Positions 1-64,000 of a stretch of DNA of 64,000 bases are shown one piece after another. Under the pieces are notes generated by a model. That model did not search any database. It was not told the origin of the DNA and saw only the letters and a program-made list of their open reading frames with translations. Numbering within the stretch: position 1 is the first letter of the stretch; every line of letters starts with the position of its first letter. Both the position numbers and the translations under genes were made by a program. Origin of the DNA: Eledone cirrhosa (lineage: Eukaryota); NCBI GenBank assembly GCA_964016885.1, contig OZ024743.1:303056001-303120000 (forward strand). The letters run 5' to 3'.

Positions 1-1218
1 TAAAATTCCACAGCACCTTCACCTGATCGTTTTCTATCACCGACTCTGGCTCATGCTCATACCACTTTTAAGAATGTGGTAAATTGTTTACTTTGCATTG
101 GTGCCTGTGGATCAACCTGCCCATCACATCATGTCTCAAGCCCTTATAGTGAGTATGGGTTAGGTGTTTACGCTCGGATACAATGTCAGCCACAGTCTCC
201 TCTCTCTCTCCACAGATCCTGCACAGTGTGCTAGCCTCCTCCTTATAAATATGGTGTTACAACCACTTCGTTTTGAGGCCTTGCTCTTGCGCAGCCATTA
301 GCATTCCTTCTGTAGCCTTTTTAAGGTCTCCTCTTTTCAACCAGTTCCATGTCTGTGGATCTCTGAATTCAGTTTTCTTAAAGAAGGTACTATGAAGGGA
401 TTTTTCATGAAGGCTGCTCTTTCTCCTTGTTGTTATGTCATCCTTGGACATCCCTGGTCTATTGTCCTCTCCTTCAGTACAATCAGAACATTGGCTCCTT
501 ACTATCAGTCACGGATTTGTGTAGGGTGTTTTTCTCCATCTGAACACAGTCCTCTATGCTGATAAACCTCTTCCACCTTCAGATCTCCTTAAGTAGAGTC
601 TATCGACATCACTCCTCTTGTGGAACATGTTGTAGATAGTCAATAGCTTCCTAGTCTTCCTATCCATTTCCTTTTGTTCAGCAACATTCCATCATAGCAT
701 TCCCGCACTGTACCTAATAATAGACACAGCTCGGGTATTTACTGCACTTATGGCATTCCTACTGTTCAGATGTGACTTTAATACGCTCCTTACTCTCCGA
801 ATGTATTCAGATCTTATCAATTGCTTCATTTTTTTTTGTTCTTGATGTCATCAGCCTCCAGAACACCCAAATACTTGTATCCTTCTTCAGTGTCTTCCTT
901 TATCATCTCACCTGTTGGTACCTGGATTCCGTTGTTTCTGCTCAATTTACCCCACTTCATCACAAGGACTCCACACTTACTAATACCAAATTGCATACAT
1001 ATATCAATGCTGAAAATACGGACAGTGTCAACAAGCACATCCAACTCCTTCTCACTCTTCTCGAAGAGCTTAAGATCGTCTATGAAAAGGAGGTGATTGA
1101 TGGTAAGCTCTCCCTTTCCCAACTTGTATCCTGCTCTCACGTTTCGCAGTATATTGGTCAGGGTATCAGGGCAAGGACAAACAACAGAGGGGACAGACTA
1201 TCTCCCTGGAAGATACCT
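1..1218 (-). mobile_element. R4/Dong-like non-LTR retrotransposon, family A, internal fragment (RT C-terminal part to zinc knuckle/RLE), degenerate
   Basis: Minus-strand ORF pieces INHLLFIDDLKLF, YKYLGVLEAD and TEGMLMAAQEQ; collinear with the copies at 35009-39736 and 39969-42419; runs off the window start. Confidence 0.9.
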
Positions 1219-1226
1219 GGAAGATA

Positions 1227-2764
1227 TTAGGTATCATTCCTAGAGCGCCTACAACCACTGGTATTGTTTTAGTTCTCAATTTCCACATTTTTCCAATTTC
1301 TATATTTTCAAATGTTTTTATAGATACATTCTTGTCTATTGGAACAGACATATCAATTAGCAGGCATACCCTCATTTTAAAGTCCTCTAGTATTATATCA
1401 GGTCTATTTGCATCTATTTTTCGTTCTGTTTGGATGCTAAAGTTCCACAAGATTGAGATGTAATCTTTTTCAAGTATGGGAGGTGGTTGATGCTCCCACC
1501 AATTCTTTTGATGGGGCAGGTCAAAATGCTTACACATTATCCAATGTATGTATTGTGCAGCTCTGTCATGCCTGTTTAGGTATTCGGTTGGAGCTATAGG
1601 ACTGCACATTGAATTTATATGGTCAATGGTCTCTGGTTGTTTTTTACATACACCAGCATAATGGGCTGCATCCAATGGTTTTGTCATAGACTTTATATCC
1701 ATGTTTTGTTTCATTGAGCATTTTACTTAATGGTATAAGTGCGATGCAGTATAAAAGCGGTGATAAAGAGTCACCCTGAAAAATTTCACAATTAATATAC
1801 ACTTCTCCAGCTTCCAGCGATCTTGTTTCACCATTCAAAAGGAGTGTCGTTTTCCATGTCTTCATACTGAATGACAAAACCTCCTGACAAAGGAGATATT
1901 TTGAAAATCTCTAAACATTTTTCAATCCAACTGCGTGGCTAACTATCGAATGCTTTTGTATACTCTATCCAAGCAATTGCTAGATGTTTGTGTCTATTAT
2001 GACAATCATCCAGTATCATTTTGTTAACCAAAAGCTGATGCTTACAGCCATATGAGCCTCGTTTACACCCTTTCTGCTCCATGGGAAATAGGTCATTTGT
2101 TATCAGGTGGTGATATGTATATTCAGTTAGGACTGATGTTAACATTTTATACATTGTGGTCAAGCAAGTAATCGGTCTGTAATTTTTGGGATTGTTTGTC
2201 TCATTCTTCGGAAGCAGGAATGTAATGCCGTTAACTAGACATGATGGTATCTTTTCTGGCTCCTTATCTATGTCATTGTAAAGTTGGGCTAACAGCTCAT
2301 GAGACTCTGTGAAGGCATTTATCCAAAAATTTAGTATTTTGTCTTTTCCTGAGGATTTCCATTTGCTGGTTTTTCTAAGAGCCAAACGCAACTGTTCAAC
2401 TGTTATATTGTCCTATGTTTGTTCCTGAAGGTGAGCTGTATTTTTCATTTGTCTGTCTATCCATGAGGCATGTATATTATGACATTTTTCTTCGGCCCAG
2501 ATCTTTTCCCAGAATTCTTGCACTTTCTCCTTGGGTGGTATTGTTTAGCAGTTATTGTTGACTTACCAATTTTTCTGTAGAAGTTTCTTTGGTTGTTTTT
2601 GAACATATTATTATCCTTATAGAATCTAGATCGTTTTTCAAAGCGCCTTATACGAGCAGCTTTGGCCGACACTTTTTGCTTGATTATTTCTATCAGCATG
2701 TCTATGTCACTTGTTGATTTTATACTGTACTTTCTTTTCAATTTTCTAAGTTCAGTTTGTTTAA
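1227..2764 (-). mobile_element. R4/Dong-like family B fragment with an internal deletion of about 1 kb, truncated at both ends
   Basis: NYRPITCL, EQKGC, FQGDSLSPLL, RHD and RPDII motifs; near-identical to 5036-8828 but jumps at about 1675 from the equivalent of about 6742 to about 5762. Confidence 0.92.
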
Positions 2765-3860
2765 TCGCCTAACCGTCGTGCCTTGCCCCTGTCCGCGCCT
2801 CATCAAGTTGGAACGGCTCCTCTTCAAATTCTTGTGGAGGGGACAAGTTCCGTTGGTGAGGCGGTCCATCTGCTGCCAGCACCCTCTACGCGGAGGGCTG
2901 GACATGCATTGGCTAATGATGCGCAGACATGCGTTGAGGCTGCGACATCTCCAGATATTCTGCCTCAATGGTGAACAGGTGTGTTCGCCGTTTATCAGAC
3001 GGGTCTTTCCGCAGCTCATTTCTTTGACTGAGCTGCAGTGCTGGGTCAAGAGGAGACCGAGACTGGGTGACTGGCACCTGGAATGTTGCCAGGCACTCAC
3101 TGCCCTCTACCGAGCGGGGAATGCGATCAGTGGAACTTCCACTCTCGAGTTCTATAGAGGATTAGTGGTGGGCAAGTGCGATGACGCACTCGGAGAAGCT
3201 TTGGGCCTCGACGAAGTCGAACTTACCAGTCTGTACCGGAGGACTTTTGAGCCGGGGACGATGGACAATTTCCAGAAATCCCTCGCTTGGCAGTGCTACC
3301 GGGGGGCACTGCCGGTTCGGGTTAAACTCTACAGGCACGGAAGTGCTGTCAGACGGACCTGCCCAAGTTGCGCACAGAACGACGAAACCGTTCTGCACGC
3401 ACTTGTCCAATGTCCGTGCATTACTGACCTGTGGTGTTATGTCGAACAGCTACTGTCGCGTGTGGAACGAATCCGGCTATCGGCCGAGTCCATAGTGAAG
3501 ATTGAGCCGTACATTTGCTAAAAGGTGGGTGAATGTGGCGAGAATGGTTCGTGTGAATGGGCCTACTCTGACTATGCGCCTATAGGCTGGCTAACTTGAG
3601 GAGAGGAGTGCTCTCCTAGGTGCCCTAGAAGCGCAGGGTGGTTCAGGATTGGTGTCGTACCCGAATCTCCCCAGGGTCGTCCACCCCCTATCGGAGAATT
3701 TATTTTGTTATATTTATGCATAGTTTATTTTATATATTTATATTTTCATTGTTAAATTAGTCTTGCCATTGTGCACTTTTATTCGACCTTATTGTAAACC
3801 CCACTGTCCCTGTCTTTGTATTGTCCCCTACATGTCGGCCCTTGTGCCTAATAAATGAAA

Positions 3861-3862
<2 letters not shown>
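2764..3862 (+). mobile_element. Tx1/L1-clade LINE 3' fragment (post-RT region, C-terminal Cys/His motif, 3' UTR), subfamily 1
   Basis: ORF 2757..3521 with FLWRG, GGLDM and CPSC..ETVLHALVQC; ends with AATAAA and an (ATT)12 tail. Confidence 0.9.

Positions 3863-3898
<36 letters not shown>
3863..3898. repeat. (ATT)n microsatellite, Tx1 tail and insertion target
   Basis: Directly visible; separates two Tx1 fragments. Confidence 0.98.
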
Positions 3899-5019
3899 GT
3901 CGCCCGCTACGTGGAGGGCTGGGCATGCCGTGGCTGATGATGCGCAGACACGCGCTCAGGCTACGACATCTCCACCTCTTCCTCAACGGTGATCAGGTGT
4001 GGTCGACGTTTGCTAGACACGTTTTTCCCCAGCTCGTCTCCTTGACGGAGCTGCAGTCCTGGGTCAAGCGAAGACCGAGAGGGAGCGCTTGGAGACTGGA
4101 ATGTCTTCAGGCGCTCACATCCCTCGACCAATCGGACAATGTGATCGGTGGAAACTCCACCTTGGCGTTCTGTAGGGGATTAGTGACGGGGAAGTGCGAC
4201 GACGTACTTGGAAAAACTCTAGGCGTCGACGAAAATCAACTAGCCAATCTCTTCCGAAGGACTTTCGGGCCGAGGCCTATGGACAACTTCCAGAAATCCC
4301 TGGCCTGGCAGTGCTACCGGGGAGATTTGCCAGTTCGGGATAAACTCTACAGGCACGGAAGTGCCGTCAGCCGGGCATGTCCCAGATACGCACAGGGCGA
4401 CGAAACCGTCCTGCACGCACTCGTCCAGTGTCCGAGCATTGCTGACTTGTGTGTTTATGTCGAACACCTGCTGTCACGTGTAGGACGGATCCAGCTATCA
4501 GCTGAGTCCATCGTGAGGATTTCCCCACCCTCTTCCTTTAGCCGGGAAGGGCAGGCAGTTTTTATGTGTCTGGTGGCCATGGCGAAAGAGATAGTAAGGT
4601 GGACACGTTTGAAAGGGCTGAAGACGAGCACTTACCTCTTCGGTGATACCCTGATTAACTTTTTCAAATTTCATTTGAAAAGGAAAATCAGGGTAGAGAG
4701 GGAAGTGCTCTCTTCCCAGCATTTTGTTGAAAGATGGGTGAGAGAAGCAAGTATGGCCTGAGTATGTGTCTGTAAAATATAGGTGGAAAACTGGGAGAGG
4801 GCACTTGCCCTGGTGGTCAGGTCACTGTGGTCTTTTAATGGGCTTTCTCCACAAATATCTCTCGGAAGTCTCCCCCCTATTGGGGAATTTTTCTTTGTTA
4901 TTTTATTACATCCTCTGTTTTTTATTACACGCAGAAATGCCCATTTGTACCGTCCTGTATTGTCCTGTACTGTCCTTAATGTTTACTTTATGTTTACTCT
5001 TGTGGTTAATAAAGAAAAC
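3899..5019 (+). mobile_element. Tx1/L1-clade LINE 3' fragment, subfamily 2
   Basis: ORF 3925..4761, highly similar to 50385-51247; 3' UTR followed by an (ATT)n tail. Confidence 0.9.
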
Positions 5020-5179
5020 ATTATTATTATTATTACAGTTGTATTTATCTTGCTTTATATTCATACGAGTTATCACCAAGTCACAACCAGTGACCTCAAG
5101 AGACAACAAGGTCCGCCATGTTCAGGAAAGAACATACATATTCACACATGCATCTTTAGTGTTTAGACTTGTGATGTAC

Positions 5180-8100
5180 TTATATTGACTGAATCTTCCT
5201 TAGTATATGGGCAGTTCCCATTAGTACTATCTTTTGTATTTCCCCTATACGCGGGTTTCCTGGGATTTGCGATATGTAATCATTAGACCCCTTAGGTATC
5301 ATTCCCAGAGCGCCTACAACCACTGGTATTGTTTTAGTTCTCAATTTCCACATTTTTCCAATTTCTATCTCCAGGTCCTTATACTTGCTCAATTTTTCAA
5401 ATGTTTTTATAGATACATTCTTGTCTATTGGAACAGACATATCAATTAGCAGGCATACCCTCTTTTGAAAGTCTTTCAATAATATATCAGGTCTGTTTGC
5501 ATCTATTTTTCGGTCTGTTTGGATGCTAAAGTTCCACAAGATTGAGATGTGATCATTTTCAAGTATGGGAGGTGGTTGATGCTCCCACCAATTCTTTTGA
5601 TGGGGCAGGTCAAAATGCTTACACATTATCCAATGTATGTATTGTGCAGCTCTGTCATGCCTGTTTAGGTATTCGGTTGGAGCTATAGGACTGCACATTG
5701 AAATTATATGGTCAATGGTCTCTGGTTGTTTTTTGCATACACGGCATAATGGGCTGCACCCATTTTTTATTATGTTGGCTTGGTAATTTTTTATTGGCAG
5801 ACACTGATGTTGTGTTGATATAATCAGTCCTACAGTCTCCGATTTCAGTTCAGAAGATGCCAACCACTGATGGGTTAAAGTTTTGTCAATATAAGGATTG
5901 TTAGCTTGCTCTAGGTATTTTCCGTACAGAGGCTTTTCTTGCCATTTCTTAGCCAGTTTCTGTAGCAGTTCTTTCTTTGCAGTTACTTTTACCTGCTTTG
6001 CTTTCTCTGTGTTTTCCATTTCAGCAGTAAATGGGACTTCTGAAATTTGTAGTCCATTACTGTATCTTTTTGCATCTTTTGTAATGGAATATGATCTTTT
6101 GATGCTTTCGTGTTTCAAAACGAGTTTGATCATCCAATCATGTGATTCCCTTAGATATGTAGATAATCCAATTGTTGCAGTTTTCAACGCAATGTCTAAC
6201 TGGATTAACCCACGTCCTCCTTCTTTCCTAGGGAGATATATTCTATCTATATCTGCTTTAGGGTGATGCATTCTGTGCATGGTTAAGAATTTTCGAATTT
6301 TTGTATCGAGCCTACGGATCTCTGTGCTTGACCAGTTGATGACATTGTAACTGTAGGTTACTACTGGTATGGCAAGCGTGTTTATGGCATCGATCCTATT
6401 CCTTGCATTCAATTCAGTTTTTAAGATTGCTCTCACTCTGCGATAACATTCCTTCCTTATCCTTTCCCTCATTGTCGAGTGCTTGATTCCGTCTCCTTCA
6501 CAAACACCTAGATATTTGTAAGTTTTTTCTTGATCAAGTTCTCTTATCACGTTCCCCCGATCAAGATTAATGTCTGAACTCTTCAGCAGCTTTCCTCTGG
6601 TGAACGTTGCTTTGGCGCATTTATCTAGTCCAAACTCCATTTTAATGTCATCACTGAACTGCTTCATAGTGGATAATAGCCCTTGCAATTGTTCATCATT
6701 TTTTGCAAATAGTTTCAGGTCATCCATGTAGAACAGGTGATTAATGGTTTTGTCATAGACTTTATATCCATGTTTTGTTTCATTGAGCATTTTACTTAAT
6801 GGTATAAGTGCGATGCAGAATAAAAGCGGTGATAAAGAGTCACCCTGAAAAATCCACAATTAATATTAACTTCTCCAGCTCCCAGTGATTTTGTTTCACT
6901 ATTCAAAAGGAGTGTCGTTTTCCACGTCTTCATACTGAATGACAATAACCTCCTGACAACGGGGGATACTTTGAAAATCTCTAAACTTTTTTCAATCCAA
7001 CTGTGTGGCAAACTATCAAATGCTTTTTTATAATCTATCCAAGCAATCGATAGATTTTTGTGTCTATTATGACAATCTTCCAGTATCATTTTGTTAACCA
7101 GAAGCTGATCCTTACAGCCATATGTGCCTCGTTAACACCCTTTCTGCTCAATGGGAAATAGGTCATTTGTTATCAGGTGGTCATATGTGTATTCAGTTAG
7201 GACTGATGTTAACATTTTATACATTGTCGTCAAGCAAGTTATCGGTCTGTAATTTTGGGGATTGTTCGTCTCATCATTCTTCGGAAGCAGGAATGTAATG
7301 CCGTTAACTAGCCATGAAGATATCTTTTCTGGCTCCTTAACTATTTCATTGTAAAGTTGGGTTAACAGCTCATGAGACTCTGTGAAGGCATTTATCCAAA
7401 AGTTTTGTATTTTGTCTTTTCCTGGGGATTTCCATTTGCTGGTTTTTCTTAGAGCCAAGCGCAACTGTACAACTGTTATATTTTCCCATGTTTGTTCCTC
7501 AAGGTGAGCTGTATCTTTCATTTGTCTGTCTATCCATGTGGCATGTATGTTATGAACTTTTTCTTCGGCCCAGATCTTTTCCCAGAATTCTTGAACTCCC
7601 TCCTTGGGTGGTATTGATTTAGCAGTTATTGTTGACTTACCAATTTTTCTGTAGAAGTTTCTTTGGTTGTTTTTGAACATATTATTGTCCTTATAGAATC
7701 TAGATCGTTTTTCAAAGCGCCTTATACGAGCAGCTTTGGCCGACATTTTTGCTTGATTATTTCTATCAGCCTGTCTATGTCACATGTTGATTTTATACTG
7801 TACTTTTTTTTCAATTTTCTAAGTTTAGTTTGTTTAACATGTTCACCTACTTTATAGTTTGTTAAAATTTCTATGTCAGATCGGAGAAGGTTTATTTGGC
7901 GATTGATGTTCTCTTACCAAGTAGATTTCTTGTGGGAATTCCTTTCTTTTTTCATCTTCACTCCACATAAGTGAGTGGTGACTTTAGCCGATGCATAATA
8001 GAGATGATTTAAATCAGTAATGTTTAGTTTGTTTGTGATGATAATGTTTTTGGGAATTATGTTAGTCTTGTGTATTATCTTTTGGTTCTGTTTGGAGTTC

Positions 8101-8828
8101 TGGATCTTAGGGAGGGTGTCTCGTTGCCCCATGTCAGATTCTTTCATTTTCATCCATTCGATCATAATTTCATCCTTCAAGTTGGCAAGTTCATTCTCAT
8201 TCATTTCTTTATCATTTACGATCTCATTATTTTCATTTGGAGTTTCATCCTGAGCCTGCAATCCCTCCACTTTTTCAATCCTTTCTTTAATTTTTTCTGT
8301 TGCCAGTGATTCCGCCCCAACCCTGGGATTCGAAGTGTTACAGTTTACCTCGTTTTCACTGACACATGTTTCATTTTCCCTTCGCTGACTTTGTGCTAAT
8401 AGCTTGATCTGATCAATTTCTATATCAGTTAGTAACTTTTTTTTAACAATATTTCTTCGTATATTGGCTAGTTTGTTACTGTCAATATAGCCTCTGTTTT
8501 CGGGATGTTTCTTTTTCCAGTTGATATATGTCTGTTCTGTATTCGATGTTTTTGATGGGTAGTGCATGGCAGTGTAGAAATCCTCAAGGACTTCTTTATT
8601 ATCTTCCCTTAACCATTTTTCTCTCTTTTTCTTTGGATTTCTTGGTGGTGAGCATGGAGGGCCAACAGTAGGAGTATTCCGGTTATCGGAGGTCTCCAGC
8701 TCCGAAGTGATGGGAAGGTTTGAACCATTAGCTGATTTTTCGACCCCAGTCTGGTTCCTCTCTGAGGGACGCGGCCCTTTTTCACCCGGTTTACGGCCGA
8801 TCTGGTATGAGATTTTATCATTAGACAT
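5180..8828 (-). pseudogene. Disrupted RT-RLE polyprotein of Dong family B (N-terminal REKW motif, RT with YMDD, CCHC knuckle, PD-D/ExK endonuclease)
   Basis: ORFs 7914..8828, 7132..7746, 6796..7089 and 5180..6859; motifs DYKKAFDS, QGDSLSP, YMDD, CRVC..ETIDHIISMC, RHD, RPDI..IDMSVP..KLSKY. Confidence 0.93.
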
Positions 8829-8893
8829 TTACTTTATTTTGTCGCGTTTTATCCTTATCCGCCAAGGGGTAATCATTTCGTGTTACCACTTCT

Positions 8894-8983
8894 AGAACGA
8901 GTGTCAACCAAGACTATAGGGGTCGTTCTCCCCTAGAGACACGGCTATTCCCCGCCGGCCGCCATCCCGGTATTTCTTGGTCG
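8894..8983 (-). ncRNA. Candidate pseudoknotted RNA (HDV-like helix order, no P4) in the Dong-B 5' UTR
   Basis: GACCAAG/CUUGGUU, AGAACGA/UCGUUCU and GAC/GUC pairings; compensatory change in the second copy at 60607-60696. Confidence 0.55.
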
Positions 8984-9073
8984 CGGGGTTTTCTTTTTGT
9001 TGTTTTTTTAAATTGTTATTATCATGAGTGGTTCCTTAATGTGAGCATTGCGTGGCTTAAGAATGAAATTATT

Positions 9074-9124
9074 AATAATTGTCTCCACTCCAGGCACAAG
9101 GCCAGCAATCACCCAGTGCATTAC
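9074..9124 (-). mobile_element. 5'-truncated SINE 3' end inserted in the Dong-B leader
   Basis: Reverse complement of the SINE tail (gctggccttgtgcc...acaattatt); absent from the homologous leader at about 60790; flanked by aataat. Confidence 0.8.
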
Positions 9125-9659
9125 AATAATATAACATACTTTTTGTTGTGGTTGGCTGTTATTGTTGTTGGCTATGTCGGTGGTGGTGCCGGGGCTTTTT
9201 ATATTGTTGGTGAGGAAGGGGTGAGCCAGCAGTCCCATAATTGTTGATGTGGCCAGGTCACTAAGTCAATCTATTTATATCTTTTGCTAGCCTCTCCCTT
9301 GTCTAGTGATACTGCCACCTTCCCCTTTCTCTCTCAAGTTAACAGGGGAATAGTGGTGGTAGCATTGAAGGAGTGGTGGCGGCGGGGAGATGTGGGAGAC
9401 AGTAGCGACGGTATCGATACTGAGACAGTGGTGGTGGTGATGTCGATACCGAGGCAGTGGTGATCGTATTACTGTAGCGATGGTGTTGTAGCGGTGGCAG
9501 CAATGAAGGGGTGGTGGTAATGATGGCAGTAGTGAGTGGTGGTGGTGAAATTGCCGTTATCTGGCTGTTGTGTTTAGTGTACACAGAGAGGTGATGGGGT
9601 AGGTGTTGTATCTAGTTTCTGGTGTTGTTTGGCTGTTCTATATAGCGTAGACATAGGAG

Positions 9660-10865
9660 ACTTCAAAAAGTGGGGATGGACTAATCTTCTTTAACCATCC
9701 TTGGAAACTCTTCGAGATAGTACCTAGTGCGCCTATGACAATCGGGACGACTCCAACTTCATGGCAATTCCAAATCCTTTTTACCTACCACTTTAAGTCC
9801 TGGTATCGGTTAATTTTCTTCCTCTCCTTTTCATGCACTCTCGTGTCAAAGGGGCAGGCTACATCTACAATCAGACACAATCTGTTTTCCTTGTCCACAA
9901 CCACCAGGTCAGGCCTATTGTGTTCTAATGTCTTGTCCGTCTGTATCCTAAAATCCCATAGCACCTTCACCTGATCGTTTTCTATCATCGACTCTGGCTT
10001 ATGCTCATACACTTCTCAGAATTTCCTAAATTGTTTACTTTGCATAGATGCCAGTGGATCACTCTGCCTATCACATCATATCTACAGTCTTTATAATGAA
10101 TCTGGGCGTGGTGTTTACACTCGGCTACAAGGTGAGCCACAGTCTCCTCTCTCTCTCCACAGAACCTATACAGTGGGCTAGCCTCCTCCTTGTAAATATG
10201 GTGTTTCACCCACTTTGTTCTGAGGGCCTGCTCTTGCGCAGCCATTAGCATCCCTTCTGTAGCTTTTTTATAGTCTCCTCTTTTTAACAAGTTCCATGTC
10301 TGTGGATCTCTAAATTCAGTGTTCTTAATGAAGGTACTATGTGAGGGATTTTTAATGAAGGTTGCTCTTCCTCCTTGTTGTTATTTCCTCCTTGGACATC
10401 ACCTGGTCTATTGTCTTCTCCTTCAGTACAATTTTGTGCATTGGCTCCCTACTATCAGTCACGTATTTGTGTAGGTTGTTTTTCTCCATCTGAACCAAGT
10501 CCTCTATGCTGATAAGACTTATTCCACCTTCAGCCCTCTTTAAGTAGAGTCTATCGACATCACTCCTCTTGTGGAACATGTTGTAGATAGTCAATAGCTT
10601 CATAGTCTTCCTATCCATTTCTTATTGTTCAGCAACATTCCATTTCAGAATTCCCGCACTGTACCTAATAATAGACGCAGCTTGGGAATTCACTGCACTT
10701 ATGACATTCCTACTATTTAGATGTGATAATAGTATTTCCTTACTCTCCTAATGCACTCAGATCTTATCAATTCCTTCATTTGTTTGTTCTTGATGCCATC
10801 TGCCACCAGAACACCTAAATATTTCTATCCTTCTTCAGTGTCAATTTCCTTTATCATCTCACCTG
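9660..10865 (-). mobile_element. R4/Dong-like family A fragment (thumb to RLE), degenerate
   Basis: ORF pieces with LWDFRIQTD, HNRPDLVV and VDVACPFD. Confidence 0.9.
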
Positions 10866-11298
10866 AACACAAACACTTTTCGTTTCGGCCGATCCATCAT
10901 GATATTTTTCAAGTTTCCATTGGATGGATGGTGAGGGTGGTGAGATATGTACTGCCTCTCAGTACATTTGCTAAATGGTGAGTAAATGTTGAAAGAATGG
11001 CCCGTGTGAGTGGGCCTACTCTGAGCATGCACCTGTTGACTACTCATTTTGTGGAGGAGAGAGTACATTTCCCGGGTACCCGCGAAGTCTCGGGTGGTCC
11101 TGGATTGGTGCTATACCTGAATCAACCCTACATCGTTACCTCCTATTGGGGTATGTAATTTGTTGTATTTTTATTGTTATTTTGTTATAGCAATTTAAAT
11201 ATTTTACTCGTTATATATTTAAACTCCCAATGTCCCTGTCTATCGTATTCTTCTCTATATGTCGGCCCTTGTGGCCAATACAGAATTTATCATTATTA
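10866..11298 (+). mobile_element. Short Tx1 3' fragment (subfamily 1-like)
   Basis: Similar to 3510-3862; ends gtcggcccttgtggccaata...cattatta. Confidence 0.8.
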
Positions 11299-12849
11299 TG
11301 TCTATAGTTGTGAAAAAATTCATTATTATTATGTCTATAGCTGACGTTGTAGGGATTTTCATTAATGAGATGAAAAAAAAGCGAAACAGCTATTGTCACC
11401 ATTTTTTGTGTCTGTGTTTTTTTCTTTTATTTACTTTTAAATCTTTTTTCTTTTCAATTCTATATTGGAAAAGTAAACTTTGCTTTCAATATAATTTTAT
11501 ATTGTCTTTATTCATTTTTGTTCTATAACTTTAGATTAGGTATTTTTATTTTATATTTTTAATATCATTTATTCAGTTTATCAATTTATTTCTTAGGTTG
11601 TTGTTTTTATTTTAATGTAAATAATTTTCACACAAACATACATATTAATGTTTGAAGTGTTTGCTTTCCTAAGACGGTATTTTTTTTTTTTTTCTGTGTA
11701 AAACAATCTGCTATAAAACAAATAATTGATTCCATTCTTTGTAACATTTCTGCATTAAATATATGTGGAGAAATAAATCTTTGAAATGCCGAACAGACGT
11801 GCCTCGTCGAAACTGGTCATAAGTTTAATCCAACCTTAGTAATGAAAACAAGCATTTTGTCGGTAGTTTTCATAAAGAGAAAACAATGAAATTAAAGTCA
11901 ATGACACTAAATTTATGTTGAACTCAAATAAAATATTTTCGAATGAAATCCTCCACAATGTTTCTGAAACATATCACGTCTAATGGCTGTTCTAAATTTA
12001 TTTGAGAATGGATGAATAGAGAAGAATTCAGTATGCAATTTTGAACTAATTTTTATTGGAAGAGAGACACTAATACAATTAATACTCACAAATATAGTTA
12101 TATAAGTAGATGGCCTCTGTAATAAAAGCGATGCAGTATAATATATTCGAGACAGTAAACATAGGATTCTAATAGTGACTAAATGCTTGAAATTAGAATG
12201 TATTAGATTAACGATTATTGACACCTAGTTGGTTTGTATAGTGATACATACCAGCGCTGAATGAAAAGATGAGGATAAAACCCATTACATCTGTGAACAT
12301 TCCGTCCTTGTTCAAGACCTGCTGTATCGAGAGCTAAATTAGCTGGAACCATCTGATTTTATAATAGAGTAGGTTGTAGTTTGAAGTTTATTTCGAATGA
12401 ACTCATGGTTAGCGCTATATGATTGCGTTAGGATTCACTGAAAGAATACCCATTGTTGTAAACATCTTGCTTGATCTACATGTAAAATCCAGAAAAACTC
12501 ACCACTTAACCATAATAAAGAATATTCAATCTCCACTTTTGTATATGCACACCTCACTATGTTCGTCAAAATTACTTATATGTTTCAGAAAGACGGTATA
12601 ATGCGTAAGTAATGTATTTGAGTCAAACGATGACAAATAAAGCAAGAGCAACTCATATTTTATCCAATATATTTCAAGATGGTATTTCTGGACAAGATCT
12701 CTCTTTTCCAATGTATAGCGGAAACAAAAACGACCGATTGATGTTTTCTTTTTTGCTGGTATATGTGTATAAAATACGCATGCGTAGAGCAGTTACAGTA
12801 GCAAATCCGATTTGATCATTTACAATCTATTATTAATTTTCTTCAAGAT

Positions 12850-13370
12850 AATGATGTTTTTGATTCTTAAATTGGCCACATTCATTTGCGCAGCCTCTTT
12901 GGTGACCTCAATGTCTCGGCTGCAGCATCTACAAAAAAATGTCTTTAAGCCAAGACGCTCTTGTCGTCATGTGCTCATTGACCTGTATGTGCAGTATCAG
13001 GACAATACGTTCGATGTACGTAGAGCTCCATGTCTTACTTGTGACCCCGTAGACTACATACGCTCTCATGCACAATTCTGCGTTGTTGATGGGTTAGTTA
13101 GGAAGTGTATGAATGTCGTTCTTTGTAGATTGTGCTAGCTGAATATTCAGGCCCTCCCTAGAGAGTGTCAGATGGCAGCAATCGTCTTCACATTGAAATG
13201 TGGTAGCTTTAGGTAGAATATTACGTCTAGGTGCATGTGTCCTCTTATTTCTTTTAAATACTGTTCTTTTATTATTTTGATGAGAGAAGTAAAATAGCTG
13301 TTCTCGGTGAGAAACTCCCTCGTCCTAATTACACGCAACATATTTGCCTCTACTGACCTCAATTATTGCC
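12850..13370 (-). mobile_element. Highly decayed L1/Tx1-like relic
   Basis: Patchy nucleotide similarity to the Tx1 post-RT region (tgctgcc..ctct..ggagggc, cttctctca, cgtaatattctacc); no intact motif. Confidence 0.35.
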
Positions 13371-13544
13371 CACATCCCTGACCTGCTCTATGTCATCATG
13401 TTTAACTCTATTTTACAGATGATAATAATAATAAAAAAATTATTTAAGAAAATGATGACTGACATCATGATTTTGTGTAGCTTTTACGATATTTCAAGTC
13501 GAAAAAATTACAAGAATGGTAATGGAAGTACTAAAAGAGAAATA

Positions 13545-13731
13545 ATTGTTTCTACTGTTGGCACAAGGCCACCAATTACCCAGTACATTACCGGTACTTT
13601 ATTTAATCGACCCCGTAAGGATGAAAGGCAAAGGTAACCTCAGCGGGATTTGAACTCAGACTGTAAAGGGACGTAACTATGCTGGAAAGATTGGTGTTCG
13701 ACCGTCTACCGATACTGCCAATTCACCACCC
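13545..13731 (-). mobile_element. Full-length tRNA-derived SINE
   Basis: Reverse complement of 39760-39950; A-box-like tggcagtatcgg, B-box gagttcaaatcc, core gcctttcatccttacggggtcgat. Confidence 0.9.
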
Positions 13732-13747
13732 TTACTAAGAGAAATCA

Positions 13748-13848
13748 TTTGTTCTACTTTAGGCACAAGGCCAGCAATTACCAGTACATTACTGGTACTT
13801 TATTTTATCGACCCCGTAAGGATGAAAGGCCAAGTTAACCTCGGCGGG
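13748..13848 (-). mobile_element. 5'-truncated SINE in tandem with the previous copy
   Basis: Core plus tail; bounded by repeats of tactaagagaaat. Confidence 0.85.
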
Positions 13849-15230
13849 AAACTTACTAAGAGAAATAATAAAGCACATTTAGAGACAGTAAAAATTGAAA
13901 TTTTTATTAAATGGATTCTGCTATTACACGAGGGGGGTAATATAGCTGTTATGTAAGCAATTTACGTATGCGTTAATTTCAAAATAAAGAACAGTGACAA
14001 AAAAGATTGAGACACGAAATAGAATTTAGAAATATAAAATGAATTATAAATTAAATAAATATATTAGATAATTGTGAGACAACGCTGTTTAAAAAATACA
14101 AATATATAACTTTAAATTATTTGCCTTGTGACTTTTTCTTTCTTTTTTTGTAGTTATACTTAATGTGCTAAAATCTCAAATCTTTGTGGCTAAGCAACAG
14201 AAATATTTTGGCCAATATAATTTAAATGTCTGCAACTTTTGAGAAATAGTATTGATTATTACAGTATAACAATTGTATATTTCTTCTGTAGTTATAAAGT
14301 ATGAAAACATAGTTATTTACTCTAGATAGTTAAGCATAGCATTTCAGTTTATATGGACAGGGTAAGTCTTGTGACCTTCCTTAATCAAGGAGGAAACAGC
14401 TCGAGATGGAGGTGTTTAAGGAAGCTAGCCGACTTGGCTCAGCACTATATGATTATTATCATGTTAGTAGTGGGTTTATGTCTGGCTTCACAATCAAGGG
14501 CATTACCATTTCAATTTATATGTTGTTATGTTAAAATAGAATATTTATAGTGAATTAAGAATCGCGTATTCTCTAGATATTTGAAAATATATAAATGTAT
14601 GCTGGGTAAATACGTTTTAGCTTACAATACCAAGTTTAAATGTTTAAGGAAACAACAAATTATTAAATCAGAGGAAATCACATGTCTTGCAGACACAATA
14701 TAGAATCTGGATGGGTAAAAACAGTATATCATGTAGCTGACTCACAATGCAAAAACAATTTTAGTAACCTGTAGTATTGATCCTAATGTTGGCATGTAAG
14801 CAGTTCACGGATACTGAAATAATATGTATTTTACTTCTTCTAAGTATAAATCACAAGCATTTTAATTATGTTGCTTGCTCAGGCTTGCTCGGGCTTGTCC
14901 CTTGGTGTTAAACATTAGCCTATGGTCATTCTTGACCGAGGTAGGACGTTACCCTTTAACTGGAACTGAAAATCAAAAGGTGCTTTTTTTATTGGCATAA
15001 TGCCCTTATGAAGTATGAGAGATAAATAGATAGATGTGTATGTGTGTCGATTTGCATGCGTGCGTCTTTGTATGTGCAACGGTGAATGCCTGTGCTTGAT
15101 ATAATGTGTGCATCATCTCTGTACCAACGTTTTTATTTACACATATGTACGTAGAATATATACATAATGTCGATTTCCTATTCTCAATGAAATGTATTTT
15201 GTTGAATCTTCGAAGGAAGAAGATATTTCA

Positions 15231-15352
15231 AAGAGAGAGAGGGGGAGAGTGTGTTTGTGCGTGAAGGGGAGGGGTTATATATAGAAATATAGATATATAT
15301 AGATAGAGACAGAGAGAGAAAGAGAGATCGAGGGAAAGCGAGAGAGAGAGAG
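15231..15352. repeat. GA/TA-rich low-complexity tract
   Basis: Directly visible. Confidence 0.8.
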
Positions 15353-16901
15353 ATAAATAAGGGGAAGGGGTGATAAAAAAGATGAGAAGTACAGGTGAGA
15401 GGAGAAATCTTTCCTAATAGATGTTAACAACAGATCATCTGGGGAAAAGTGAGGACATGGTAGTAAAGCGGTAAGCATCTAAAGAGAGTGAGATGGTAAA
15501 GTGAATTATGTTTCTGTATCGATGAAGCAAAGGATGAATGAATGAAAAGGAGGATTGTGGAAAGAGGCAAATTAAATAGAATATGCTACACAAAAATGTG
15601 AAAGGTTTCGCGGAACAGACATGCACAAAAACAACTTTTAGTAATACATGTTATGTTGAGATCTAAAGCAAAACCTGTCTACACAGTTCTCCGGACACTA
15701 TGAAACCATACGCACATACACTGAAAGACACATTGAAGCACCCATTCACAAACATTCACACTCTTACGCATACATACAATATGTCAAACACAGAACCGCT
15801 TTTCTGATGACGTGATTATATTCTTCCTCACTATAATTCAGCTCATTACTTTATGTTTAGTTTTATATATTTACTTGACTTTATTATCATCAGAATGCGC
15901 TGTTATATACCCTCTCGATTGGTAATATTCAGTTGGAAATATTCAATGGTAGAAGGGAATACAAATACGATATACATGTAAGTGAGTTAATTTGAACTGC
16001 CAAATATTTGTTGTAATTGGAAAAAAAATATCATAGGTCTTTATTTCAGTATATTCGATATTTGTATGAAATAAAAATAAATCTACGTATTTGGTTGTTT
16101 AATTGTTTCATTCCAACACAATTCCATACATTTCTACAAAAAGGATATAATTGATGTGAAATACCGTGTCATATTGTTTTGAATTTGTATTGCCCCCTCT
16201 AATGGAGCTAAATTTAATATCCTTTTTAATGAATGCTTAATGTGATATTATGGGCAAAGTGAAATATTGCTTTTAGCCACATTAAAATTATGCTGATGAT
16301 TATTTCAAATGATGTGAGAGGAGGAATATTATATGACACATATTCTGAACTATCGAAAGGAAGTTATCCTGAGACCGGATACTCGGAATCATTTTCACAC
16401 AAGAAAACTCCCCCTCGTACAAGGAAGACCTGTTAAAATGGGTATCGCGCTTCCAGGAATTACGTGTTTATCAAAGGATTTACTCACAATATTTTGGTCG
16501 GAGGCTCAGGTAGAAGGTCGCTAAAGGTACAATTGAATGCGTCAAATTCGAAACGACGTTGTTGTAACGAACATATTTCAACTACATAACAATATCTGGG
16601 AAGATCAAGTTTGAGAGGGAATAACTGATTCGTATTTATTTTCATCTGCACCACCTGGATTTAGACACAGATGTACTACACTGTAACTAAATATCAAAAG
16701 ATAAGTTTATCCTTGTGGTATCCCTTCTCTATACCTAACTGCAAATATTTAGGAAAATATCAAAATATTGACTTCCAGCAGTGTTCAGCGTTTAGTACTT
16801 ATTCAAGAGATTGACAATTTAGCCTCAACTATGTTTTTTTTGTTTTTGTCATTAAAATTGTGCGCCATTCTTTCCTAGGTTCACTCGATTGTGTTTAATA
16901 G

Positions 16902-17057
16902 ATGGGTGATAAATATTTCCGAGAAATTTTACCAGAGCGGTATAGTTCAGATGACGAAAGACAGGAGAAATATGAAAAAAAAATTAGTTTAGATGTTCCT
17001 AATACAGATGTAACGTTTGGAACATATGTGCAACTCAGTATCAAAGGTTGGTATCAG
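16902..17057 (+). CDS. Candidate first coding exon of an unidentified host gene (MGDKYFREILPERYSSDDERQEKYEKKISLDVPNTDVTFGTYVQLSIKGWYQ)
   Basis: Acceptor ttctttcctag at 16878, in-frame stops then ATG at 16902, 52 open codons ending at cag|gtaatg (phase 0). Confidence 0.4.
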
Positions 17058-18008
17058 GTAATGTAGTCTATATGTATTTCGTTTCTTCACTCTATAAATG
17101 CTTTATTCCGTTACAACACAAGTGCCCGGGAGAAAGCAAACTCATATTTATTCGGGCGTTGTATTTGCTTGTATGTAGTTCAAGAATGTCAACGTAACAC
17201 GTTGAATAATACAAGTACAGTGTATATTAGAACCATACATTTAGGAATATATAATCGATAAAGCTACAGGTAATATACTAAACGGACATAAGTTTACTAA
17301 CATTGCCTTTATTTCAAGTTTGCCTATAATACAACCAGTATTCAACAATATAATATTTCAAATTTGTACACAATGCTTAGTTTTTTCTTCTATTTCTACA
17401 ATTTTAAATTAAGATTATACGCAATGGCAAACTGGATTATTAAGAAATATAAAATAACGTGATATTGGAACATCAAGATATCGTGATATGATTTCCGTTT
17501 TGTTCCTTGAAACTCGTTTATGAGAATATTCTTAGAAAGAGCAAATCTCATTTTCGTGTCAATATTCCCTTATATGATATCTCTCTATTATTTCGATTCG
17601 TTTGGTGACATTTCAGATATATTAATATATATTTCAGCAATACTTTTGGGTTGTCATAGATACCAATCTTACATAAGATTTATGATTGGATAAGAGCGTA
17701 ATACTGAAGTCTATTCTGAACTGAGTCTCAACCGTATACCATATAACTCCGTGCCATGTATTGCTTCATAAATTCTATGACATCCATGATATATCTTCGT
17801 AGAGGTGAAGGTGTTTCTGCTTCTAAATACATCAAAACTGTTTTTGTATTTTATATCATGAATAATATTGGATTAATATAACACATATGTGAAAGGCGAT
17901 AACTAGTAAAATAAATAGCTGTTGTTTTACGATCCAAGGGATATGGACATTTCTCTACTCAACATTGTATTGTGACACTGCTCGATATTTATGTTCTCCC
18001 TAATCTAG

Positions 18009-18080
18009 TTCATCAAACAAAAAAAGGTACCATGCAGAACGAGATCTCGTTATAACACCACTTTCGGCTTAACCAATAAA
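18009..18080 (+). CDS. Candidate 72-nt phase 0/0 exon (FIKQKKVPCRTRSRYNTTFGLTNK)
   Basis: tgttctccctaatctag acceptor, aaa|gtaagt donor, frame-compatible with 16902-17057. Confidence 0.3.
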
Positions 18081-18799
18081 GTAAGTGAAACTAATTGATT
18101 CTCTTCTACGGAATATATAACTGAAGACGTCTTACAATAGATTGACAGTTGTCTATTATCGCAGGAATGAAGGAAAATCGCTATATTAAGTTACAACCGC
18201 TCTGTTTGCACAGTGACGACATTTTTCGCACTTATTTGTTTTCCTTATATAGGAATGTATAATACGATGGCATTTTCTACATTTCACACATGAGAAAAAA
18301 TCAGAGTGCATAATCATTATCCCTATATCGAAGGGGAAAATAGATTATTAAGCCAAAGAAGTTTAATAAAATATCTTCGAAGGACCCCAATAATTGGTGT
18401 GCACTTCATTTGGTTAGTGCTGTAATTAAAATGGACCCATCTATAGCAACGATTCTTCACATAGAACTGAAGCAAAAGAAACTACTGTCGATTAATTTCT
18501 ATTCATCATGGGTGTTTGTCTCTCCTCACTATGTATATATACAGCGTAAATTTTTGGCGTGATTTCGAATTCGAAACAAATGTTGAATAAGTTACATTTT
18601 GTATAGACGTGCTAATGCACTTGAATTAGAAATTTACTATAAATTTACTTTTAGAAATTGACTTTAAGTCAATATTCAGAGAGTGCTTTCACGCCTGCAT
18701 TTAATTTACCATAGTGATAGCCAACACCATGGTGCTTACTTCTCTCTGGGCGTTAATGCCATACGAGAAGGACGAAAATGGAAGTTTGTCAATATAAAT

Positions 18800-19990
18800 T
18801 CCAATGCTTCTATTTTCCTCTCATCTATATGTTTCACTTAGCTGAGAACTCCATAGCCATAGCCCAGCACTCACGCTATGGTGGCGATATTAATATAATT
18901 GTTAGAACTAGAACACGAGAGAGAACCCACGAATCGGAACGAGTAGCTAGCACTGTAGTGAGCATCAAGCAAATAGCTAAGTACATCCACCAGATCATTA
19001 AGTTAACAGTGTACCACCCCACTAGGCACCCCAACCGTAGATTACCCGTGTTAGACACATCACTCTAAATGGAATCTAGGAATGATAAGAACCACATCCT
19101 CCCTTCATATTATCTAAAAGCCATGGCCTCCAATTATTTGAAGCACTGAAACTCAACTATCTCAAATAATGCCAAGTTATAATAAATTGTTAGTGGACCA
19201 GGTAAGGGTGATGCGAAATGTATCCCACATTTGCGATCCATCAGAGTTAGAGAGAGACATACAGAACTTTATCCATCGCATGCAGTTATATAGTTATAAC
19301 CAGAGACAAGGTCAGGGTGTACAAAGGAACAATGGCTAAATTCTAAAACCATTATGGAGAATGATATCAATTGGATTTGCCCAATATACAGGAACAAATC
19401 ATGATATAGCATAGAAAGGACCAAGAAAAGGATAGAGAACAACACATAGTATGGCATCTAAAAATATCAATGTCTTGTTTGTCGGTGCTACCCATAGAAC
19501 AGCGTTAGAAAAAGTGACCCTTATGATTAAAGTAGTAGAAAAACCAAAAACTTCCATAAAGTCCAGGACATAACAGCCTAGGAAAACCCCTGTACTGATA
19601 GACACTGTATAGTGTGTAAGATAATGCCACAAATAATCTCTAAAACTAGAATTATAGTCTACATGATAATATTTTCAGAGGAACGATTCAAAAGTAGACA
19701 ACGACATGCATAGGAGAGAGAGCCTACGTTATAGGAAAGATATTAATGGAATACGGGTGAGAATCTGAGGAGGAGGACAGGCATTAGTGACCTACAAAAT
19801 GGCCAAACTAGAACACGAGGGAATAATATATAATATAGTTATACAGATCCTATCCAAACACAGAACTGACGGAACACACAACGACAAATTACCGAGGCCA
19901 CTCACATAACAGAAGATCGTTATAGCCTGAACAGAAAACAGGAATGGAATAGAAACAACTCTCACCTTATTGACTGAAGACAATAAAGTC
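18800..19990 (+). mobile_element. Highly decayed LINE relic, possibly CR1/L2 group
   Basis: A-rich sense strand with faint echoes of CR1-type C-terminal motifs; no intact ORF. Confidence 0.25.
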
Positions 19991-20426
19991 AACAACAAAA
20001 AAAGACACAAACAGCAAAACAGCTAACAATAGAAACATATATACACTTAAAACACACATAGATATGACAAAACACAAAAACACATTCACACACACACATA
20101 GGCAAGCGCAGATGCATTAACATACACAAAACACGAAACATTGCAGCACAATAAACAAAGCAAAGACAAGATTGAGTAGAAGTTTAAAACCAGGAAAAGG
20201 AAGAAGCCCAAAACAGATAATCATTGAATAGGTCTCAAAATGTGGGAGGAAAGAACTTTGATAAACAAAGGAACAACAAACAATAAAGATAAAATGAAAG
20301 TGAAAAGTGTATCGTGCGTGCGTTTCTTTCTATGGCAACATTGACAACATGAACATCTCCAAATACCAAATATAACGATATCGGTTTCAACACACAATTT
20401 CACAAGTATCCTTTAGAAAAAAAAAA

Positions 20427-20546
<120 letters not shown>

Positions 20547-20586
20547 ATAGAAAGATTTGAATGGATACAGTTTAGTTGAAAGGAAT

Positions 20587-20703
20587 TTATTGACACGTGT
20601 TTCTATAACAGTTACATAACCTAAAACAGCTATCTACAAACTTTTAGTTATGCAGACATTCAATATTTCAATGTTATTATTTACTGTCATTTCATCAGAA
20701 TAA
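20587..20703 (-). ncRNA. Type I hammerhead ribozyme motif with a long branched stem II
   Basis: uuauu-CUGAUGA-a-augacagu...acuguuau-a-GAAAC-acgu-GUC-aauaa; palindromic stem III ACACGUGU. Confidence 0.75.
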
Positions 20704-20989
20704 TATTACTGAGGACCTATTTAGTTTTTATAGAGAATATTAGGAAGGAGGGGTGAAGTTGTTAGAAGAATAGTTGAAGGAGTGGTTTTTCGATAGCAGT
20801 GAGAATTCTTGGTGGCAGTGAGTAATTAGATTCCCATCTGTTGTTTTGACATTTTTTATAGAATATATTATTGGTTATTTTTCTAAATCTATAGAAGGAT
20901 TAGAGATAGTAAAGATATGCGTGGTTGGTTTTGTGTTTGCAATTAATTAACATTCAGACTTAAATGTTTCTTTCAAGTGTACGTATCCT

Positions 20990-21522
<533 letters not shown>

Positions 21523-21695
21523 AATTATGGACGTTTTTAGACACATTCATTATCGCATATTTGTACCTATTCTCATCAGCATATCTTTTCATTATTAGTA
21601 TGGTAATTTAAGGTTATTAATATATGTTGAGAAGAGATTGTTTTTATTTTTTTCTAACTAGATTAAGGTTTATATAGTTGGGGGATGTCCCTCTT

Positions 21696-22892
21696 TTATG
21701 TAATATTCGGCTTGTAGTGGGAAAAAAGGGTTTTAGTTCTGTGACGGCAGAATAATGTTCGTTCAATTCTGTTATTCAGCAGTTTCTTCTTGTGTGTGAT
21801 TATGTAATAAATCTCAAGCTTACACAATTTGCAGAAATTTTGGCTCCTGGAAAAGCTTTGGGTTTTAGCTAATTTTTCCCATTTTAGGGTAAACTTTTGG
21901 TCGCTATCCCTGAGCGTCCAAGCTTTTTCTGCTAAAGTTGTTACATTTCTTTGACTCTGGTGTTTTATTGAGTAAGAATGCCTATACAATCGAGATTTAA
22001 ACGATGTTGCCGTTGATCCCACGTAATACCACTCGTTGCCTCTGGATTTAATGGTACACTTATAAATAATATTTTTTTCCAGGCAGTTATTGCCGAGGGG
22101 GCAGTTGTCAGGATAGGTGCAGTTACAGTTGTGTACGTTGGGTTTTCTCTGGAGTAGTATTGCGGACGAACTTAGGTGTGGTTTATTTATGTTCTGTAGT
22201 GTATTGTCTACTGTTTTTTTTGTGTTCTTTGTACTTAAGTTCTTAGTGTTTTCGTTTAACCTTCTAGTATTGATCTTTTTTATGTGTTGTTCAAGGTTTA
22301 ACGCTGTAGAGTATGACAGTCTTATAGTGGTAGGGTTTAGGATTTTGTGGTATTTGTGTGATGTGGGAAAATGTCTTTTAATTATTTTAAAGAAGAGTAC
22401 TGGTAAATTTGTACTAATGGAGCTATTGTATTCGGGGTTATACCATAAGTACTCTTTGCATCGCTTTCTATTAGTTTTGTTTGTTGGTTTACTGGTGTTC
22501 ATACTATGGTAGTAAGTGTGGTTTGGTGTTGTGTTATTATATCTACCTATGTGGGATTTATTTTGGGTGTTTTGATTGTTCCCATCTATGTACTCTATTT
22601 TGTTGAGGTAGCCTGCTTTACTAAGGGCGTTATCGTAGTACTCGGCGTGTTCCTTAAACACTTGTATGTTAGAAGATAGACTCGAGATTCTAAGGGAAAT
22701 ATTTTTAGGGATAGATTTAATTATAGAGATGGGGTGGTTAGACCCAACATTTACGTATTTGAGATTTTCATTCAATTTATGAAACGGTTTAATCAGACCA
22801 GAGTTTAAATTGAGTGTGACATCCAGGAAGTTAACTACTTTAAGGTTGTATTCATATGTTATAGTTAGTCCTATTTCGAGTAGTAGTTTTCT
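21696..22892 (-). pseudogene. Penelope-like RT/GIY-YIG protein, C-terminal part (about 400 aa, open but 5'-truncated)
   Basis: VNFLDVTLNL..KPFHK..YVNVGSNHP; CNCTYPDNCPL (CxCx5C); IIYKC...YYVGST..FKSRLYRH; CKLCKLE; CRH. Confidence 0.9.
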
Positions 22893-23575
<683 letters not shown>

Positions 23576-25865
23576 AGTGGAGATCGCTTTGAGAAAAGAA
23601 AATATTCCTGAAACTATGGAGTAGTGGGGAAACAGTAATCACATTTCCTGTGATACTTCACGGCATTACAGTATCGAAAAAAAGAAATTTGTATTTATAC
23701 ACCTACAAAAAATAGTATTTACATATGTTAGTCGATTGCTCCGGATGCCAGAGAATATATATATTTCTTTATTTCCAGCAAAGTCCAGGTTTCAGATGGT
23801 AAGCATACACAGTCACTGATCACTTCAACAATTACACACAGCAACTGCCAAGTGTTTAATGGTAAATATTTCAGTGAGAGAAGCGGGAGAATTATCCTTA
23901 GTTGAAATACTAGACAACGAACTGATAAGATTTTGCGAATTCATTTTTGTGATCAACCGTAACATAGAGTCTTCTGCTACAACTGCCGCAAAATTCGCTT
24001 TGATTCTCGAAAATATTCCTAATACTGTGAAGTGAGTTCTGGAGTGACAATGTGCATGATAAAAAAATACCGTCACTTCCCTTTCTCACCCTCTACCATT
24101 TTACTTCATTTTGTATTTCTCTCTTCTGATATAGAACTAGCGTCTGAAATCAAGTTATAAATAATATATTTCTTCATTGTATAGTGTTTTTGTTTCGTTG
24201 TTTCTGTTTACCTTTTGCATAGACATCTTTGAATTAAATATGTTCGTTTATTTTGAACTATGGAAGTTTATATTTTCAATAATTATAAATGTCTTTGTTA
24301 CATCTGCAATCGGATGATATTTCAGTAAAACATCGACAGAGCCATACCGTTTATATTATGTTGTAGGATGTTATAGAATGTTATGAGAGTAATTAAAATT
24401 GCTAACTAAAAGAACATTTATTAATTGTAGAAGTATTATTCTTAATGGCAATTCAGCCACAAAACAAAATTATTCAATGGTTTTATACGAATATTAAATT
24501 TCACAATCATAAATGATTTGAGAAAATACAAAATTCCATTTCATTAAATGCTTTCATAATTACTTTTTCAATTATTTCATTTTCTCCAAACAGAGCCTGA
24601 ACACAAGTTAAAGGCTGGAAATGCCAAAGCAGCATGGATCCAACATGTACTGTACAAATATATAAATCAAAATACTAAATATTTGCAGGTTCAATGTCCG
24701 CAAATAATTGTACCCCTCTTTCTGATATTAAGAGAAATATGATTCTTCTAGTGTGGTTTTAGTCGGAATTAAGATCAGTTTTTTTTTCGGTAAATTTCCT
24801 ACTGTGATATTTGTACATCTATGTTTGGCTTATTATGTTTTAGCTAAGTATCATCCTTATTTAGTAGAAAACATAGTTCCAATACATTAAAAGAGAGGTG
24901 GTGATGGCTATTGAATGGGGGGTGTACGACATATACCTGGTCAGTATATTAGTGAGACAGAAGACAACAGTGTCCCTACCATTCATCTTTCCTGTGGAAC
25001 ATTCTATTTCCTGTATTATAATAGAGTTAGTTGACAATAAAACCTGCATCATATTTTTAGTTCTTAGTACAATTAAGTATTATTGATTACAGATGTTGAT
25101 ATTCACTTTTGATTATTTCGAAAATAATTTTGTTATTTCAATCTTGTTTATTAAAATGTTATATCATCTCTTAGATGTATAAATAAAAAAGAGAAAGGAT
25201 GTGAGAGAATAGATGGAATATAGGTGAGTAAAAAAGACAAGAGTGATGGAAAGAAAAATATAGATAATAAAGGAAAGAAGCCAAAGCTAGATTAAAAAAA
25301 TGGACTGTGTACACCAATCAGTGAAATAAAATTTTGGATTTACCAAGTTAAGACTAGAAAACAGGATTGATTATATGAACCATTTAAATTAATTATTTAA
25401 TTGTTGTAATTCTCGCTAGATTTAAATTTCATGTTCATTTTTTGGCAGAAGATCATTCATCTGGAAACTGTCACTGGTTACATGCATCATTATCATGCAA
25501 CTGCTTTTGAGGTACATCAACTGCATTGTGTGACGTGTCAGGAAATGTTTGCGATCGTCATGGACACAGCCCTTGCAGCAAGGCCAAATCAATTCACTTT
25601 CATAATTTATATTGCATCTGACCAAGATACACATCAATTGCCTTGTGAGACGCGTCTGGAAGATGTTGCATTGGTCATTGCCACGGCTCTTACTTCAAGA
25701 CCAAATCAACAATATAGAATTAAGGAAAGAGAGAAACAGCAACTATGTAATAGTTTGCAGAATTATGACGATGGTGACCATGCCATATCGTCTGCCGATA
25801 CATTCATATTTACTCTACATTAGGCGGTCTCATTGGAGTACTTAACTCACTTCACTGTCGCTTGA

Positions 25866-27797
25866 CTAATGTACAAATCCGGACCTTGCAGAATTTAAGC
25901 TGAGAACGAGGTTAAGCTTCCAGTAACCAGATTCCTGTCTTCCTATTTTGTCTTGGTCAACAATGTAGGAAGCAAGTTTGTATTCTGAATCATTTGTAGC
26001 TGTTGAAACCCTACGCCATCCCTCTCTGCTAAGCAAATATATAATCCGTCTAAATTCGATGTATATTACTCTATTGCGTTGCATTAGGTAGGTCAAATCG
26101 GTAACTTTCAGACGTCTTCAGCCATTTGATCAGATTCTTGAGTCTTTTGATATCCACCTTTGTATAAGCCATTCACTAAGAGTCTCAGCATGATTCTCAT
26201 ACACTATGTTAAGATTAAAGGCTAACAGACGTCTGGGAAAGTCCAACCGTCTTCCCCCATTCGTACCATCTACGGCCACACATTTAAAAGCCATGCATTC
26301 ATTTTTTCAGAGTTAGGAAACTCTACGTACCGTCAGGGTCTTGGAGTTTCATGAGTATCTCCATACTCAGGCCTTTCCTAACAACAACTCTCACGATGCT
26401 TCCTATTCGAAGCTGACTGTGTATCTTAAATTCTTCGAAGATGATGACTATATATACACATATGAAAATTATAAGGTATATTTATTATTTATATATATAT
26501 GTATAAATATATATATATAATTGTGTGTATGTGTGTGTATTTATATAGATATATATATATATATATGCATAGCTGGTCCTGACGTCTTGTCCAATAACGC
26601 TTCCTACTTCATTCTGTAGGTCGACCCGGACCAGCCAGGTTTGCGGGCTTCTTTGGTTTTAGGTAGTCTGAAGTTGTAGATAACTTGGCAGCCCGGCCTC
26701 TCTCTTAACGCGAACATCCAGTACAGAATAGAACTGATCAGATACAATAACGAAAAAAAAAATGTTCCTTTCTGTCTCTGGTTCCCCTTGTAGCATGTAT
26801 ATTTATGGATGCCTCTATGCTGAAAGAAGTTGTTCATACCAGAGTGTCCAATGCAAAAACATACGTCTAATACGGCCACTCCATTTTTATTTACATCGAG
26901 ATAGTCTTTCCTCCCAATCATTCCTTTCAATTTCAGGAGGTCAGTGCCAGCTTGTGCAATGCCGTCTCCGATAAGGATACATGACTTTACCGTTACCACA
27001 TCTAACGCTGCAGTGACTTCATCAGGGAAGGAGTGTATTCGGATTCTTGGTTTGGTGCATAAAAATGGACCACCCAGAGATAACTATATTTCAGTTAAAA
27101 CATCAAGAGTTAAATCTTCCCTCCTAATAGTATCAAGTCGATATGACATTTTGAAATCCGGGGGATTGTGAGTATCTCCACTCCTGCCTGTAAAGTCATT
27201 TCTAGCGCAACACCTGAATAATGTATTTTCCCTCCTCCATCGGAATCTCTATTACCAGAGCCACGGAATATTTTTAAGGAAACCCCGACTATATCTAGTC
27301 TGTATCATATAGCCTTCTCCACTAGATCTTTCGTCATACCCGTAAGGATTGTGATGTTGCAGTTTACTATTTTCAAGAGACTCCCTTCGGAACAGTATTT
27401 GGCGTCCCAGGATACGCAATCTCTGTGCATCCAACCCAAGCCTCCCATGACATACCGTTGGCCCATCGTCCGTTCTTTTAAGTATCCTCTACCTGAAAGC
27501 GTTTCTTGTTAATCCACGCGAGGAGCACGCGGTATGTTCTTTTATCATACGTTTCACCATATTGCAGATTTTTGCGGGTTTGTGAACATTTCAGATTGGT
27601 GACAGGCTCGAAGCGGACACCAAAACTACAATAATGGGAGAAGACGTAATAATGAAACATACGGCATCGTCGTTCACGCGGGTTAACAAGGGGCGCGTTC
27701 AGGCCTTATCTAGACGTGTTTGTACGAACATTATATTGCTGTCTCCATTTCATGCGACAAGAACTGGCAATGGGCCTGCAGCCTGCGTTGGGCATTT
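25866..27797 (-). mobile_element. Old Tx1-like 5' portion (ORF1 and APE relic), interrupted by a TA-rich tract
   Basis: DKIGRQESGYWKLN matches the end of the Tx1 APE domain (DKLHRRGPGYWKLN at about 48790); GC-richer than its flanks; upstream extent is uncertain. Confidence 0.55.
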
Positions 27798-28028
27798 AAT
27801 AATATGAACAGTCATAATAAAGAATAGTATAAAGAGAATGTCGAGATGTATGAAAATATTGTTGTGGAGATAAGGTAATTGAAAAATGTATGACTTTGTA
27901 TGTATATATGTTTCTGTTTGTGTAGCTGTGTATTTGCGTTTGTGTGTCCATAATAAAAATACACAAGCTGACTAATGTACACGTGCACCCACTTATACTC
28001 TCTATTTTAGACATGTACATACATAAAT

Positions 28029-28143
<115 letters not shown>

Positions 28144-28220
28144 ATGGAGGAAATGTGGTAAGGAACCAGGTGGACCATAACGCACCACAGTACTCAATAC
28201 TTAGGGTAGTAGAGTGGGTA

Positions 28221-28639
28221 ATAGGAACGAGTAGGACCCCGACGGTTGAGTTCAAGCCGTTTCGACGGCTAATTATGAACTAAATGAACATTTTCCTCCT
28301 GGTATTTGAATAGCCGAGCTTCTCAAGGGGTAATTCCATATATGGTAAAAGTGATTGTCACAAGGATTGGTCAAAAGTTTGTTGTTGAGACATAATAATT
28401 CTATCATGGCAATTTGTGGAGGGAAGGGGTAGCTGCCCCTTCCCTCCACAAATTGCCATGATATAATTATTATGTCTCAACAACAAACTTTTGACCAATC
28501 CTTGTGACAATCACTTTTACCATATATGTAATTACCCCCTGAGAAGCTCGGTTATTCAAATACCAGGATAAACATTTTCATTTAGTCCAGAATTAGCCGT
28601 AGAAAGGGCTTGAGCTCAGCCGTCGGGGTCCTACTCGTT

Positions 28640-28644
<5 letters not shown>
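28221..28644. repeat. 424-bp spacerless inverted repeat (212-bp arms), each arm carrying a hammerhead-like motif
   Basis: Centre at 28432/28433; no indels; about 15 mismatches counted by eye. Confidence 0.95.
28534..28629 (+). ncRNA. Hammerhead-like motif with variant core CUGAGAA (mirror copy at 28236-28331, minus strand)
   Basis: acccc-CUGAGAA-..cgguua...uagccg..-GAAA-..ugagcuca..-GUC-ggggu; the mirror copy has a clean GAAACGG...CCGUC stem III. Confidence 0.6.
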
Positions 28645-28699
<55 letters not shown>

Positions 28700-28701
28700 T
28701 A

Positions 28702-28782
<81 letters not shown>
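28642..28782. repeat. (TA)n/(CA)n microsatellite
   Basis: Directly visible. Confidence 0.97.
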
Positions 28783-28786
<4 letters not shown>

Positions 28787-30019
28787 ATACATATGTAGAT
28801 ATATTGAAGTAAAAGTGAAGGATGGTATACAAATCGAAGAATACAATTCTAATGTTATTGTCTCAGTGAATTTTAATAAGTATACGTCGTAGGTAGAATT
28901 TTCTGTAATGCTTCTTCTTTCAAAATTATTGGCTCTGAGTTCCGCTTGAAAAATCTTAAATGACGTTTATAGTTGATAACGTTTTCCGTGAAAAAATTTA
29001 AGATGATTTGTAATAAATGACTTTCGGTTTGTTTGAAACGAAAGAATAAAAGAATTTCCACCATTAATCTAATGATATTAATGGAATTTAATTTTGGTTT
29101 TCTTTTTTACCAAAAGCTAAAATTTTGTTTACAATTAAATAACTGAATTCTTGACTGGATTTAGAATGTATAGCAAGCCAGTAAATGATGTATTATGTGT
29201 TTTCTGCTACCTGACAGCTATTACGGATCGTCTACTTACACTGTCAATAATGGTAGCTCTTTCAATTTGATTATCTAGATAAACTTTCCTTGAAGTAATC
29301 AATTCTGGATTTCTCGTTATTTACATCTATGTGAGTTTGAGTACTGTTAATTTTAAGCTTCATATAAACTATTTTGTGGGTGGCATTCTTGAAATAATGA
29401 AGAACTGCTCAACCATAGTAACGTTAAAAACAAAACAATTATATACTAATTCGTATTTAATGTTTAGATGTATTTTAAAATAATTAGATTATTCGAATGT
29501 ATTGATGATATTATTAACTCACTCAAGTTCTCTCTTGGGACGGGAAGTCAGATCGCAAACTGTAGTTTGAATTTATAAAGATGTACTGATATAAATGATA
29601 TCACTAAAGCCACGTTTTTTAAACTAAAATCTCAAGAGATTTATAAATACATGCAGCTAGTATTTTCTATTTTCCTGACACAAAACATATTGAAAAAAAA
29701 GTTTAAGTATATCAGTTGTCACGCTAGTATGAGTAGCCAGTATCTCTGTTAATCAAATCAAACTCTTGCGCCTAAATACAATGAGTGATATTTTAGATAA
29801 CTTAGTCTATATAGAGGATGTAGGTTTACCAAAAGCCAGATTTGCCATGACTTGAAACCATTGTTAGTGTAGTTATAATTAAATTCACATCGTATATACA
29901 TTAACAAAGTATAATTCACGATATACGGTATTTGTAATTATAAAAATAGCAGATATCACCGAATATAGGTATAATAGGAAAATATGATATCCTATTACAC
30001 CTATATTTCGTGATATATT

Positions 30020-30101
30020 TGCCATATTATGCTGTATATGCTTAATACCTCTGCATTCTTTGTCATATTATTCTGTATATGCTTAATACCCCTGCATTCT
30101 T
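30020..30101. repeat. Tandem duplication of a 41-bp unit
   Basis: tgccatattatgctgtatatgcttaatacctctgcattctt x2 with 3 substitutions. Confidence 0.9.
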
Positions 30102-30301
30102 AATGCCAATGTGCTTATGTACCACTAATGTCTTCATTTGCGACTAACTTTCTTTTATACTATTTATTATACCCTGTGTTGCAGACCACACTTTCTCCAT
30201 TCACTTTGAATATGATACTATTGATAGCGGCAATACTTTCAACGTATCTTTATGAATGTTCTGTATAATAGGAATTTATTTATATGATTAAACTTTGCCA
30301 A

Positions 30302-30348
30302 TGCTCCGATGAATCCAAACAGCTGTTGGGAAGAAACGATTGTCAGCA
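30302..30348 (+). ncRNA. Minimal type I hammerhead motif with a core substitution (CCGAUGA); probable solo PLE pseudo-LTR
   Basis: ugcu-CCGAUGA-auccaa..uugggaa-GAAAC-gauu-GUC-agca, followed by AATAAA and by (TA)n at about 30388. Confidence 0.6.
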
Positions 30349-32990
30349 ATAAAAGGTATTTAACATAGATTTCATTGTTCCGTACTTTATATATATATAT
30401 ATATATAACGTAAACAGAGATAAGAAAGTAAACGATACAGTACAATGAAGAAATATATTATTGTAACTCTTTATATAGTCGTAAGAGTATCTGAATCAAC
30501 GGATATAATGTGGAATAAAAAAAAAATGAAATAGAAAGATTGAGAGAGAGAAGGAACCGAAAACAATTATATGTATATCACAAAAAAATATATATATAAA
30601 ATAGGAGCACTCGTTAGAAAATAAAGTCATATATAATACTACTCCGAGTTCATACTAAAACATTTGCATTACGAAAAGTCTGTATCAATCACCCCTCGAC
30701 GCGGCCACTGTTTTATTTACTAAAATCTCGAGAGAATTATAAATGCTTACGGGTAGTATTTTCTTTTTACTTGACAAAAGTTATATCAATATCACAGTTT
30801 AAAATTATACGAGTTATACTAAATACTTTGATACACAGGAACTTATGTATACATATGTATACATATACCTAAATATTTATGATATGAAACAAATATGATA
30901 TAAACATCTAACCATGTCTTTCGTTGTATCGTTTCTTTTTTGAAACATTCCTTTTACAATATATTCTTTGTGTCCAGAATGTGAGTCAGCAATTATCTCC
31001 CACTTCACAGCGAATCTATGCATCAAATGAAATATCGTAATGTCTACATGCCGAATAAACTCCCATTTATGCCGTGAATCTTTGTTTAGACGTTCTGCAT
31101 ATTCCTTTATATGACTCCCTTGACACTCCTATATCATAACAGTAATCTGTTCTCCTTTTAATGTTTTCTATCATCTTAGGATTGTACTGTTATTGATGTG
31201 TCCGACATTCAAATTGCATTTCTACAAGTATTCTAGTCTTTGATAATATCGAAACATCATGTTAAATGGGTTAAATCGGATAGCTTCCTTGTTTGTGTCG
31301 CAATCATTCAATAAGATATTTAACTTTCCTTCTATTTATATTTCATGCATTGTTGTTTGTATGTCCTAGCATTGCTCTTTCTCTCTCTTCTCATGCTTCA
31401 TTTGGCAATTCAGACTGCAATTCAGACTGGAAAATTGAATTAAATCTTAACATAGCAAATATTTAATTTCTAATGAGGTGAATGCCATTTTTTCAAGATT
31501 TCCTTCATGATGTCCCCGTATATTTTTTTCCATATTTCGCACTCCACAGCTGATTGCCGATCTTCTGCCATTGGTCGATGGATGATTCCTTAATGATTCA
31601 GAAAGAATATTGGTCCATGACACAACTTGACATATCATGAAACATCGAGAAGCAGTTGTGGACATGTACATTATCAGAGTGGATATTCAGTGATTTAAAA
31701 CTTATCTGGATGAACATAGCATTACATATGTTTTAAATAGCTATAATCTATTTATTTTATATCATCCCGTGTTTCTAGCTTTTTTTAGTTGTATTATTGC
31801 CCGTTTTTCTTGCCAATCCTTTGAATTCTTGTTTGATAGAGTTGTATGATTTTTTTGTATAACTGAAGTAGATGATACTAGACTTGAGTGCATACGGTGA
31901 CTGATTATGGCACTCCAACTCCACAAAAATTAAACCTTTTCCATCAATCGAAATATATATTGTGGCGATGTTTGTATATCTATGTCCAAGTTATTTACTC
32001 GTTTGAATTTTAGCTTAGACGTTTTGTGATATCGTACTCAGAATTATAACATTAGATCTATTATTAAATCTGCCATCACGACGGTTATTCATGTATATCA
32101 AGGTGGTCAGTATATCATCTCCAATTATATTTTCATGTTTGTGATTCACATTTATATGGAATACTGTGTTCTTATATTTTATGATGCCTCAGTTCGTGTT
32201 ATTGTGTCATTGATCAAATACAAAATAAAGTTTCTAATACAGTCGGTCTTTTATATACTTTTACAGGTTTAACTGATTTATTGGTACCTAATATATTGCT
32301 GATGAATTTGGAATACACCACCTATACAAATTGTATTTATAGGTGTCAGTGCACATATAAAGATACACGCACTACGTATATATCCTCTCCACCAAAATAG
32401 TTATTTTGCGTACATATTACAACTAAATACTATTGGTAGGGTTCTGTGTTGTAAAAGTTAAATCTTAGAAAAAAACAGAAATATATAATTGTTTAAAACA
32501 TGTTGGTCTAAATACACTCAGGGCGAGATCGACCTTGTTTCCCACCCTGCTAAGGTTTAATAAAGACATTACTAATAAGCCATGGCTGATTCCTATTGGA
32601 TCAATCCTATTCTCAGACACCTTGTTATATATCTATATCTTTAGTAAAGCAAGGAGACCATCCTGTTCCTGTCGGTGAAACTGCGTAGAATCTTGATAGC
32701 TGGTTTCCACCTGGTTTACATTCCAATGTCCAATCTTGTCACATATTCATTGAATCTGTTTGAGAATTACGTAGGGTTTAGACATGTTACTTCGGAAATT
32801 GGATATTTCGATGATCGAACGAGTAAATGCTCATCAACGAAGCCGATAGAGGATTCATCATTGGCAACTTTCAGGGATTAATTCACCTGTTACCGAATCA
32901 GAACTTATTTGCCTCGTGTTAACAAATTGTTAAGCCATTGGATCGTATGATCTGTTATTAAGTGTGGACATCAACATGTATTGTATTATT

Positions 32991-33210
32991 TAAGTGGATT
33001 GGCAGTATCGGTAAATGGTCGGACGTTATGCTTTGCTGCATAGAGTTACGGCGCTTTATGATCTGAGTACAAATCCCGCCGAGATTAACTTTTCCTTTCA
33101 TCCTTAAGGGATCGATAAAATAAAGTACCAGTAATGCACTGAGGTCGGTTTAATCGACTGTCCCCACCCCCAAAATTGCTGACGTTAAGCCTATATACGA
33201 AAGCATTATT
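32991..33210 (+). mobile_element. SINE, older long variant with an extra segment of about 30 bp before the tail
   Basis: Same head and core as the other copies plus gtcggtttaatcgactgtccccacccccaa. Confidence 0.85.
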
Positions 33211-33657
33211 TAGGTGCGTTCCTTTACGGTCAGATCTTGGCGGCGTCAACTTTGCATTTCTTTATTCAGGGAAAAATCATAAAACATACCAAATATTGCT
33301 ACGGATATATTTTAGAGAAGAAGACACCTCACAAGTGATAGACATTACACCAACGTTTGAAAATGTTATTATTTGTAAAAATAATATGGGATGTATAGGT
33401 CTTATATAAACAGGTATTAAAATATTCATAAACATTTCATACAATATACAATTTTCAATTATTTTCCAGCCGACATATTCACATAGAATTGATATATGAC
33501 ATTATATGTTATAATTGCAAACAGTTCTTCAAAATGATATTTAATATATTACACAAGTATTTATTAATATCAATGAGAGTATAAAACTCAAATGAACTTG
33601 AGTGTCCATTCAACGTTTAATTCAAGCTTTCGTTCTCTCAAAATCTCCTACAAATAT

Positions 33658-33781
33658 GCACACACACACACACTCACGCACACACACACACACACATTTA
33701 CACACACACACACACACATACCCGTGCACACACATACACGCACACGCACCCACCACACACATGTATTTATATATGTACACA
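33658..33781. repeat. Imperfect (CA)n tract
   Basis: Directly visible. Confidence 0.95.
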
Positions 33782-33799
33782 ACCCTTCGCGAAGAAATG

Positions 33800-34772
33800 A
33801 TTATGGGTGGCGGAAGTAGATTCTCATCCCTGGCGCAAGCCCGGTCTTGTTTTTTAATTTCTGAATGAGTTTTCGTCCGTGGTTAAGAGGTTACCATAAC
33901 TGGGAGCGTCGTACCTGGAATGTCACCAGGCACTCACTTCCTTCCACCAGGAGGGCAACACGGTCAGTAGAAATTCCACTCTAATTTTCTATAGAGGGTA
34001 ACTACAGAATCACATTGACCAGTCTCTTCCGGAGCACTTTCGATTCGGGGACTATGTATGGCTTTTAGAAAACACGTGCTTTGCACTGTTGCCGTGGTGA
34101 GGGACACTGATGGCTGGGGATAAACTTTACAGTCATTGAACAGTGATCGGACGGAGTTACCCGAGATGAGTTCAAAATGACGAAAGCGTTCTGCCCGCAG
34201 AAGCCCAGTGTCTGTGCATTATTGAGATTTAGATTTGTTCCGAAAAGCTGTTGTCGCGTGTGGGAGGGATCAGGCTGGCGCCCGAATCCGTAATGAAGGT
34301 GGCTCCGTCGACTTCTTTTGGACGATATGGGCAGGCAGCTTTCCGATGTTTGGTGGCCGTAGCAAAAAAGGTTGTGTGGTGGACCAGGTTGAAATGAGAG
34401 AAGCTAGACAATCTTCTCTTCACGCAACCCAGCATGAATAGTTTAATGTTTTGCTAAAATGTAGGTAACTTTTGCGAGAATAGTCCGTGTGAATTGGGCC
34501 TACTCTGCGATTGTGCCTATCGGCCTGTGTATTTCGAGAGGAGAGTAGTAGTCTCCTTTCCGGCTGCTCACGGAGCGTCAGGAGTTTAGGATTGGTGGAG
34601 TTCCTGAGTCACCATTGGTTGGTTCTCCCCCTTATTATATTGTAATTTTATTGTTTATTCTATTGCTTTATATTCTTTAAATATATTTTGGTATAATACC
34701 TAGGGTCCCTGTATTTTGTATTGTGCACTATATGTCGGCGTTATGGCAAATAAAGGAAAGAGAAACTATTAT
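33800..34772 (+). mobile_element. Old Tx1 3' fragment (subfamily 1-like)
   Basis: Collinear with about 2950-3862 (cctggaatgtcaccaggcactcac, gtgaattgggcctactctg); ATT-rich tail. Confidence 0.8.
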
Positions 34773-34799
34773 AATTATTATTATTATCATTATTCTTAT

Positions 34800-34985
34800 G
34801 GCAGTGGATTGGCAGTATCGGTAGAGGTTCAGATGCCATGCTTTGACGCATAGAGTTACGGCCTTTCTGAGTTCAAAACCCGCAGAGGTTAACTTTGCCT
34901 TTCATCCTTACGGGGTCGATCAAATAAAGTATCAGTAATGCACTGGGTAATTGCTGGCCATGAGCCAAATATAGAAACAATTATT
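34800..34985 (+). mobile_element. Full-length SINE
   Basis: Head, core and agaaacaattatt tail; sits in the ATT tract between Tx1 and Dong-A. Confidence 0.9.
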
Positions 34986-35008
34986 GTCATTATTATTATT
35001 ATTATTGT

Positions 35009-38000
35009 TCGTTGAGTCTCAGTCATTGATGTTATTTAACTGGAAAATGTGTTGACATTAATATGAAGCCGCTACCTGCAGTCTCACACATTCATGTCGT
35101 TTCAGAGGGTTCATGCTGTTCCCAGCAAGCATGACTTTTGAAGTGTTCCAAAAATCTTCTTTTACCATACTTGGAAACTCTTTAAGATAGTACCTAGTGC
35201 GCCTATGACAATCGGGAAGAAATTGATTTCATGGCAGTTCCAAAATCCTTTTTAACTCGCACTTTAAATCCTGGTATCGGTTAATTTTCTTCCTCTCCTT
35301 TTCTTGCACTCTCGGGTCAAATTGGTAGGCTACATCTACAATGAGGCAATATCTTTTTTCATTGTCCAAAACCACGAGGTCAGGCCTATTGTGTTCTAAT
35401 TCCTCGTTCGTCTGTATCCTAAAATCCCATAACACCTTTTCCTGATTGTTTTCTATCACCGACTCTGTCTTATGTTCGTACCACTTCTCAGAATTTGGTA
35501 TATTGTTTACTTTGCATAGATGCCAGTGGATCACCCTGCCTATCACATCATGTCTCCAGCCTTTATAGTGAGTCTGGTCTAGGTGTTTATAGTCGGATAC
35601 AATGTGATCCACAGTCTCCTCTCTCTCTCCACAAATCTTACGCAGGGAGCTAGCATCGTCATTGTTAATATGGTGTTTCACCCACTTCGTTCTGAGAGCT
35701 TGCTCTTGCGCAGCCATTAGCATACCTTCTATAGCCTTTTTAAGGTCTCCTCTTTTTAACCAGCTCCATGTCTGTGGATCTCTACATTCCGTTTTTTAAG
35801 GAAGGTGCTATGCAGGGATTTTTCATGAAGTTTGCTCTCCCTCCTTGTTGTTATTTCCTCCTTGGACATCACCTGGTCTATTGTCTTCTCCTTCAGTACA
35901 ATTTAGAGCATTGGCTCCCTACTGTCAGTCACATATTTGAGCAGGTTGTTTTTCTCCATCTGAACACAGTCCTCTATGCTGATAAGACATCTCCCACCTT
36001 CAGATCTCTTTAAGTAGAATCTAACACATCACTCCTCTTGTGGAACATGTTGTAGGTAGTCATTAGCTTCCTAGTCTTCCTATCCATTCCTTTTTGTTCA
36101 GCAACATTCCATTTCAGAATTCCTGCACTGTACCTAATAATAGACACATCTCGGGAATTTACTGTAATTATGACATTCCTACTATTTAGATGTGATTTTA
36201 GTACGTTCCTTACTCTCCCAATGTATTCAGATCTTATCAATTCCTTCAATTTTTTGTTCTTGATGTCATCTGCCTCCAGAACACCTAAATATTTGTATTC
36301 TTCTTCAGTGTCAATTTCCTTTATCATCTCACCCGTCGGTACCTGGATTCCGTTACTTCAGCTCAATTTACCCCTCTTCATCACTAGGTCTCCACACTTA
36401 TTACCACCAAATTGCATACATATATCATTGCTGAAAATACGAACAGTGTCAACAAGTACATCAAACTCATTCTCACTCTTCCCAAAGAATTTAAGATCGT
36501 CCATGAAGAGGAGGTGATTGATGGTAAGCTCTCCTCTTCTCAACCTGTCTCCTTCTCTCACTTTTCGCCATATGACGGGCAGGGGTATCAGGTCAAGGAC
36601 ATTCTGCAGAGAGGACAAACTATCTCCCTGGAAGATACCTCCCTTGATCTTCACCCCTCTGTTTCCCAGGACTTCATATTTTTGCTTAATAGCTGTGTGA
36701 TGTTATCTGCCACCTTGAAAATCTATAGCCTTTTGTTTATCCAAGAATGAGGTACCATGTGGAATGCCTTTTTCTAATCTATCCATCCCATGGAAAGACC
36801 AGTGTGCCTCCGCTTGCAATTCCTCATTACCATATTATCAATAAGAAACTGGTATTTTGTACCATGGGACTTCTTTCGGCACCCTTTCTGTTCGTCCGGT
36901 AACAAGTTGTTTATGTGGAGCTGATAGCAGATTTCCCCAGACACAATGCTTGTTAACAGTTTCCCATTGCGGACAGGCATGTGATAGGCCTATAGTTGGT
37001 AACATCATTACCTTTGATTCGGTCTTTCATTACTAGAACTGTGGTACATTTTTCAACCAATCTGGTACTTCACCCGACATCAATAACTCATTGAACATGG
37101 TTGTGAGTTTTAAGTGGAGGGATGTTATATTTTTAATCCAATACACTGGCACACAATCTTGGCCTGGCGATTTCAGTTGGTTACTTTTTTGGCCAGCCCT
37201 TTAAGTGTTTCAACAGTGATACTCAAATCAGATTGTTGGTGTTCTTGCTCACTAATCTACTTTTGAACTGTCTTAATCCACACTGCCTAACTATTATGTT
37301 CAACATCCTGCTTCCACATTGCTCTCCAGAATGTCTTAGTCTGTTCTGCATCAAGGGTCACGTCGTTGACACTTTCTTTCAACTTCTAGCTGTACAAACA
37401 ACATCTTCTGGTTGTTGTCAAATATGCGGTTCTGTCTATACCGACTAACTCTGTTCTCATACCTTTTAATCTTTGCACTTTTTGCTACAATGCGTTGCTT
37501 CAGTTCCCCTATGATAACATTGATCTCTTTTCCCCTAGTTTTGTATTTTATTTTCAATCTATGTTTAGTGTCTATGTTTTGTAATGTCCCATTCAGTAAA
37601 GACTCAAGCGTTCCAATGTCTTTTCTCATTTCCTTGTTTTGACCATTCAGTCATTTCTTCCACCAAGGTTCTGATCTTGCTTGTTTGTTGTTTCCTCTCG
37701 GTTTTATACGAAGTAATTTCTTCACCACATTTGCGGTTGCTTTGAGGATATTATTGCATTGGGGAAGGTTCCTTGCCTCAATGTATGGGATGACCTTGTT
37801 TACCTTAGCTGTTGTTTCTTTTAACTTTTTCCTGTCTACAAACCTTAGGTCCATAGGTTATCCACTATCATTGTTCATTTCATCTACCACTAAATTCAGG
37901 ATATCAACCAAATCTTGCATTCATCAGCATTCATTTCCTCATTGGCCGTATCTTTGTTCCAGATTTTATTTTTTTCAGCCTTCAGATCATTGTCTGCTTC

Positions 38001-39736
38001 GGATGCCTCCTTATGTCTATCAATTTCTTCACCTTCATTTCCCACTGTCTCATTTGCCTGATATACTCCACTCTCCATGTCCAACTTAATTTCTCTGCTC
38101 AGTTCCTCCAGTTCCAACTCGCTTATCCATACATTAGTTCTTATTACCCCAGCCTTACCGGCCAATATTTGTTCACCTAATTTAAATAGATCAATCTCGT
38201 TCCAGGTGTTATGCATCCGTTTCCTGTACCCTTTTTCCATACTCTTCAGGTAACATTTACTGACGGTTCTATTCAATTATATCATCCAGTTGGTTCTTGT
38301 ACGATTCCTTATTCTTCCTCCAACACCAGCAGTATTTGGTTGACAGTCAGGTCCCTGGTGCGGGGCCAGGGATCACTTGCTTGGTGAGAGTCTTTCACAT
38401 GACGTTCCAGTCTCCTTTTCACCGTTATTAGAACTGTTTAGGTTCGACATTTAAACTCTTATATCGAGGATTAGTTCATGTATGGTTACATAAGCAGCGG
38501 TGTTTTTAGCCTGACACCATCATGTTATAGACGAAAATAAATAAATGAACAAAAACATAAAGAAAATAAAAACAAGTTTCATTGTAATGTTTGAATGTCT
38601 GACTTAGTTTTTTCCTTTTTTTGTTTTTCAAGGCCAGTAACATCGGTTACTAGTATTGTTGCTGCTGTTTTTGATTTTAGCTAAGCTAAGCTCATAGTCA
38701 TAGCAACGAGGGAGGTATGGGGTGTTGCATTCAAACCTTTACAAATTTGTTTTTCTTTTAATGTTGCGTTTGTTTTTGTCTGCGTTCTGTTCTGTAATGT
38801 TTCGACTTGTTACTTATCTTGCCTTTCATCCTTACGGGGTCGATAAAATAAAGTACCAGTAATGTACTGGGTAATTGCTGGCCTTGTGCCAAAAAGTAGA
38901 AACAATTATTATGTGAGTTCAAATCTCGTCGAGGTTAACTTTGCCTTTCATCCTTACGGGGTCGATAAACTATAGTACCGGTAACACACTGAGTAATTGC
39001 TGGCCTTGTGCCTAAAGTAGAAACAATTATGTAAGCGGTCGAAAATTAAAGTACCAGTAATGTACTGGGTGATTGCTGGCCTTGTGCTAAAAGTAGAAAC
39101 AATTATTATGCAAGTTGACATCGTTTAAACTAAACATTTTGAGAGAGCTTAGAGAAACAACGACAATAATTATTATTATTATGGTGTTGTTGTTGGCTAT
39201 ATTGTTGGCTATATTAGTGCGACTGTTGTCAATGTTGGGATGTTCAACATTTTCTTTTGACCAGGTTATTAAATCAGTCTATTTATATATGTTGGTAGCT
39301 TCCTCGTTTATAGTCTTGTGTACTACTAACTTCCCTCTCTTAACAGAAGGTAGTGAGGGAATAGCGGTGGTAGCAATGATGGAGTGGTGACGGTGGTGAT
39401 GGGGTAGTGGTATTGTAGTGATTGTTGGTTTGTCTCTAGCTAAAGTTTGTGGTAGTGGTGGTTGTGGTGGGGTGTTGGTGGTTAACGTATTTGGCTGTTG
39501 TTTTCTTCCATTTGTGACCAGTAGTAACCATTTTCCTTGTTTAATATAACATTTCTAATACAAAATTAAATATTTTAGCCTTATGTCACGGTGTAGGTTC
39601 TCACTTCCTGAGAGTAAAGACTGGTACCTTATGTCCTATTTGTAACAGAAATTACAATTGTTTTAAATATGTAAAAAATCAAAGACTCACCGGAGCGATT
39701 CCATAACACTCTATCCACCTGGTGCATAATCTTCCC
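35009..39736 (-). mobile_element. R4/Dong-like family A element, apparently full length but decayed; ORF about 35110-38450, leader about 38450-39736
   Basis: Ordered ORF fragments GYRKRMH..W, PDEQKGC, FQGDSLS, FMDD, RHD and HNRPDL; TTA tracts at both ends. Confidence 0.9.
38818..39108 (+). mobile_element. Three head-to-tail 5'-truncated SINE copies inside the Dong-A leader
   Basis: Three successive gctggccttgtgc..aaagtagaaacaattat tails ending at about 38910, 39030 and 39108. Confidence 0.88.
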
Positions 39737-39759
39737 TTATTATTAATATTATTAAAAAA

Positions 39760-39950
39760 GGGCGGTGGATTGGCAGTATCGGTAGAGGGCCGCACGTAAT
39801 GTTTTCCAGCATAGTTACGTCCCTTTACGATCTGAGTTCAAATCCCGCCGAGGTTGACTTTGCCTTTCATCCTTACGGGGTCGATAAAATAAAATACCAG
39901 TAATGAACTGGATAATTGCTGGCCTAGTGCTTAAAGTAGAAACAATTATT
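39760..39950 (+). mobile_element. Full-length SINE
   Basis: gggcggtggattggcagtatcgg head, B-box, core and tail; flanked by ttattattaatattatta-like duplicated target sequence. Confidence 0.92.
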
Positions 39951-39968
39951 AATATTATTATTATTATT

Positions 39969-42419
39969 CTTTGAGTCTCAGTCATTGATGTTAGTTAACT
40001 GGAAAGTTTGTTGAAATGAATATCAAGCAACTACCTGCAGCCTCAGATATTCAGGACGTATCGGATAGTTATTGCTGTTCCCAGCAAGCATGCCTTTTGA
40101 AGCGTTCCAAAAAGCGTGAAGAGGCTAATTTTCTTTAACCATTCCTGGAAACTTTTTGAGATAGTACCTAGTGCGCCTATGACAATCGGGACCACTTTCA
40201 CTTCATGGCAGTTCCAAATCCTTTTTACCTCCCACTTTAAGTCCTGGTATCGGTTAATTTTCTCCCTCTCCTTCTCTTGCACTCTCGTGTCGAATGGGCA
40301 GGCCACATCCACAATCAGGTATGATTTTTTTCTTTGTCCACAACCACCAGGTCAGAACTATTGTGTTCCAGTTTCTTGTCCGCCTGTAACCTAAAATCCC
40401 ACAGCACCTTCACCTGGTCGTTTTCTATCACCGGCTCTGGCTTATGCTCACACTACTTCTCAGAATGTGGTAAATTGTTTACTTTGCATAGGTGCAAGTG
40501 GATCACCCTGCCCATCACATCATGACTCCAGCCCTTATAGTGAGTCTGGGCTAGTTGTTTACACTCAGATACAATGTGAGCCACAGTCTCCTCTCTCCAC
40601 ATATCCTGCACAGTGGGCTAGCCTCCTCCTTGTAAATATGGTGATTCAACCACTTCGTTTTGAGGGCCCGCTCTTACGCAGCCATTAACATTCCTCCTGT
40701 AGCGTTTTTAAGGTCTCCTCTTTTCAACCAGTTCCATATCTGTGGATCTCTGAATTCAGTTTTCTCAAAGAAGATACGCTGAGTGGATTTTTCCTGAAGG
40801 CTGCTCTTTCCTCCTTGGACATCCTCTGGTCTATGGTGCTCTCCTTCAGTACAGTTCTGAGCATTGGCTCCTTACTATCAGTCACGTATTTGTGTAGGTT
40901 GTTTTTCTCCATCTGAACACAGTCATCTATGCTGATAAGACATCTTCCACCTTCAGATCTCCTTAAGTAGAGTCTATCGACATCACTCCTCTTGTGGAAC
41001 AGGTTGTAGATAGTCAATAGCTTCCTAGTCTTCCTATCCATTTCTTTTTGTTCAGCAACATTCCATCTCAAAATTCCCGCACTGTACCTAATAATAGACA
41101 TAGCTCGGGAATTTTTGAACTTATGGCATTCCTACTGTTCAGATGTGACTTTAATACGCTCCTTACTCTCCGAATGTATTCAGTTCTTATCAATTCCTTC
41201 ATTTTTTTTGTTCTTGATGTCATAAGCCTCCAGAACACCCGACTACTTGTATCCTTCTTCAGTCTCAATTTCCTTTATCATCTCACCTGTTGGTACCTGG
41301 ATTCCGTTACTTCTGCTCAATTTACCCCTCTTCATCACAAGGACTCCGCACTTACTAATACCAAATTGCATACATATATCATTGCTGAAAATACGGACAG
41401 TGTGAACAAGCACATCCAACTCCTCCTCACTCTTCTCGAAGAGCTTAAGATCGTCCATGAAGGGGAGGTGATTGATGGTAAGCTATCCCTTTCCCAACTT
41501 GTATTCTGCTCTCACTTTTCGCAGTATACTGCTCAGAGGCATCAGAGCAAGGACAAACAACAGAGGGGACAGACTATCTCCCTGGAAGATACCTCTCTTG
41601 ATCTTCACGCTTTCCAAGGATTCTCCAGCTGATGTTAACTCTGTTTTCCAGGACTTCATACTTTTGCCCAACAACTGTCTGATGTTATCTGCCACCTTGA
41701 AAATCTCCAGACTTTTGGTGATCCAAGAATGAGGCACCATGTCAAATGCATTTTTCTACACTATCCATCCCATGGCAAGACCAGTGTGTCTCCTCTTGCA
41801 ATTCTTCATTACCATCTTGTCAATAAGTAACTGGTTCTTTGTACCACGGGACTTCTTTCGGCATCCTTTCTGTTCGTCCGGTAACAAGTTGTTTGTGTGG
41901 AGGTGATGGTAGATTTCCTCAGACGTAATGCTTGTCAACAGTTTCCACATTACAGACAGACATGTGATAGGTCTATAGTTGGTAACATCATTACCCTTGA
42001 TTCGGTCTTTCATTATCAGAACTGTGGTACCTTTTGTCAACCACTCTGATACCTCACCTGACATCAAGCTGTCATTGAACATGGTTGTCAGTTTCGGGTG
42101 GAGGGAAATTATATTTTCAATCCAATACCCCTGCACACCATCTGGGCCTGGTGATTTCCAGTTGGTTAGTTTTTGGCCTGCCCCTTAGGAGTTTCAACTG
42201 TGATACTCAAATCAGTTTGTTGGTGTGCCTGTTCACTAATCTCCTTCTGTACTGTCTCAATCCACACTGCCTGGTCATTATGTTTAACATCCTGCTCCCA
42301 TATTCCGATCCCGAATGTTTTGGTTTGTTCCGCCTCAGGGATCAAGTTGTTGCCTCTTTCTTTCCCTTCAAGCTGTCCAAACAATATCTTCTGGTTGTTG
42401 TCAAACATGCGGTTCTGTA
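39969..42419 (-). mobile_element. R4/Dong-like family A, 5'-truncated (RT to RLE and 3' UTR), frameshifted
   Basis: ORFs 40043..42136 with RT and RLE motifs. Confidence 0.92.
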
Positions 42420-42439
42420 TATTATTATTATTATTATTA

Positions 42440-44786
42440 CAGTTGCATTTATCTTGCTTTATGTTCATACGAGTTATCACCAAGTCACAACCAGTGACCT
42501 CAAGAGACAACAAGGTCCGCCATGTTCAAGAAAGAACATACATATTCACACATGCATCTTTAGTGTTTAGACTTGTGATGTACTTATATTGACAGAATCT
42601 TCCTTAGTATATGGGCAGTTCCCATTAGTACTATCTTTTGTATTTCTCCTATACGCGGGTTTCCTGGGATTTGCGATATGTAATCATTAGACCCCTTAGG
42701 TATCATTCCCAGAGCGCCTACAACCACTGGTATTGTTTTAGTTCTCAATTTCCACATTTTTCCAATTTCTATCTCCAGGTCCTTATACTTGCTCAATTTT
42801 TCAAATGTTTTTATAGATACATTCTTGTCTATTGGAACAGACATATCAATTAGCAGGCATACCCTCTTTTGAAAGTATTTCAATAATATATCAGGTCTGT
42901 TTGCATCTATTTTTCGGTCTGTTTGGATGCTAAAGTTCCACAAGATTGAGATGTGATCTTTTTCAAGTATGGGAGGTGGTTGATGCTCCCACCAATTCTT
43001 TTGATGGGGCAGGTCAAAATGCTTACACATTATCCAATGTATGTATTGTGCAGCTCTGTCATGCCTGTTTAGGTATTCGGTTGGAGCTATAGGACTGCAC
43101 ATTGAAATTATATGGTCAATGGTCTCTGGTTGTTTTTTGCATACACGGCATAATGGGCTGCACCCATTTTTTATTATGTTGGCTTGGTAATTTTTTGTTG
43201 GCAGACACTGATCTTGTGCCGATATAATCAGTCCTTCAGTCTCCGATTTCAGTCCAGAGGATGCCAACCACTGATGGGTTAAAGTTTTGTCAACATCAGG
43301 ATTGTTAGCTCGCTCTGGGTATTTTCCATACAGAGGCTTTTCTTGCCATTTCTTAGCCAGTTTCTGTAGCAGTTCTTTCTTTGCAGTTACTTTTACCTGC
43401 TTTGCTTTTTCTGTGTTTTCCATTTCAGCAGTAAATGGGACTTCTGAAACTTGTAGTCCATTACTGTATCTTTGTGCATCTTTTGTAATGGAATATGATC
43501 TTTTGATGCTTTCGTGTTTCAAAACGAGTTTGATCATCCAATCATGTGATTCCCTTAGATATGTAGATAATCCAATCGTTGCAATTTTCAACACAATGTC
43601 TAACTGGATTAACCCACGTCCTCCTTCTTTCCTAGGGAGATATATTCTATCTATATCTGCTTTAGGGTGATGCATTCTGTGCATGGTTAAGAATTTTCTC
43701 ATTTTTGTATCGAGCCTACGGATCTCTGTGCTTGACCAGTTGATGACATTGTAACTGTAGGTTACTACTTTATGGCAAGCGTGTTTATGGCATCGATCCT
43801 ATTCCTTGCATTCAATTCCGTTTTTAAGATTGCTCTCACTCTGCGGTAACATTCCTTCCTTATCCGTTCCCTCATTGTCGAGTGCTTGATTCCGTCTCCT
43901 TCACAAACACCTAGATATTTGTAAGTTTTTTCTTGATCAAGTTTTCTTATCACGTTCCCCCGATCAAGATTAATGTCTGAACTCTTCAGCAGCTTTCCTC
44001 TGGTGAACGTTGCTTTGGCGCATTTATCTTGTCCAAACTCCATTTTAATGTCATCACTGAACTGCTTCAGAGTGGATAATAGCCCTTGCAATTGTTCATC
44101 ATGTTTTGCAAATAGTTTCAGGTCATCCATGTAGAACAGGTGATTAATGGTTTTGTCATAGACTTTATATCCATGCTTTGTTTCATTGAGCATTTTGTTT
44201 CATTGAGCATTTTGTTTCATTTTGTTTCATTGAGCATTTTACTTAATCGTATAAGTGCGATGCAGAATAAAAGCGGTGATAAAGAGTCACCCTGAAAAAT
44301 TCCACACTTAATATTAACTTCTCCAGCCTCCAGTGAGTTTGTGTCACTATTCAAAAGGAGTGTCGTTTTCCATGTCTTCATACTGAATGACAAAAACCTC
44401 CTGACAACGGGGGATACTTTGAAAATCTCTAAACATTTTTCAATCCAACTGTGTGGTAAACTATCAAATGCCTTTTTATAATCCATCCAAGCAATCGATA
44501 GATTTTTGTGTCTATTATGACAATCTTCCAGTATCATTTTGTTAACCAGAAGCTGATCCATACAGCCATATGAGCCTCGTTTATAACCCTTTTCTTTTTT
44601 GAATACAAAATATATAATACAAAATTGAATATTTGAGCGATATAACAATATAATATGTATCCGAAATTTTATGCGACTTGATTCGGTGGTTTATGCAACA
44701 TTTCACAATTGATTTAAATATGTTAAAAATCAAAAACTTACGGGAACGATTTCATGACCTTCTACCACCTCGTGCGTCTTCTTCCG
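42440..44786 (-). mobile_element. R4/Dong-like family B, internally deleted copy retaining the 5'-terminal 200 bp
   Basis: 42440-44590 matches 5036-7140; 44590-44650 matches the leader end at 61450-61518. Confidence 0.9.
44177..44240. repeat. Tandem amplification of a 17-bp unit (tttgtttcattgagcat) inside the RT
   Basis: Three full units and one partial unit here; single unit in the other Dong-B copies. Confidence 0.9.
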
Positions 44787-44820
44787 TTATTATTAGTATT
44801 ATTATTAACATTGTTGTTAT

Positions 44821-45663
44821 TCCTTGAATCACAGTCATTGATGTTGGTTAACTGGAAAGTCCGTTGGAATGAATATCAAGCCACTACCTGCAGCCTCAGA
44901 TATTCAGGACGTATCGGAGGGTTCTTGCTGTTCCAAGCAAGTATGCCTTTTGAAGCGTTCCAAAAAGCGTGAAGGGGCCGATTTTCTTTAACCATTCCTG
45001 GAAACTTTTTGAGATAGTACCTAGTGCGCCTATGACAATCGGCATCACTTTGACTTCATGGCAGTTCCAAATCCTTTTCACCTCCCACTTTAGGTCCTGG
45101 TATCGGTTAATTTTCTCCCTCTCCTTCTCTTGCACTCTCGTGTCGAAAGGGCAGGCCACATCCACAATCAGACACGATCTTTTTTCTTTGTCCACAACCA
45201 CCAGGTCAGGTCTATTGTGTTCCAGTTGTTTGTCCGTCTGTATCCTAAAATCCCACAGCACCTTCACCTGATTGTTCTCCATCACCGCCTCTGGCCTATG
45301 CTCATACCATTTCTCAGAATGTAGTAATTTGTTTACTTTGTACAGGTCCCAGTGGATCACCCTGCCCATGACATCGTGTCTCCAGCCCTTATAGTGGGTC
45401 TGGGCTAGGTGTTTACACTCGGACACAATGTGAGCCACAGTATCCTCTCTCTCTCCACAGATCCTGCACAGTGGGCTAGCCTCCTCCTTGTAAATATGGT
45501 GCTTCAACCACTTCGTTTTGAGTGCCTGCTCCTGCGCGGCCATTAGCATTCCTTCTGTAGCTTTCTGAGGTCTCCTCTTCTCAACCAGTTCCATGTCTGT
45601 GGATCTCTAAATTCAGTTTTCTCAAAGAAGGTACTATGAAGGGATTTTCCCTTAAGGATGCTC

Positions 45664-45664
<1 letters not shown>
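44821..45664 (-). mobile_element. R4/Dong-like family A, short young 3' fragment
   Basis: ORF 44896..45594 with CCHC knuckle and RLE. Confidence 0.93.
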
Positions 45665-45743
<79 letters not shown>

Positions 45744-45888
45744 GGCGACCTACGTAGTAAATCGTATTAGCATTCCTGCTGTAGCCTTTTTGAGGTCTCC
45801 TCTTCTCAACCAGTTCCATGTCTGTGGATCTCAAAATTCAGTTTTCTCAAAGAAGGTACTATGAAAGGATTTTCCCTTAAGGCTGCTC

Positions 45889-45947
<59 letters not shown>
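45664..45947. repeat. Two (TTA)n tracts with an intervening duplicated Tx1-start/Dong-A segment
   Basis: 45542-45762 is duplicated at 45766-45966. Confidence 0.9.
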
Positions 45948-46420
45948 GGCGACCTACGTAGTAAATTGTATACTCGTGAGCTCCGCAAATGTTTGTTATT
46001 TTCAGTTGTTTAAAATTTATGGAAATTTATGGAAATTCATGGAAAGTTTCTATTGTTCACTGTATATAAGTGCACATACATGATTTCTGAAAAGGACACT
46101 CAAAAATATTGGGGCCTTGAGCCCAAAATTTAAACTTTTTATAATTATCAAACAAAAAAAAATCACACCTTCCTCACAAACTAACACCTCACACCGACAC
46201 CACCATCGTAAATATTACTACGTTTGCCAACACTAAAAATATAAGCAGTAGCAATATTTTAAATTTGTCTCAGCCAGACATTCATTTCCCGCCATTACCA
46301 ATGACTGCATGTGTTAAAGCAGCCATCCCCCACCACATCCACCACAGCGACAACACCTACCACCACCACCACAACGACAACAGAAACAAAAGAAAAAATA
46401 AATGAACTCGTGATAACGAA

Positions 46421-47288
46421 ATGAATTCAACCCAAATGAACTCTTCCACACCGAACACCACTGACGCCGCCACCACCACCACAACTGACACTAAAATTAA
46501 CAATAACCAAAATAACGATAACCACAACTGCAACAATGAAATTAAGAAAACTAACATGAGTTTTGCCAGAGTAGCAAAAACGTGCGAAGCGACCCAGGTA
46601 ACTCAGGAGGAATTAGAAGCCAGCCAAAAGAATGGTAAAGAAAGATGGGTACAATGTGTGGGCAAAAAAACCCCGCATCAGACGTGGGCAGAAATATGGA
46701 ACCGTGGACGTGTTCTTTGAAACACCACAGGAGGCCAGTGAACACTCCATGGCCCCATTAAGAAGTGACGACTTCACACTCGTCCCAAGCTATCGTGGCC
46801 AGAGACTTGTGATGATCAGGGTGACCCACGTTCCACCGACCATCGAAATTCCCTGGCTAATGGCTGCCGTCCTTGCCGTCATCGAGGCCAACACCAAGAT
46901 AATCGAAATAGAGAAAGAAAAGCAGGAGAATTGGTCCGGATCTCGGATGGAGCTCCTGATCCAAGCGGACCATAAAGGCATTGAGGAGATCCCAGAGGTA
47001 ATAGACCTCATTGATGGCAGCTACCTCACCGTAATCGTCGAGGGCAGAAGGCCTAGGTACCCAGTGACTCAACCATCAACACTACCAGCAGCAGAAATGG
47101 CAGCAACAACTGTAGCAGCAACAACAGAAGCAACTGTAACAGCAACAACCCCAGCAACAGTAGCAAACCCAACACCACCATCACCCAACGCGCCAGATCT
47201 AGCACCAGCGCCTACACCATCCACCACGCCACAACCAAATCCAACGCCTGTGGAGGATTTTCCACTCCCCGGCTTATCGCAACAGTAG
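46421..47288 (+). pseudogene. Tx1 ORF1 (frameshifted; RRM-like region plus Pro/Thr-rich tail)
   Basis: MSFARVAK...VFFETPQEA...IRVTHVPP; homologous to 53130-53590; positioned upstream of the APE. Confidence 0.65.
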
Positions 47289-47630
47289 ACATATTGTGAC
47301 GACGAGGAGTGGGAAACGGTATCAGGAAAAAAGAAAAAAAGAAACTAAAAAAGAAAAAAATCTCTTCCTTCCCCCTCCAAAAACAATACAGAAGGAAATA
47401 AATAAATTATCAAACAAAAAAGTTAGGACAGATAAGCCACCATCCACACTAGCATCACCAACCCCATCACCACAAACACCAACACCATCACCATCATTAA
47501 CCCCAACAACACCATCACCAACACCACAACCGTCACCAAAAAGCGTAACAGAAACAAACCCACAACGAACGCAAACAAAACAAAACAACCAAAACGATAC
47601 GCACTACACAGCATTAAATTTGAACAACAA

Positions 47631-47820
47631 GGGCGGTGAATTGGCAGTATCGGTAGAGGGTCGGACGCCATGCTTTGACGTATAGAGTTACGGCCCTTGC
47701 CATTCTGAGTTCAAATCCCGCCAAGGTTAACTTTGCCTTTCATCCTTACGGGGTCGATACAATAAATTACCAGTAAATCACTGGGTTATTGCTGGCCTTG
47801 TGCCTAACGTGGAAACAATT
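47631..47820 (+). mobile_element. Full-length SINE inserted in the Tx1 element, with target-site duplication
   Basis: TSD atttgaacaacaa at 47618-47630 and 47823-47835. Confidence 0.95.
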
Positions 47821-48133
47821 ACATTTGAACAACAACCAATTATTACACTACATCCAACACAACACCAGCATCACAGAAAAAGACTACACAGCAAGCCAAA
47901 AGTTCACACCACCTCCACACATACAAATCACTCGTATCACAGAGAAAAGTAGACGACACAAAAACAAAAATTCCTCAAAGACATCAGAGACTTCCGACAA
48001 ACACTCTCCAGGAGGATTTATGAGGACATCGTTCCGGAGGGGGCCACATGCAGTGAAAAGGATGGACAAACCATCCTTCCTCTACGAGAAGTAAGCTAAG
48101 TGGTATTTCCCATCTTTTCCACTCCATTTCAAC

Positions 48134-51100
48134 ATGACCTCTCTCAGAATAGGCAGCATAAATGCGCGTGGCTTGGGGTCGTCATGGAAGCAGGGCCACC
48201 TGCTCAACGACCTCAGGTCACTAAACATAGATGTAGTGGCCATCAGCGAGACCAGAATCTCCGAGGCACGGGCTTTCGCACCAATCTTCAGCGGCTACAA
48301 TGTGTATGCATCTCCCAGCCGTCCGGTTTGGAGAGGTTTGGATCTCGCCATACGGGCCATCTTACTGGACCCAGAAGTTAAGTTGGTGGTGCTAGACGTG
48401 ACCAGCGGAGACGAGCAAGCTTTCAGGCTAGTGGCCGTCTATTCCCCAACAGGAGCAGGGCGGCCTGATTTATTCCGGCGTCTGGAGACCTTTCTTGGAA
48501 CGTCCCGCTCTTTAGTGTAAGTGGGCGACTGAAACGGGATCTTAGATGAAGGCTGGGATTGTGTGGGATTAGCGGATAGGGGAGGAGGGTGCAAGAACCG
48601 TCTGACAGGTACCGATTGGATTTCCCGAGTGTGCCAATGTGGACTTGGACAAATCACATAGTGTCATCCAGATCATATCTAGATAGAGTAGTTTGTAGGG
48701 AAAAAGATAGGTCTAACATAGGTATGTGCACAATTCAAGATAGTCAGCTACACGGACCACAAATTGGTGATCTGTGTGCTTGAATTAGATAAGCTTCATA
48801 GACGAGGACCCGGCTACTGGAAGCTAAACGCGTCCTTACCAACGCGCAAAGCCTACAGAGACCGGATTAGCGAACTAATTAAGCGGGCGTTGACGGGGGC
48901 CATCGTCATCAATAAGTGGTGGTTTGCTCTGAAAAGAGCAATTAGAATAGAGTCCATTAGGTTTAGTAAGGCTTTAGCAACAGAGAAAAATAGAGCAGAG
49001 GGAGAATTAGCTAGAAAATTAGACGAGGCGCTTAGCAAAGGCATCTTGACCGACGTACTTGCGGCGAAATTGGCCCTTGACCAATTCTTCAATGCAAAGC
49101 ACGAAGGCTGCGTTGTCAGAGCTAGGGTGCGTGCTATCTGACACGAGGGGAGGAAAGCCGTTCAATGGGCCCGAGTAGCGGAGGCGCGTCGTGGAAACAA
49201 AGCCATGATCCGGTCTTTGGTGGAGTGTTGCGAAAAGCCGATAACAGCCGCTGAAGTACGGGAGGCAATGACTAGCTGCACCAGTGGTAAATCGCCTGGT
49301 TTGGATGGTCTGCCTTATGAACTTTACATACAGATGCCAGACTTGTTCGGAGGCCTCTTGGCGGACGTTTACTGCAACTGGCAACAGGAAGGGAGAATTC
49401 CCAGCTTTGTGAGCAGAGGAACTGTGGCGCTGCTGAGAATGGATCCGAACAAGGGCGATAACATAGATAATTTAAGGCCCATAACACTGCTAAACACAGA
49501 GTTCAAGATTTTGGCCAAGGTGCTAGCAAAGTAGTTGGCGCTTGTCGTTGGTGGTATGCTGGGCAAGGCGCAGACATGCGCCATTATCGACAGATCCGTC
49601 CACGCCAACCTCCACCTCAACCGATACATCGTAGAGAGGGTAGCTAGGGAACCTGGCACGGATGGGTCCTTGATCAATTTAGATCAGTCGAAAGCTTTCG
49701 ATAGGGTCGACCATCGTTACCTAGCGGCAGTCCTGAGGGCGGCTGGCTTTGGGCCCGTCTTCAGAGGCTGGATCGCTGCCATGCACAGCGACATCTGCTC
49801 TGTGGTGAGAGTGAACGGTCACCTTTCGGAACCGTTCAGCATCATGCGCTCGGTCCGCCAAGGATGTCCCCTCTCGTCCCTTTTGTACGTATTGGCTCTC
49901 GAGCCATTACTGCACAAACTGGAGACATTGAGGGGGTTCCCGCGCGAGCTAGGATGCGGAAGATCCGTGTCAGCATATGCGGACGATGTCAGCGTAGTGG
50001 TATGGAACGCCAAACACATCGAGGCGATCGGCACTACATTAAGAGATTACGAAGCGGTGACAAGAGCAATGATCGACCAGGAAAAGTCAGTGGGCCTGCA
50101 GCCCGGCACCTGGAGAGGCAGGTCCATGCCGTCCAACAGCGTCCTCGGGCGCTGGTCGGACGGTCCAGTTAAATTGCTCGGGACGAGGTGACGAGCAGGG
50201 TGGCTTCTCTCACCCAGAAATGGGCCGAGAGGAGGCTATCCTTGAAAGGTCGAGCGGAGGTGGCTAACGCGTATATCGCGTCCGTCATCTACTACCGCCT
50301 GACCGCCGTACCTTGTCCTATGCCCTCGCCTGACTGCGCTGGAGCGTTTGCTCTTTCGCCTTTTGTGGAAGGGACGCACACCGATGGAGGGCTGGGAAAG
50401 CCGTGGCTGATGATACGCAGACACGCGCTCAGGCTACGACATCTCCACCTCTTCCTCGACGGTGATCAGGTGTGGTCTCCGTTTCCTAGACGCGTCTTTC
50501 CCCAGCTCGTCTCCTTGACGGAGCTGCAGTCCTGCGTCAAGCGAAGACCGAGATGGAGCGCTTGGAGACTGGAATGTCTTCAGGCGCTCACAGCCCTCGA
50601 CCAATCGGGCAATGTGATTGGTGGAAACTCCACCTTGGCGTTCTATAGAGGATTGGTGGAGGGGAAGAGCGACAACGTACTTGGGGAAACTCTAGGCGTC
50701 GACGAAAATCAACCAGCCAATCTCTTCGGAATAACTTTCGGGCCGGGGCCTATGGACAACTTCCAGAACTCCCTGGTCTGCCAGTGCTACCGAGGAGCTT
50801 TGACAGGCATGGAGGTGCCGTCAGCCGGGCATATCCGAGAGGCGCGCAGGGAGACGAAACCGTCCTGAACTCACTCGTCCAGTGTCCGAGCATTGCTGAC
50901 TTGTGGGTTTATGTCGAAAACCTGCTGTCGCGTGTAGGACGGATCTGCCTATCAGCTGCGTCCATCGTGAGGATTGCCCCGCCCTCTTCCTTTAGCCGGG
51001 AAATGCAGGCACTTTTTATCTGTCTGGTGGCCATGGCGAAAGAGATAGTATGGTGGACACGTTTGAAAGGGCTGAAGACGAGCACTTACCTCTTCGGTAT

Positions 51101-51247
51101 GCCCTGATTAACATTTTCAAATTTCATTGGAAAAGGAAAATCAGGGTAGAAAGGGAAGTGCTCTCTTCCCAGCATTTTGTTGAAAGGTGGATGAGAGAGG
51201 CAAGAATGGCCCGAGTGAATGTGCCTACTCTGAGTATGTGTCTGTAA
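48134..51247 (+). pseudogene. Tx1 ORF2, disrupted (AP endonuclease, RT with YADD, C-terminal Cys/His region)
   Basis: IGSINARGL, ISETR, GYWKLN, KSPGLDGLPYE, RPITLLN, LDQSKAFDRV, VRQGCPLS, YADD. Confidence 0.93.
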
Positions 51248-51555
51248 ATTAAAGGTGGAAAACTGGGAGAGGGCACTTGCCCTGGTGGTCAGGGTCACTG
51301 TGGCTTTTTAATGAGCTTTCTCCATGAATGTCCCTCGGAAATCTCCCCCAATTGGGGAATGTTTTCATTGTTCTATTATTACATCCTCTATTTCTTGTTT
51401 TTTACACTCATAAATGCCCATTTGTACCGCCCTGTATTGTCCTGTACTGTCCTTAATGTCTACTTTATGTAGACCCTTGTGTTTAATAAATAAAGCATTA
51501 TTATTATTATATATTATTATTATATATTATATATTATATATTATTATTATTATAT

Positions 51556-51606
51556 GATGCACTGGGTAATTGCTGGCCTTGTGCCTAAAATTAGAAACAC
51601 TTATTA
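51556..51606 (+). mobile_element. SINE 3' fragment
   Basis: atgcactgggtaattgctggccttgtgcctaaaattagaaac. Confidence 0.85.
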
Positions 51607-51628
51607 TTATTATTATTGTTATTGTTAT

Positions 51629-52398
51629 TCCTTGAATCTCAGTCATTGATGTTGGTTAACTGGAAAGTCCGTTGGATTGAATATCAAGCCACTACCTGCA
51701 GCCTCAGATATTCAGGACGTATCGGAGGGTTCTTGCCGTTCCAAGCAAGCATGCCTTTTGAAGCGTTCCAAAAAGCGTGAAGGGGCCGATTTTCTTTAAC
51801 CATCCCTGGAAACCTTTGGAGATAGTCCCCAGTGCGCCTATGACAATCGGGATCACTTTGACTTCATGGCAGTTCCAAATCCTTTTCACCTCCCACTTTA
51901 GGTCCTGGTATCGGTTAATTTTCTCCCTCTCCTTCTCTTGCACTCTCGTGTCGAACGGGCAGGCCACATCCACAATCAGGCACGATCTTTTTTCTTTGTC
52001 CACAACCACCAGGTCAGGTCTATTGTGTTCCAGTTTTTTGTCCGTCTGTATCCTAAAATCCCACAGCACCTTCACCTGACTGTTCTCCATCACCGCCTCT
52101 GGCCTATGCTCATACCATTTCTCAGAATGTGGTAGATTGTTTACTTTGCACAGGTGCCAGTGGATCACCCTGCCCATCGCTTCGTGTCTCCAGCCCTTAT
52201 AGTGGGTCTGGGCTAGGTGTTTACACTCGGACACAATGTGAGCCACAGTCTCCTCTCTCTCTCCACAGATCCTGCACAGTGGGCTAGCCTCCTCCTTGTA
52301 GATATGGTGCTTCAACCACTTCGTTTTGAGGGCCTGCTCCTGCGCAGCTATTAGCATTCCTTCTGTAGCCTTTTTGAGGTCTCCTCTTCTCAACCACT
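51629..52398 (-). mobile_element. R4/Dong-like family A, short young 3' fragment
   Basis: ORF 51704..52393 (CRICGEREETVAHIVSEC, HNRPDL, VDVACP). Confidence 0.93.
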
Positions 52399-52400
52399 TA

Positions 52401-52402
<2 letters not shown>

Positions 52403-52480
<78 letters not shown>
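52403..52480. repeat. (ATT)n microsatellite
   Basis: Directly visible; head-to-head Dong-A/Tx1 junction. Confidence 0.98.
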
Positions 52481-55400
52481 GGTCTGTTCGGACGTTCTTT
52501 GATCGTTCCCAGTAAGTCGCTTTATTTACCTGTTATAATTATATTTTGCTTAATTTTTCTCGTTTTGTAAGTTATATAAGCCCTTGGACTTTGCCCTGTG
52601 AAGGGGAAAGTATAATATTTGGGCCTGTTGGCCCAAATATTAAATTAATATTTGAACATTTTACTGTTAAAAATAAAAAAAAACATCGCTGAGCCACGAC
52701 CCCCAGCAATATGTCTGCTGTCGTGTGACAACGGCGTAAATGTTGAGAAGAGGCTACCAGAAACTCACACAACAAACAACGTGAACAGAGCCAACAACAC
52801 TGAGAACATTAATTTTGAATAAATTACCACACAAACTACAACAATAATAGCGTCAACCAAAATACAGACAACAGAAAAAATATGACAACAAATGCAACAA
52901 CGATATTAACACCACTAACATAAACTTAAACAACGAAAACACCAACAACAACAATACATATTGGACCGAAAATACCAACGAAGGTGGCACCAAGAACACA
53001 AACAGCTACAACTGTGATAACAGCTACAAAACCAACAACACCGTTTGTAGCAGTTACAACAGCAACAGTACCAACAAAACCAGTAGCATCAGTAGCTGCA
53101 ACAATAATGGTGCCGCTGAAAAAGGGGCCACTTCTTTCGCAGGTGTGGCCCGAAATATAGGGACAGTGGTAGTCACGGAGGAGGAGCTGGCAGTCGCAAG
53201 AGCCATGGTGTCAAGATACGACAAGAGATTGCCACGGAGGTTCAAATCGAAAAGATCTTGGGGTGCGTCTGCGCGCAAAAAACCCACATCACCAGAGGCA
53301 AAAAGTACGAAAACAGTAGACGTACTATCCTCCACCCCCCAAGAGGCGAACTCTCACTCGTTGGAAACCCTAAATAGTGAGGTGATCATCTTGGTGCTCT
53401 CATACTGCGGGCAGAAATTGTGAGAGTCAAAGTGACCCAGGTCCCACCCAACCTGCCCATAACTTGGCTGGCCCCGTCAATACTGGCTGGAATCTAGGAG
53501 AAGTCCACGATACTGCAAATACAGAGAATGGGAAGAGAGAACTGGTCAGGAATAGACATGCAAATGCTAATACAGACTGACCAGGGTTGCTTCGTTGCCA
53601 AAAAGGTATACAGCCATAAACATGGCAAATAAAGGACTCTTACAACATATAAAGAAGCACACAGACATCACAGAAAAAAACTACTACACCTCACCAACAC
53701 CAAGAACTCACCCGAAAAGCATAAACATAATTGAAATCAATATAGAACATTAGAAACTGTTAAAAGAAAAATTCCCCAACTCAGTTGGAGAATTCAGAGG
53801 GTCGGTTACCAAATGAAAACACCCATAAACAGCTAAAGGGACGGTTCTATTGTCCTTTCTCCACACAATCAAGGTTTGTGATCCTTTCTCACTTACCCCG
53901 CTTCTCATCCAACATGGCCGTACTTAGAATAGGCAGTACAAATGTACGTGGCCTGGGGGTCATCTTGGAAGCAGGGTCACCTGCTCAACAACCTCAGGTT
54001 ACTAAACATAGATGTGGTGGCCATCAGCAAGACCAGAATCTCCGAAGCTAGAGCCTTCGCACAGATCTTCAGCGGCTATGATGTATACGCAAATCCCACG
54101 GGTCGGTAGAAAAGGGCTATTCGAGTAGAATCGATAAGGTTTAGCAAAGGAGTAGTGATAGAGGAAAATATAGTAGAGCGAGAGTTAGTTTGAAAGCTAG
54201 AAGAAGCGTTTAGGTCAGGCATCGCAACCGGCGTGTTTGTGGCAAAATTGGCACTCGACCAATTCTTCAACGCAAAGCATGAAGGTTGCGTTGTCGGAGC
54301 TAGAACGCGTGCTCTAAGACACGAGGGAACCAAAACCGTTCAATGGGCCCGGGTGGTGGCGCGCGACGTAGCAACAAGACCACAGTTTTGTCTTTGCCTG
54401 ATCAAAACGGACGCATGTTGCTCGAACCCGAGAAGATGTGTGCGGCTTTTCGACAGCACTTTGCTCAATAGTTCCGGAGCGGCGTCAGGCCGGATCGGTG
54501 TATGGACTTCGGTGTATACCTCAACGGACTGCCGCGGCCCTTACCACCGTGGCTTACTGCTGTGAAAAGTTGATAACGGCAGGTGAAATACGGGGCGCGA
54601 TGTCTGCTGCACGAGGGGTAAATTGCCAGGTTTGGATTATCTGCCCTACAAGCTTTATGCGCATATGCCAGATTTCCTCGGCGACCTCTTGGAAGAGGTC
54701 TACTGCAACGGGCAGAAGAACGGGAGCAGTTTTGTGAGCCGGGGATCGGTGGCACTGCGGTGAAAGGAACTGAACAAGAAGGACGTTATAGACAACTTCA
54801 GGCCCATAACTCTTCTATACGCAGAGTTTAAGAGTTTGACCAAGGTGTAGAGCAAAGATATTTGCGATGCACAGGAACATCTGCTCGATTGTGAGGGTGA
54901 ATGGTCATCTGTTGCAACTTTTCAGCATCATCCTCGGTCTGCCAGGGTTGCCCCTCTCGTCTCTCTTGTATCTACTGGCCCTCGAGCCGTTACTGCACAA
55001 ATTGGACAGGGTCCTACGCGAACTGGGATGCGGTAAATCCGTATCAGCTTACGCCGACGATCATGGTGGTGGTGTCGAGCACCAGACACGTCCGGATGCT
55101 CGGCACCGCTCTCAAGGAATACGAAGCGGTGACGATAGCATGGATAAACCAGGAAAAGTCGGTAGACTTGCAGCTCGGCACCTGGAGAGGAATGTCCAGC
55201 CGCCCGACAGCGTCGTGGGCGTTGGACGGACGGATCGGTTAAATTGCTCGGGGTTTTGTTAGGACGGACCTCCAGATGGAGAATAACTGGAGCGAGGTGA
55301 CGACCAGGTGGCCTCCCTCACCCAGAAATGGGCTGAGAGGAAGCTGACCCTGAAAGGCCGGGCTGAGGTGGCAAATGCGCACATCGCATCCGTCAAATGC

Positions 55401-56713
55401 TACCGCCTCACCATCGTCCCTTGCCCCGGCCCAACTCTCACCAAAACGGAGCGCCTTTCTTCCGCTTTTTGTGGAAGGGACGCACTCCCATGGTCAGACA
55501 ATCCATCTGCTGACAAAACCCGTTGCGTGGAGGTCTGGGTATGCCATGGATGATGATGTGCAAACATGCGCTGAGGCTGCGATATCTCTAGTGCTTCCTT
55601 GACGGTGAACAGTTGTGGTCGCCGTTCACCAAGCACGTTTTTCCACAGCTCGTCTCCTTGACTGAGCTGCAGTCCTGGGTCACGAAATGACCGAGGGATA
55701 GCGCTCGGAAACTGGAATGTATCCAGGCGTTCACCGCCCTCTGCCAGCTGGGCACCAGTATCGGTGGATCATCCACCTCGGCGTTCTATAGAGGACTAGT
55801 GGAGTAGAAGTGCGACGACGGTCTCGGAGAGATCTTGGGCGTCGAAGAAGATCAGCTGTTTGCTCTCTTCCGGAGAACTTTCAGCCCGGGTCCTATGGAT
55901 AACTTCCAAAAATCCCTGGCCTGGCAGTACTACCGGGGAGAGTTGCCAGTTCGATATAAGCTCTACAGGCACGGAAGTGCCGTCAGCCGAGCCTGTTCGA
56001 TATGCGCGTAGAGAGACGAAACCGTCGTGCACGCCCTCGTTCAGTGCCCGAGCATTGCTGACTTGTGAAGCTATGATGAACAGTTGCTCTCGCGTGTAGG
56101 ACTGTTCCGGTTATCGACTGAACCCATTGTGCAGATGGTCCCGCCGTATTCCTTCGAGGTGGAAGGGCATGGTTTTTTTTATCTGCCTGGTGGCCATGGC
56201 GAAAGAGATTGCGTGGTGGCCAAGGTTGAAAGGGTTAAAGACAGACACTTTCCTCTTCGGCGAATCCCTAATTAACTTTTTCAAATTTCACTTGAAGAGG
56301 AAAATTAGGGTGCAGAGGCAAATACTGCCTTCTAGCAAGTTTGTTGAAAGGTGGGTGAATGTAGCGAGAATGGTCCGAGTGAACGGGACCGCTCTGAATA
56401 TACGGCTGTAGTTTGAGAAATGGAAAAATTGAGAGTAGGCGCTTGCCCTGGTGGTCAGGTTGCCGTGGTATTTTGTGTGGTTTTCGCCAGGAGCAACGCT
56501 CGGAGGTTCCCCCTATTGGGGAATTTTTCATTGTTTCAATTTTCATTTTTAATGTTTATATATATATATATATATTTCTATGTCTTTGTTTTCTTTTCTT
56601 ATATAAAAAATAAAAATCTTTACACGCACAAAACCCACATTGTACCGTCCTGTCTCGTTCTGTGCCGTATGTAATGTTTTTCTTGATGTCAGCCCTTGTG
56701 GGCAATAAATAAA

Positions 56714-56715
<2 letters not shown>
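52481..56715 (+). mobile_element. Tx1/L1-clade LINE with both ends present, large internal deletions (about 54100 and 54860), decayed
   Basis: MAVLRIGSTNVRGL, SAYADD, WAERKLTLKGR and FKFHLKRK; (ATT)n on both sides. Confidence 0.9.
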
Positions 56716-56755
<40 letters not shown>

Positions 56756-56756
<1 letters not shown>

Positions 56757-59700
56757 AGTTGCATTTATCTTGCTTTATGTTCATACGAGTTATTACCAAG
56801 TCACAGCCAGTGGCCTCAAGAGACAACCAGGTCCGCCATGTTCAAGAAAGAACATACATACACACACATGCATCTTTAGGTGTTTAGACTTCTGATGTAT
56901 TTATATTGAGATAATCTTCCTTAATATATGGGAAGTTCCCATTAGTACTATCTTTTGTATTTCTTCTATGCGCGGGTTTCCTGGGATTTGCGATAAGTAA
57001 TCATTAGACCCTGTGAGTATCATTCCTAGAATGCCTACAACCACTGGTATTGTTTTAGTTCTCAATTTCCACATTTTGCTAATTTACATCTCCAGGTCAA
57101 TTTTTCAAATGTTTTTTATAGATACATTCTTGTCTATTGGAACAGACATATCAATTAGCAGACATACTCTCTTTTTAAAGTACTTCAGTATTATATCATG
57201 TCAATTTGCATCTATTTTTCGGTATGTTTGGATGCTAAAGTTCCACAATATTGAGATATGATATTTTTCATGTATGGGAGGTGATTGATGCTCCCACCAA
57301 TTCTTTTGATGGAGCATGTCAAAATGCTTACACATTATCCAGTTTATGTATTGTGCAGCTCTGTCATGCCTATTTAGGTATTAGGTTGGAGCTATAGGAC
57401 TGCACATTGAGATTATATGATTAATGGTCTCTGGTTGTTTTGTTACATACACGGCACAATGCGTTGCATCCATTTTTTATTATGTGGGCTTGGTAATTTG
57501 TTGTTTGGAGACACTGATCTTGTGCTGATATATTCAGTCCTTCCGTCTCCGATTTCAGTCCAGAGGACGCCAACTACTGATGGGTTTAAGTTTTGTCAAC
57601 GTCAGTATTGTTAGCTTTATATTGGTATTTTCCATACATAGGCTTTTCTTGCCATTTCTTAGCCAGTTTCTGTAGCAGTTCTTTCTTTGTAGTTACATTT
57701 TACCTGCATTGCTCTTTCTTTGATTTCCATTTCAGCAGTAAATAGGACTTCTGAAATGTGTAGTTCATTACTGTATCTCTGTGCATACTTTGTAATAGAG
57801 TATGATCTTTTGATGCTTTCGTGTTTCAAAACGAGTTTGATCATCCAATCATGTGATTCCCTTAGATATGTAGATAATCCAATTGTTGCAGTTTTCTACG
57901 CAATATCTAACTAGATTAACCCACGTCCTCCTTCTTTCATAGGGAGATATATTCCATCTCTATCTGCCTTAGGGTGATGCATTCTGTGCATGATTAAGAA
58001 CTTTCTAAATTTTGTATCGAGCCTACGGATCTCTGTGCTTGACCAGTTGATGACATTGTAATTGTACGTTACTACTGGTATGGCAAGCGTGTTTATGGCA
58101 TCGATCCTATTCCTTGCATTCAATTCCGTTCTTAAGATTGCTCTTACACTGCTGTAACATTCCTTCCTTATCCTTTCCCTCATTGTCGAGTTCTTGATTC
58201 CGTGTCTTTCACAAACACCTAGATATGTGTAAGTGAACTCTTCATCAAGTTATCTTATCACATTCCCCCGATCAAGATTAATATCTGAACTTTTCAGCAG
58301 CTTTCCTCTTGTGAACTTTGCTTTGGCATTTATCTAGTGCAAACTCCATTTTAATGTCATCACTGAACTCTTTCACTGTGGATAATAGCACTTGTAATTG
58401 TTCATAATTTTTTGGAAATAGTTTCAGGTCATCCATGTAGAACAAGTGATTAATGGTTTTGTCATAGACATTATTATCACATTTTGTTTCATTGAGCATT
58501 TTACTTAATCATATAAGTGCGACGCAGAATAAATGCGGTGATAAAGAGTCACCCCGAAAAATTCCACAATTAATATTATCTTCTCCAGCTTCCAGTGATT
58601 TTTTTTCACTATTCAAAAGGAGTGTCGTTTTCCATGTCTTCATACTGAATGACAGGAACCTCCTGACAACGGGAGATATTTTGAAAATCTCTAAACATTT
58701 TTCAATCCAACTGTGTGGCAAATAATCTAATGCTTTTTTTATAATCTTTCCTAGCAATTGATAGATTTTGGTGTCTATTATGACAATCTTCCAGTATCAT
58801 TTTGTTAACCAAAAGCTGATCCTTACAGCCATATGAGCCTCGTTTTACACCCTTTCTGCTCAATGGGAAATAGACCATTTGTTATCAGGTGGTCATATGT
58901 ATATTTAGTTGGGATTAATGTTAACATTTTATACATTGTGGTCAAGCAAGTTATCCGTCTGTAATTTTTAGGATTGTTTGTCTCATCATTCTTCGGAAGT
59001 AGGAATGTAATGCCGTTAACTATTGATGATGGTATATTTTCTATCTCCTTAAATATTTCATTGTAAAGTTGGTCTAACAGCTCATGAGACTCTGTGAAAG
59101 CATTTATCCAAAAATTTTGTATTTTGTCTTTTCCTGGGGATTTCCATTTGCTGGTTTTTCTTAGAGCCACACGGAACTGTTCAACTGTTATATTTTCCCA
59201 TGTCTGTTCCTCAAGGTGAGCTGTATCTTTCATATGTATGTCTATCCATGGGTCAAGTATATTATGAACTTCTTCTTCGGCCCAGATCTTTTTCTCAGAA
59301 TTCTTGCACTTCCTACTTGGGTGGTATTGATTTAGCAGTTATTGTTGACTTGCCAATTCTTCTGTAGAAGTTTCTTTGGTTGTTTTTTAACATATTATTG
59401 TCCTTATAGAATCTAGATCGTGTTTCAAAGCGCCTTATACTAGCAGCTTTGTCCGACACCTTTTGCTTGATTATTTCTATCAACATGTCTATGTCACTTG
59501 TTGATTTGATACTGTATTTTTTTTCAATTTTCTAAGTTTAGTTTGTTTAACATGTTCACCTACTTTGTAGTTGGTTAAAATGTCTATGTCAGATCGGAGA
59601 AGGTTTATTTGACGATTGATGTTCTCTTGCCAAGTAGATTTCTTGTGGGAATTCCTTTGTTTTTACATTTTCACTCCACATAAGTGAGTGGTGACTTTAG

Positions 59701-61518
59701 CCGATGCATAATAGAGGTGATTTAGATCAGTAATCTTTAGTTTGTTTGTGATGAAAATGTTTTTGAGAATTATGTTAGTCTTGTGTATTATCTTTTGGTT
59801 CTGTTTGGAGTTCTGGATCTTAGGGAGAGTGTCTCGTTCCCTCATGTCAGATTCTTTCATTTTCATCCATTCGATCATAATTTCATCATTCAAGATGGCA
59901 AGTTCATTCTCATTCATTTCTTTATCATTTATGATCTCATTGTTTTCATTTTGATTTTCTTCTTGAGCATGCACTCCCTCCACTTTTTCAATCATTTCTT
60001 TAATTTGTTCTGCTGTCAGTGATTCCGCCCCCACCCTGTGATACGAAGTGTTACAATTTACCTCGTTTTCACTGACACATGTTTCATTTTCCCTTCGCAG
60101 ACTTTGTGCTAATAGCTTGATCTGATCAATTTCTATATCAGTTAGTAACTTTTTTTTAACAATATTTCTTCGTATATTGGCTAGTTTGTTACTGTCAATA
60201 TAGCCTCTGTTTTCGGGATGTTTCTTTTTCCAGTGGATATATGTCTGTTCTGCATTCGATCAATTTGATGGGTAGTACATAGTAGTGTAGAAAACCTCAA
60301 GGACTTCTTTATTGTCTTTTCTTGACCATTTTTTTCTCTTTTTCTTTGGATTTCTTAGTGGTGCGCATTGAGGGCCAACAGTAGGAGTATTCCGGTTATG
60401 GGAGGTATCCAGCTGCGAAGTGATGGGAAGGTTTGAACCATTAGCTGATCTTTCACCCCCAGTCTGGTCCCTCTCTGAGGGACGCGGCCGTGTTTGACCC
60501 GGGTGACGGCCGATCCGGTATCACATTTTATCATTTGACATTTACTTTATTTTGTTGCATTTTATCCTTAACCGCCAAGTTGTAATCATTTCGTGTTACC
60601 ACTTCTAGGACGAGTGTCAACCAAGACTAGAGGGGTCGTCCTCCCCTAGAGACATGGCTATTCCCCGGCAGCCGCCATCCCGGTATTTCTTGGTCACGGG
60701 GTTTTCTTTTTTGTTGTTTTTTATATTGTTAATATCATGAGTGGTTCCTTAATGTGAACATTGCGTGGCTTAAGAATGAAATTATTATTAATAATATAAT
60801 ATACTTTTTTGCTGAAGTTGCCTGTTATTGTTGTTGGCTATGTTGGTGATGATGCTGGGGCTTTTTCTATTGTTGGTGGGGAAAGGGTGAGTCAGCAGTG
60901 CCATAGTCGTTGACGTTTGACCGAGTCACTAAGTCAGTCTATTTATATATTTGGCTAGCCTCTCCCTTGTCTAGTGATACTGCCACCTTCCCCTTTCTTA
61001 AGTTAACAGAAGGTAGTGTGGGAATAGTGGTGGTAGCAATGTAGGAGTGGTGACGGCGGTGATAGGATAGTGGCAGCAATGATTGAGTGGTGGCGGTGGT
61101 GACTATAGTTATGGCGTTGTCGTTACTGAGTTCTGTTGAATAGACTGTAGTAGGATGCGTTTGTTTGATCTCTATATCTATGTGATTTGTCGCGTATGTT
61201 GATATTGGTTGACATATTTCCTTAATATTTGAATTAAACATTTTGAGAACACTTGATATACAATGATATTAATTATTATTATTATTATGCTGGCATTGGT
61301 TGTGGTGGTGGTGAGATTGTCGTTATCTGGCTGTTGTATTTAGTGTACACAGAGGGGTGATGGGATAGGTAGTGTATCGAGGCTGTTCTGGTGGTGAAAT
61401 TGCTGTTATTTGGCTGTTCTATATAGTGTAAACAGAGGGGGTTTTCTTCCATTTATAACCATTTTCTGTTTTGAATATGAAATTCATAATACAAATTGAA
61501 CATTTCCGCGATATAACA
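56756..61518 (-). mobile_element. R4/Dong-like family B, near full length, older and decayed (ORF about 56900-60541)
   Basis: Collinear with 5036-9650 throughout; (ATT)n at 56716-56755. Confidence 0.93.
60607..60696 (-). ncRNA. Second copy of the candidate Dong-B leader pseudoknot
   Basis: AGGACGA/UCGUCCU replaces AGAACGA/UCGUUCU. Confidence 0.55.
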
Positions 61519-61995
61519 GTGTCCGAGCATTGCTGACTTGTGGGTTTATGTCGAACACCTGCTGTCACGTCTAGGACGGATCCAGCTATCAGCTGAGTCC
61601 ATCGTGAGGATTGCCCCGCTCTCTTCCTTTAGCCGGCAAGTGCAGGCAGTTTTTATCTGTCTGGTGGCCATGGCGAAAGAGATAGTATGGTGGACACGTT
61701 TGAAAGGGCTGAAGACGAGCACTTACCACTTCGGTGATGCCCTGATTAACTTTTTCAAATTTCATTTGAAAAGGAAAATCAGGGTAGAAAGATGGGTGAG
61801 AGAAGAAGGTATGGCCTGAGTGAATGGGCCTACTCTGAGTATGTGTCTGCAAAGTAAAGGTGGAAAACTGGGAGAGGGCACTTGCCCTGGTGGTCAGGGT
61901 CACTGTAGACTTTCAATGGGCTTTCTCCACAAATCTCCCTCGGAAGTCTCCCCCCTATTGGGGAATTTTTCATTGTTATTTTTTTTATTACACCC
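61517..61995 (+). mobile_element. Tx1 3' fragment (subfamily 2), 3' UTR cut short by a SINE
   Basis: ORF 61538..61819 is near-identical to 4450-4761. Confidence 0.9.
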
Positions 61996-62120
61996 TTGCC
62001 ATTCTGAGTTCAAATCCCGCCGAGGTTGACTTTGCCTTTCATGCTTACGGGGTCGATAAAATAAAGTACCAGTACTGTAATGGATAATTGCTGGCCTTGT
62101 GCCTAAAGTAGAAACAATTA
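61993..62120 (+). mobile_element. 5'-truncated SINE
   Basis: cccttgccattctgagttcaaatcccgccgagg...gtagaaacaatta. Confidence 0.9.
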
Positions 62121-63205
62121 TTTATTTCAGCATTCAGATCATTGTCTGCTTCGGATGGTTCCTCGGTTCTCTCAACCTCATCACCTTCATTTCCCACTGG
62201 CTCGTTTGCCTGGCATACTCCACTCTCCATTTCCAACCGAATCTCTCTGCTCAGTTCCTCCACTTCTAGCTCGCTTATCCACCCATTAGTTCTTATTATC
62301 CGAGCCTGCCCGGCCAATTTTTGTTCATCTAATTTAAATAGACCAATCTCGTCCCAGATGTTATGCATCCGTTTCCTATAGCCTTTTTCCTTGGGGTTAC
62401 TCTTCAGGTAACATTGCATAACAGTTCTATTCAATTCTTTCGTCCACTGGTTCGACAATTAAACACTCTTATCGAGGATTAGGGAAAGTATGGTTAAATA
62501 ACCACTGGTGATTTCATCAGTCCCGGTGATTTTTGTGTGGCACTATCACGCTGTAGACGAACATAAATAAACAAACAAACAAACAGGCCAAAAAAAATCC
62601 CCAAAAAGAATAAGCATAAGTTTCATTGTAATGTAATGTTTGACTGTCTGACTTAGTTTTTCCCTTCCCTTCTCTCTCCTTCTGTTTGTCTTTCTCTTCA
62701 TTTTTCTTTTCTTTACGTCTTTCGTTGTTGCTGTGCTGCTTTGATTTTGATTTTTGTTTTTTTGATTTTTTGACCGGGTCATCAATTCAGTTTATTTATA
62801 TATTTTGAGGCCTTCCTCTTTTAGTGGGGACACTACGATGCATGGGTTAGCAGGAGGGAGTGGGATAGAATAGCGGCGGTAGTGATAATGAGGCAGTGGT
62901 GGTGGTGGAGGTGGTGCTGAGCTAGTAGTACTTAGCAGGAGGTAGTGGGAGAGAATAGTGAGGCAGTGGCCGTGGTGATGTGATCGTATCAATGTAGTGA
63001 TGGTGTTGAAGTTGAAGCAGAAATAGAAGTTGAGGCAACTTGACTAGAGTTTTTAGCGTGGTAGTGGTGGTGGTGGTCTTGGTGGTGAAATTAACTTCTC
63101 TGTCCACTTAGCCATTTAGCTATTTAGCTATTTAGTCATTTTGCCATTTTCCTCCTTTTCGACTCTAACATTCCTGATCCCAAATTAAATATTAATATTG
63201 TTTAT
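62121..63205 (-). mobile_element. R4/Dong-like family A 5' part (leader and ORF N-terminus)
   Basis: QWTKELNRTVMQCY...GYRKRMH; collinear with 37970-39580. Confidence 0.85.
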
Positions 63206-63210
63206 TAATA

Positions 63211-63570
63211 TTGTCTAGTGATACCGCCAACTTCCCCTTTCGTAAGTTCACAGAAGGTAATGGAGGAATAGCGGTGGTAGCAATGAAGGAGTGGTGGCGG
63301 CGGTGATGGGATAGTGGTAGCAATGATGGATGGGCGGCGCCGGCGGTGACTGCAGTGACGGCGTTGTCGTTACTGAATGTTGTTGAATAGACTGTATTTT
63401 TGTTTGATCGGTGAATCTATGGGGTTAGTCGCGTATATGTGTTGACATATTTCTTTAATATCGGAATTAAACATTTTGTTAAAACTTGAGACAATAATAA
63501 TAGTAATTATTATTATTATGCTGAGATTGGTGGTGATGGTGGTGAAATTGCCGTTATATGGTTGTTGACT
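63211..63570 (-). mobile_element. Isolated fragment of the Dong leader module
   Basis: Similar to 60968-61330. Confidence 0.75.
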
Positions 63571-63608
63571 TACCAATTTTTCTAATATTATTATTATTAT
63601 TATTATTA

Positions 63609-63922
63609 CAGTTGCATTTATCTTGCTTTATGTTCATACGAGTTATCACCAAGTCACAACCAGTAACCTCAAAAGACAACAAGTCCGCCATGTTCAAGAA
63701 AGAACATACATATTCACACATGCATCTTTAGTGTTTAGACTTGTGATGTAATTATATTGACATAATCTTCCTTAGTATATGGGCAGTTCCCATTAGTACT
63801 ATCTTTTGTATTTCTCCTATACGCGGGTTTCCTGGGATTTGCGATATGTAATCATTAGACCCCTTAGGTATCATTCCCAGAGCGCCTACAACCACTGGTA
63901 TTGTTTTAGTTCTCAATTTCCA

Positions 63923-63924
<2 letters not shown>
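63609..63924 (-). mobile_element. Dong family B short 3' fragment; another Dong-B 3' end begins at about 63997
   Basis: Matches 42440-42756; (ATT)n at 63924-63996 is followed by cagt. Confidence 0.9.
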
Positions 63925-63997
<73 letters not shown>

Positions 63998-64000
63998 AGT

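Follow-up and report, generated by a model that had tools for sequence, protein, structure and literature searches.

Self-cleaving RNAs of LINEs can lie at an element's 5′ end. HDV-like and twister ribozymes in this position have been reported to support translation (PMC3774820, PMC6765202, PMC8501958), and the Dong element of Bombyx has an HDV-like ribozyme reported to cleave at its 5′ end (PMC3774820). R2 ribozymes that lack P4 or are only weakly active are described (PMC3774820). Both the minimal HDV-like ribozymes and the silkmoth R2 ribozyme are reported to keep a C-N-A junction (PMC10879173, PMC3774820). In the reported series covering all 16 versions of the HDV loop pair, only U/G, C/A, U/U, G/G and U/A cleaved, U/U doing so 290-fold more slowly (PMC3386971). 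A role other than cleavage has also been reported, since the R2 protein binds the 5′ pseudoknot of its RNA independently of cleavage (PMC6765202).

Here, we analysed a 64,000-nucleotide stretch of the Eledone cirrhosa genome (the window), in which an earlier note had described a covarying HDV-like pseudoknot in the 5′ UTR of a Dong-type LINE. Our analysis upholds a selected RNA structure in this 5′ UTR, through covariation of P2 across 117 classed loci. Membership of the HDV-like family was not supported, as the locus has no loop G, no P1.1 and no C-N-A junction. According to the structure that we predict, a larger and newly recognised fold extends over 8894-8990, and the motif makes up its 3′ half. 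We found no published description of this fold in the literature searched, the scope of which did not extend to Ruminski 2011, Repbase or the supplementary figure S2 on Bombyx Dong (PMC3774820).

The host element and its copies

A minus-strand LINE spans positions 5033-9657 of the window, and the motif at 8894-8983 falls within its 5′ UTR (Table 1). An RT domain (RVT_1) is found in the minus-strand ORF that begins at 8828. The single ORF, its RT, two further motifs which we take to be CCHC and restriction-like endonuclease motifs, and the insertion of this Dong family in TAA repeats place the element in the R4/Dong clade on sequence grounds, the RT tree having contained no named Dong protein. 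Compared with L124, a full-length copy, the window copy shows 97.4% identity. Its own ORF is disrupted, and an intact ORF of 1216 aa is retained in many copies elsewhere in the genome. The first 22 nt of the motif have 1,130 exact matches in the 3.0 Gb of this genome. The window itself is crowded with nested LINE pieces and TAA repeats. At 44580-44785 and 42437-44592 (minus strand), a copy with an internal deletion has the initial 226 nt of its leader fused to mid-ORF sequence. In another region (G000:C2:353612479-353642081), seven motif copies spaced 4.9 kb apart form a tandem array of whole elements.

Table 1. Features of the Dong element and its predicted 5′ UTR structures, in window coordinates
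Feature	Position	Strand	Remarks
Dong/R4 ORF and 3′ end	5033..8828	-	AUG 8826-8828; fragmented in the window copy; RVT_1
Small H-type pseudoknot (predicted)	8844..8867	-	8863-8867 with 8853-8857; loop 8860-8862 with 8844-8846
Predicted hairpin	8864..8891	-	just downstream of the fold; holds the uORF AUG 8874-8876
Whole predicted fold, about 97 nt	8894..8990	-	homologous to the 5′-terminal L167 sequence; score 50, 0/1000 shuffles
Junction and P2 3′ strand	8894..8905	-	junction 8899-8905, no C-N-A signature; P2′ 8894-8900, covarying base 8896
P2 5′ strand, P3 and 7-nt loop	8912..8929	-	P2 5′ strand 8923-8929, covarying base 8927; loop 8915-8921
Hairpin Pa and P0 3′ strand (8950-8954)	8941..8970	-	Pa 8967-8970 with 8955-8958; 8-nt loop can pair with 8941-8947
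P1 5′ strand	8975..8982	-	pairs with 8906-8913; G of the earlier note at 8982
Old 5′ boundary: AA 8989-8990, then P0 5′ strand 8984-8988	8984..8990	-	P0 with 8950-8954; C-G to A-U in L167; 19 copies start here
Retained part of the leader of about 1 kb	8991..9657	-	last 40 nt A-rich, resembling a decayed TAA target
Leader start before a distant Dong ORF	39654..39736	-	same leader start; ORF 29-36% aa identity
Second copy (subfamily B), fold through AUG	60539..60703	-	Pa and downstream hairpin weaker through private changes

The motif and its HDV-like features

All strands of the motif could be confirmed from the letters of the window where the earlier note had put them, on the minus strand, and the spacing of about 65 nt to the start codon is also correct, P2′ ending 65 nt before the AUG of the ORF. 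P2 (8923-8929 with 8894-8900) forms seven Watson-Crick pairs if two bases are borrowed from P3 (8922-8924 with 8912-8914). A pattern for the motif has two matches in the window and none in 100 shuffles. The second of these copies, at 60607-60696, shows the A-U to G-C change on both strands of P2 that had been described for it. Its loop is that of the family majority; the loop of the window copy is not typical, as the A at 8917 is rare (2 of 30 loci) and nearly all loci have a C there. The nested helix order of HDV with a G-U first pair, also claimed previously, was recovered by a descriptor with a P1 of 6-7 bp that starts at the G. When the region is shuffled with its dinucleotides preserved, 11 of 1000 sequences match as well; when the YYCNC loop is included, a single shuffle in 1000 does so. 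The nested folding energy is ordinary (z -1.14 and -0.66).

In HDV-like ribozymes, P1.1 is formed by two G after P1′ that pair with the CC of the loop. Here, a single G (8905) follows P1′ and the GG is not present. The signature of a catalytic C at the first position of J4/2 with an A two bases on does not occur in the junction either, so that L3 and J4/2 are non-canonical, as had been remarked: the junction has no C-N-A, and the family-majority loop pair would be C/U instead of the trans U-G. This counts against the HDV reading, because C/U is one of the combinations that did not cleave when the HDV pair was mutated (PMC3386971). The pair is U/U in L167, one of the two relatives described below. 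Searching the same genome with a pattern for the canonical loop G gave two matches, one a decayed copy and the other unrelated. The strict HDV descriptor has no match in L167 or in the other relative, L166. In both, 2-4 nt separate P1′ and P3′, and the start of the element is found 8-9 nt above the G.

The locus thus resembles the HDV-like LINE ribozymes in its setting (the 5′ UTR of an RLE-type LINE), the P1-P2-P3-L3 nesting, the G-U first pair, the YCC-C start of the loop and a dispensable P4. Besides the missing catalytic elements, it differs from them by an additional 5′ helix above the G, by its position about 1 kb inside the element and by copies that do not start at the G. With the minimal HDV-like or theta ribozymes, as reported, it has in common the lack of P4 and a short junction after P1′ (PMC10879173). 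Those ribozymes are, however, reported to require the catalytic C first in J4/2, where the present junction is otherwise, and their setting is a phage tRNA instead of a LINE (PMC10879173).

Rfam covariance models returned nothing near the gathering score; the best ribozyme match, to drz-agam-1 (E 4.6), was in L166 and lay outside the motif. This is a weak test, because the HDV-like-looking 5′ end of another Dong element, L186, also gave nothing. The 5′ ends at L186:4580-4670 and L235:403-490 are HDV-like by eye, with an A replacing the loop G; neither Rfam nor the strict descriptor detected them. Other candidates were rejected. At 38400-38600 of the window, a second Dong family contains the loop-like word UCCUCG, but it has no P3 and a single match genome-wide. 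The core motifs of hairpin, pistol and hatchet ribozymes were missing by eye.

Covariation in P2

Base pair 8927/8896 could be classed in 117 of 120 motif-anchored loci, a sample enriched for subfamily B: 71 have A-U, 41 G-C, four G-U and one C-C. When 60 copies of subfamily A were compared with 35 of subfamily B from 100 nt above G 8982 to the AUG (about 250 nt), these two positions were the sole fixed substitutions. A Watson-Crick helix of 7 bp holds only 14 of the 12,246 position pairs in that interval, and 14 of the 4,095 within the motif. Half-changed forms are scarce genome-wide (18 G-U and 11 A-C). They occur on both subfamily backgrounds, for which reason we discarded a G-U lineage as the evolutionary intermediate, and G-U copies are not amplified (18 versus 11, p 0.26). 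Since the fixed changes hit both partners of one pair and half-changed copies are rare, P2 is likely to be under selection, as far as sequence comparison can tell. The caution that one compensatory pair is thin evidence was nevertheless justified: the double change is real, yet it is a single event. Moreover, this pair cannot separate the HDV fold from an alternative hairpin of the UAGGGG/CCCCUA type, because P2 is common to both. In the first 800 nt of the ORF, the two subfamilies differ by eight fixed substitutions.

Older subfamilies were sought in the same genome in several ways. A loose core pattern gave only point variants among the first 100 of 1,135 matches, and 20 copies absent from the first list consisted of 19 point mutants and one truncated copy, with no diverged subfamily. 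A degenerate pattern for the N-terminal part of the protein had no match, a pattern with excluded bases had eight, all of them truncations or deletions, and the 150 copies recovered by searching with the N-terminal part of the protein were all near-identical. The L167 UTR used as a DNA query had no match. In contigs from eight sequencing runs, the motif was present in four organisms, three of which also have sequence above the old boundary; it is near-identical in all four and so provides no new covariation. In one run (X16, organism L), contigs of a depth of about 9,000 cover window positions 8844-8911 only, which hints at a high-copy relative with P2′ and the downstream hairpin and with a different sequence further up.

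A larger fold shared with two relatives

A metagenome scan returned 80 Dong-like loci. Among those that include a 5′ end, L167 and L166 are the closest; over their best segments, aa identity is 58% for L167 (the RT-endonuclease part) and 46% for L166. L167 starts, directly behind TAA repeats, with AA followed by a near-gapless homologue of 8988-8890. In this alignment 64 of 108 columns are identical, and none of 1000 shuffles is as good; the neighbouring N-terminal half of the protein is 39% identical. L166 also begins at a TAA junction. Its sequence has no similarity to the window family (751 of 1000 shuffles as good) and a weak one to L167 (17 of 1000), and despite this dissimilarity it can form the same helix series. 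The earlier note had thus recognised the 3′ half of the predicted fold and missed both the 5′ half, with its helix at 8984-8988, and a small pseudoknot beside the AUG.

The predicted order is P0, the 5′ strand of P1, Pa with a loop pairing just after P0′, P2, a hairpin, P1′ and P2′. The partner of P1 comes in the same order in both relatives (8 bp in L166, 6 bp in L167), the first two bases of P3 can also extend P2 in them as in the window family, and a 5-nt core of the P3 hairpin loop is common to all three. A joint architecture descriptor matches the window family, L167 and L166, and 0-1 of 1000 shuffles of each; these counts are too low, because the descriptor was fitted to the same three sequences. 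It matches none of 15 other Dong 5′ ends. Between the window family and L167, P0, Pa and the loop pairing have one double change each, for a borderline total (reached in 25-144 of 1000 null runs). P1, P2 and P3 are not shared stems in the gapless register with L167 and need small shifts. Competing alternative helices are present, and the independent sequences with the fold number only three. Motif-bearing elements group in the RT tree built without L167 (99/99); when L167 is included it joins L169 and L166, and the branch of the window element has no resolved position. No complete catalytic motif of a known class was found in the window family, L166 or L167, so that only position argues for a ribozyme past.

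Other Dong relatives begin with tRNA-like heads or other folds instead. Heads that are tRNA-like by eye occur in L172, L173, L192, L203, L243 and L244; their sequences suggest Pol III promoters, and exchange of 5′ modules appears to be frequent among these elements and their clade. Five other elements (L171:49-125, L185:1-70, L189:53-125, L190:647-720 and L191:74-150) have in common another fold, strongly conserved and situated immediately behind the TAA junction; its 5′ strand can pair either with the loop of a hairpin or with two strands further downstream. This fold, which has no Rfam match, is another candidate for a 5′-end ribozyme.

The leader and the 5′ ends of copies

The motif is internal, as had been stated: 30 full-length copies begin 927-1,090 nt upstream of it. 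The leader had been put at a minimum of 650 nt, whereas its true length is about 1 kb, the window copy being 5′-truncated near 9657. At least 800 nt of leader are present in 50 of 76 copies. A tRNA-derived leader was rejected (ARAGORN, none of four sources). A leader piece of the window Dong family also precedes a distant Dong ORF at 39258-39428 (minus strand), in addition to the leader start listed in Table 1.

Starts of copies do not pile up at the G (8982) for which such a test had been suggested, with none among 30 unselected copies and two among about 1,130 genome-wide. Nineteen distinct copies (from 30 rows, 11 of these being listed twice) start behind TAA repeats 8-12 nt above this G, at the old boundary, 14 of them with an L167-type junction. 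Among the controls, a site 136 nt below the G that shares the A-run context has two starts (19 versus 2, p 0.0002), two other sites have one and four, the G has two and the sequence just below the motif four. Starts at the old boundary are 2-10 times those of controls. However, an A-run 20-26 nt above the G has seven junctions from about 63% of the copies (corrected 19 versus 7, p 0.31), and microhomology to TAA can therefore explain much of the excess. The 13 old-boundary copies that were fetched span several sublineages, but several short ones have upstream element tails in common and may not be independent. Residual use of the old 5′ boundary is suggested by these data, which are not a proof of it.

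Structures beside the start codon

The predicted small pseudoknot lies 15 nt before the AUG and is common to four lineages, the window family, L166, L167 and L169. Pairing is possible in 39 of 40 cells, compared with 22-43% of cells in slid controls. Two of its eight pairs show a double change, which 39 of 500 shuffles reach as well. A pattern of the type found in the relatives has no match in the same genome or in viral contigs. Because the pseudoknot keeps a fixed place beside the AUG whatever the length of the UTR, we consider this modelled structure a better candidate for a translation signal than the larger fold. A uORF of 15 codons (8829-8876, minus strand) is in frame and has its stop directly before the main AUG. 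Coupling through this uORF was rejected as a function, as its AUG is lost in a copy with an intact ORF (L122) and in organism G.

Discussion

The explanation that we favour, with about an even chance of being correct as a whole, is that the fold is an ancestral 5′-end module, likely a former ribozyme, which has become silent for the most part and has likely been retained as a structural signal where translation of the single ORF starts. That 8990 is a former 5′ end is likely, because the same architecture stands directly behind TAA target repeats in L167 and L166. An ancestor starting at this position would probably have landed in a TAA tract behind the leader of another element, the fusion becoming a new master. 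Such a capture of the leader is consistent with the leader start common to a distant Dong family and with the 40 nt above the fold that resemble decayed TAA. Before this event, the module may rather well have cut itself out of read-through transcripts. Afterwards, cutting would have had to be damped to keep the leader, the fold and the pseudoknot at 8844-8867 now serving the start of translation or the binding of a protein; we regard the arguments for and against this last step as balanced. The R2 5′ pseudoknot and the IRES-like LINE ribozymes offer a parallel, being described as structured RNAs just upstream of a single LINE ORF with a plausible non-cleaving role (PMC6765202). This likeness is one of position and possible role.

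Alternatively, the fold could be a working, slow ribozyme of a new architecture that cuts 5′ of the AA at 8989-8990 in the manner of twister, in a few percent of transcripts here. It would free elements of the L166 or L167 type from read-through RNA and, in the window family, yield short templates or cap-free mRNA. Like the reported twister and T-variant ribozymes of Schistosoma Perere-3, the fold has AA before a helix of 4-5 bp at the 5′ junction of the element (PMC8501958, PMC6154101). Its inner hairpin of 4 bp carries an 8-nt loop able to pair immediately behind the outer helix, a pairing that is in the twister register in L167, where G-A follows the helix. Compared by eye with Table 1 of PMC8501958, the order N-A-A, P2, P4, 8-nt L4 and T1 fits the window family and L167 (T1 pairing three of four and four of four, respectively) and fits L166 poorly. 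The copies that start at the old boundary, with their L167-type junctions and several sublineages, are in line with such cutting, and internal ribozymes of RNA viruses are reported to cleave a share of the RNA and to initiate translation (PMC13725137). On the other hand, 131-175 of 1000 shuffled sequences also yield the 5′ domain when it is taken by itself, the T2 pseudoknot (GC/GC) is absent in the window family, L167 and L166, and the linker has 0-1 nt instead of the 5 nt reported for twister. The general-base G after P2′, present in L167, is replaced by A in the window family. In place of P3 there is a long-range helix into a second domain, and the host is an RLE instead of an APE element. 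Given also the A-run control, the common tails of some short copies and the lack of Rfam ribozyme matches, we consider a working ribozyme of this kind unlikely, though not negligible. In its most specific form, a twister-like 5′ module would be interlocked by the long-range helix with an HDV-like 3′ module. Elements of a Dong subclade would have this ribozyme as their 5′ end and it would cut N^AA, being buried here and tuned down so that few transcripts are cut for cap-free translation; this seems slightly less probable again.

It is also conceivable that the module was never catalytic, having been from the start a protein-binding or IRES-like fold, comparable to the R2 pseudoknot, which came to lie inside when the leader was added and kept the same job. 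The absence of a catalytic signature in the three relatives, a structure kept although the module is no longer terminal and the cleavage-independent binding reported for the R2 protein (PMC6765202) would all fit. But L166 and L167, which have neither a tRNA-like head nor a leader before the fold, would then need a way to make their 5′ end, and the exchange of the module for tRNA-like heads in other Dong relatives suggests a 5′-end job. We therefore find a history free of catalysis rather improbable.

A minimal HDV-like ribozyme without P4, cutting slowly before G 8982, is very unlikely. The helix order and the G-U first pair do fit, as do five of the seven bases in the loop, an A-U to G-C change in P3 is seen in L167 (with a shift of one base), and both P4-less or weak R2 ribozymes and an HDV-like ribozyme of Bombyx Dong are reported (PMC3774820). 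Against this stand the C/U loop pair of an inactive class, the absence of the P1.1 GG and of the C-N-A junction, a canonical loop G confined to one decayed copy, the two copies starting at the G and the failure of the strict descriptor in L166 and L167, with their displaced P1′ and their starts above the G. Least probable of all is a neutral relic kept by descent only, with helices and a double change due to chance: the folding z-scores near zero, the single covariation event, the borderline two-sequence statistics and the few differences between subfamilies anywhere would agree with it, but the two fixed changes fall on bases that pair with each other (true of about 0.1-0.3% of position pairs) and the module is better conserved in L167 than the neighbouring half of the protein.

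Returning to the ancestral 5′-end module, the wider question is how LINEs without a cap-bearing promoter form their 5′ ends and start translation. The same module is terminal in the relatives and internal here, and the roles in cleavage and in translation are thus separable. If the RNA of L166 or L167 self-cleaves, it would represent a new ribozyme design, matching no Rfam class. If it does not, the fold and the small pseudoknot would be candidates for a translation or protein-loading signal of Dong elements.

Follow-up and report, generated by a model that had tools for sequence, protein, structure and literature searches.

Throughout the genome of Eledone cirrhosa, Dong retroelements read along the (AAT)n strand of a trinucleotide repeat, and Tx1-like LINEs and a SINE run the other way, along the (ATT)n strand. 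We would put at about even the chance that behind this arrangement lies an active guild of unrelated retroelements that splits a microsatellite by strand, building expanding, polarised safe-harbour stacks, with an abundant, Tx1-driven SINE seeding the stacks and two young sister Tx1 clades recording a change of target, (ATT)n for (TATC)n or the reverse, that took few changes in the endonuclease or was made at the RNA end. The window, by which we mean the whole 64,000-nucleotide stretch analysed (contig OZ024743.1, positions 303,056,001 to 303,120,000), contains two such stacks.

The stacks measure 27 kb and 36 kb, are each more than 90% filled, and overrun the window, the left one to -15.7 kb and the right one to 69.4 kb (Table 1). 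Together, Dong, Tx1 and SINE sequences make up 94.5% of the range 33.8-64 kb; their share is 2.2% at 11.3-33.8 kb and ~6% in an unselected 800 kb of the genome. No element copy within the window has an intact ORF. Counting arrays of at least three units, the plus strand carries 25 of ATT type against three of AAT type; all 25 lie within 1-11.3 kb or 33.8-64 kb, and of the AAT arrays two fall elsewhere. The original prediction, that most element boundaries in these ranges are plus-strand ATT repeats, thus holds, with the refinement that five of the 25 (at 2606, 39169, 60781, 61272 and 63506) are internal to Dong sequence. When orientation was called against a library of natural element copies, every Dong piece in both clusters was minus and every Tx1 piece plus, as had been proposed, and the plus orientation claimed for the SINEs of the right cluster extends to every free-standing SINE piece in both. 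The four tail-to-tail joints that had been described (5020-5035, 34772-35009, 51496-51629 and 56716-56755) and the two head-to-head joints (45664-45947 and 52403-52480) are all present; an entire SINE sits within the joint at 34772-35009 and a SINE 3' fragment within that at 51496-51629. Three further head-to-head joints, 2760/2761, 10863/10864 and 61518/61519, have no repeat at all. Two minus-strand SINE exceptions, noted at 9074 and 13545, are real, yet both obey the local repeat strand: the fragment at 9058-9138 is a passenger within a Dong-B 5' UTR, where it occupies a site that is of ATT type when read along Dong's strand, and it recurs in the unlinked Dong-B copy L198, and the target duplications of the SINEs at 13547-13849 start with ATTATT on the SINEs' own strand. 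G-rich pieces at 39169-39740, 60800-61500 and 62700-63580 were considered as minus-strand Tx1 and rejected, being Dong 5' UTR.

Table 1. Retroelement features of the window (positions count from its first nucleotide)
Feature	Position	Strand	Remarks
Dong-A 5'-truncated end	1-1218	-	left stack
Dong-B fragments	1227-2760	-	left stack
Tx1-C 3' fragment	2761-3862	+	5' end fused straight to minus Dong-B; (ATT)12 at 3863-3898
Tx1-A/D, 5'-truncated	3903-5017	+	ATT runs flank both sides
Dong-B	5036-9388	-	~95% identity to L198; SINE 3' fragment in 5' UTR
Older Dong pieces	9389-10863	-	fused to older Tx1 3' end
Older Tx1 3' end	10864-11280	+	fused to older minus Dong pieces
Two SINEs outside stacks	13547-13849	-	target duplications (see text)
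Old Tx1-like 3' fragment	33800-34770	+	67-75% identity to library
SINE	34800-34979	+	flanked by ATT runs
Older Dong-A	35009-38700	-	near full length, decayed
Three tandem SINE 3' fragments	38819-39101	+
Dong 5' UTR	39169-39739	-	full-length head ~39737
SINE	39755-39944	+	head-to-head with one Dong, tail-to-tail with next
Dong-A piece	39965-42422	-	ATT runs separate pieces of 39965-45890
Dong-B piece	42440-44789	-
Dong-A piece	44818-45665	-	duplicate at 45766-45890
Head-to-head joint	45664-45947		(TTA)n runs of 26 and 19 units; includes local ~200-bp duplication
Tx1-A, full-length, decayed	45948-51496	+	ORF1, APE endonuclease, RT, zinc knuckle
SINE inside Tx1-A	47632-47817		18-bp target duplication
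Tail-to-tail joint	51497-51625		ATT runs and plus-strand SINE 3' fragment
Young Dong-A, 5'-truncated	51626-52399	-	98%; RLE domain open
Head-to-head joint	52403-52480		(ATT)26
Tx1-B with full-length head, decayed	52481-56715	+	followed by (ATT)13
Dong-B, near full-length	56756-61518	-	89%
Tx1-A 3' fragment, then SINE	61519-62116	+	fragment fused straight to Dong-B
Older Dong pieces, then young Dong-B tails	62117-64000	-	tails 63609-63929 and from 63997, with (ATT)7 and (ATT)24

The rule was followed in three samples of neighbouring pairs. Within the window and 50 kb to either side, Dong and Tx1 are opposite in 9/9 cases, Dong and SINE opposite in 8/8, and SINE and Tx1 on the same strand in 6/6; at seed loci, a non-random set of best matches with possible overlap, the figures are 45/46, 18/18 and 41/45, and in unselected blocks, with only eight Dong-partner pairs, 4/4, 4/4 and 2/3. 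Twelve orientation exceptions were observed outside the window. Of 74 arrays in unselected DNA, 35 adjoin Dong, Tx1 or the SINE (~4% expected by chance), and 43 of 46 array contacts have the predicted strand. The rule also holds at isolated two-element sites, flipping with the local repeat strand, and one unselected block contains a cluster of mirror polarity; relative orientation in other clusters is non-random, as the original prediction demanded, and the TTA-repeat enrichment of Tx1 and Dong 5' flanks is strong genome-wide, on opposite strands.

For the Tx1-like LINEs, at least three ATT units lie within 30 nt upstream of 92 of 94 full-length heads, including heads sitting in unique DNA (A 50/50, B 23/25, one of these also with AAT, and D 19/19; Tx1-C flanks come from incidental copies only), where the background frequency is 0.3%, and the last triplet before the head is ATT in 90/94. 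This is far above the >20% of flanks used as a mark of target preference among Tx1 elements (PMC4494074). The claim that insertion tails serve later arrivals as target is upheld by the 35 of 85 heads located within a SINE or Tx1 tail. Apparent 5'-truncated Tx1-A/D junctions (n=34) have three ATT units in only 12 cases, two in three (one of which looks spurious) and none in 19 (two of which are SINE interruptions); none shows AAT. About 129 Tx1 copies in the genome have an open ORF2, whose best PDB match is human L1 ORF2p (E 1e-27), and the best matches of its endonuclease are L1-EN variants. An ORF1 together with an ORF2 carrying an APE endonuclease, RT and C-terminal zinc knuckle places the elements in the L1 group. 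A CX2CX4HX4C knuckle is typical of Tx1 ORF1 and occurs in three ORF1 proteins (P0024, L341 and L342) that have no Pfam match there; as our tree lacks named Tx1 references, the label Tx1 is a putative one, based on structure and targeting. A sister clade targets (TATC)n instead; its 3' end scarcely differs, and its endonuclease is 61% identical. In some of its copies, such as L315, the 'tail' is the target duplication alone. Automatic tail labels on the tree failed in 12 of 26 rows, and counts of label changes are left out.

The Dong elements fall into two families, A and B, with a 5' UTR of ~1.1 kb and a single ORF, open over 1141-1142 aa, that contains an RT (RVT_1 match) and a C-terminal zinc knuckle. 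RLE motifs of the R4/Dong clade are RHD and PD..D..K, and RLE motifs were seen in the Dong protein P0021; the best PDB matches are R2 proteins (E 2.5e-28), with L1 weaker at 1e-12. ORF architecture, motifs and PDB matches mark these as R4-type elements with a predicted RLE nuclease, and their sense-orientation insertion into (TAA)n is that of the R4/Dong clade. AAT repeats precede 18 of 20 heads, the remaining two being preceded by AAG; tails are AAT in 58/59 and 38/38, and 5'-truncated copies retain upstream AAT in 8/8 and 11/12, as read by eye. The Dong element of Bombyx mori (R4 clade) likewise has an upstream TAA-repeat flank in the same register (PMC3774820), and its one ORF also encodes an RT, a zinc knuckle and RLE motifs. 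It differs in that here there are two families, with the long 5' UTR and with partner elements on the opposite strand. The B. mori element has a 5' ribozyme; an Rfam scan of the window matched no HDV-like ribozyme, giving only sub-threshold matches, mostly on TA repeats.

The third party has box-like Pol III A and B motifs (by eye), a short body and target duplications, and makes up ~3% of sampled DNA; ARAGORN found no true tRNA. The element is of tRNA type and may resemble the Deu/Nin SINEs. Its duplications, with a median of 16 bp (n=43, unselected blocks), start ATTAT(T), on the same strand and in the same register at the repeat as Tx1. The likeness between SINE and Tx1 tails is short, the best in the element for some pairs, while for others as many as 541 of 1158 windows rank higher. 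The SINE may well borrow the Tx1 enzyme, need only ATTAT and seed new targets genome-wide. As it takes bare ATTAT where full-length Tx1 nearly always takes long runs, one enzyme would be insufficient without a further factor. The base just outside the duplications is a pyrimidine in 24/31, against 60% expected (p ~0.03), a weak bias that could stem from the way duplications were called. A comparable partnership, SINEU with Tx1-Mar of crocodilians, was also argued from a common target preference (PMC4494074), although here the SINE is of tRNA type, the Tx1-like 3' end is short and the target is a microsatellite.

Why should the stacks be ordered? We think it probable that the opposite orientations arise because each LINE's own nuclease first nicks the opposite strand of the repeat and primes reverse transcription there. 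We infer the strand of the first nick from target-primed reverse transcription: the Dong RLE would nick the (TTA)n strand, at about TTA/TTA, and the Tx1 APE the (AAT)n strand at a T/A step, after which a few bases at the RNA end would likely pair with the freed DNA end, a pairing that may contribute to the choice of strand. Each insertion would split and partly duplicate the repeat run, leaving target on one and the same strand at both new joints; whichever of the three groups arrived later would then keep the polarity. Considerably less likely is that the RNA itself chooses, nicking being loose in AT-rich DNA and only those nicks that pair with the repeat at the transcript end being extended. 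In all four groups the tail matches the target, which RNA-DNA pairing alone could explain; AATAAA adjoins the Tx1 3' end only ~7-9 nt before the repeat run, so a LINE transcript would gain target repeats by read-through; the endonuclease hairpin scarcely differs between the ATT clade (TNRIGSS) and the TATC clade (RNHSGQS, ANRSGSS, TNHSGQS); and a target-pairing role of the RNA end has been proposed for RTE elements (PMC6007223). However, the match to the target is often just ~5 nt in insertions of the TATC clade and of the SINE, there is the weak base bias outside the duplicated bases, and the endonuclease of Xenopus Tx1L is sequence-specific on its own (PMC1950540). The sister clade, with a different target, a diverged endonuclease and nearly the same 3' end, favours a role for the nuclease. 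The truncated Tx1 junctions that lack ATT count against our preferred reading.

Other readings of the stacks are far less probable. That only Dong is target-specific, with Tx1 and the SINE inserting anywhere and supplying ATT tails that Dong reads on the other strand, would fit the frequent abutting of Dong tails on Tx1 or SINE tails and the more than half of truncated Tx1 copies without upstream ATT, but we regard it as very unlikely given the near-universal ATT upstream of full-length Tx1 heads, even in unique DNA, and the ATTAT starts of SINE duplications in unselected DNA. Still more doubtful is a selected, one-strand silencing (piRNA-like) locus, or an effect of the direction of host transcription: dense and long-lived accumulation of elements might be expected of such a locus, but the rule's presence at isolated two-element sites, with the flip, speaks against it, and Dong and Tx1, being opposite, are not jointly antisense. 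We give the least credence of all to one ancestral joint multiplied by local duplication or mis-assembly, which would draw on the ~200-bp duplication at 45542-45971 and on a 5.6-kb look-alike, 3903-9388 versus 55519-61062. The look-alike was dropped as a segmental duplication, being 86% identical and joining different Tx1 families to Dong-B of different age; moreover, pieces differ widely in identity to the library, from 67 to 98%, and such joints turn up on many chromosomes in unrelated flanking sequence. Contigs from four public runs over 60700-63580 were too short to span unique joints and speak neither for nor against the assembly.

Precedents exist for parts of this arrangement. R1 and R2 place an APE and an RLE element on one repeated target, the 28S rDNA, but at separate sites in the gene, with no target regenerated. 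SART and TRAS are both R1-clade, APE-bearing elements. They appear to be the closest precedent for opposite-strand sharing of one repeat, two families inserting in opposite orientation into the telomeric repeats of B. mori and forming arrays (PMC10088271); here, an RLE and an APE element meet at a trinucleotide repeat that is dispersed, and a SINE joins them. With L1-group and R4-type proteins at interstitial (ATT)n the likeness is one of working only. Microsatellite-specific, APE-bearing L1-group elements are known in Kibi, (TC)n, Koshi, (TTC)n, and crocodilian Tx1, (TTCC)n/(TTTC)n, but neither (ATT)n nor (TATC)n is a target in the available part of that text (PMC4494074). A full-text literature search, with Repbase Reports and older primary papers beyond its scope, turned up neither a Tx1 specific for (ATT)n or (TATC)n nor a case of Dong and Tx1 co-nesting. 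New here are the ~129 open-ORF2 Tx1 copies, the ATTAT-starting duplications and Tx1-like tail of the SINE, and the (TATC)n sister clade.

The arrangement would account for dense retroelement hotspots and many AAT/ATT microsatellites in an octopod genome through a simple rule of insertion, without invoking selection, and Tx1 becomes a candidate driver for a SINE of such abundance. The two clades supply enzymes that are intact and have amplified recently; they aim at different microsatellites yet come with nearly identical RNA ends, so that the old question of nuclease versus RNA pairing in target choice becomes directly testable by domain and tail swaps. If the proposal is true, sister Tx1 clades are a natural pair for reprogramming retrotransposon targeting.

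The opposite-strand arrangement of Dong, Tx1-like and SINE elements is real and genome-wide. Around the window, which lies at C4:303056001-303120000 in a 3.0-Gb animal assembly, annotation extended 50 kb beyond each end and used a library of natural copies (three entries are copies from the window itself and so match themselves); two stacks, 92% and 95% filled, are separated by a gap only 2% filled. Across this span all Dong pieces are on the minus strand, and within the stacks all Tx1 and free SINE pieces are on the plus strand, bearing out the strand order of the original prediction; the plus strand of the window carries 25 ATT-type arrays and 3 AAT-type arrays. Two minus-strand SINEs, at 9074 and 13545, had been flagged as exceptions: their strand is real, but each lies along its own local ATT strand and the rule is kept. 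As the stack pieces are 67 to 98% identical to the library, the stacks were built up over a long time.

The same order is found elsewhere in the genome. Neighbours at most 120 nt apart, with Tx1 pieces below 80% identity excluded, were compared around the window, in 163 seed loci (best matches rather than a random sample; six self loci and two overlapping L181 had been left out, and remaining overlaps may double-count) and in twenty unselected 40-kb blocks. In these three sets, respectively, Dong and Tx1 are opposite in 9/9, 45/46 and 4/4 pairs, Dong and SINE are opposite in 8/8, 18/18 and 4/4, and SINE and Tx1 are parallel in 6/6, 41/45 and 2/3. Exceptions numbered nine in the seed loci and three in the unselected blocks; relative orientation in other clusters is thus non-random, as had been anticipated. 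In the unselected blocks, 35 of 74 arrays of at least four units lie within 40 nt of a Dong, Tx1 or SINE piece, compared with ~4% of random points, and 43 of 46 such contacts are on the predicted strand.

Features in the window (its own positions) and at other loci (L numbers) of the same genome
Feature	Location	Strand or orientation	Remark
Left stack	window -15.7 to 11.3 kb		92% filled
Right stack	window 33.8 to 69.4 kb		95% filled
Dong-B subfamily	window 9058-9138; L198		SINE 3' fragment in 5' UTR, copied along
Penelope-like frame	window 21696-22907	minus	403 aa, resembles C-terminal part
Repeat-less fusions	window 2760/2761, 10863/10864, 61518/61519; L024, L037, L057, L192, L212		head-to-head Dong/Tx1 with no intervening repeat, or truncated Tx1 at another Tx1's exact last base
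Dong joints	L100, L106, L135, L138, L159, L207		AAT runs often give way to (AAG)n ahead of the following Dong head
Rearranged Tx1-B copy	L187		interior inverted beyond first ~340 bases
Old Tx1-like copy	L244 (C2:60.01 Mb, block positions 13675-15651)		(AG)n upstream, ATC-rich tail
Stack in unselected block	C2:60.0 Mb	mirror polarity
Tx1 tandem array	C2:188.05-188.08 Mb	same strand	five consecutive copies
Young Tx1 copy	L341:309-2618		compared with window 45948-48100
(TATC)n-targeting young sister Tx1 clade	L342 (C1:168108300-168114700), L287-L290, L311-L340	same-strand stacks

The 5' flanks of both LINE types in pooled loci are, as expected from the original prediction, strongly enriched for the TTA repeat, on opposite strands. 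Each of the 30 loci found by the Tx1-A head, the window's own included, is immediately preceded by (TTA)n, and the surrounding DNA is in many cases otherwise unique. In pooled DNA with identical flanks collapsed, at least three ATT units precede 50/50 Tx1-A, 23/25 Tx1-B and 19/19 Tx1-D heads, AAT is found at 18/20 Dong heads, and the final upstream triplet is ATT for 90 of 94 Tx1 heads. Dong tails carry AAT in 58/59 and 38/38 cases in two sets, and truncated Dong copies, read by eye, retain upstream AAT in 8/8 and 11/12. The setting could be read for 85 Tx1 heads whose flank was long enough: SINE tails host 23 of them and Tx1 tails 12, another 3 are at a full Dong head, and the remaining 47 lie in truncated Dong or other DNA. 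Earlier insertions thus provide much of the target, in keeping with the claim that insertions renew it through their own tails. Truncated Tx1 copies are less regular: at 34 of their 5' junctions there were three ATT units in 12, two in 3, none in 19 and AAT in 0. In six of the 19 repeat-less copies the Tx1 runs directly into an antisense Dong, in two it joins another Tx1's last base, and two are SINE interruptions. Loss of the target at the 5' joint, or its later deletion, would explain such junctions, and the fusions possibly arose by target deletion or template jumping.

In target-primed reverse transcription the first nick is made in the strand antisense to the element, and that strand then primes copying. 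From the registers, which locate a nick within a repeat only to a base or two, Dong would cut the (TTA)n strand, and Tx1 and the SINE would use a cut at a T/A step of the (AAT)n strand. Every event would leave repeat at both sides, on the same strand, and later arrivals would therefore all inherit the polarity. It has been proposed that RNA pairs with its target (PMC6007223, in the portion covered), but that such pairing alone sets the strand seems rather unlikely to us; with nicking strands deduced from target-primed reverse transcription, the strand is probably set by the nucleases, helped by short pairing.

A natural control for the ATT clade is provided by its TATC sister clade. In unselected blocks these Tx1 families have a nearly identical 3' end, (TATC)n tails and 5' flanks, and one-strand stacks of their own. 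The best 40 matches listed for one family are all at 100% identity, and eight truncated copies have upstream TATC runs (five), a TATCT-type flank (two, including L315, with a 16-bp duplication) or neither (one). In a protein tree the TATC rows group together (100/100), and their sister group (96/95) holds the ATT families plus two rows on long branches whose tails are of another kind or unknown. Endonucleases of the two clades are 61% identical and differ in a hairpin whose counterpart influences L1 target choice (PMC1950540, in part). The old copy at L244 possibly points to a third Tx1-like target.

Beyond the window Dong-A has intact frames of 1141-1142 aa that contain RT, a zinc knuckle and RLE motifs; among solved structures, R2 proteins match it best. 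All 40 best matches listed for Dong-B 3' ends are at 100% identity. The Tx1-like elements encode two proteins: ORF1 contains a zinc knuckle, and ORF2, which combines APE, RT and knuckle, is closest to human L1 ORF2p. Among the relatives listed for the Tx1-like protein, the sole named one comes from Argonauta hians (65% identity over the C-terminal part), which makes an octopod host likely; both labels, Dong and Tx1-like, derive from protein features and targets rather than from a tree with named references. An endonuclease query scored 149 places, ~129 of them, counted by eye, in open frames of 1139-1204 aa, and several such copies form tandem arrays at ~6.08 kb spacing. Young Tx1 copies were examined at L341 and within L343-L359; they are Tx1-D, with a 5' end and ORF1 unlike the window's Tx1-A. 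The youngest ATT-clade copies have their ORF2 in common with Tx1-A (96% in the endonuclease) and differ in 5' UTR and ORF1, which, as far as sequence can tell, suggests a 5' module swap. Public sequencing runs X2-X7 (three organism codes, three studies) contain 0.82-0.94 of the words of the young Tx1 ORF2 stretch. The Penelope-like frame had no Pfam match; its Atlas neighbours have HTH_animal domains, with GIY-YIG as well in one set.

In unselected DNA, two ATT units occur within 30 nt upstream of 52 of 81 SINE heads and two AAT units in 5 of 81, against a background of ~4-5% each. Testing 209 SINEs yielded target duplications for 85, including 43 from unselected blocks; their median length is 16 bp and their consensus start ATTAT(T). 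A short core is common to the SINE 3' end and Tx1 3' ends. For the long SINE variant the highest score falls at the extreme end in Tx1-B, in Tx1-C and in the TATC family; ranks are uneven for the remaining SINE-Tx1 pairs and low for Dong ends. The SINE is likely moved by a candidate partner Tx1, yet it takes ATTAT whereas full-length Tx1 sits in long runs, a difference that the proposed mechanism leaves unexplained.

Dong-R4, L1-Tx1 and tRNA-Deu SINEs are described as abundant or recently active in octopus (PMC13282606, PMC8967140, PMC9115989, PMC10294476), and the portions of these papers covered state neither targets nor orientation. Dong insertion in TAA repeats (PMC3774820), microsatellite-specific Tx1 families with a Tx1-driven SINE (PMC4494074) and the opposite orientation of SART and TRAS in one common repeat (PMC10088271) are already known from the parts covered; those of PMC4640811, PMC5035012, PMC4758252 and PMC3124438 add nothing further on targets or opposite-strand sharing. 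The full-text literature searched yielded no ATT- or TATC-specific Tx1, nor any case of an RLE and an APE element taking opposite strands of a dispersed repeat. Opposite-strand sharing by Dong, Tx1 and SINE is a variant of known site-specific retrotransposition, new relative to that literature.

What the first reader, a model, noticed from the sequence alone, without database searches (positions are those of the whole stretch)
39760..39950. tRNA-derived SINE shares its 3' stem-loop and tail with the Tx1 LINE (candidate Tx1-mobilised SINE)
Seen: the SINE end ggccttgtgcctaaagtagaaacaattatt (e.g. 39003-39030, 62093-62121) aligns with Tx1 ends ggcccttgtgcctaataaatgaaatcattatt (3837-3868), ggcccttgtggccaata (11264-11280) and gcccttgtgggcaataaataaatcattatt (56692-56721). 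The stems vary but still pair around a (C)UUGU loop. Both have ATT tails on the same strand. Established: stringent SINE/LINE pairs share 3' stem-loops; partners are mostly CR1, L2 or RTE, and Tx1 partners are rare (crocodilian SINEU, from memory). Inference: this abundant SINE is a Tx1 parasite and inherits its ATT preference. The central gcctttcatcc..ggggtcgataaaa..gtacca block resembles the conserved Meta-type SINE domain as I recall it.
Basis: partly seen in the sequence, partly recalled or inferred. Interest (0 to 1): 0.75.

Follow-up and report, generated by a model that had tools for sequence, protein, structure and literature searches.

The report
SINE borrowing an ATT-targeting LINE's tail
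An abundant short repeat (SINE) in an octopod-like genome ends in the same small hairpin and ATT-type terminus as a group of long L1/Tx1-like jumping genes and sits on ATTAT target sites, so it is likely copied by those LINEs' enzyme; this is an ordinary kind of SINE-LINE partnership with an unusual partner group.

Summary
The element at 39760-39950 is a full 191-nt SINE: 12 fragments in the window and at least 1,752 genome candidates. Its 3' end shares three features with five LINE 3'-end types in the window: a 3-4 bp stem closing a CUUGU loop, a 12-13 nt A-rich linker, and ATTATT.

The similarity is modest for the young subfamily (SINE-A) and strong for an older one (SINE-B), which scores 34 against a null of 12.5±2 (0 of 2000 shuffles). 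The stem covaries: G-C in SINEs, C-G or A-U in LINEs.

28 of 30 copies have 6-30 bp duplications, and 27 of 28 of these start with ATTA, preceded by a pyrimidine. The LINEs encode APE, RT and zf-RVT domains, and their closest solved relative is human L1 ORF2p. They lie between (ATT)n runs in 18 of 23 copies.

The SINE is therefore probably mobilised by this LINE group. Three claims are unconfirmed:
- Tx1-clade membership was not tested by phylogeny.
- The Meta-domain claim is not supported.
- A tRNA origin was not confirmed by tRNA models.

The scan had already reached the same reading on other pieces of this genome. This is a new member of a known kind.

The parts
39760..39944 (+). Focal full-length SINE body (young subfamily SINE-A), ending ...GAAACA
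   Evidence: Best genome copies are 95-96% identical. 30 sampled copies differ pairwise by 2.2%.
39739..39754 (+). 5' copy of the target-site duplication (ATTATTAATATTATTA), followed by 5 A before the SINE
39945..39960 (+). 3' copy of the target-site duplication.
39834..39846 (+). B-box-like motif (GAGTTCAAATCCC) of the presumed Pol III promoter
   Evidence: Read from the sequence. No tRNA was called by ARAGORN or Rfam.
39862..39899 (+). Conserved central block (GCCTTTCATCC..GGGGTCGATAAA..TACCA)
   Evidence: Shared with SINE-B and with a SINE that has another tail. Not Meta-like.
39920..39932 (+). 3' hairpin position in the focal copy. It is degenerate here (loop CTAGT, 3' stem GCTT).
   Evidence: compared with alignment A1.
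38819..39107 (+). Three 5'-truncated SINE copies head to tail, each starting right after the ATTAT of the previous one
   Evidence: hits 38819-38910, 38911-39030, 39037-39107.
62003..62122 (+). 5'-truncated SINE-A copy with an intact hairpin: TGGC 62092-62095, CTTGT 62096-62100, GCCT 62101-62104, linker 62105-62116, ATTATT 62117-62122
13541..13849 (-). Two SINE copies in tandem on the minus strand (13541-13731 full, 13743-13849 truncated), stem variant UGGC/GCCA
2718..3862 (+). 3' part of a young LINE-a copy: ORF2 C-terminus with zf-RVT, 3' UTR, hairpin 3837-3849 and linker 3850-3862
   Evidence: 93% aa identity to the full-length copy L017.
3863..3898 (+). (ATT)12 run after LINE-a. The next truncated LINE starts directly after it.
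4995..5025 (+). 3' end of a LINE-d-like copy (stem TACT/GGTT, mutated from the family's AACC/GGTT)
11264..11297 (+). 3' end of a LINE-b-like copy (stem GGCC/GGCC, 15-nt linker)
51472..51502 (+). 3' end of a LINE-e copy (GACC/GTTT). The body at 48134-51238 matches LINE-a ORF2 at 56-65% aa identity.
56691..56755 (+). 3' end of a LINE-c copy (AGCC-CTTGT-GGGC, linker to 56715) and its (ATT)n run 56716-56755

Best explanation
The 191-nt repeat at 39760-39950 is a SINE whose last ~30 nt carry the same CUUGU-loop hairpin, A-rich linker and AUUAU end as the 3' ends of a group of ATT-repeat-associated L1/Tx1-like LINEs, and it is likely mobilised in trans by their ORF2 protein, which would recognise that hairpin and prime on a nicked ATTAT target.

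Shown here:
- The 3' module is shared.
- The stem covaries.
- SINE target-site duplications start with ATTA(T) after a pyrimidine.
- The LINEs are flanked by (ATT)n on both sides.
- The sampled SINE and LINE copies are equally young.
- SINEs and LINEs insert into each other's ATT ends and form head-to-tail stacks.

Inferred:
- The SINE is transcribed by Pol III from A/B-box-like motifs.
- The LINE endonuclease nicks the bottom strand at 5'-ATAAT|R.
- The freed ...ATAAT-3' end anneals to the AUUAU at the RNA's 3' end, and reverse transcription starts at the last linker base.
- Each insertion re-creates ATTAT at both ends, so insertions seed new targets.

SINE-A is a shortened derivative of the older SINE-B, whose tail is closest to LINE families c and d (12-nt linker).
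For: Tail homology:
- SINE-B against LINE-c scores 34, and against LINE-a or LINE-b 31 (null about 12.5, sd 2; 0 of 2000 shuffles).
- SINE-A against LINE-a scores 22 (8 of 2000). Against the LINE-c GGCT variant it scores 26 (0 of 2000).
- The best hit of the SINE tail on a whole 5,913-nt LINE is the LINE's terminus.

Hairpin:
- On 63 distinct ends, 86.9% of stem cells pair against 68.6% in shuffles (0 of 500).
- Pair 11-19 is G-C in 30 rows (the SINE type) and C-G in 24 (the LINE type). Pair 10-20 is GC 41, AU 12, GU 7.
- The hairpin appears in the minimum-energy fold of 5 of 6 ends.
- Spacing from stem to ATTATT is 12 nt in the SINEs and in LINE-c/d, and 13 nt in LINE-a.

Target:
- 28 of 30 SINE-A copies have a duplication found by script, median 19 bp. 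27 of 28 start ATTA and 23 of 28 start ATTAT. Base -1 is C or T in 26 of 28.
- ATTAT occurs at 0.5% of window positions.
- LINE-a has an ATT run at the 5' flank in 18 of 23 copies and in 8 of 8 full-length copies. All 23 have ATT repeats at the 3' end.

Age: pairwise divergence is 2.2% for 30 SINE-A copies and 2.3% for the last 400 nt of 24 LINE-a copies.

The LINE:
- ORF2 is 1140 aa with Exo_endo_phos, RVT_1 and zf-RVT domains.
- The best solved relative is human L1 ORF2p at E 4e-56, against R2 at 1e-18.
- LINE-c/d ORF2 ends are 53-89% identical to LINE-a, most of them 65-78%.

Control: the R2-like LINE with an (AAT)n end at 5035-6859(-) scores 13-14 against the SINE tails, which is the null level.
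Against: - The young SINE-A tail is only weakly similar to the young LINE-a tail: 55 of 500 shuffles match it against the whole LINE.
- The commonest SINE stem has 3 pairs. 26 of 63 rows are unpaired at the outer position.
- The folds are no more stable than shuffles, with z from -1.2 to +0.4.
- The A1 rows were pre-selected for C-TTGT-G and are related, so only a handful of independent changes underlie the covariation.
- The LINEs carry long ATT runs (median 7 units). SINE-A has a median of 2 and lands on dispersed ATTAT sites, so the target profiles are not identical.
- SINE-A matches a hairpin module in the 5' UTR of a LINE-d-like family (score 30) better than any LINE 3' end, so the direction of borrowing is open.
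- 5 of 23 LINE-a copies lack an ATT run at the 5' flank.
- Other LINE clades of this genome were not surveyed.
- There is no experimental evidence.
Confidence: 0.7

Rival explanations
1. Relaxed recognition. The LINE enzyme uses any RNA that ends in AUUAU(U) and can anneal to the nicked ATT target, as L1 uses poly(A). The hairpin would be a leftover of common descent and would not be needed.
For: The hairpin is tiny and not thermodynamically distinctive. The commonest SINE-A variant has only 3 pairs. Every duplication starts with the ATTA microhomology.
Against: The CUUGU loop and the paired stem are kept across at least five LINE families that are only 53-89% identical in protein, and across the SINE subfamilies. 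Both-side changes are seen. The spacing to the terminus is also kept.
Confidence: 0.15
2. A different partner. The SINE is moved by another LINE clade that also uses ATT/AAT repeats, such as the R2/R4-like elements with (AAT)n ends, or by a family not sampled here. The likeness to the L1/Tx1-like ends would be chance plus the shared microsatellite.
For: R2-like LINEs with (AAT)n ends lie in the same repeat runs. Other clades were not surveyed. The PMC13282606 table lists Dong-R4, CR1 and RTE among recently active octopus LINEs.
Against: The R2-like 3' end scores at the null level against all three SINE tails, and its repeat reads AAT, not ATT, on its sense strand. In about 370 kb of held DNA, the non-SINE instances of the hairpin motif that I printed and checked lay at ends of the L1-like group or in its 5' UTR module; the rest of the scan's non-SINE hits are unexamined low-complexity matches. 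The SINE-B match has z about 10.
Confidence: 0.1
3. Reverse or sideways borrowing. The hairpin-plus-ATTAT module belongs to a short non-autonomous element. Both the SINE tail and the 5' UTR of one LINE family picked it up, so the SINE tail does not descend from a LINE 3' end.
For: SINE-A scores 30 against the 5' UTR module (L048:1265-1306) but 20-26 against LINE ends a-d and 16 against end e. The shared stretch extends upstream into CCCAAAAA..TT.
Against: SINE-B, the older form, matches LINE 3' ends (score 34) better than the module (score 24). This rival changes the history and not the likely mobiliser.
Confidence: 0.05

Closest known systems
SINEU mobilised by Tx1-Mar LINEs in crocodilians (PMC4494074; abstract and passages read)
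   Same: A SINE is tied to target-specific Tx1-type LINEs because it shares their insertion preference.
   Different: SINEU heads come from U1/U2 snRNA and the target is a Mariner transposon. In the passages I read, the link rests on target preference, not on a shared 3' hairpin. Here the target is ATTAT/(ATT)n and a covarying hairpin is shared.
ZmSINE2/3 with LINE1-1_ZM (maize, sorghum) and SINEX-3_CR with L1-1_CR (Chlamydomonas): stringent pairs in the L1 clade (PMC3472496; passages read)
   Same: An L1-clade LINE and a SINE share a 3' end with a small stem-loop, variable stems with compensatory changes, and a conserved loop.
   Different: Those are plants and algae, the ends are poly(A), and the loop and flank motifs differ. 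Here the host is an animal (octopod-like), the ends are ATT, and there is target specificity.
UnaL2/UnaSINE1 of eel, the tested model of stringent 3' recognition (cited in PMC4494074 and PMC3747384; the original paper was not read)
   Same: A shared 3' stem-loop plus a short terminal repeat used for priming.
   Different: That pair belongs to the L2 clade and was shown experimentally. Here the evidence is sequence only.
Kibi, Koshi and crocodilian Tx1 families that target (TC)n, (TTC)n and (TTCC)n/(TTTC)n (PMC4494074 passages)
   Same: L1-like LINEs inserted specifically in a microsatellite.
   Different: The repeat unit differs (ATT). No SINE passenger is described for them in the passages read. 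Clade membership of the present LINE is untested.

Membership tests
Stringent-type SINE/LINE pair (common 3' tail) | The SINE 3' end is homologous to the partner LINE's 3' end. | tested here: met
   SINE-B against LINE-c scores 34 against a null of 12.5 (sd 2), 0 of 2000 shuffles. SINE-A is weaker at 16-26. The hit lies on the LINE terminus.
Stringent-type SINE/LINE pair (common 3' tail) | A conserved 3' stem-loop with compensatory changes. | tested here: met
   86.9% of cells pair against 68.6% in shuffles (0 of 500). 3 of 4 pairs change on both sides. Caveat: the rows were pre-selected on the loop motif and are related.
Stringent-type SINE/LINE pair (common 3' tail) | Trans-mobilisation that depends on the tail. 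| not testable with these tools
   This needs a retrotransposition assay.
Tx1 clade of non-LTR retrotransposons | An L1-type ORF2 with APE endonuclease, RT and a C-terminal zinc motif. | tested here: met
   Pfam finds Exo_endo_phos, RVT_1 and zf-RVT. The best solved relative is human L1 ORF2p at E 4e-56.
Tx1 clade of non-LTR retrotransposons | The RT domain groups with Tx1 references in a phylogeny (RTclass1-type test). | not tested
   No named Tx1 or L1 reference could be obtained. The database hits are unnamed or 'hypothetical'.
Tx1 clade of non-LTR retrotransposons | Target-specific insertion. | tested here: met
   18 of 23 LINE-a copies and 8 of 8 full-length copies lie between ATT runs. 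Ends of families c and d give 12,105 pattern hits against 1 for the control.
tRNA-derived SINE | A 5' head recognisable as tRNA-like. | tested here: not met
   ARAGORN finds 0 genes in the window and in 18 loci with SINE copies. Rfam gives no match even at E up to 10. Only A/B-box-like motifs can be read by eye.
tRNA-derived SINE | A short, non-coding, abundant element with target-site duplications. | tested here: met
MetaSINE superfamily | A 66-bp Meta-domain directly after the tRNA head. | tested here: not met
   Compared by eye with the BivaMeta-SINE1 and BivaMD-SINE1 alignments in the supplement of PMC4824008. Two of four core motifs are absent from that file, and the other two occur once each in unrelated contexts. 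No computed alignment was made.
CORE-SINE superfamily | The CORE central domain. | not tested
   The resemblance is recalled only. Papers class octopus SINEs as tRNA-Core and OR2 as a CORE SINE (PMC8967140 and PMC4758252, passages). By eye, the likeness to the bivalve CORE SINEs in the supplement is weak.

The most novel reading that the evidence does not exclude
An animal L1/Tx1-like LINE group recognises its RNA by a specific 3' hairpin with a CUUGU pentaloop and primes on ATTAT. The most abundant SINE of an octopod has copied that signal. The SINE inherits the LINE's target choice, re-creates its own landing site at each insertion, and builds self-seeding stacks. The same hairpin module has also been recruited into a LINE 5' UTR.
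Probability: 0.45. Interest if true: 0.6.

Novelty: new member of a known kind. Interest (0 to 1): 0.45.

Why it matters
SINEs make up a large share of octopus genomes: 11.6% in O. vulgaris according to PMC13282606. In the papers I could search, no mobiliser is named for them, and one paper points to an RTE element as the active LINE (PMC9115989, passages).

A named partner with a defined RNA signal and a defined target motif would make SINE activity in these genomes testable. It would also add an animal case to the few L1-clade LINEs thought to recognise a specific 3' end. Finally, it explains why ATT runs here are crowded with stacked repeats.

Tried and rejected
Naming the LINE clade from databases failed:
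- Two word-index searches gave unnamed hits, 'hypothetical protein [Argonauta hians]' at 69% identity, a turtle protein and a coral protein.
- The cluster look-up gave no names.
- The ESM Atlas gave only generic RT clusters.

No tRNA or other RNA family was found in the SINE.

Literature searches for the core motifs found nothing relevant. Searches for an octopus SINE partner, or a Tx1 family with an ATT target, found no statement of either (passages). The supplements of PMC4494074, which list the Tx1 targets, could not be read and may bear on whether an ATT-targeting Tx1 is already described.

The Meta-domain idea was rejected.

A PDB search with the minus-strand ORF 42584-43798 gave nothing. 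Earlier notes for this genome by place returned nothing, and a look-up by sequence returned only an unrelated hit.

Full report
**What is at the coordinates**

Window 39760-39950 holds one full copy of a 191-nt repeat. Blastn finds 12 full or partial copies in the 64-kb window. A search of the window's own genome (3.0 Gb) lists 41 matches from 1,752 first-look candidates, the best at 95-96% identity.

A motif scan adds two more LINE ends of the same design, at 4995-5025 and 51472-51502. The focal copy's own hairpin is mutated: its loop reads CTAGT.

**The LINE**

A C-terminal ORF fragment upstream of the 3868 end matches 144 scored places among 56,860 first-look candidates in the genome. A full-length copy (L017) is about 5.9 kb. 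ORF1 is 419 aa, has one CCHC knuckle and has no Pfam family. ORF2 is 1140 aa and carries Exo_endo_phos, RVT_1 and zf-RVT domains.

Its best solved relative is human L1 ORF2p at E 4e-56 over residues 6-854. R2 proteins reach only 1e-18. Copies are 98.1-98.7% identical to L017.

The other end types belong to the same group. ORF2 C-termini of families c and d are 53-89% identical to LINE-a, most of them 65-78%. The pattern for their ends occurs 12,105 times in the genome against once for the reversed control.

I could not place the group in the Tx1 clade. No named reference was reachable. The best named relative is a hypothetical protein of Argonauta hians at 69% identity, which fits the 'octopus-like' guess in earlier notes of this scan. 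Papers report L1-Tx1 as the only L1-like LINE group among recently active octopus LINEs (PMC13282606, table passage). That is indirect support only.

**The shared tail**

All ends have three parts: a 4-nt stem closing a CTTGT loop, an A-rich linker, and ATTATT. The linker is 12 nt in the SINEs and in LINE-c/d, 13 nt in LINE-a and 15 nt in one copy.

For the young SINE-A, the best local alignment of its last 45 nt on the whole 5,913-nt LINE falls on the LINE's last 30 nt. The score of 22 is reached by 55 of 500 shuffled queries against the whole LINE. Against the LINE end alone it is reached by 4 of 5000, or 14 of 5000 without ATTATT.

An older, longer subfamily (SINE-B; about 90% identical copies, 1,737 candidates) matches far better:
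- Score 34 against LINE-c and 31 against LINE-a or LINE-b, with a null of 12.5 (sd 2) and 0 of 2000 shuffles.
- Score 29 against LINE-d (0 of 2000) and 19 against LINE-e (57 of 2000).
- Its last 11 nt equal the LINE's.

SINE-A is SINE-B with an internal deletion and a changed terminus.

**The hairpin**

On an alignment of 63 distinct ends, 86.9% of stem cells pair. Shuffles give 68.6% (0 of 500 as high) and slid partners give 17-56%. Three of four pairs change on both sides:
- Pair 11-19 is G-C in 30 rows (SINE type) and C-G in 24 (LINE type).
- Pair 10-20 is GC 41, AU 12, GU 7.

There are limits to this evidence:
- The rows were chosen for C-TTGT-G.
- The rows are related, so few independent events underlie the counts.
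- The outer pair is unpaired in 26 of 63 rows.
- The folds are no more stable than shuffles, although the hairpin appears in 5 of 6 minimum-energy folds.

**Targets**

In 30 young SINE-A copies a script finds target-site duplications in 28, with a median of 19 bp and a range of 6-30. The other two have one with an indel, seen by eye.

The duplication begins directly after ...GAAACA. 27 of 28 start ATTA and 23 of 28 start ATTAT. The base before is C or T in 26 of 28. ATTAT fills 0.5% of window positions. The SINE's 'ATT tail' is therefore target sequence shared with the RNA end, not a free tail. Two pairs of the sampled copies have the same flanks and may be duplicates.

LINE-a copies have an ATT run at the 5' flank in 18 of 23 cases, and in 8 of 8 full-length copies. 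All 23 have ATT repeats at the 3' end, with a median of 7 units against 2 for SINE-A. One locus (L091) had no detectable 3' end and was dropped.

One LINE copy (L090) sits on a target with only ATTAC(C)A yet carries four extra ATT units. The LINE RNA therefore probably ends in its own (AUU)n.

SINEs and LINEs land in each other's ends. Three of 23 LINE-a copies directly follow a SINE end. Two of 30 LINE-c/d ends are followed by a SINE. The window holds three truncated SINEs head to tail at 38819-39107.

**Age**

Pairwise divergence is 2.2% among 30 SINE-A copies and 2.3% among the last 400 nt of 24 LINE-a copies. Both sets are best matches to a query, so they are biased towards young copies.

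**A control and a rival**

A minus-strand LINE at 5035-6859 ends in (AAT)n. Its ORF matches R2-type proteins (E 4e-11) and not L1. Its 3' end scores 13-14 against the SINE tails, which is the null level. It uses the same microsatellite in the opposite orientation.

I could not survey all LINE clades. In about 370 kb of held DNA, the non-SINE instances of the motif that I printed and checked lay at ends of the L1-like group or in a 5' UTR module of one of its families.

- tRNA models do not recognise the head.
- The core does not resemble the Meta-domain printed for bivalve MetaSINEs.
- From recall it looks like the CORE domain, which matches how papers class octopus SINEs (PMC8967140 and PMC4758252, passages). 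I did not test this.
- The rarity of Tx1 partners agrees with what I read: SINEU with Tx1-Mar by shared target (PMC4494074), and stringent L1-clade pairs only in maize, sorghum and Chlamydomonas (PMC3472496).
- Searches for an octopus SINE partner found no statement of one.

**Verdict**

This is a real SINE-LINE pair of the known 'common tail' kind, with an uncommon partner group and an inherited ATTAT target. Mobilisation itself is inferred. Earlier notes of this scan reached the same reading on other pieces of this genome.

Noticed in passing
window 5035-6859 (-): A LINE whose ORF matches R2-type proteins and not L1. It ends ...CAACTGT followed by (AAT)n. It shares the ATT/AAT microsatellite with the L1-like LINEs but in the opposite orientation, so each group's end can serve as the other's target.
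   Followed up: partly
window 39961-42157: The focal SINE sits in the ATT run next to CTTTGAGTCTCAGTCATTGATG... The same sequence follows LINE ends in L017, L036, L038, L047 and L055. It appears to be the reverse complement of the 3' end of a minus-strand RT-bearing element whose RT is 25% identical to LINE-a. A PDB search with a nearby ORF gave nothing.
   Followed up: partly
L048:1225-1460 (-), also L054 and L061: The 5' UTR of a LINE-d-like family starts right after an (ATT)n run with GGCGACCTACG... About 190 nt in, it holds a hairpin GGGC-CTTGT-GCCC, then a linker and ATTATTAT, just before the ORF1 ATG. This looks like a captured SINE-like tail module.
   Followed up: partly
G000:C1:11275336-11296595, 16301006-16311764, 37102971-37212466: Co-oriented LINE 3' ends of different subfamilies recur at about 5-6 kb spacing. 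This suggests head-to-tail LINE stacks built in ATT runs, or duplicated blocks.
   Followed up: no
L103 (G000:C18:17847975-17854575): A LINE-a copy truncated at reference position 211 is preceded by the reverse complement of the LINE 5' end. This looks like a 5' inversion.
   Followed up: no
L029 (print): A SINE with the same head and central block but a different 3' part (...CCCACCACCCACCACCTACACAAAGG...). This suggests tail swapping among SINEs that share this core.
   Followed up: no
L035:1462-1526, L042:1462-1526, L042:966-1030: In minimum-energy folds the terminal CAUUA (LINE) or CAAUUA (SINE-A) pairs with an upstream UAAUG or UAAUUG, enclosing the hairpin. SINE-B lacks this pairing. It may be chance in AT-rich sequence.
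   Followed up: no
LINE linkers, e.g. window 3850-3855 and 56704-56709: The LINE linker contains AATAAA, a polyadenylation signal, 6-7 nt before the ATT run. The SINE linker lacks it (AAAGTA or ATAGTA).
   Followed up: no
window 3899-5025: A 5'-truncated LINE starts directly after the (ATT)12 of the LINE-a copy and ends with a LINE-d-like terminus, so two LINEs lie head to tail within 2.3 kb.
   Followed up: partly
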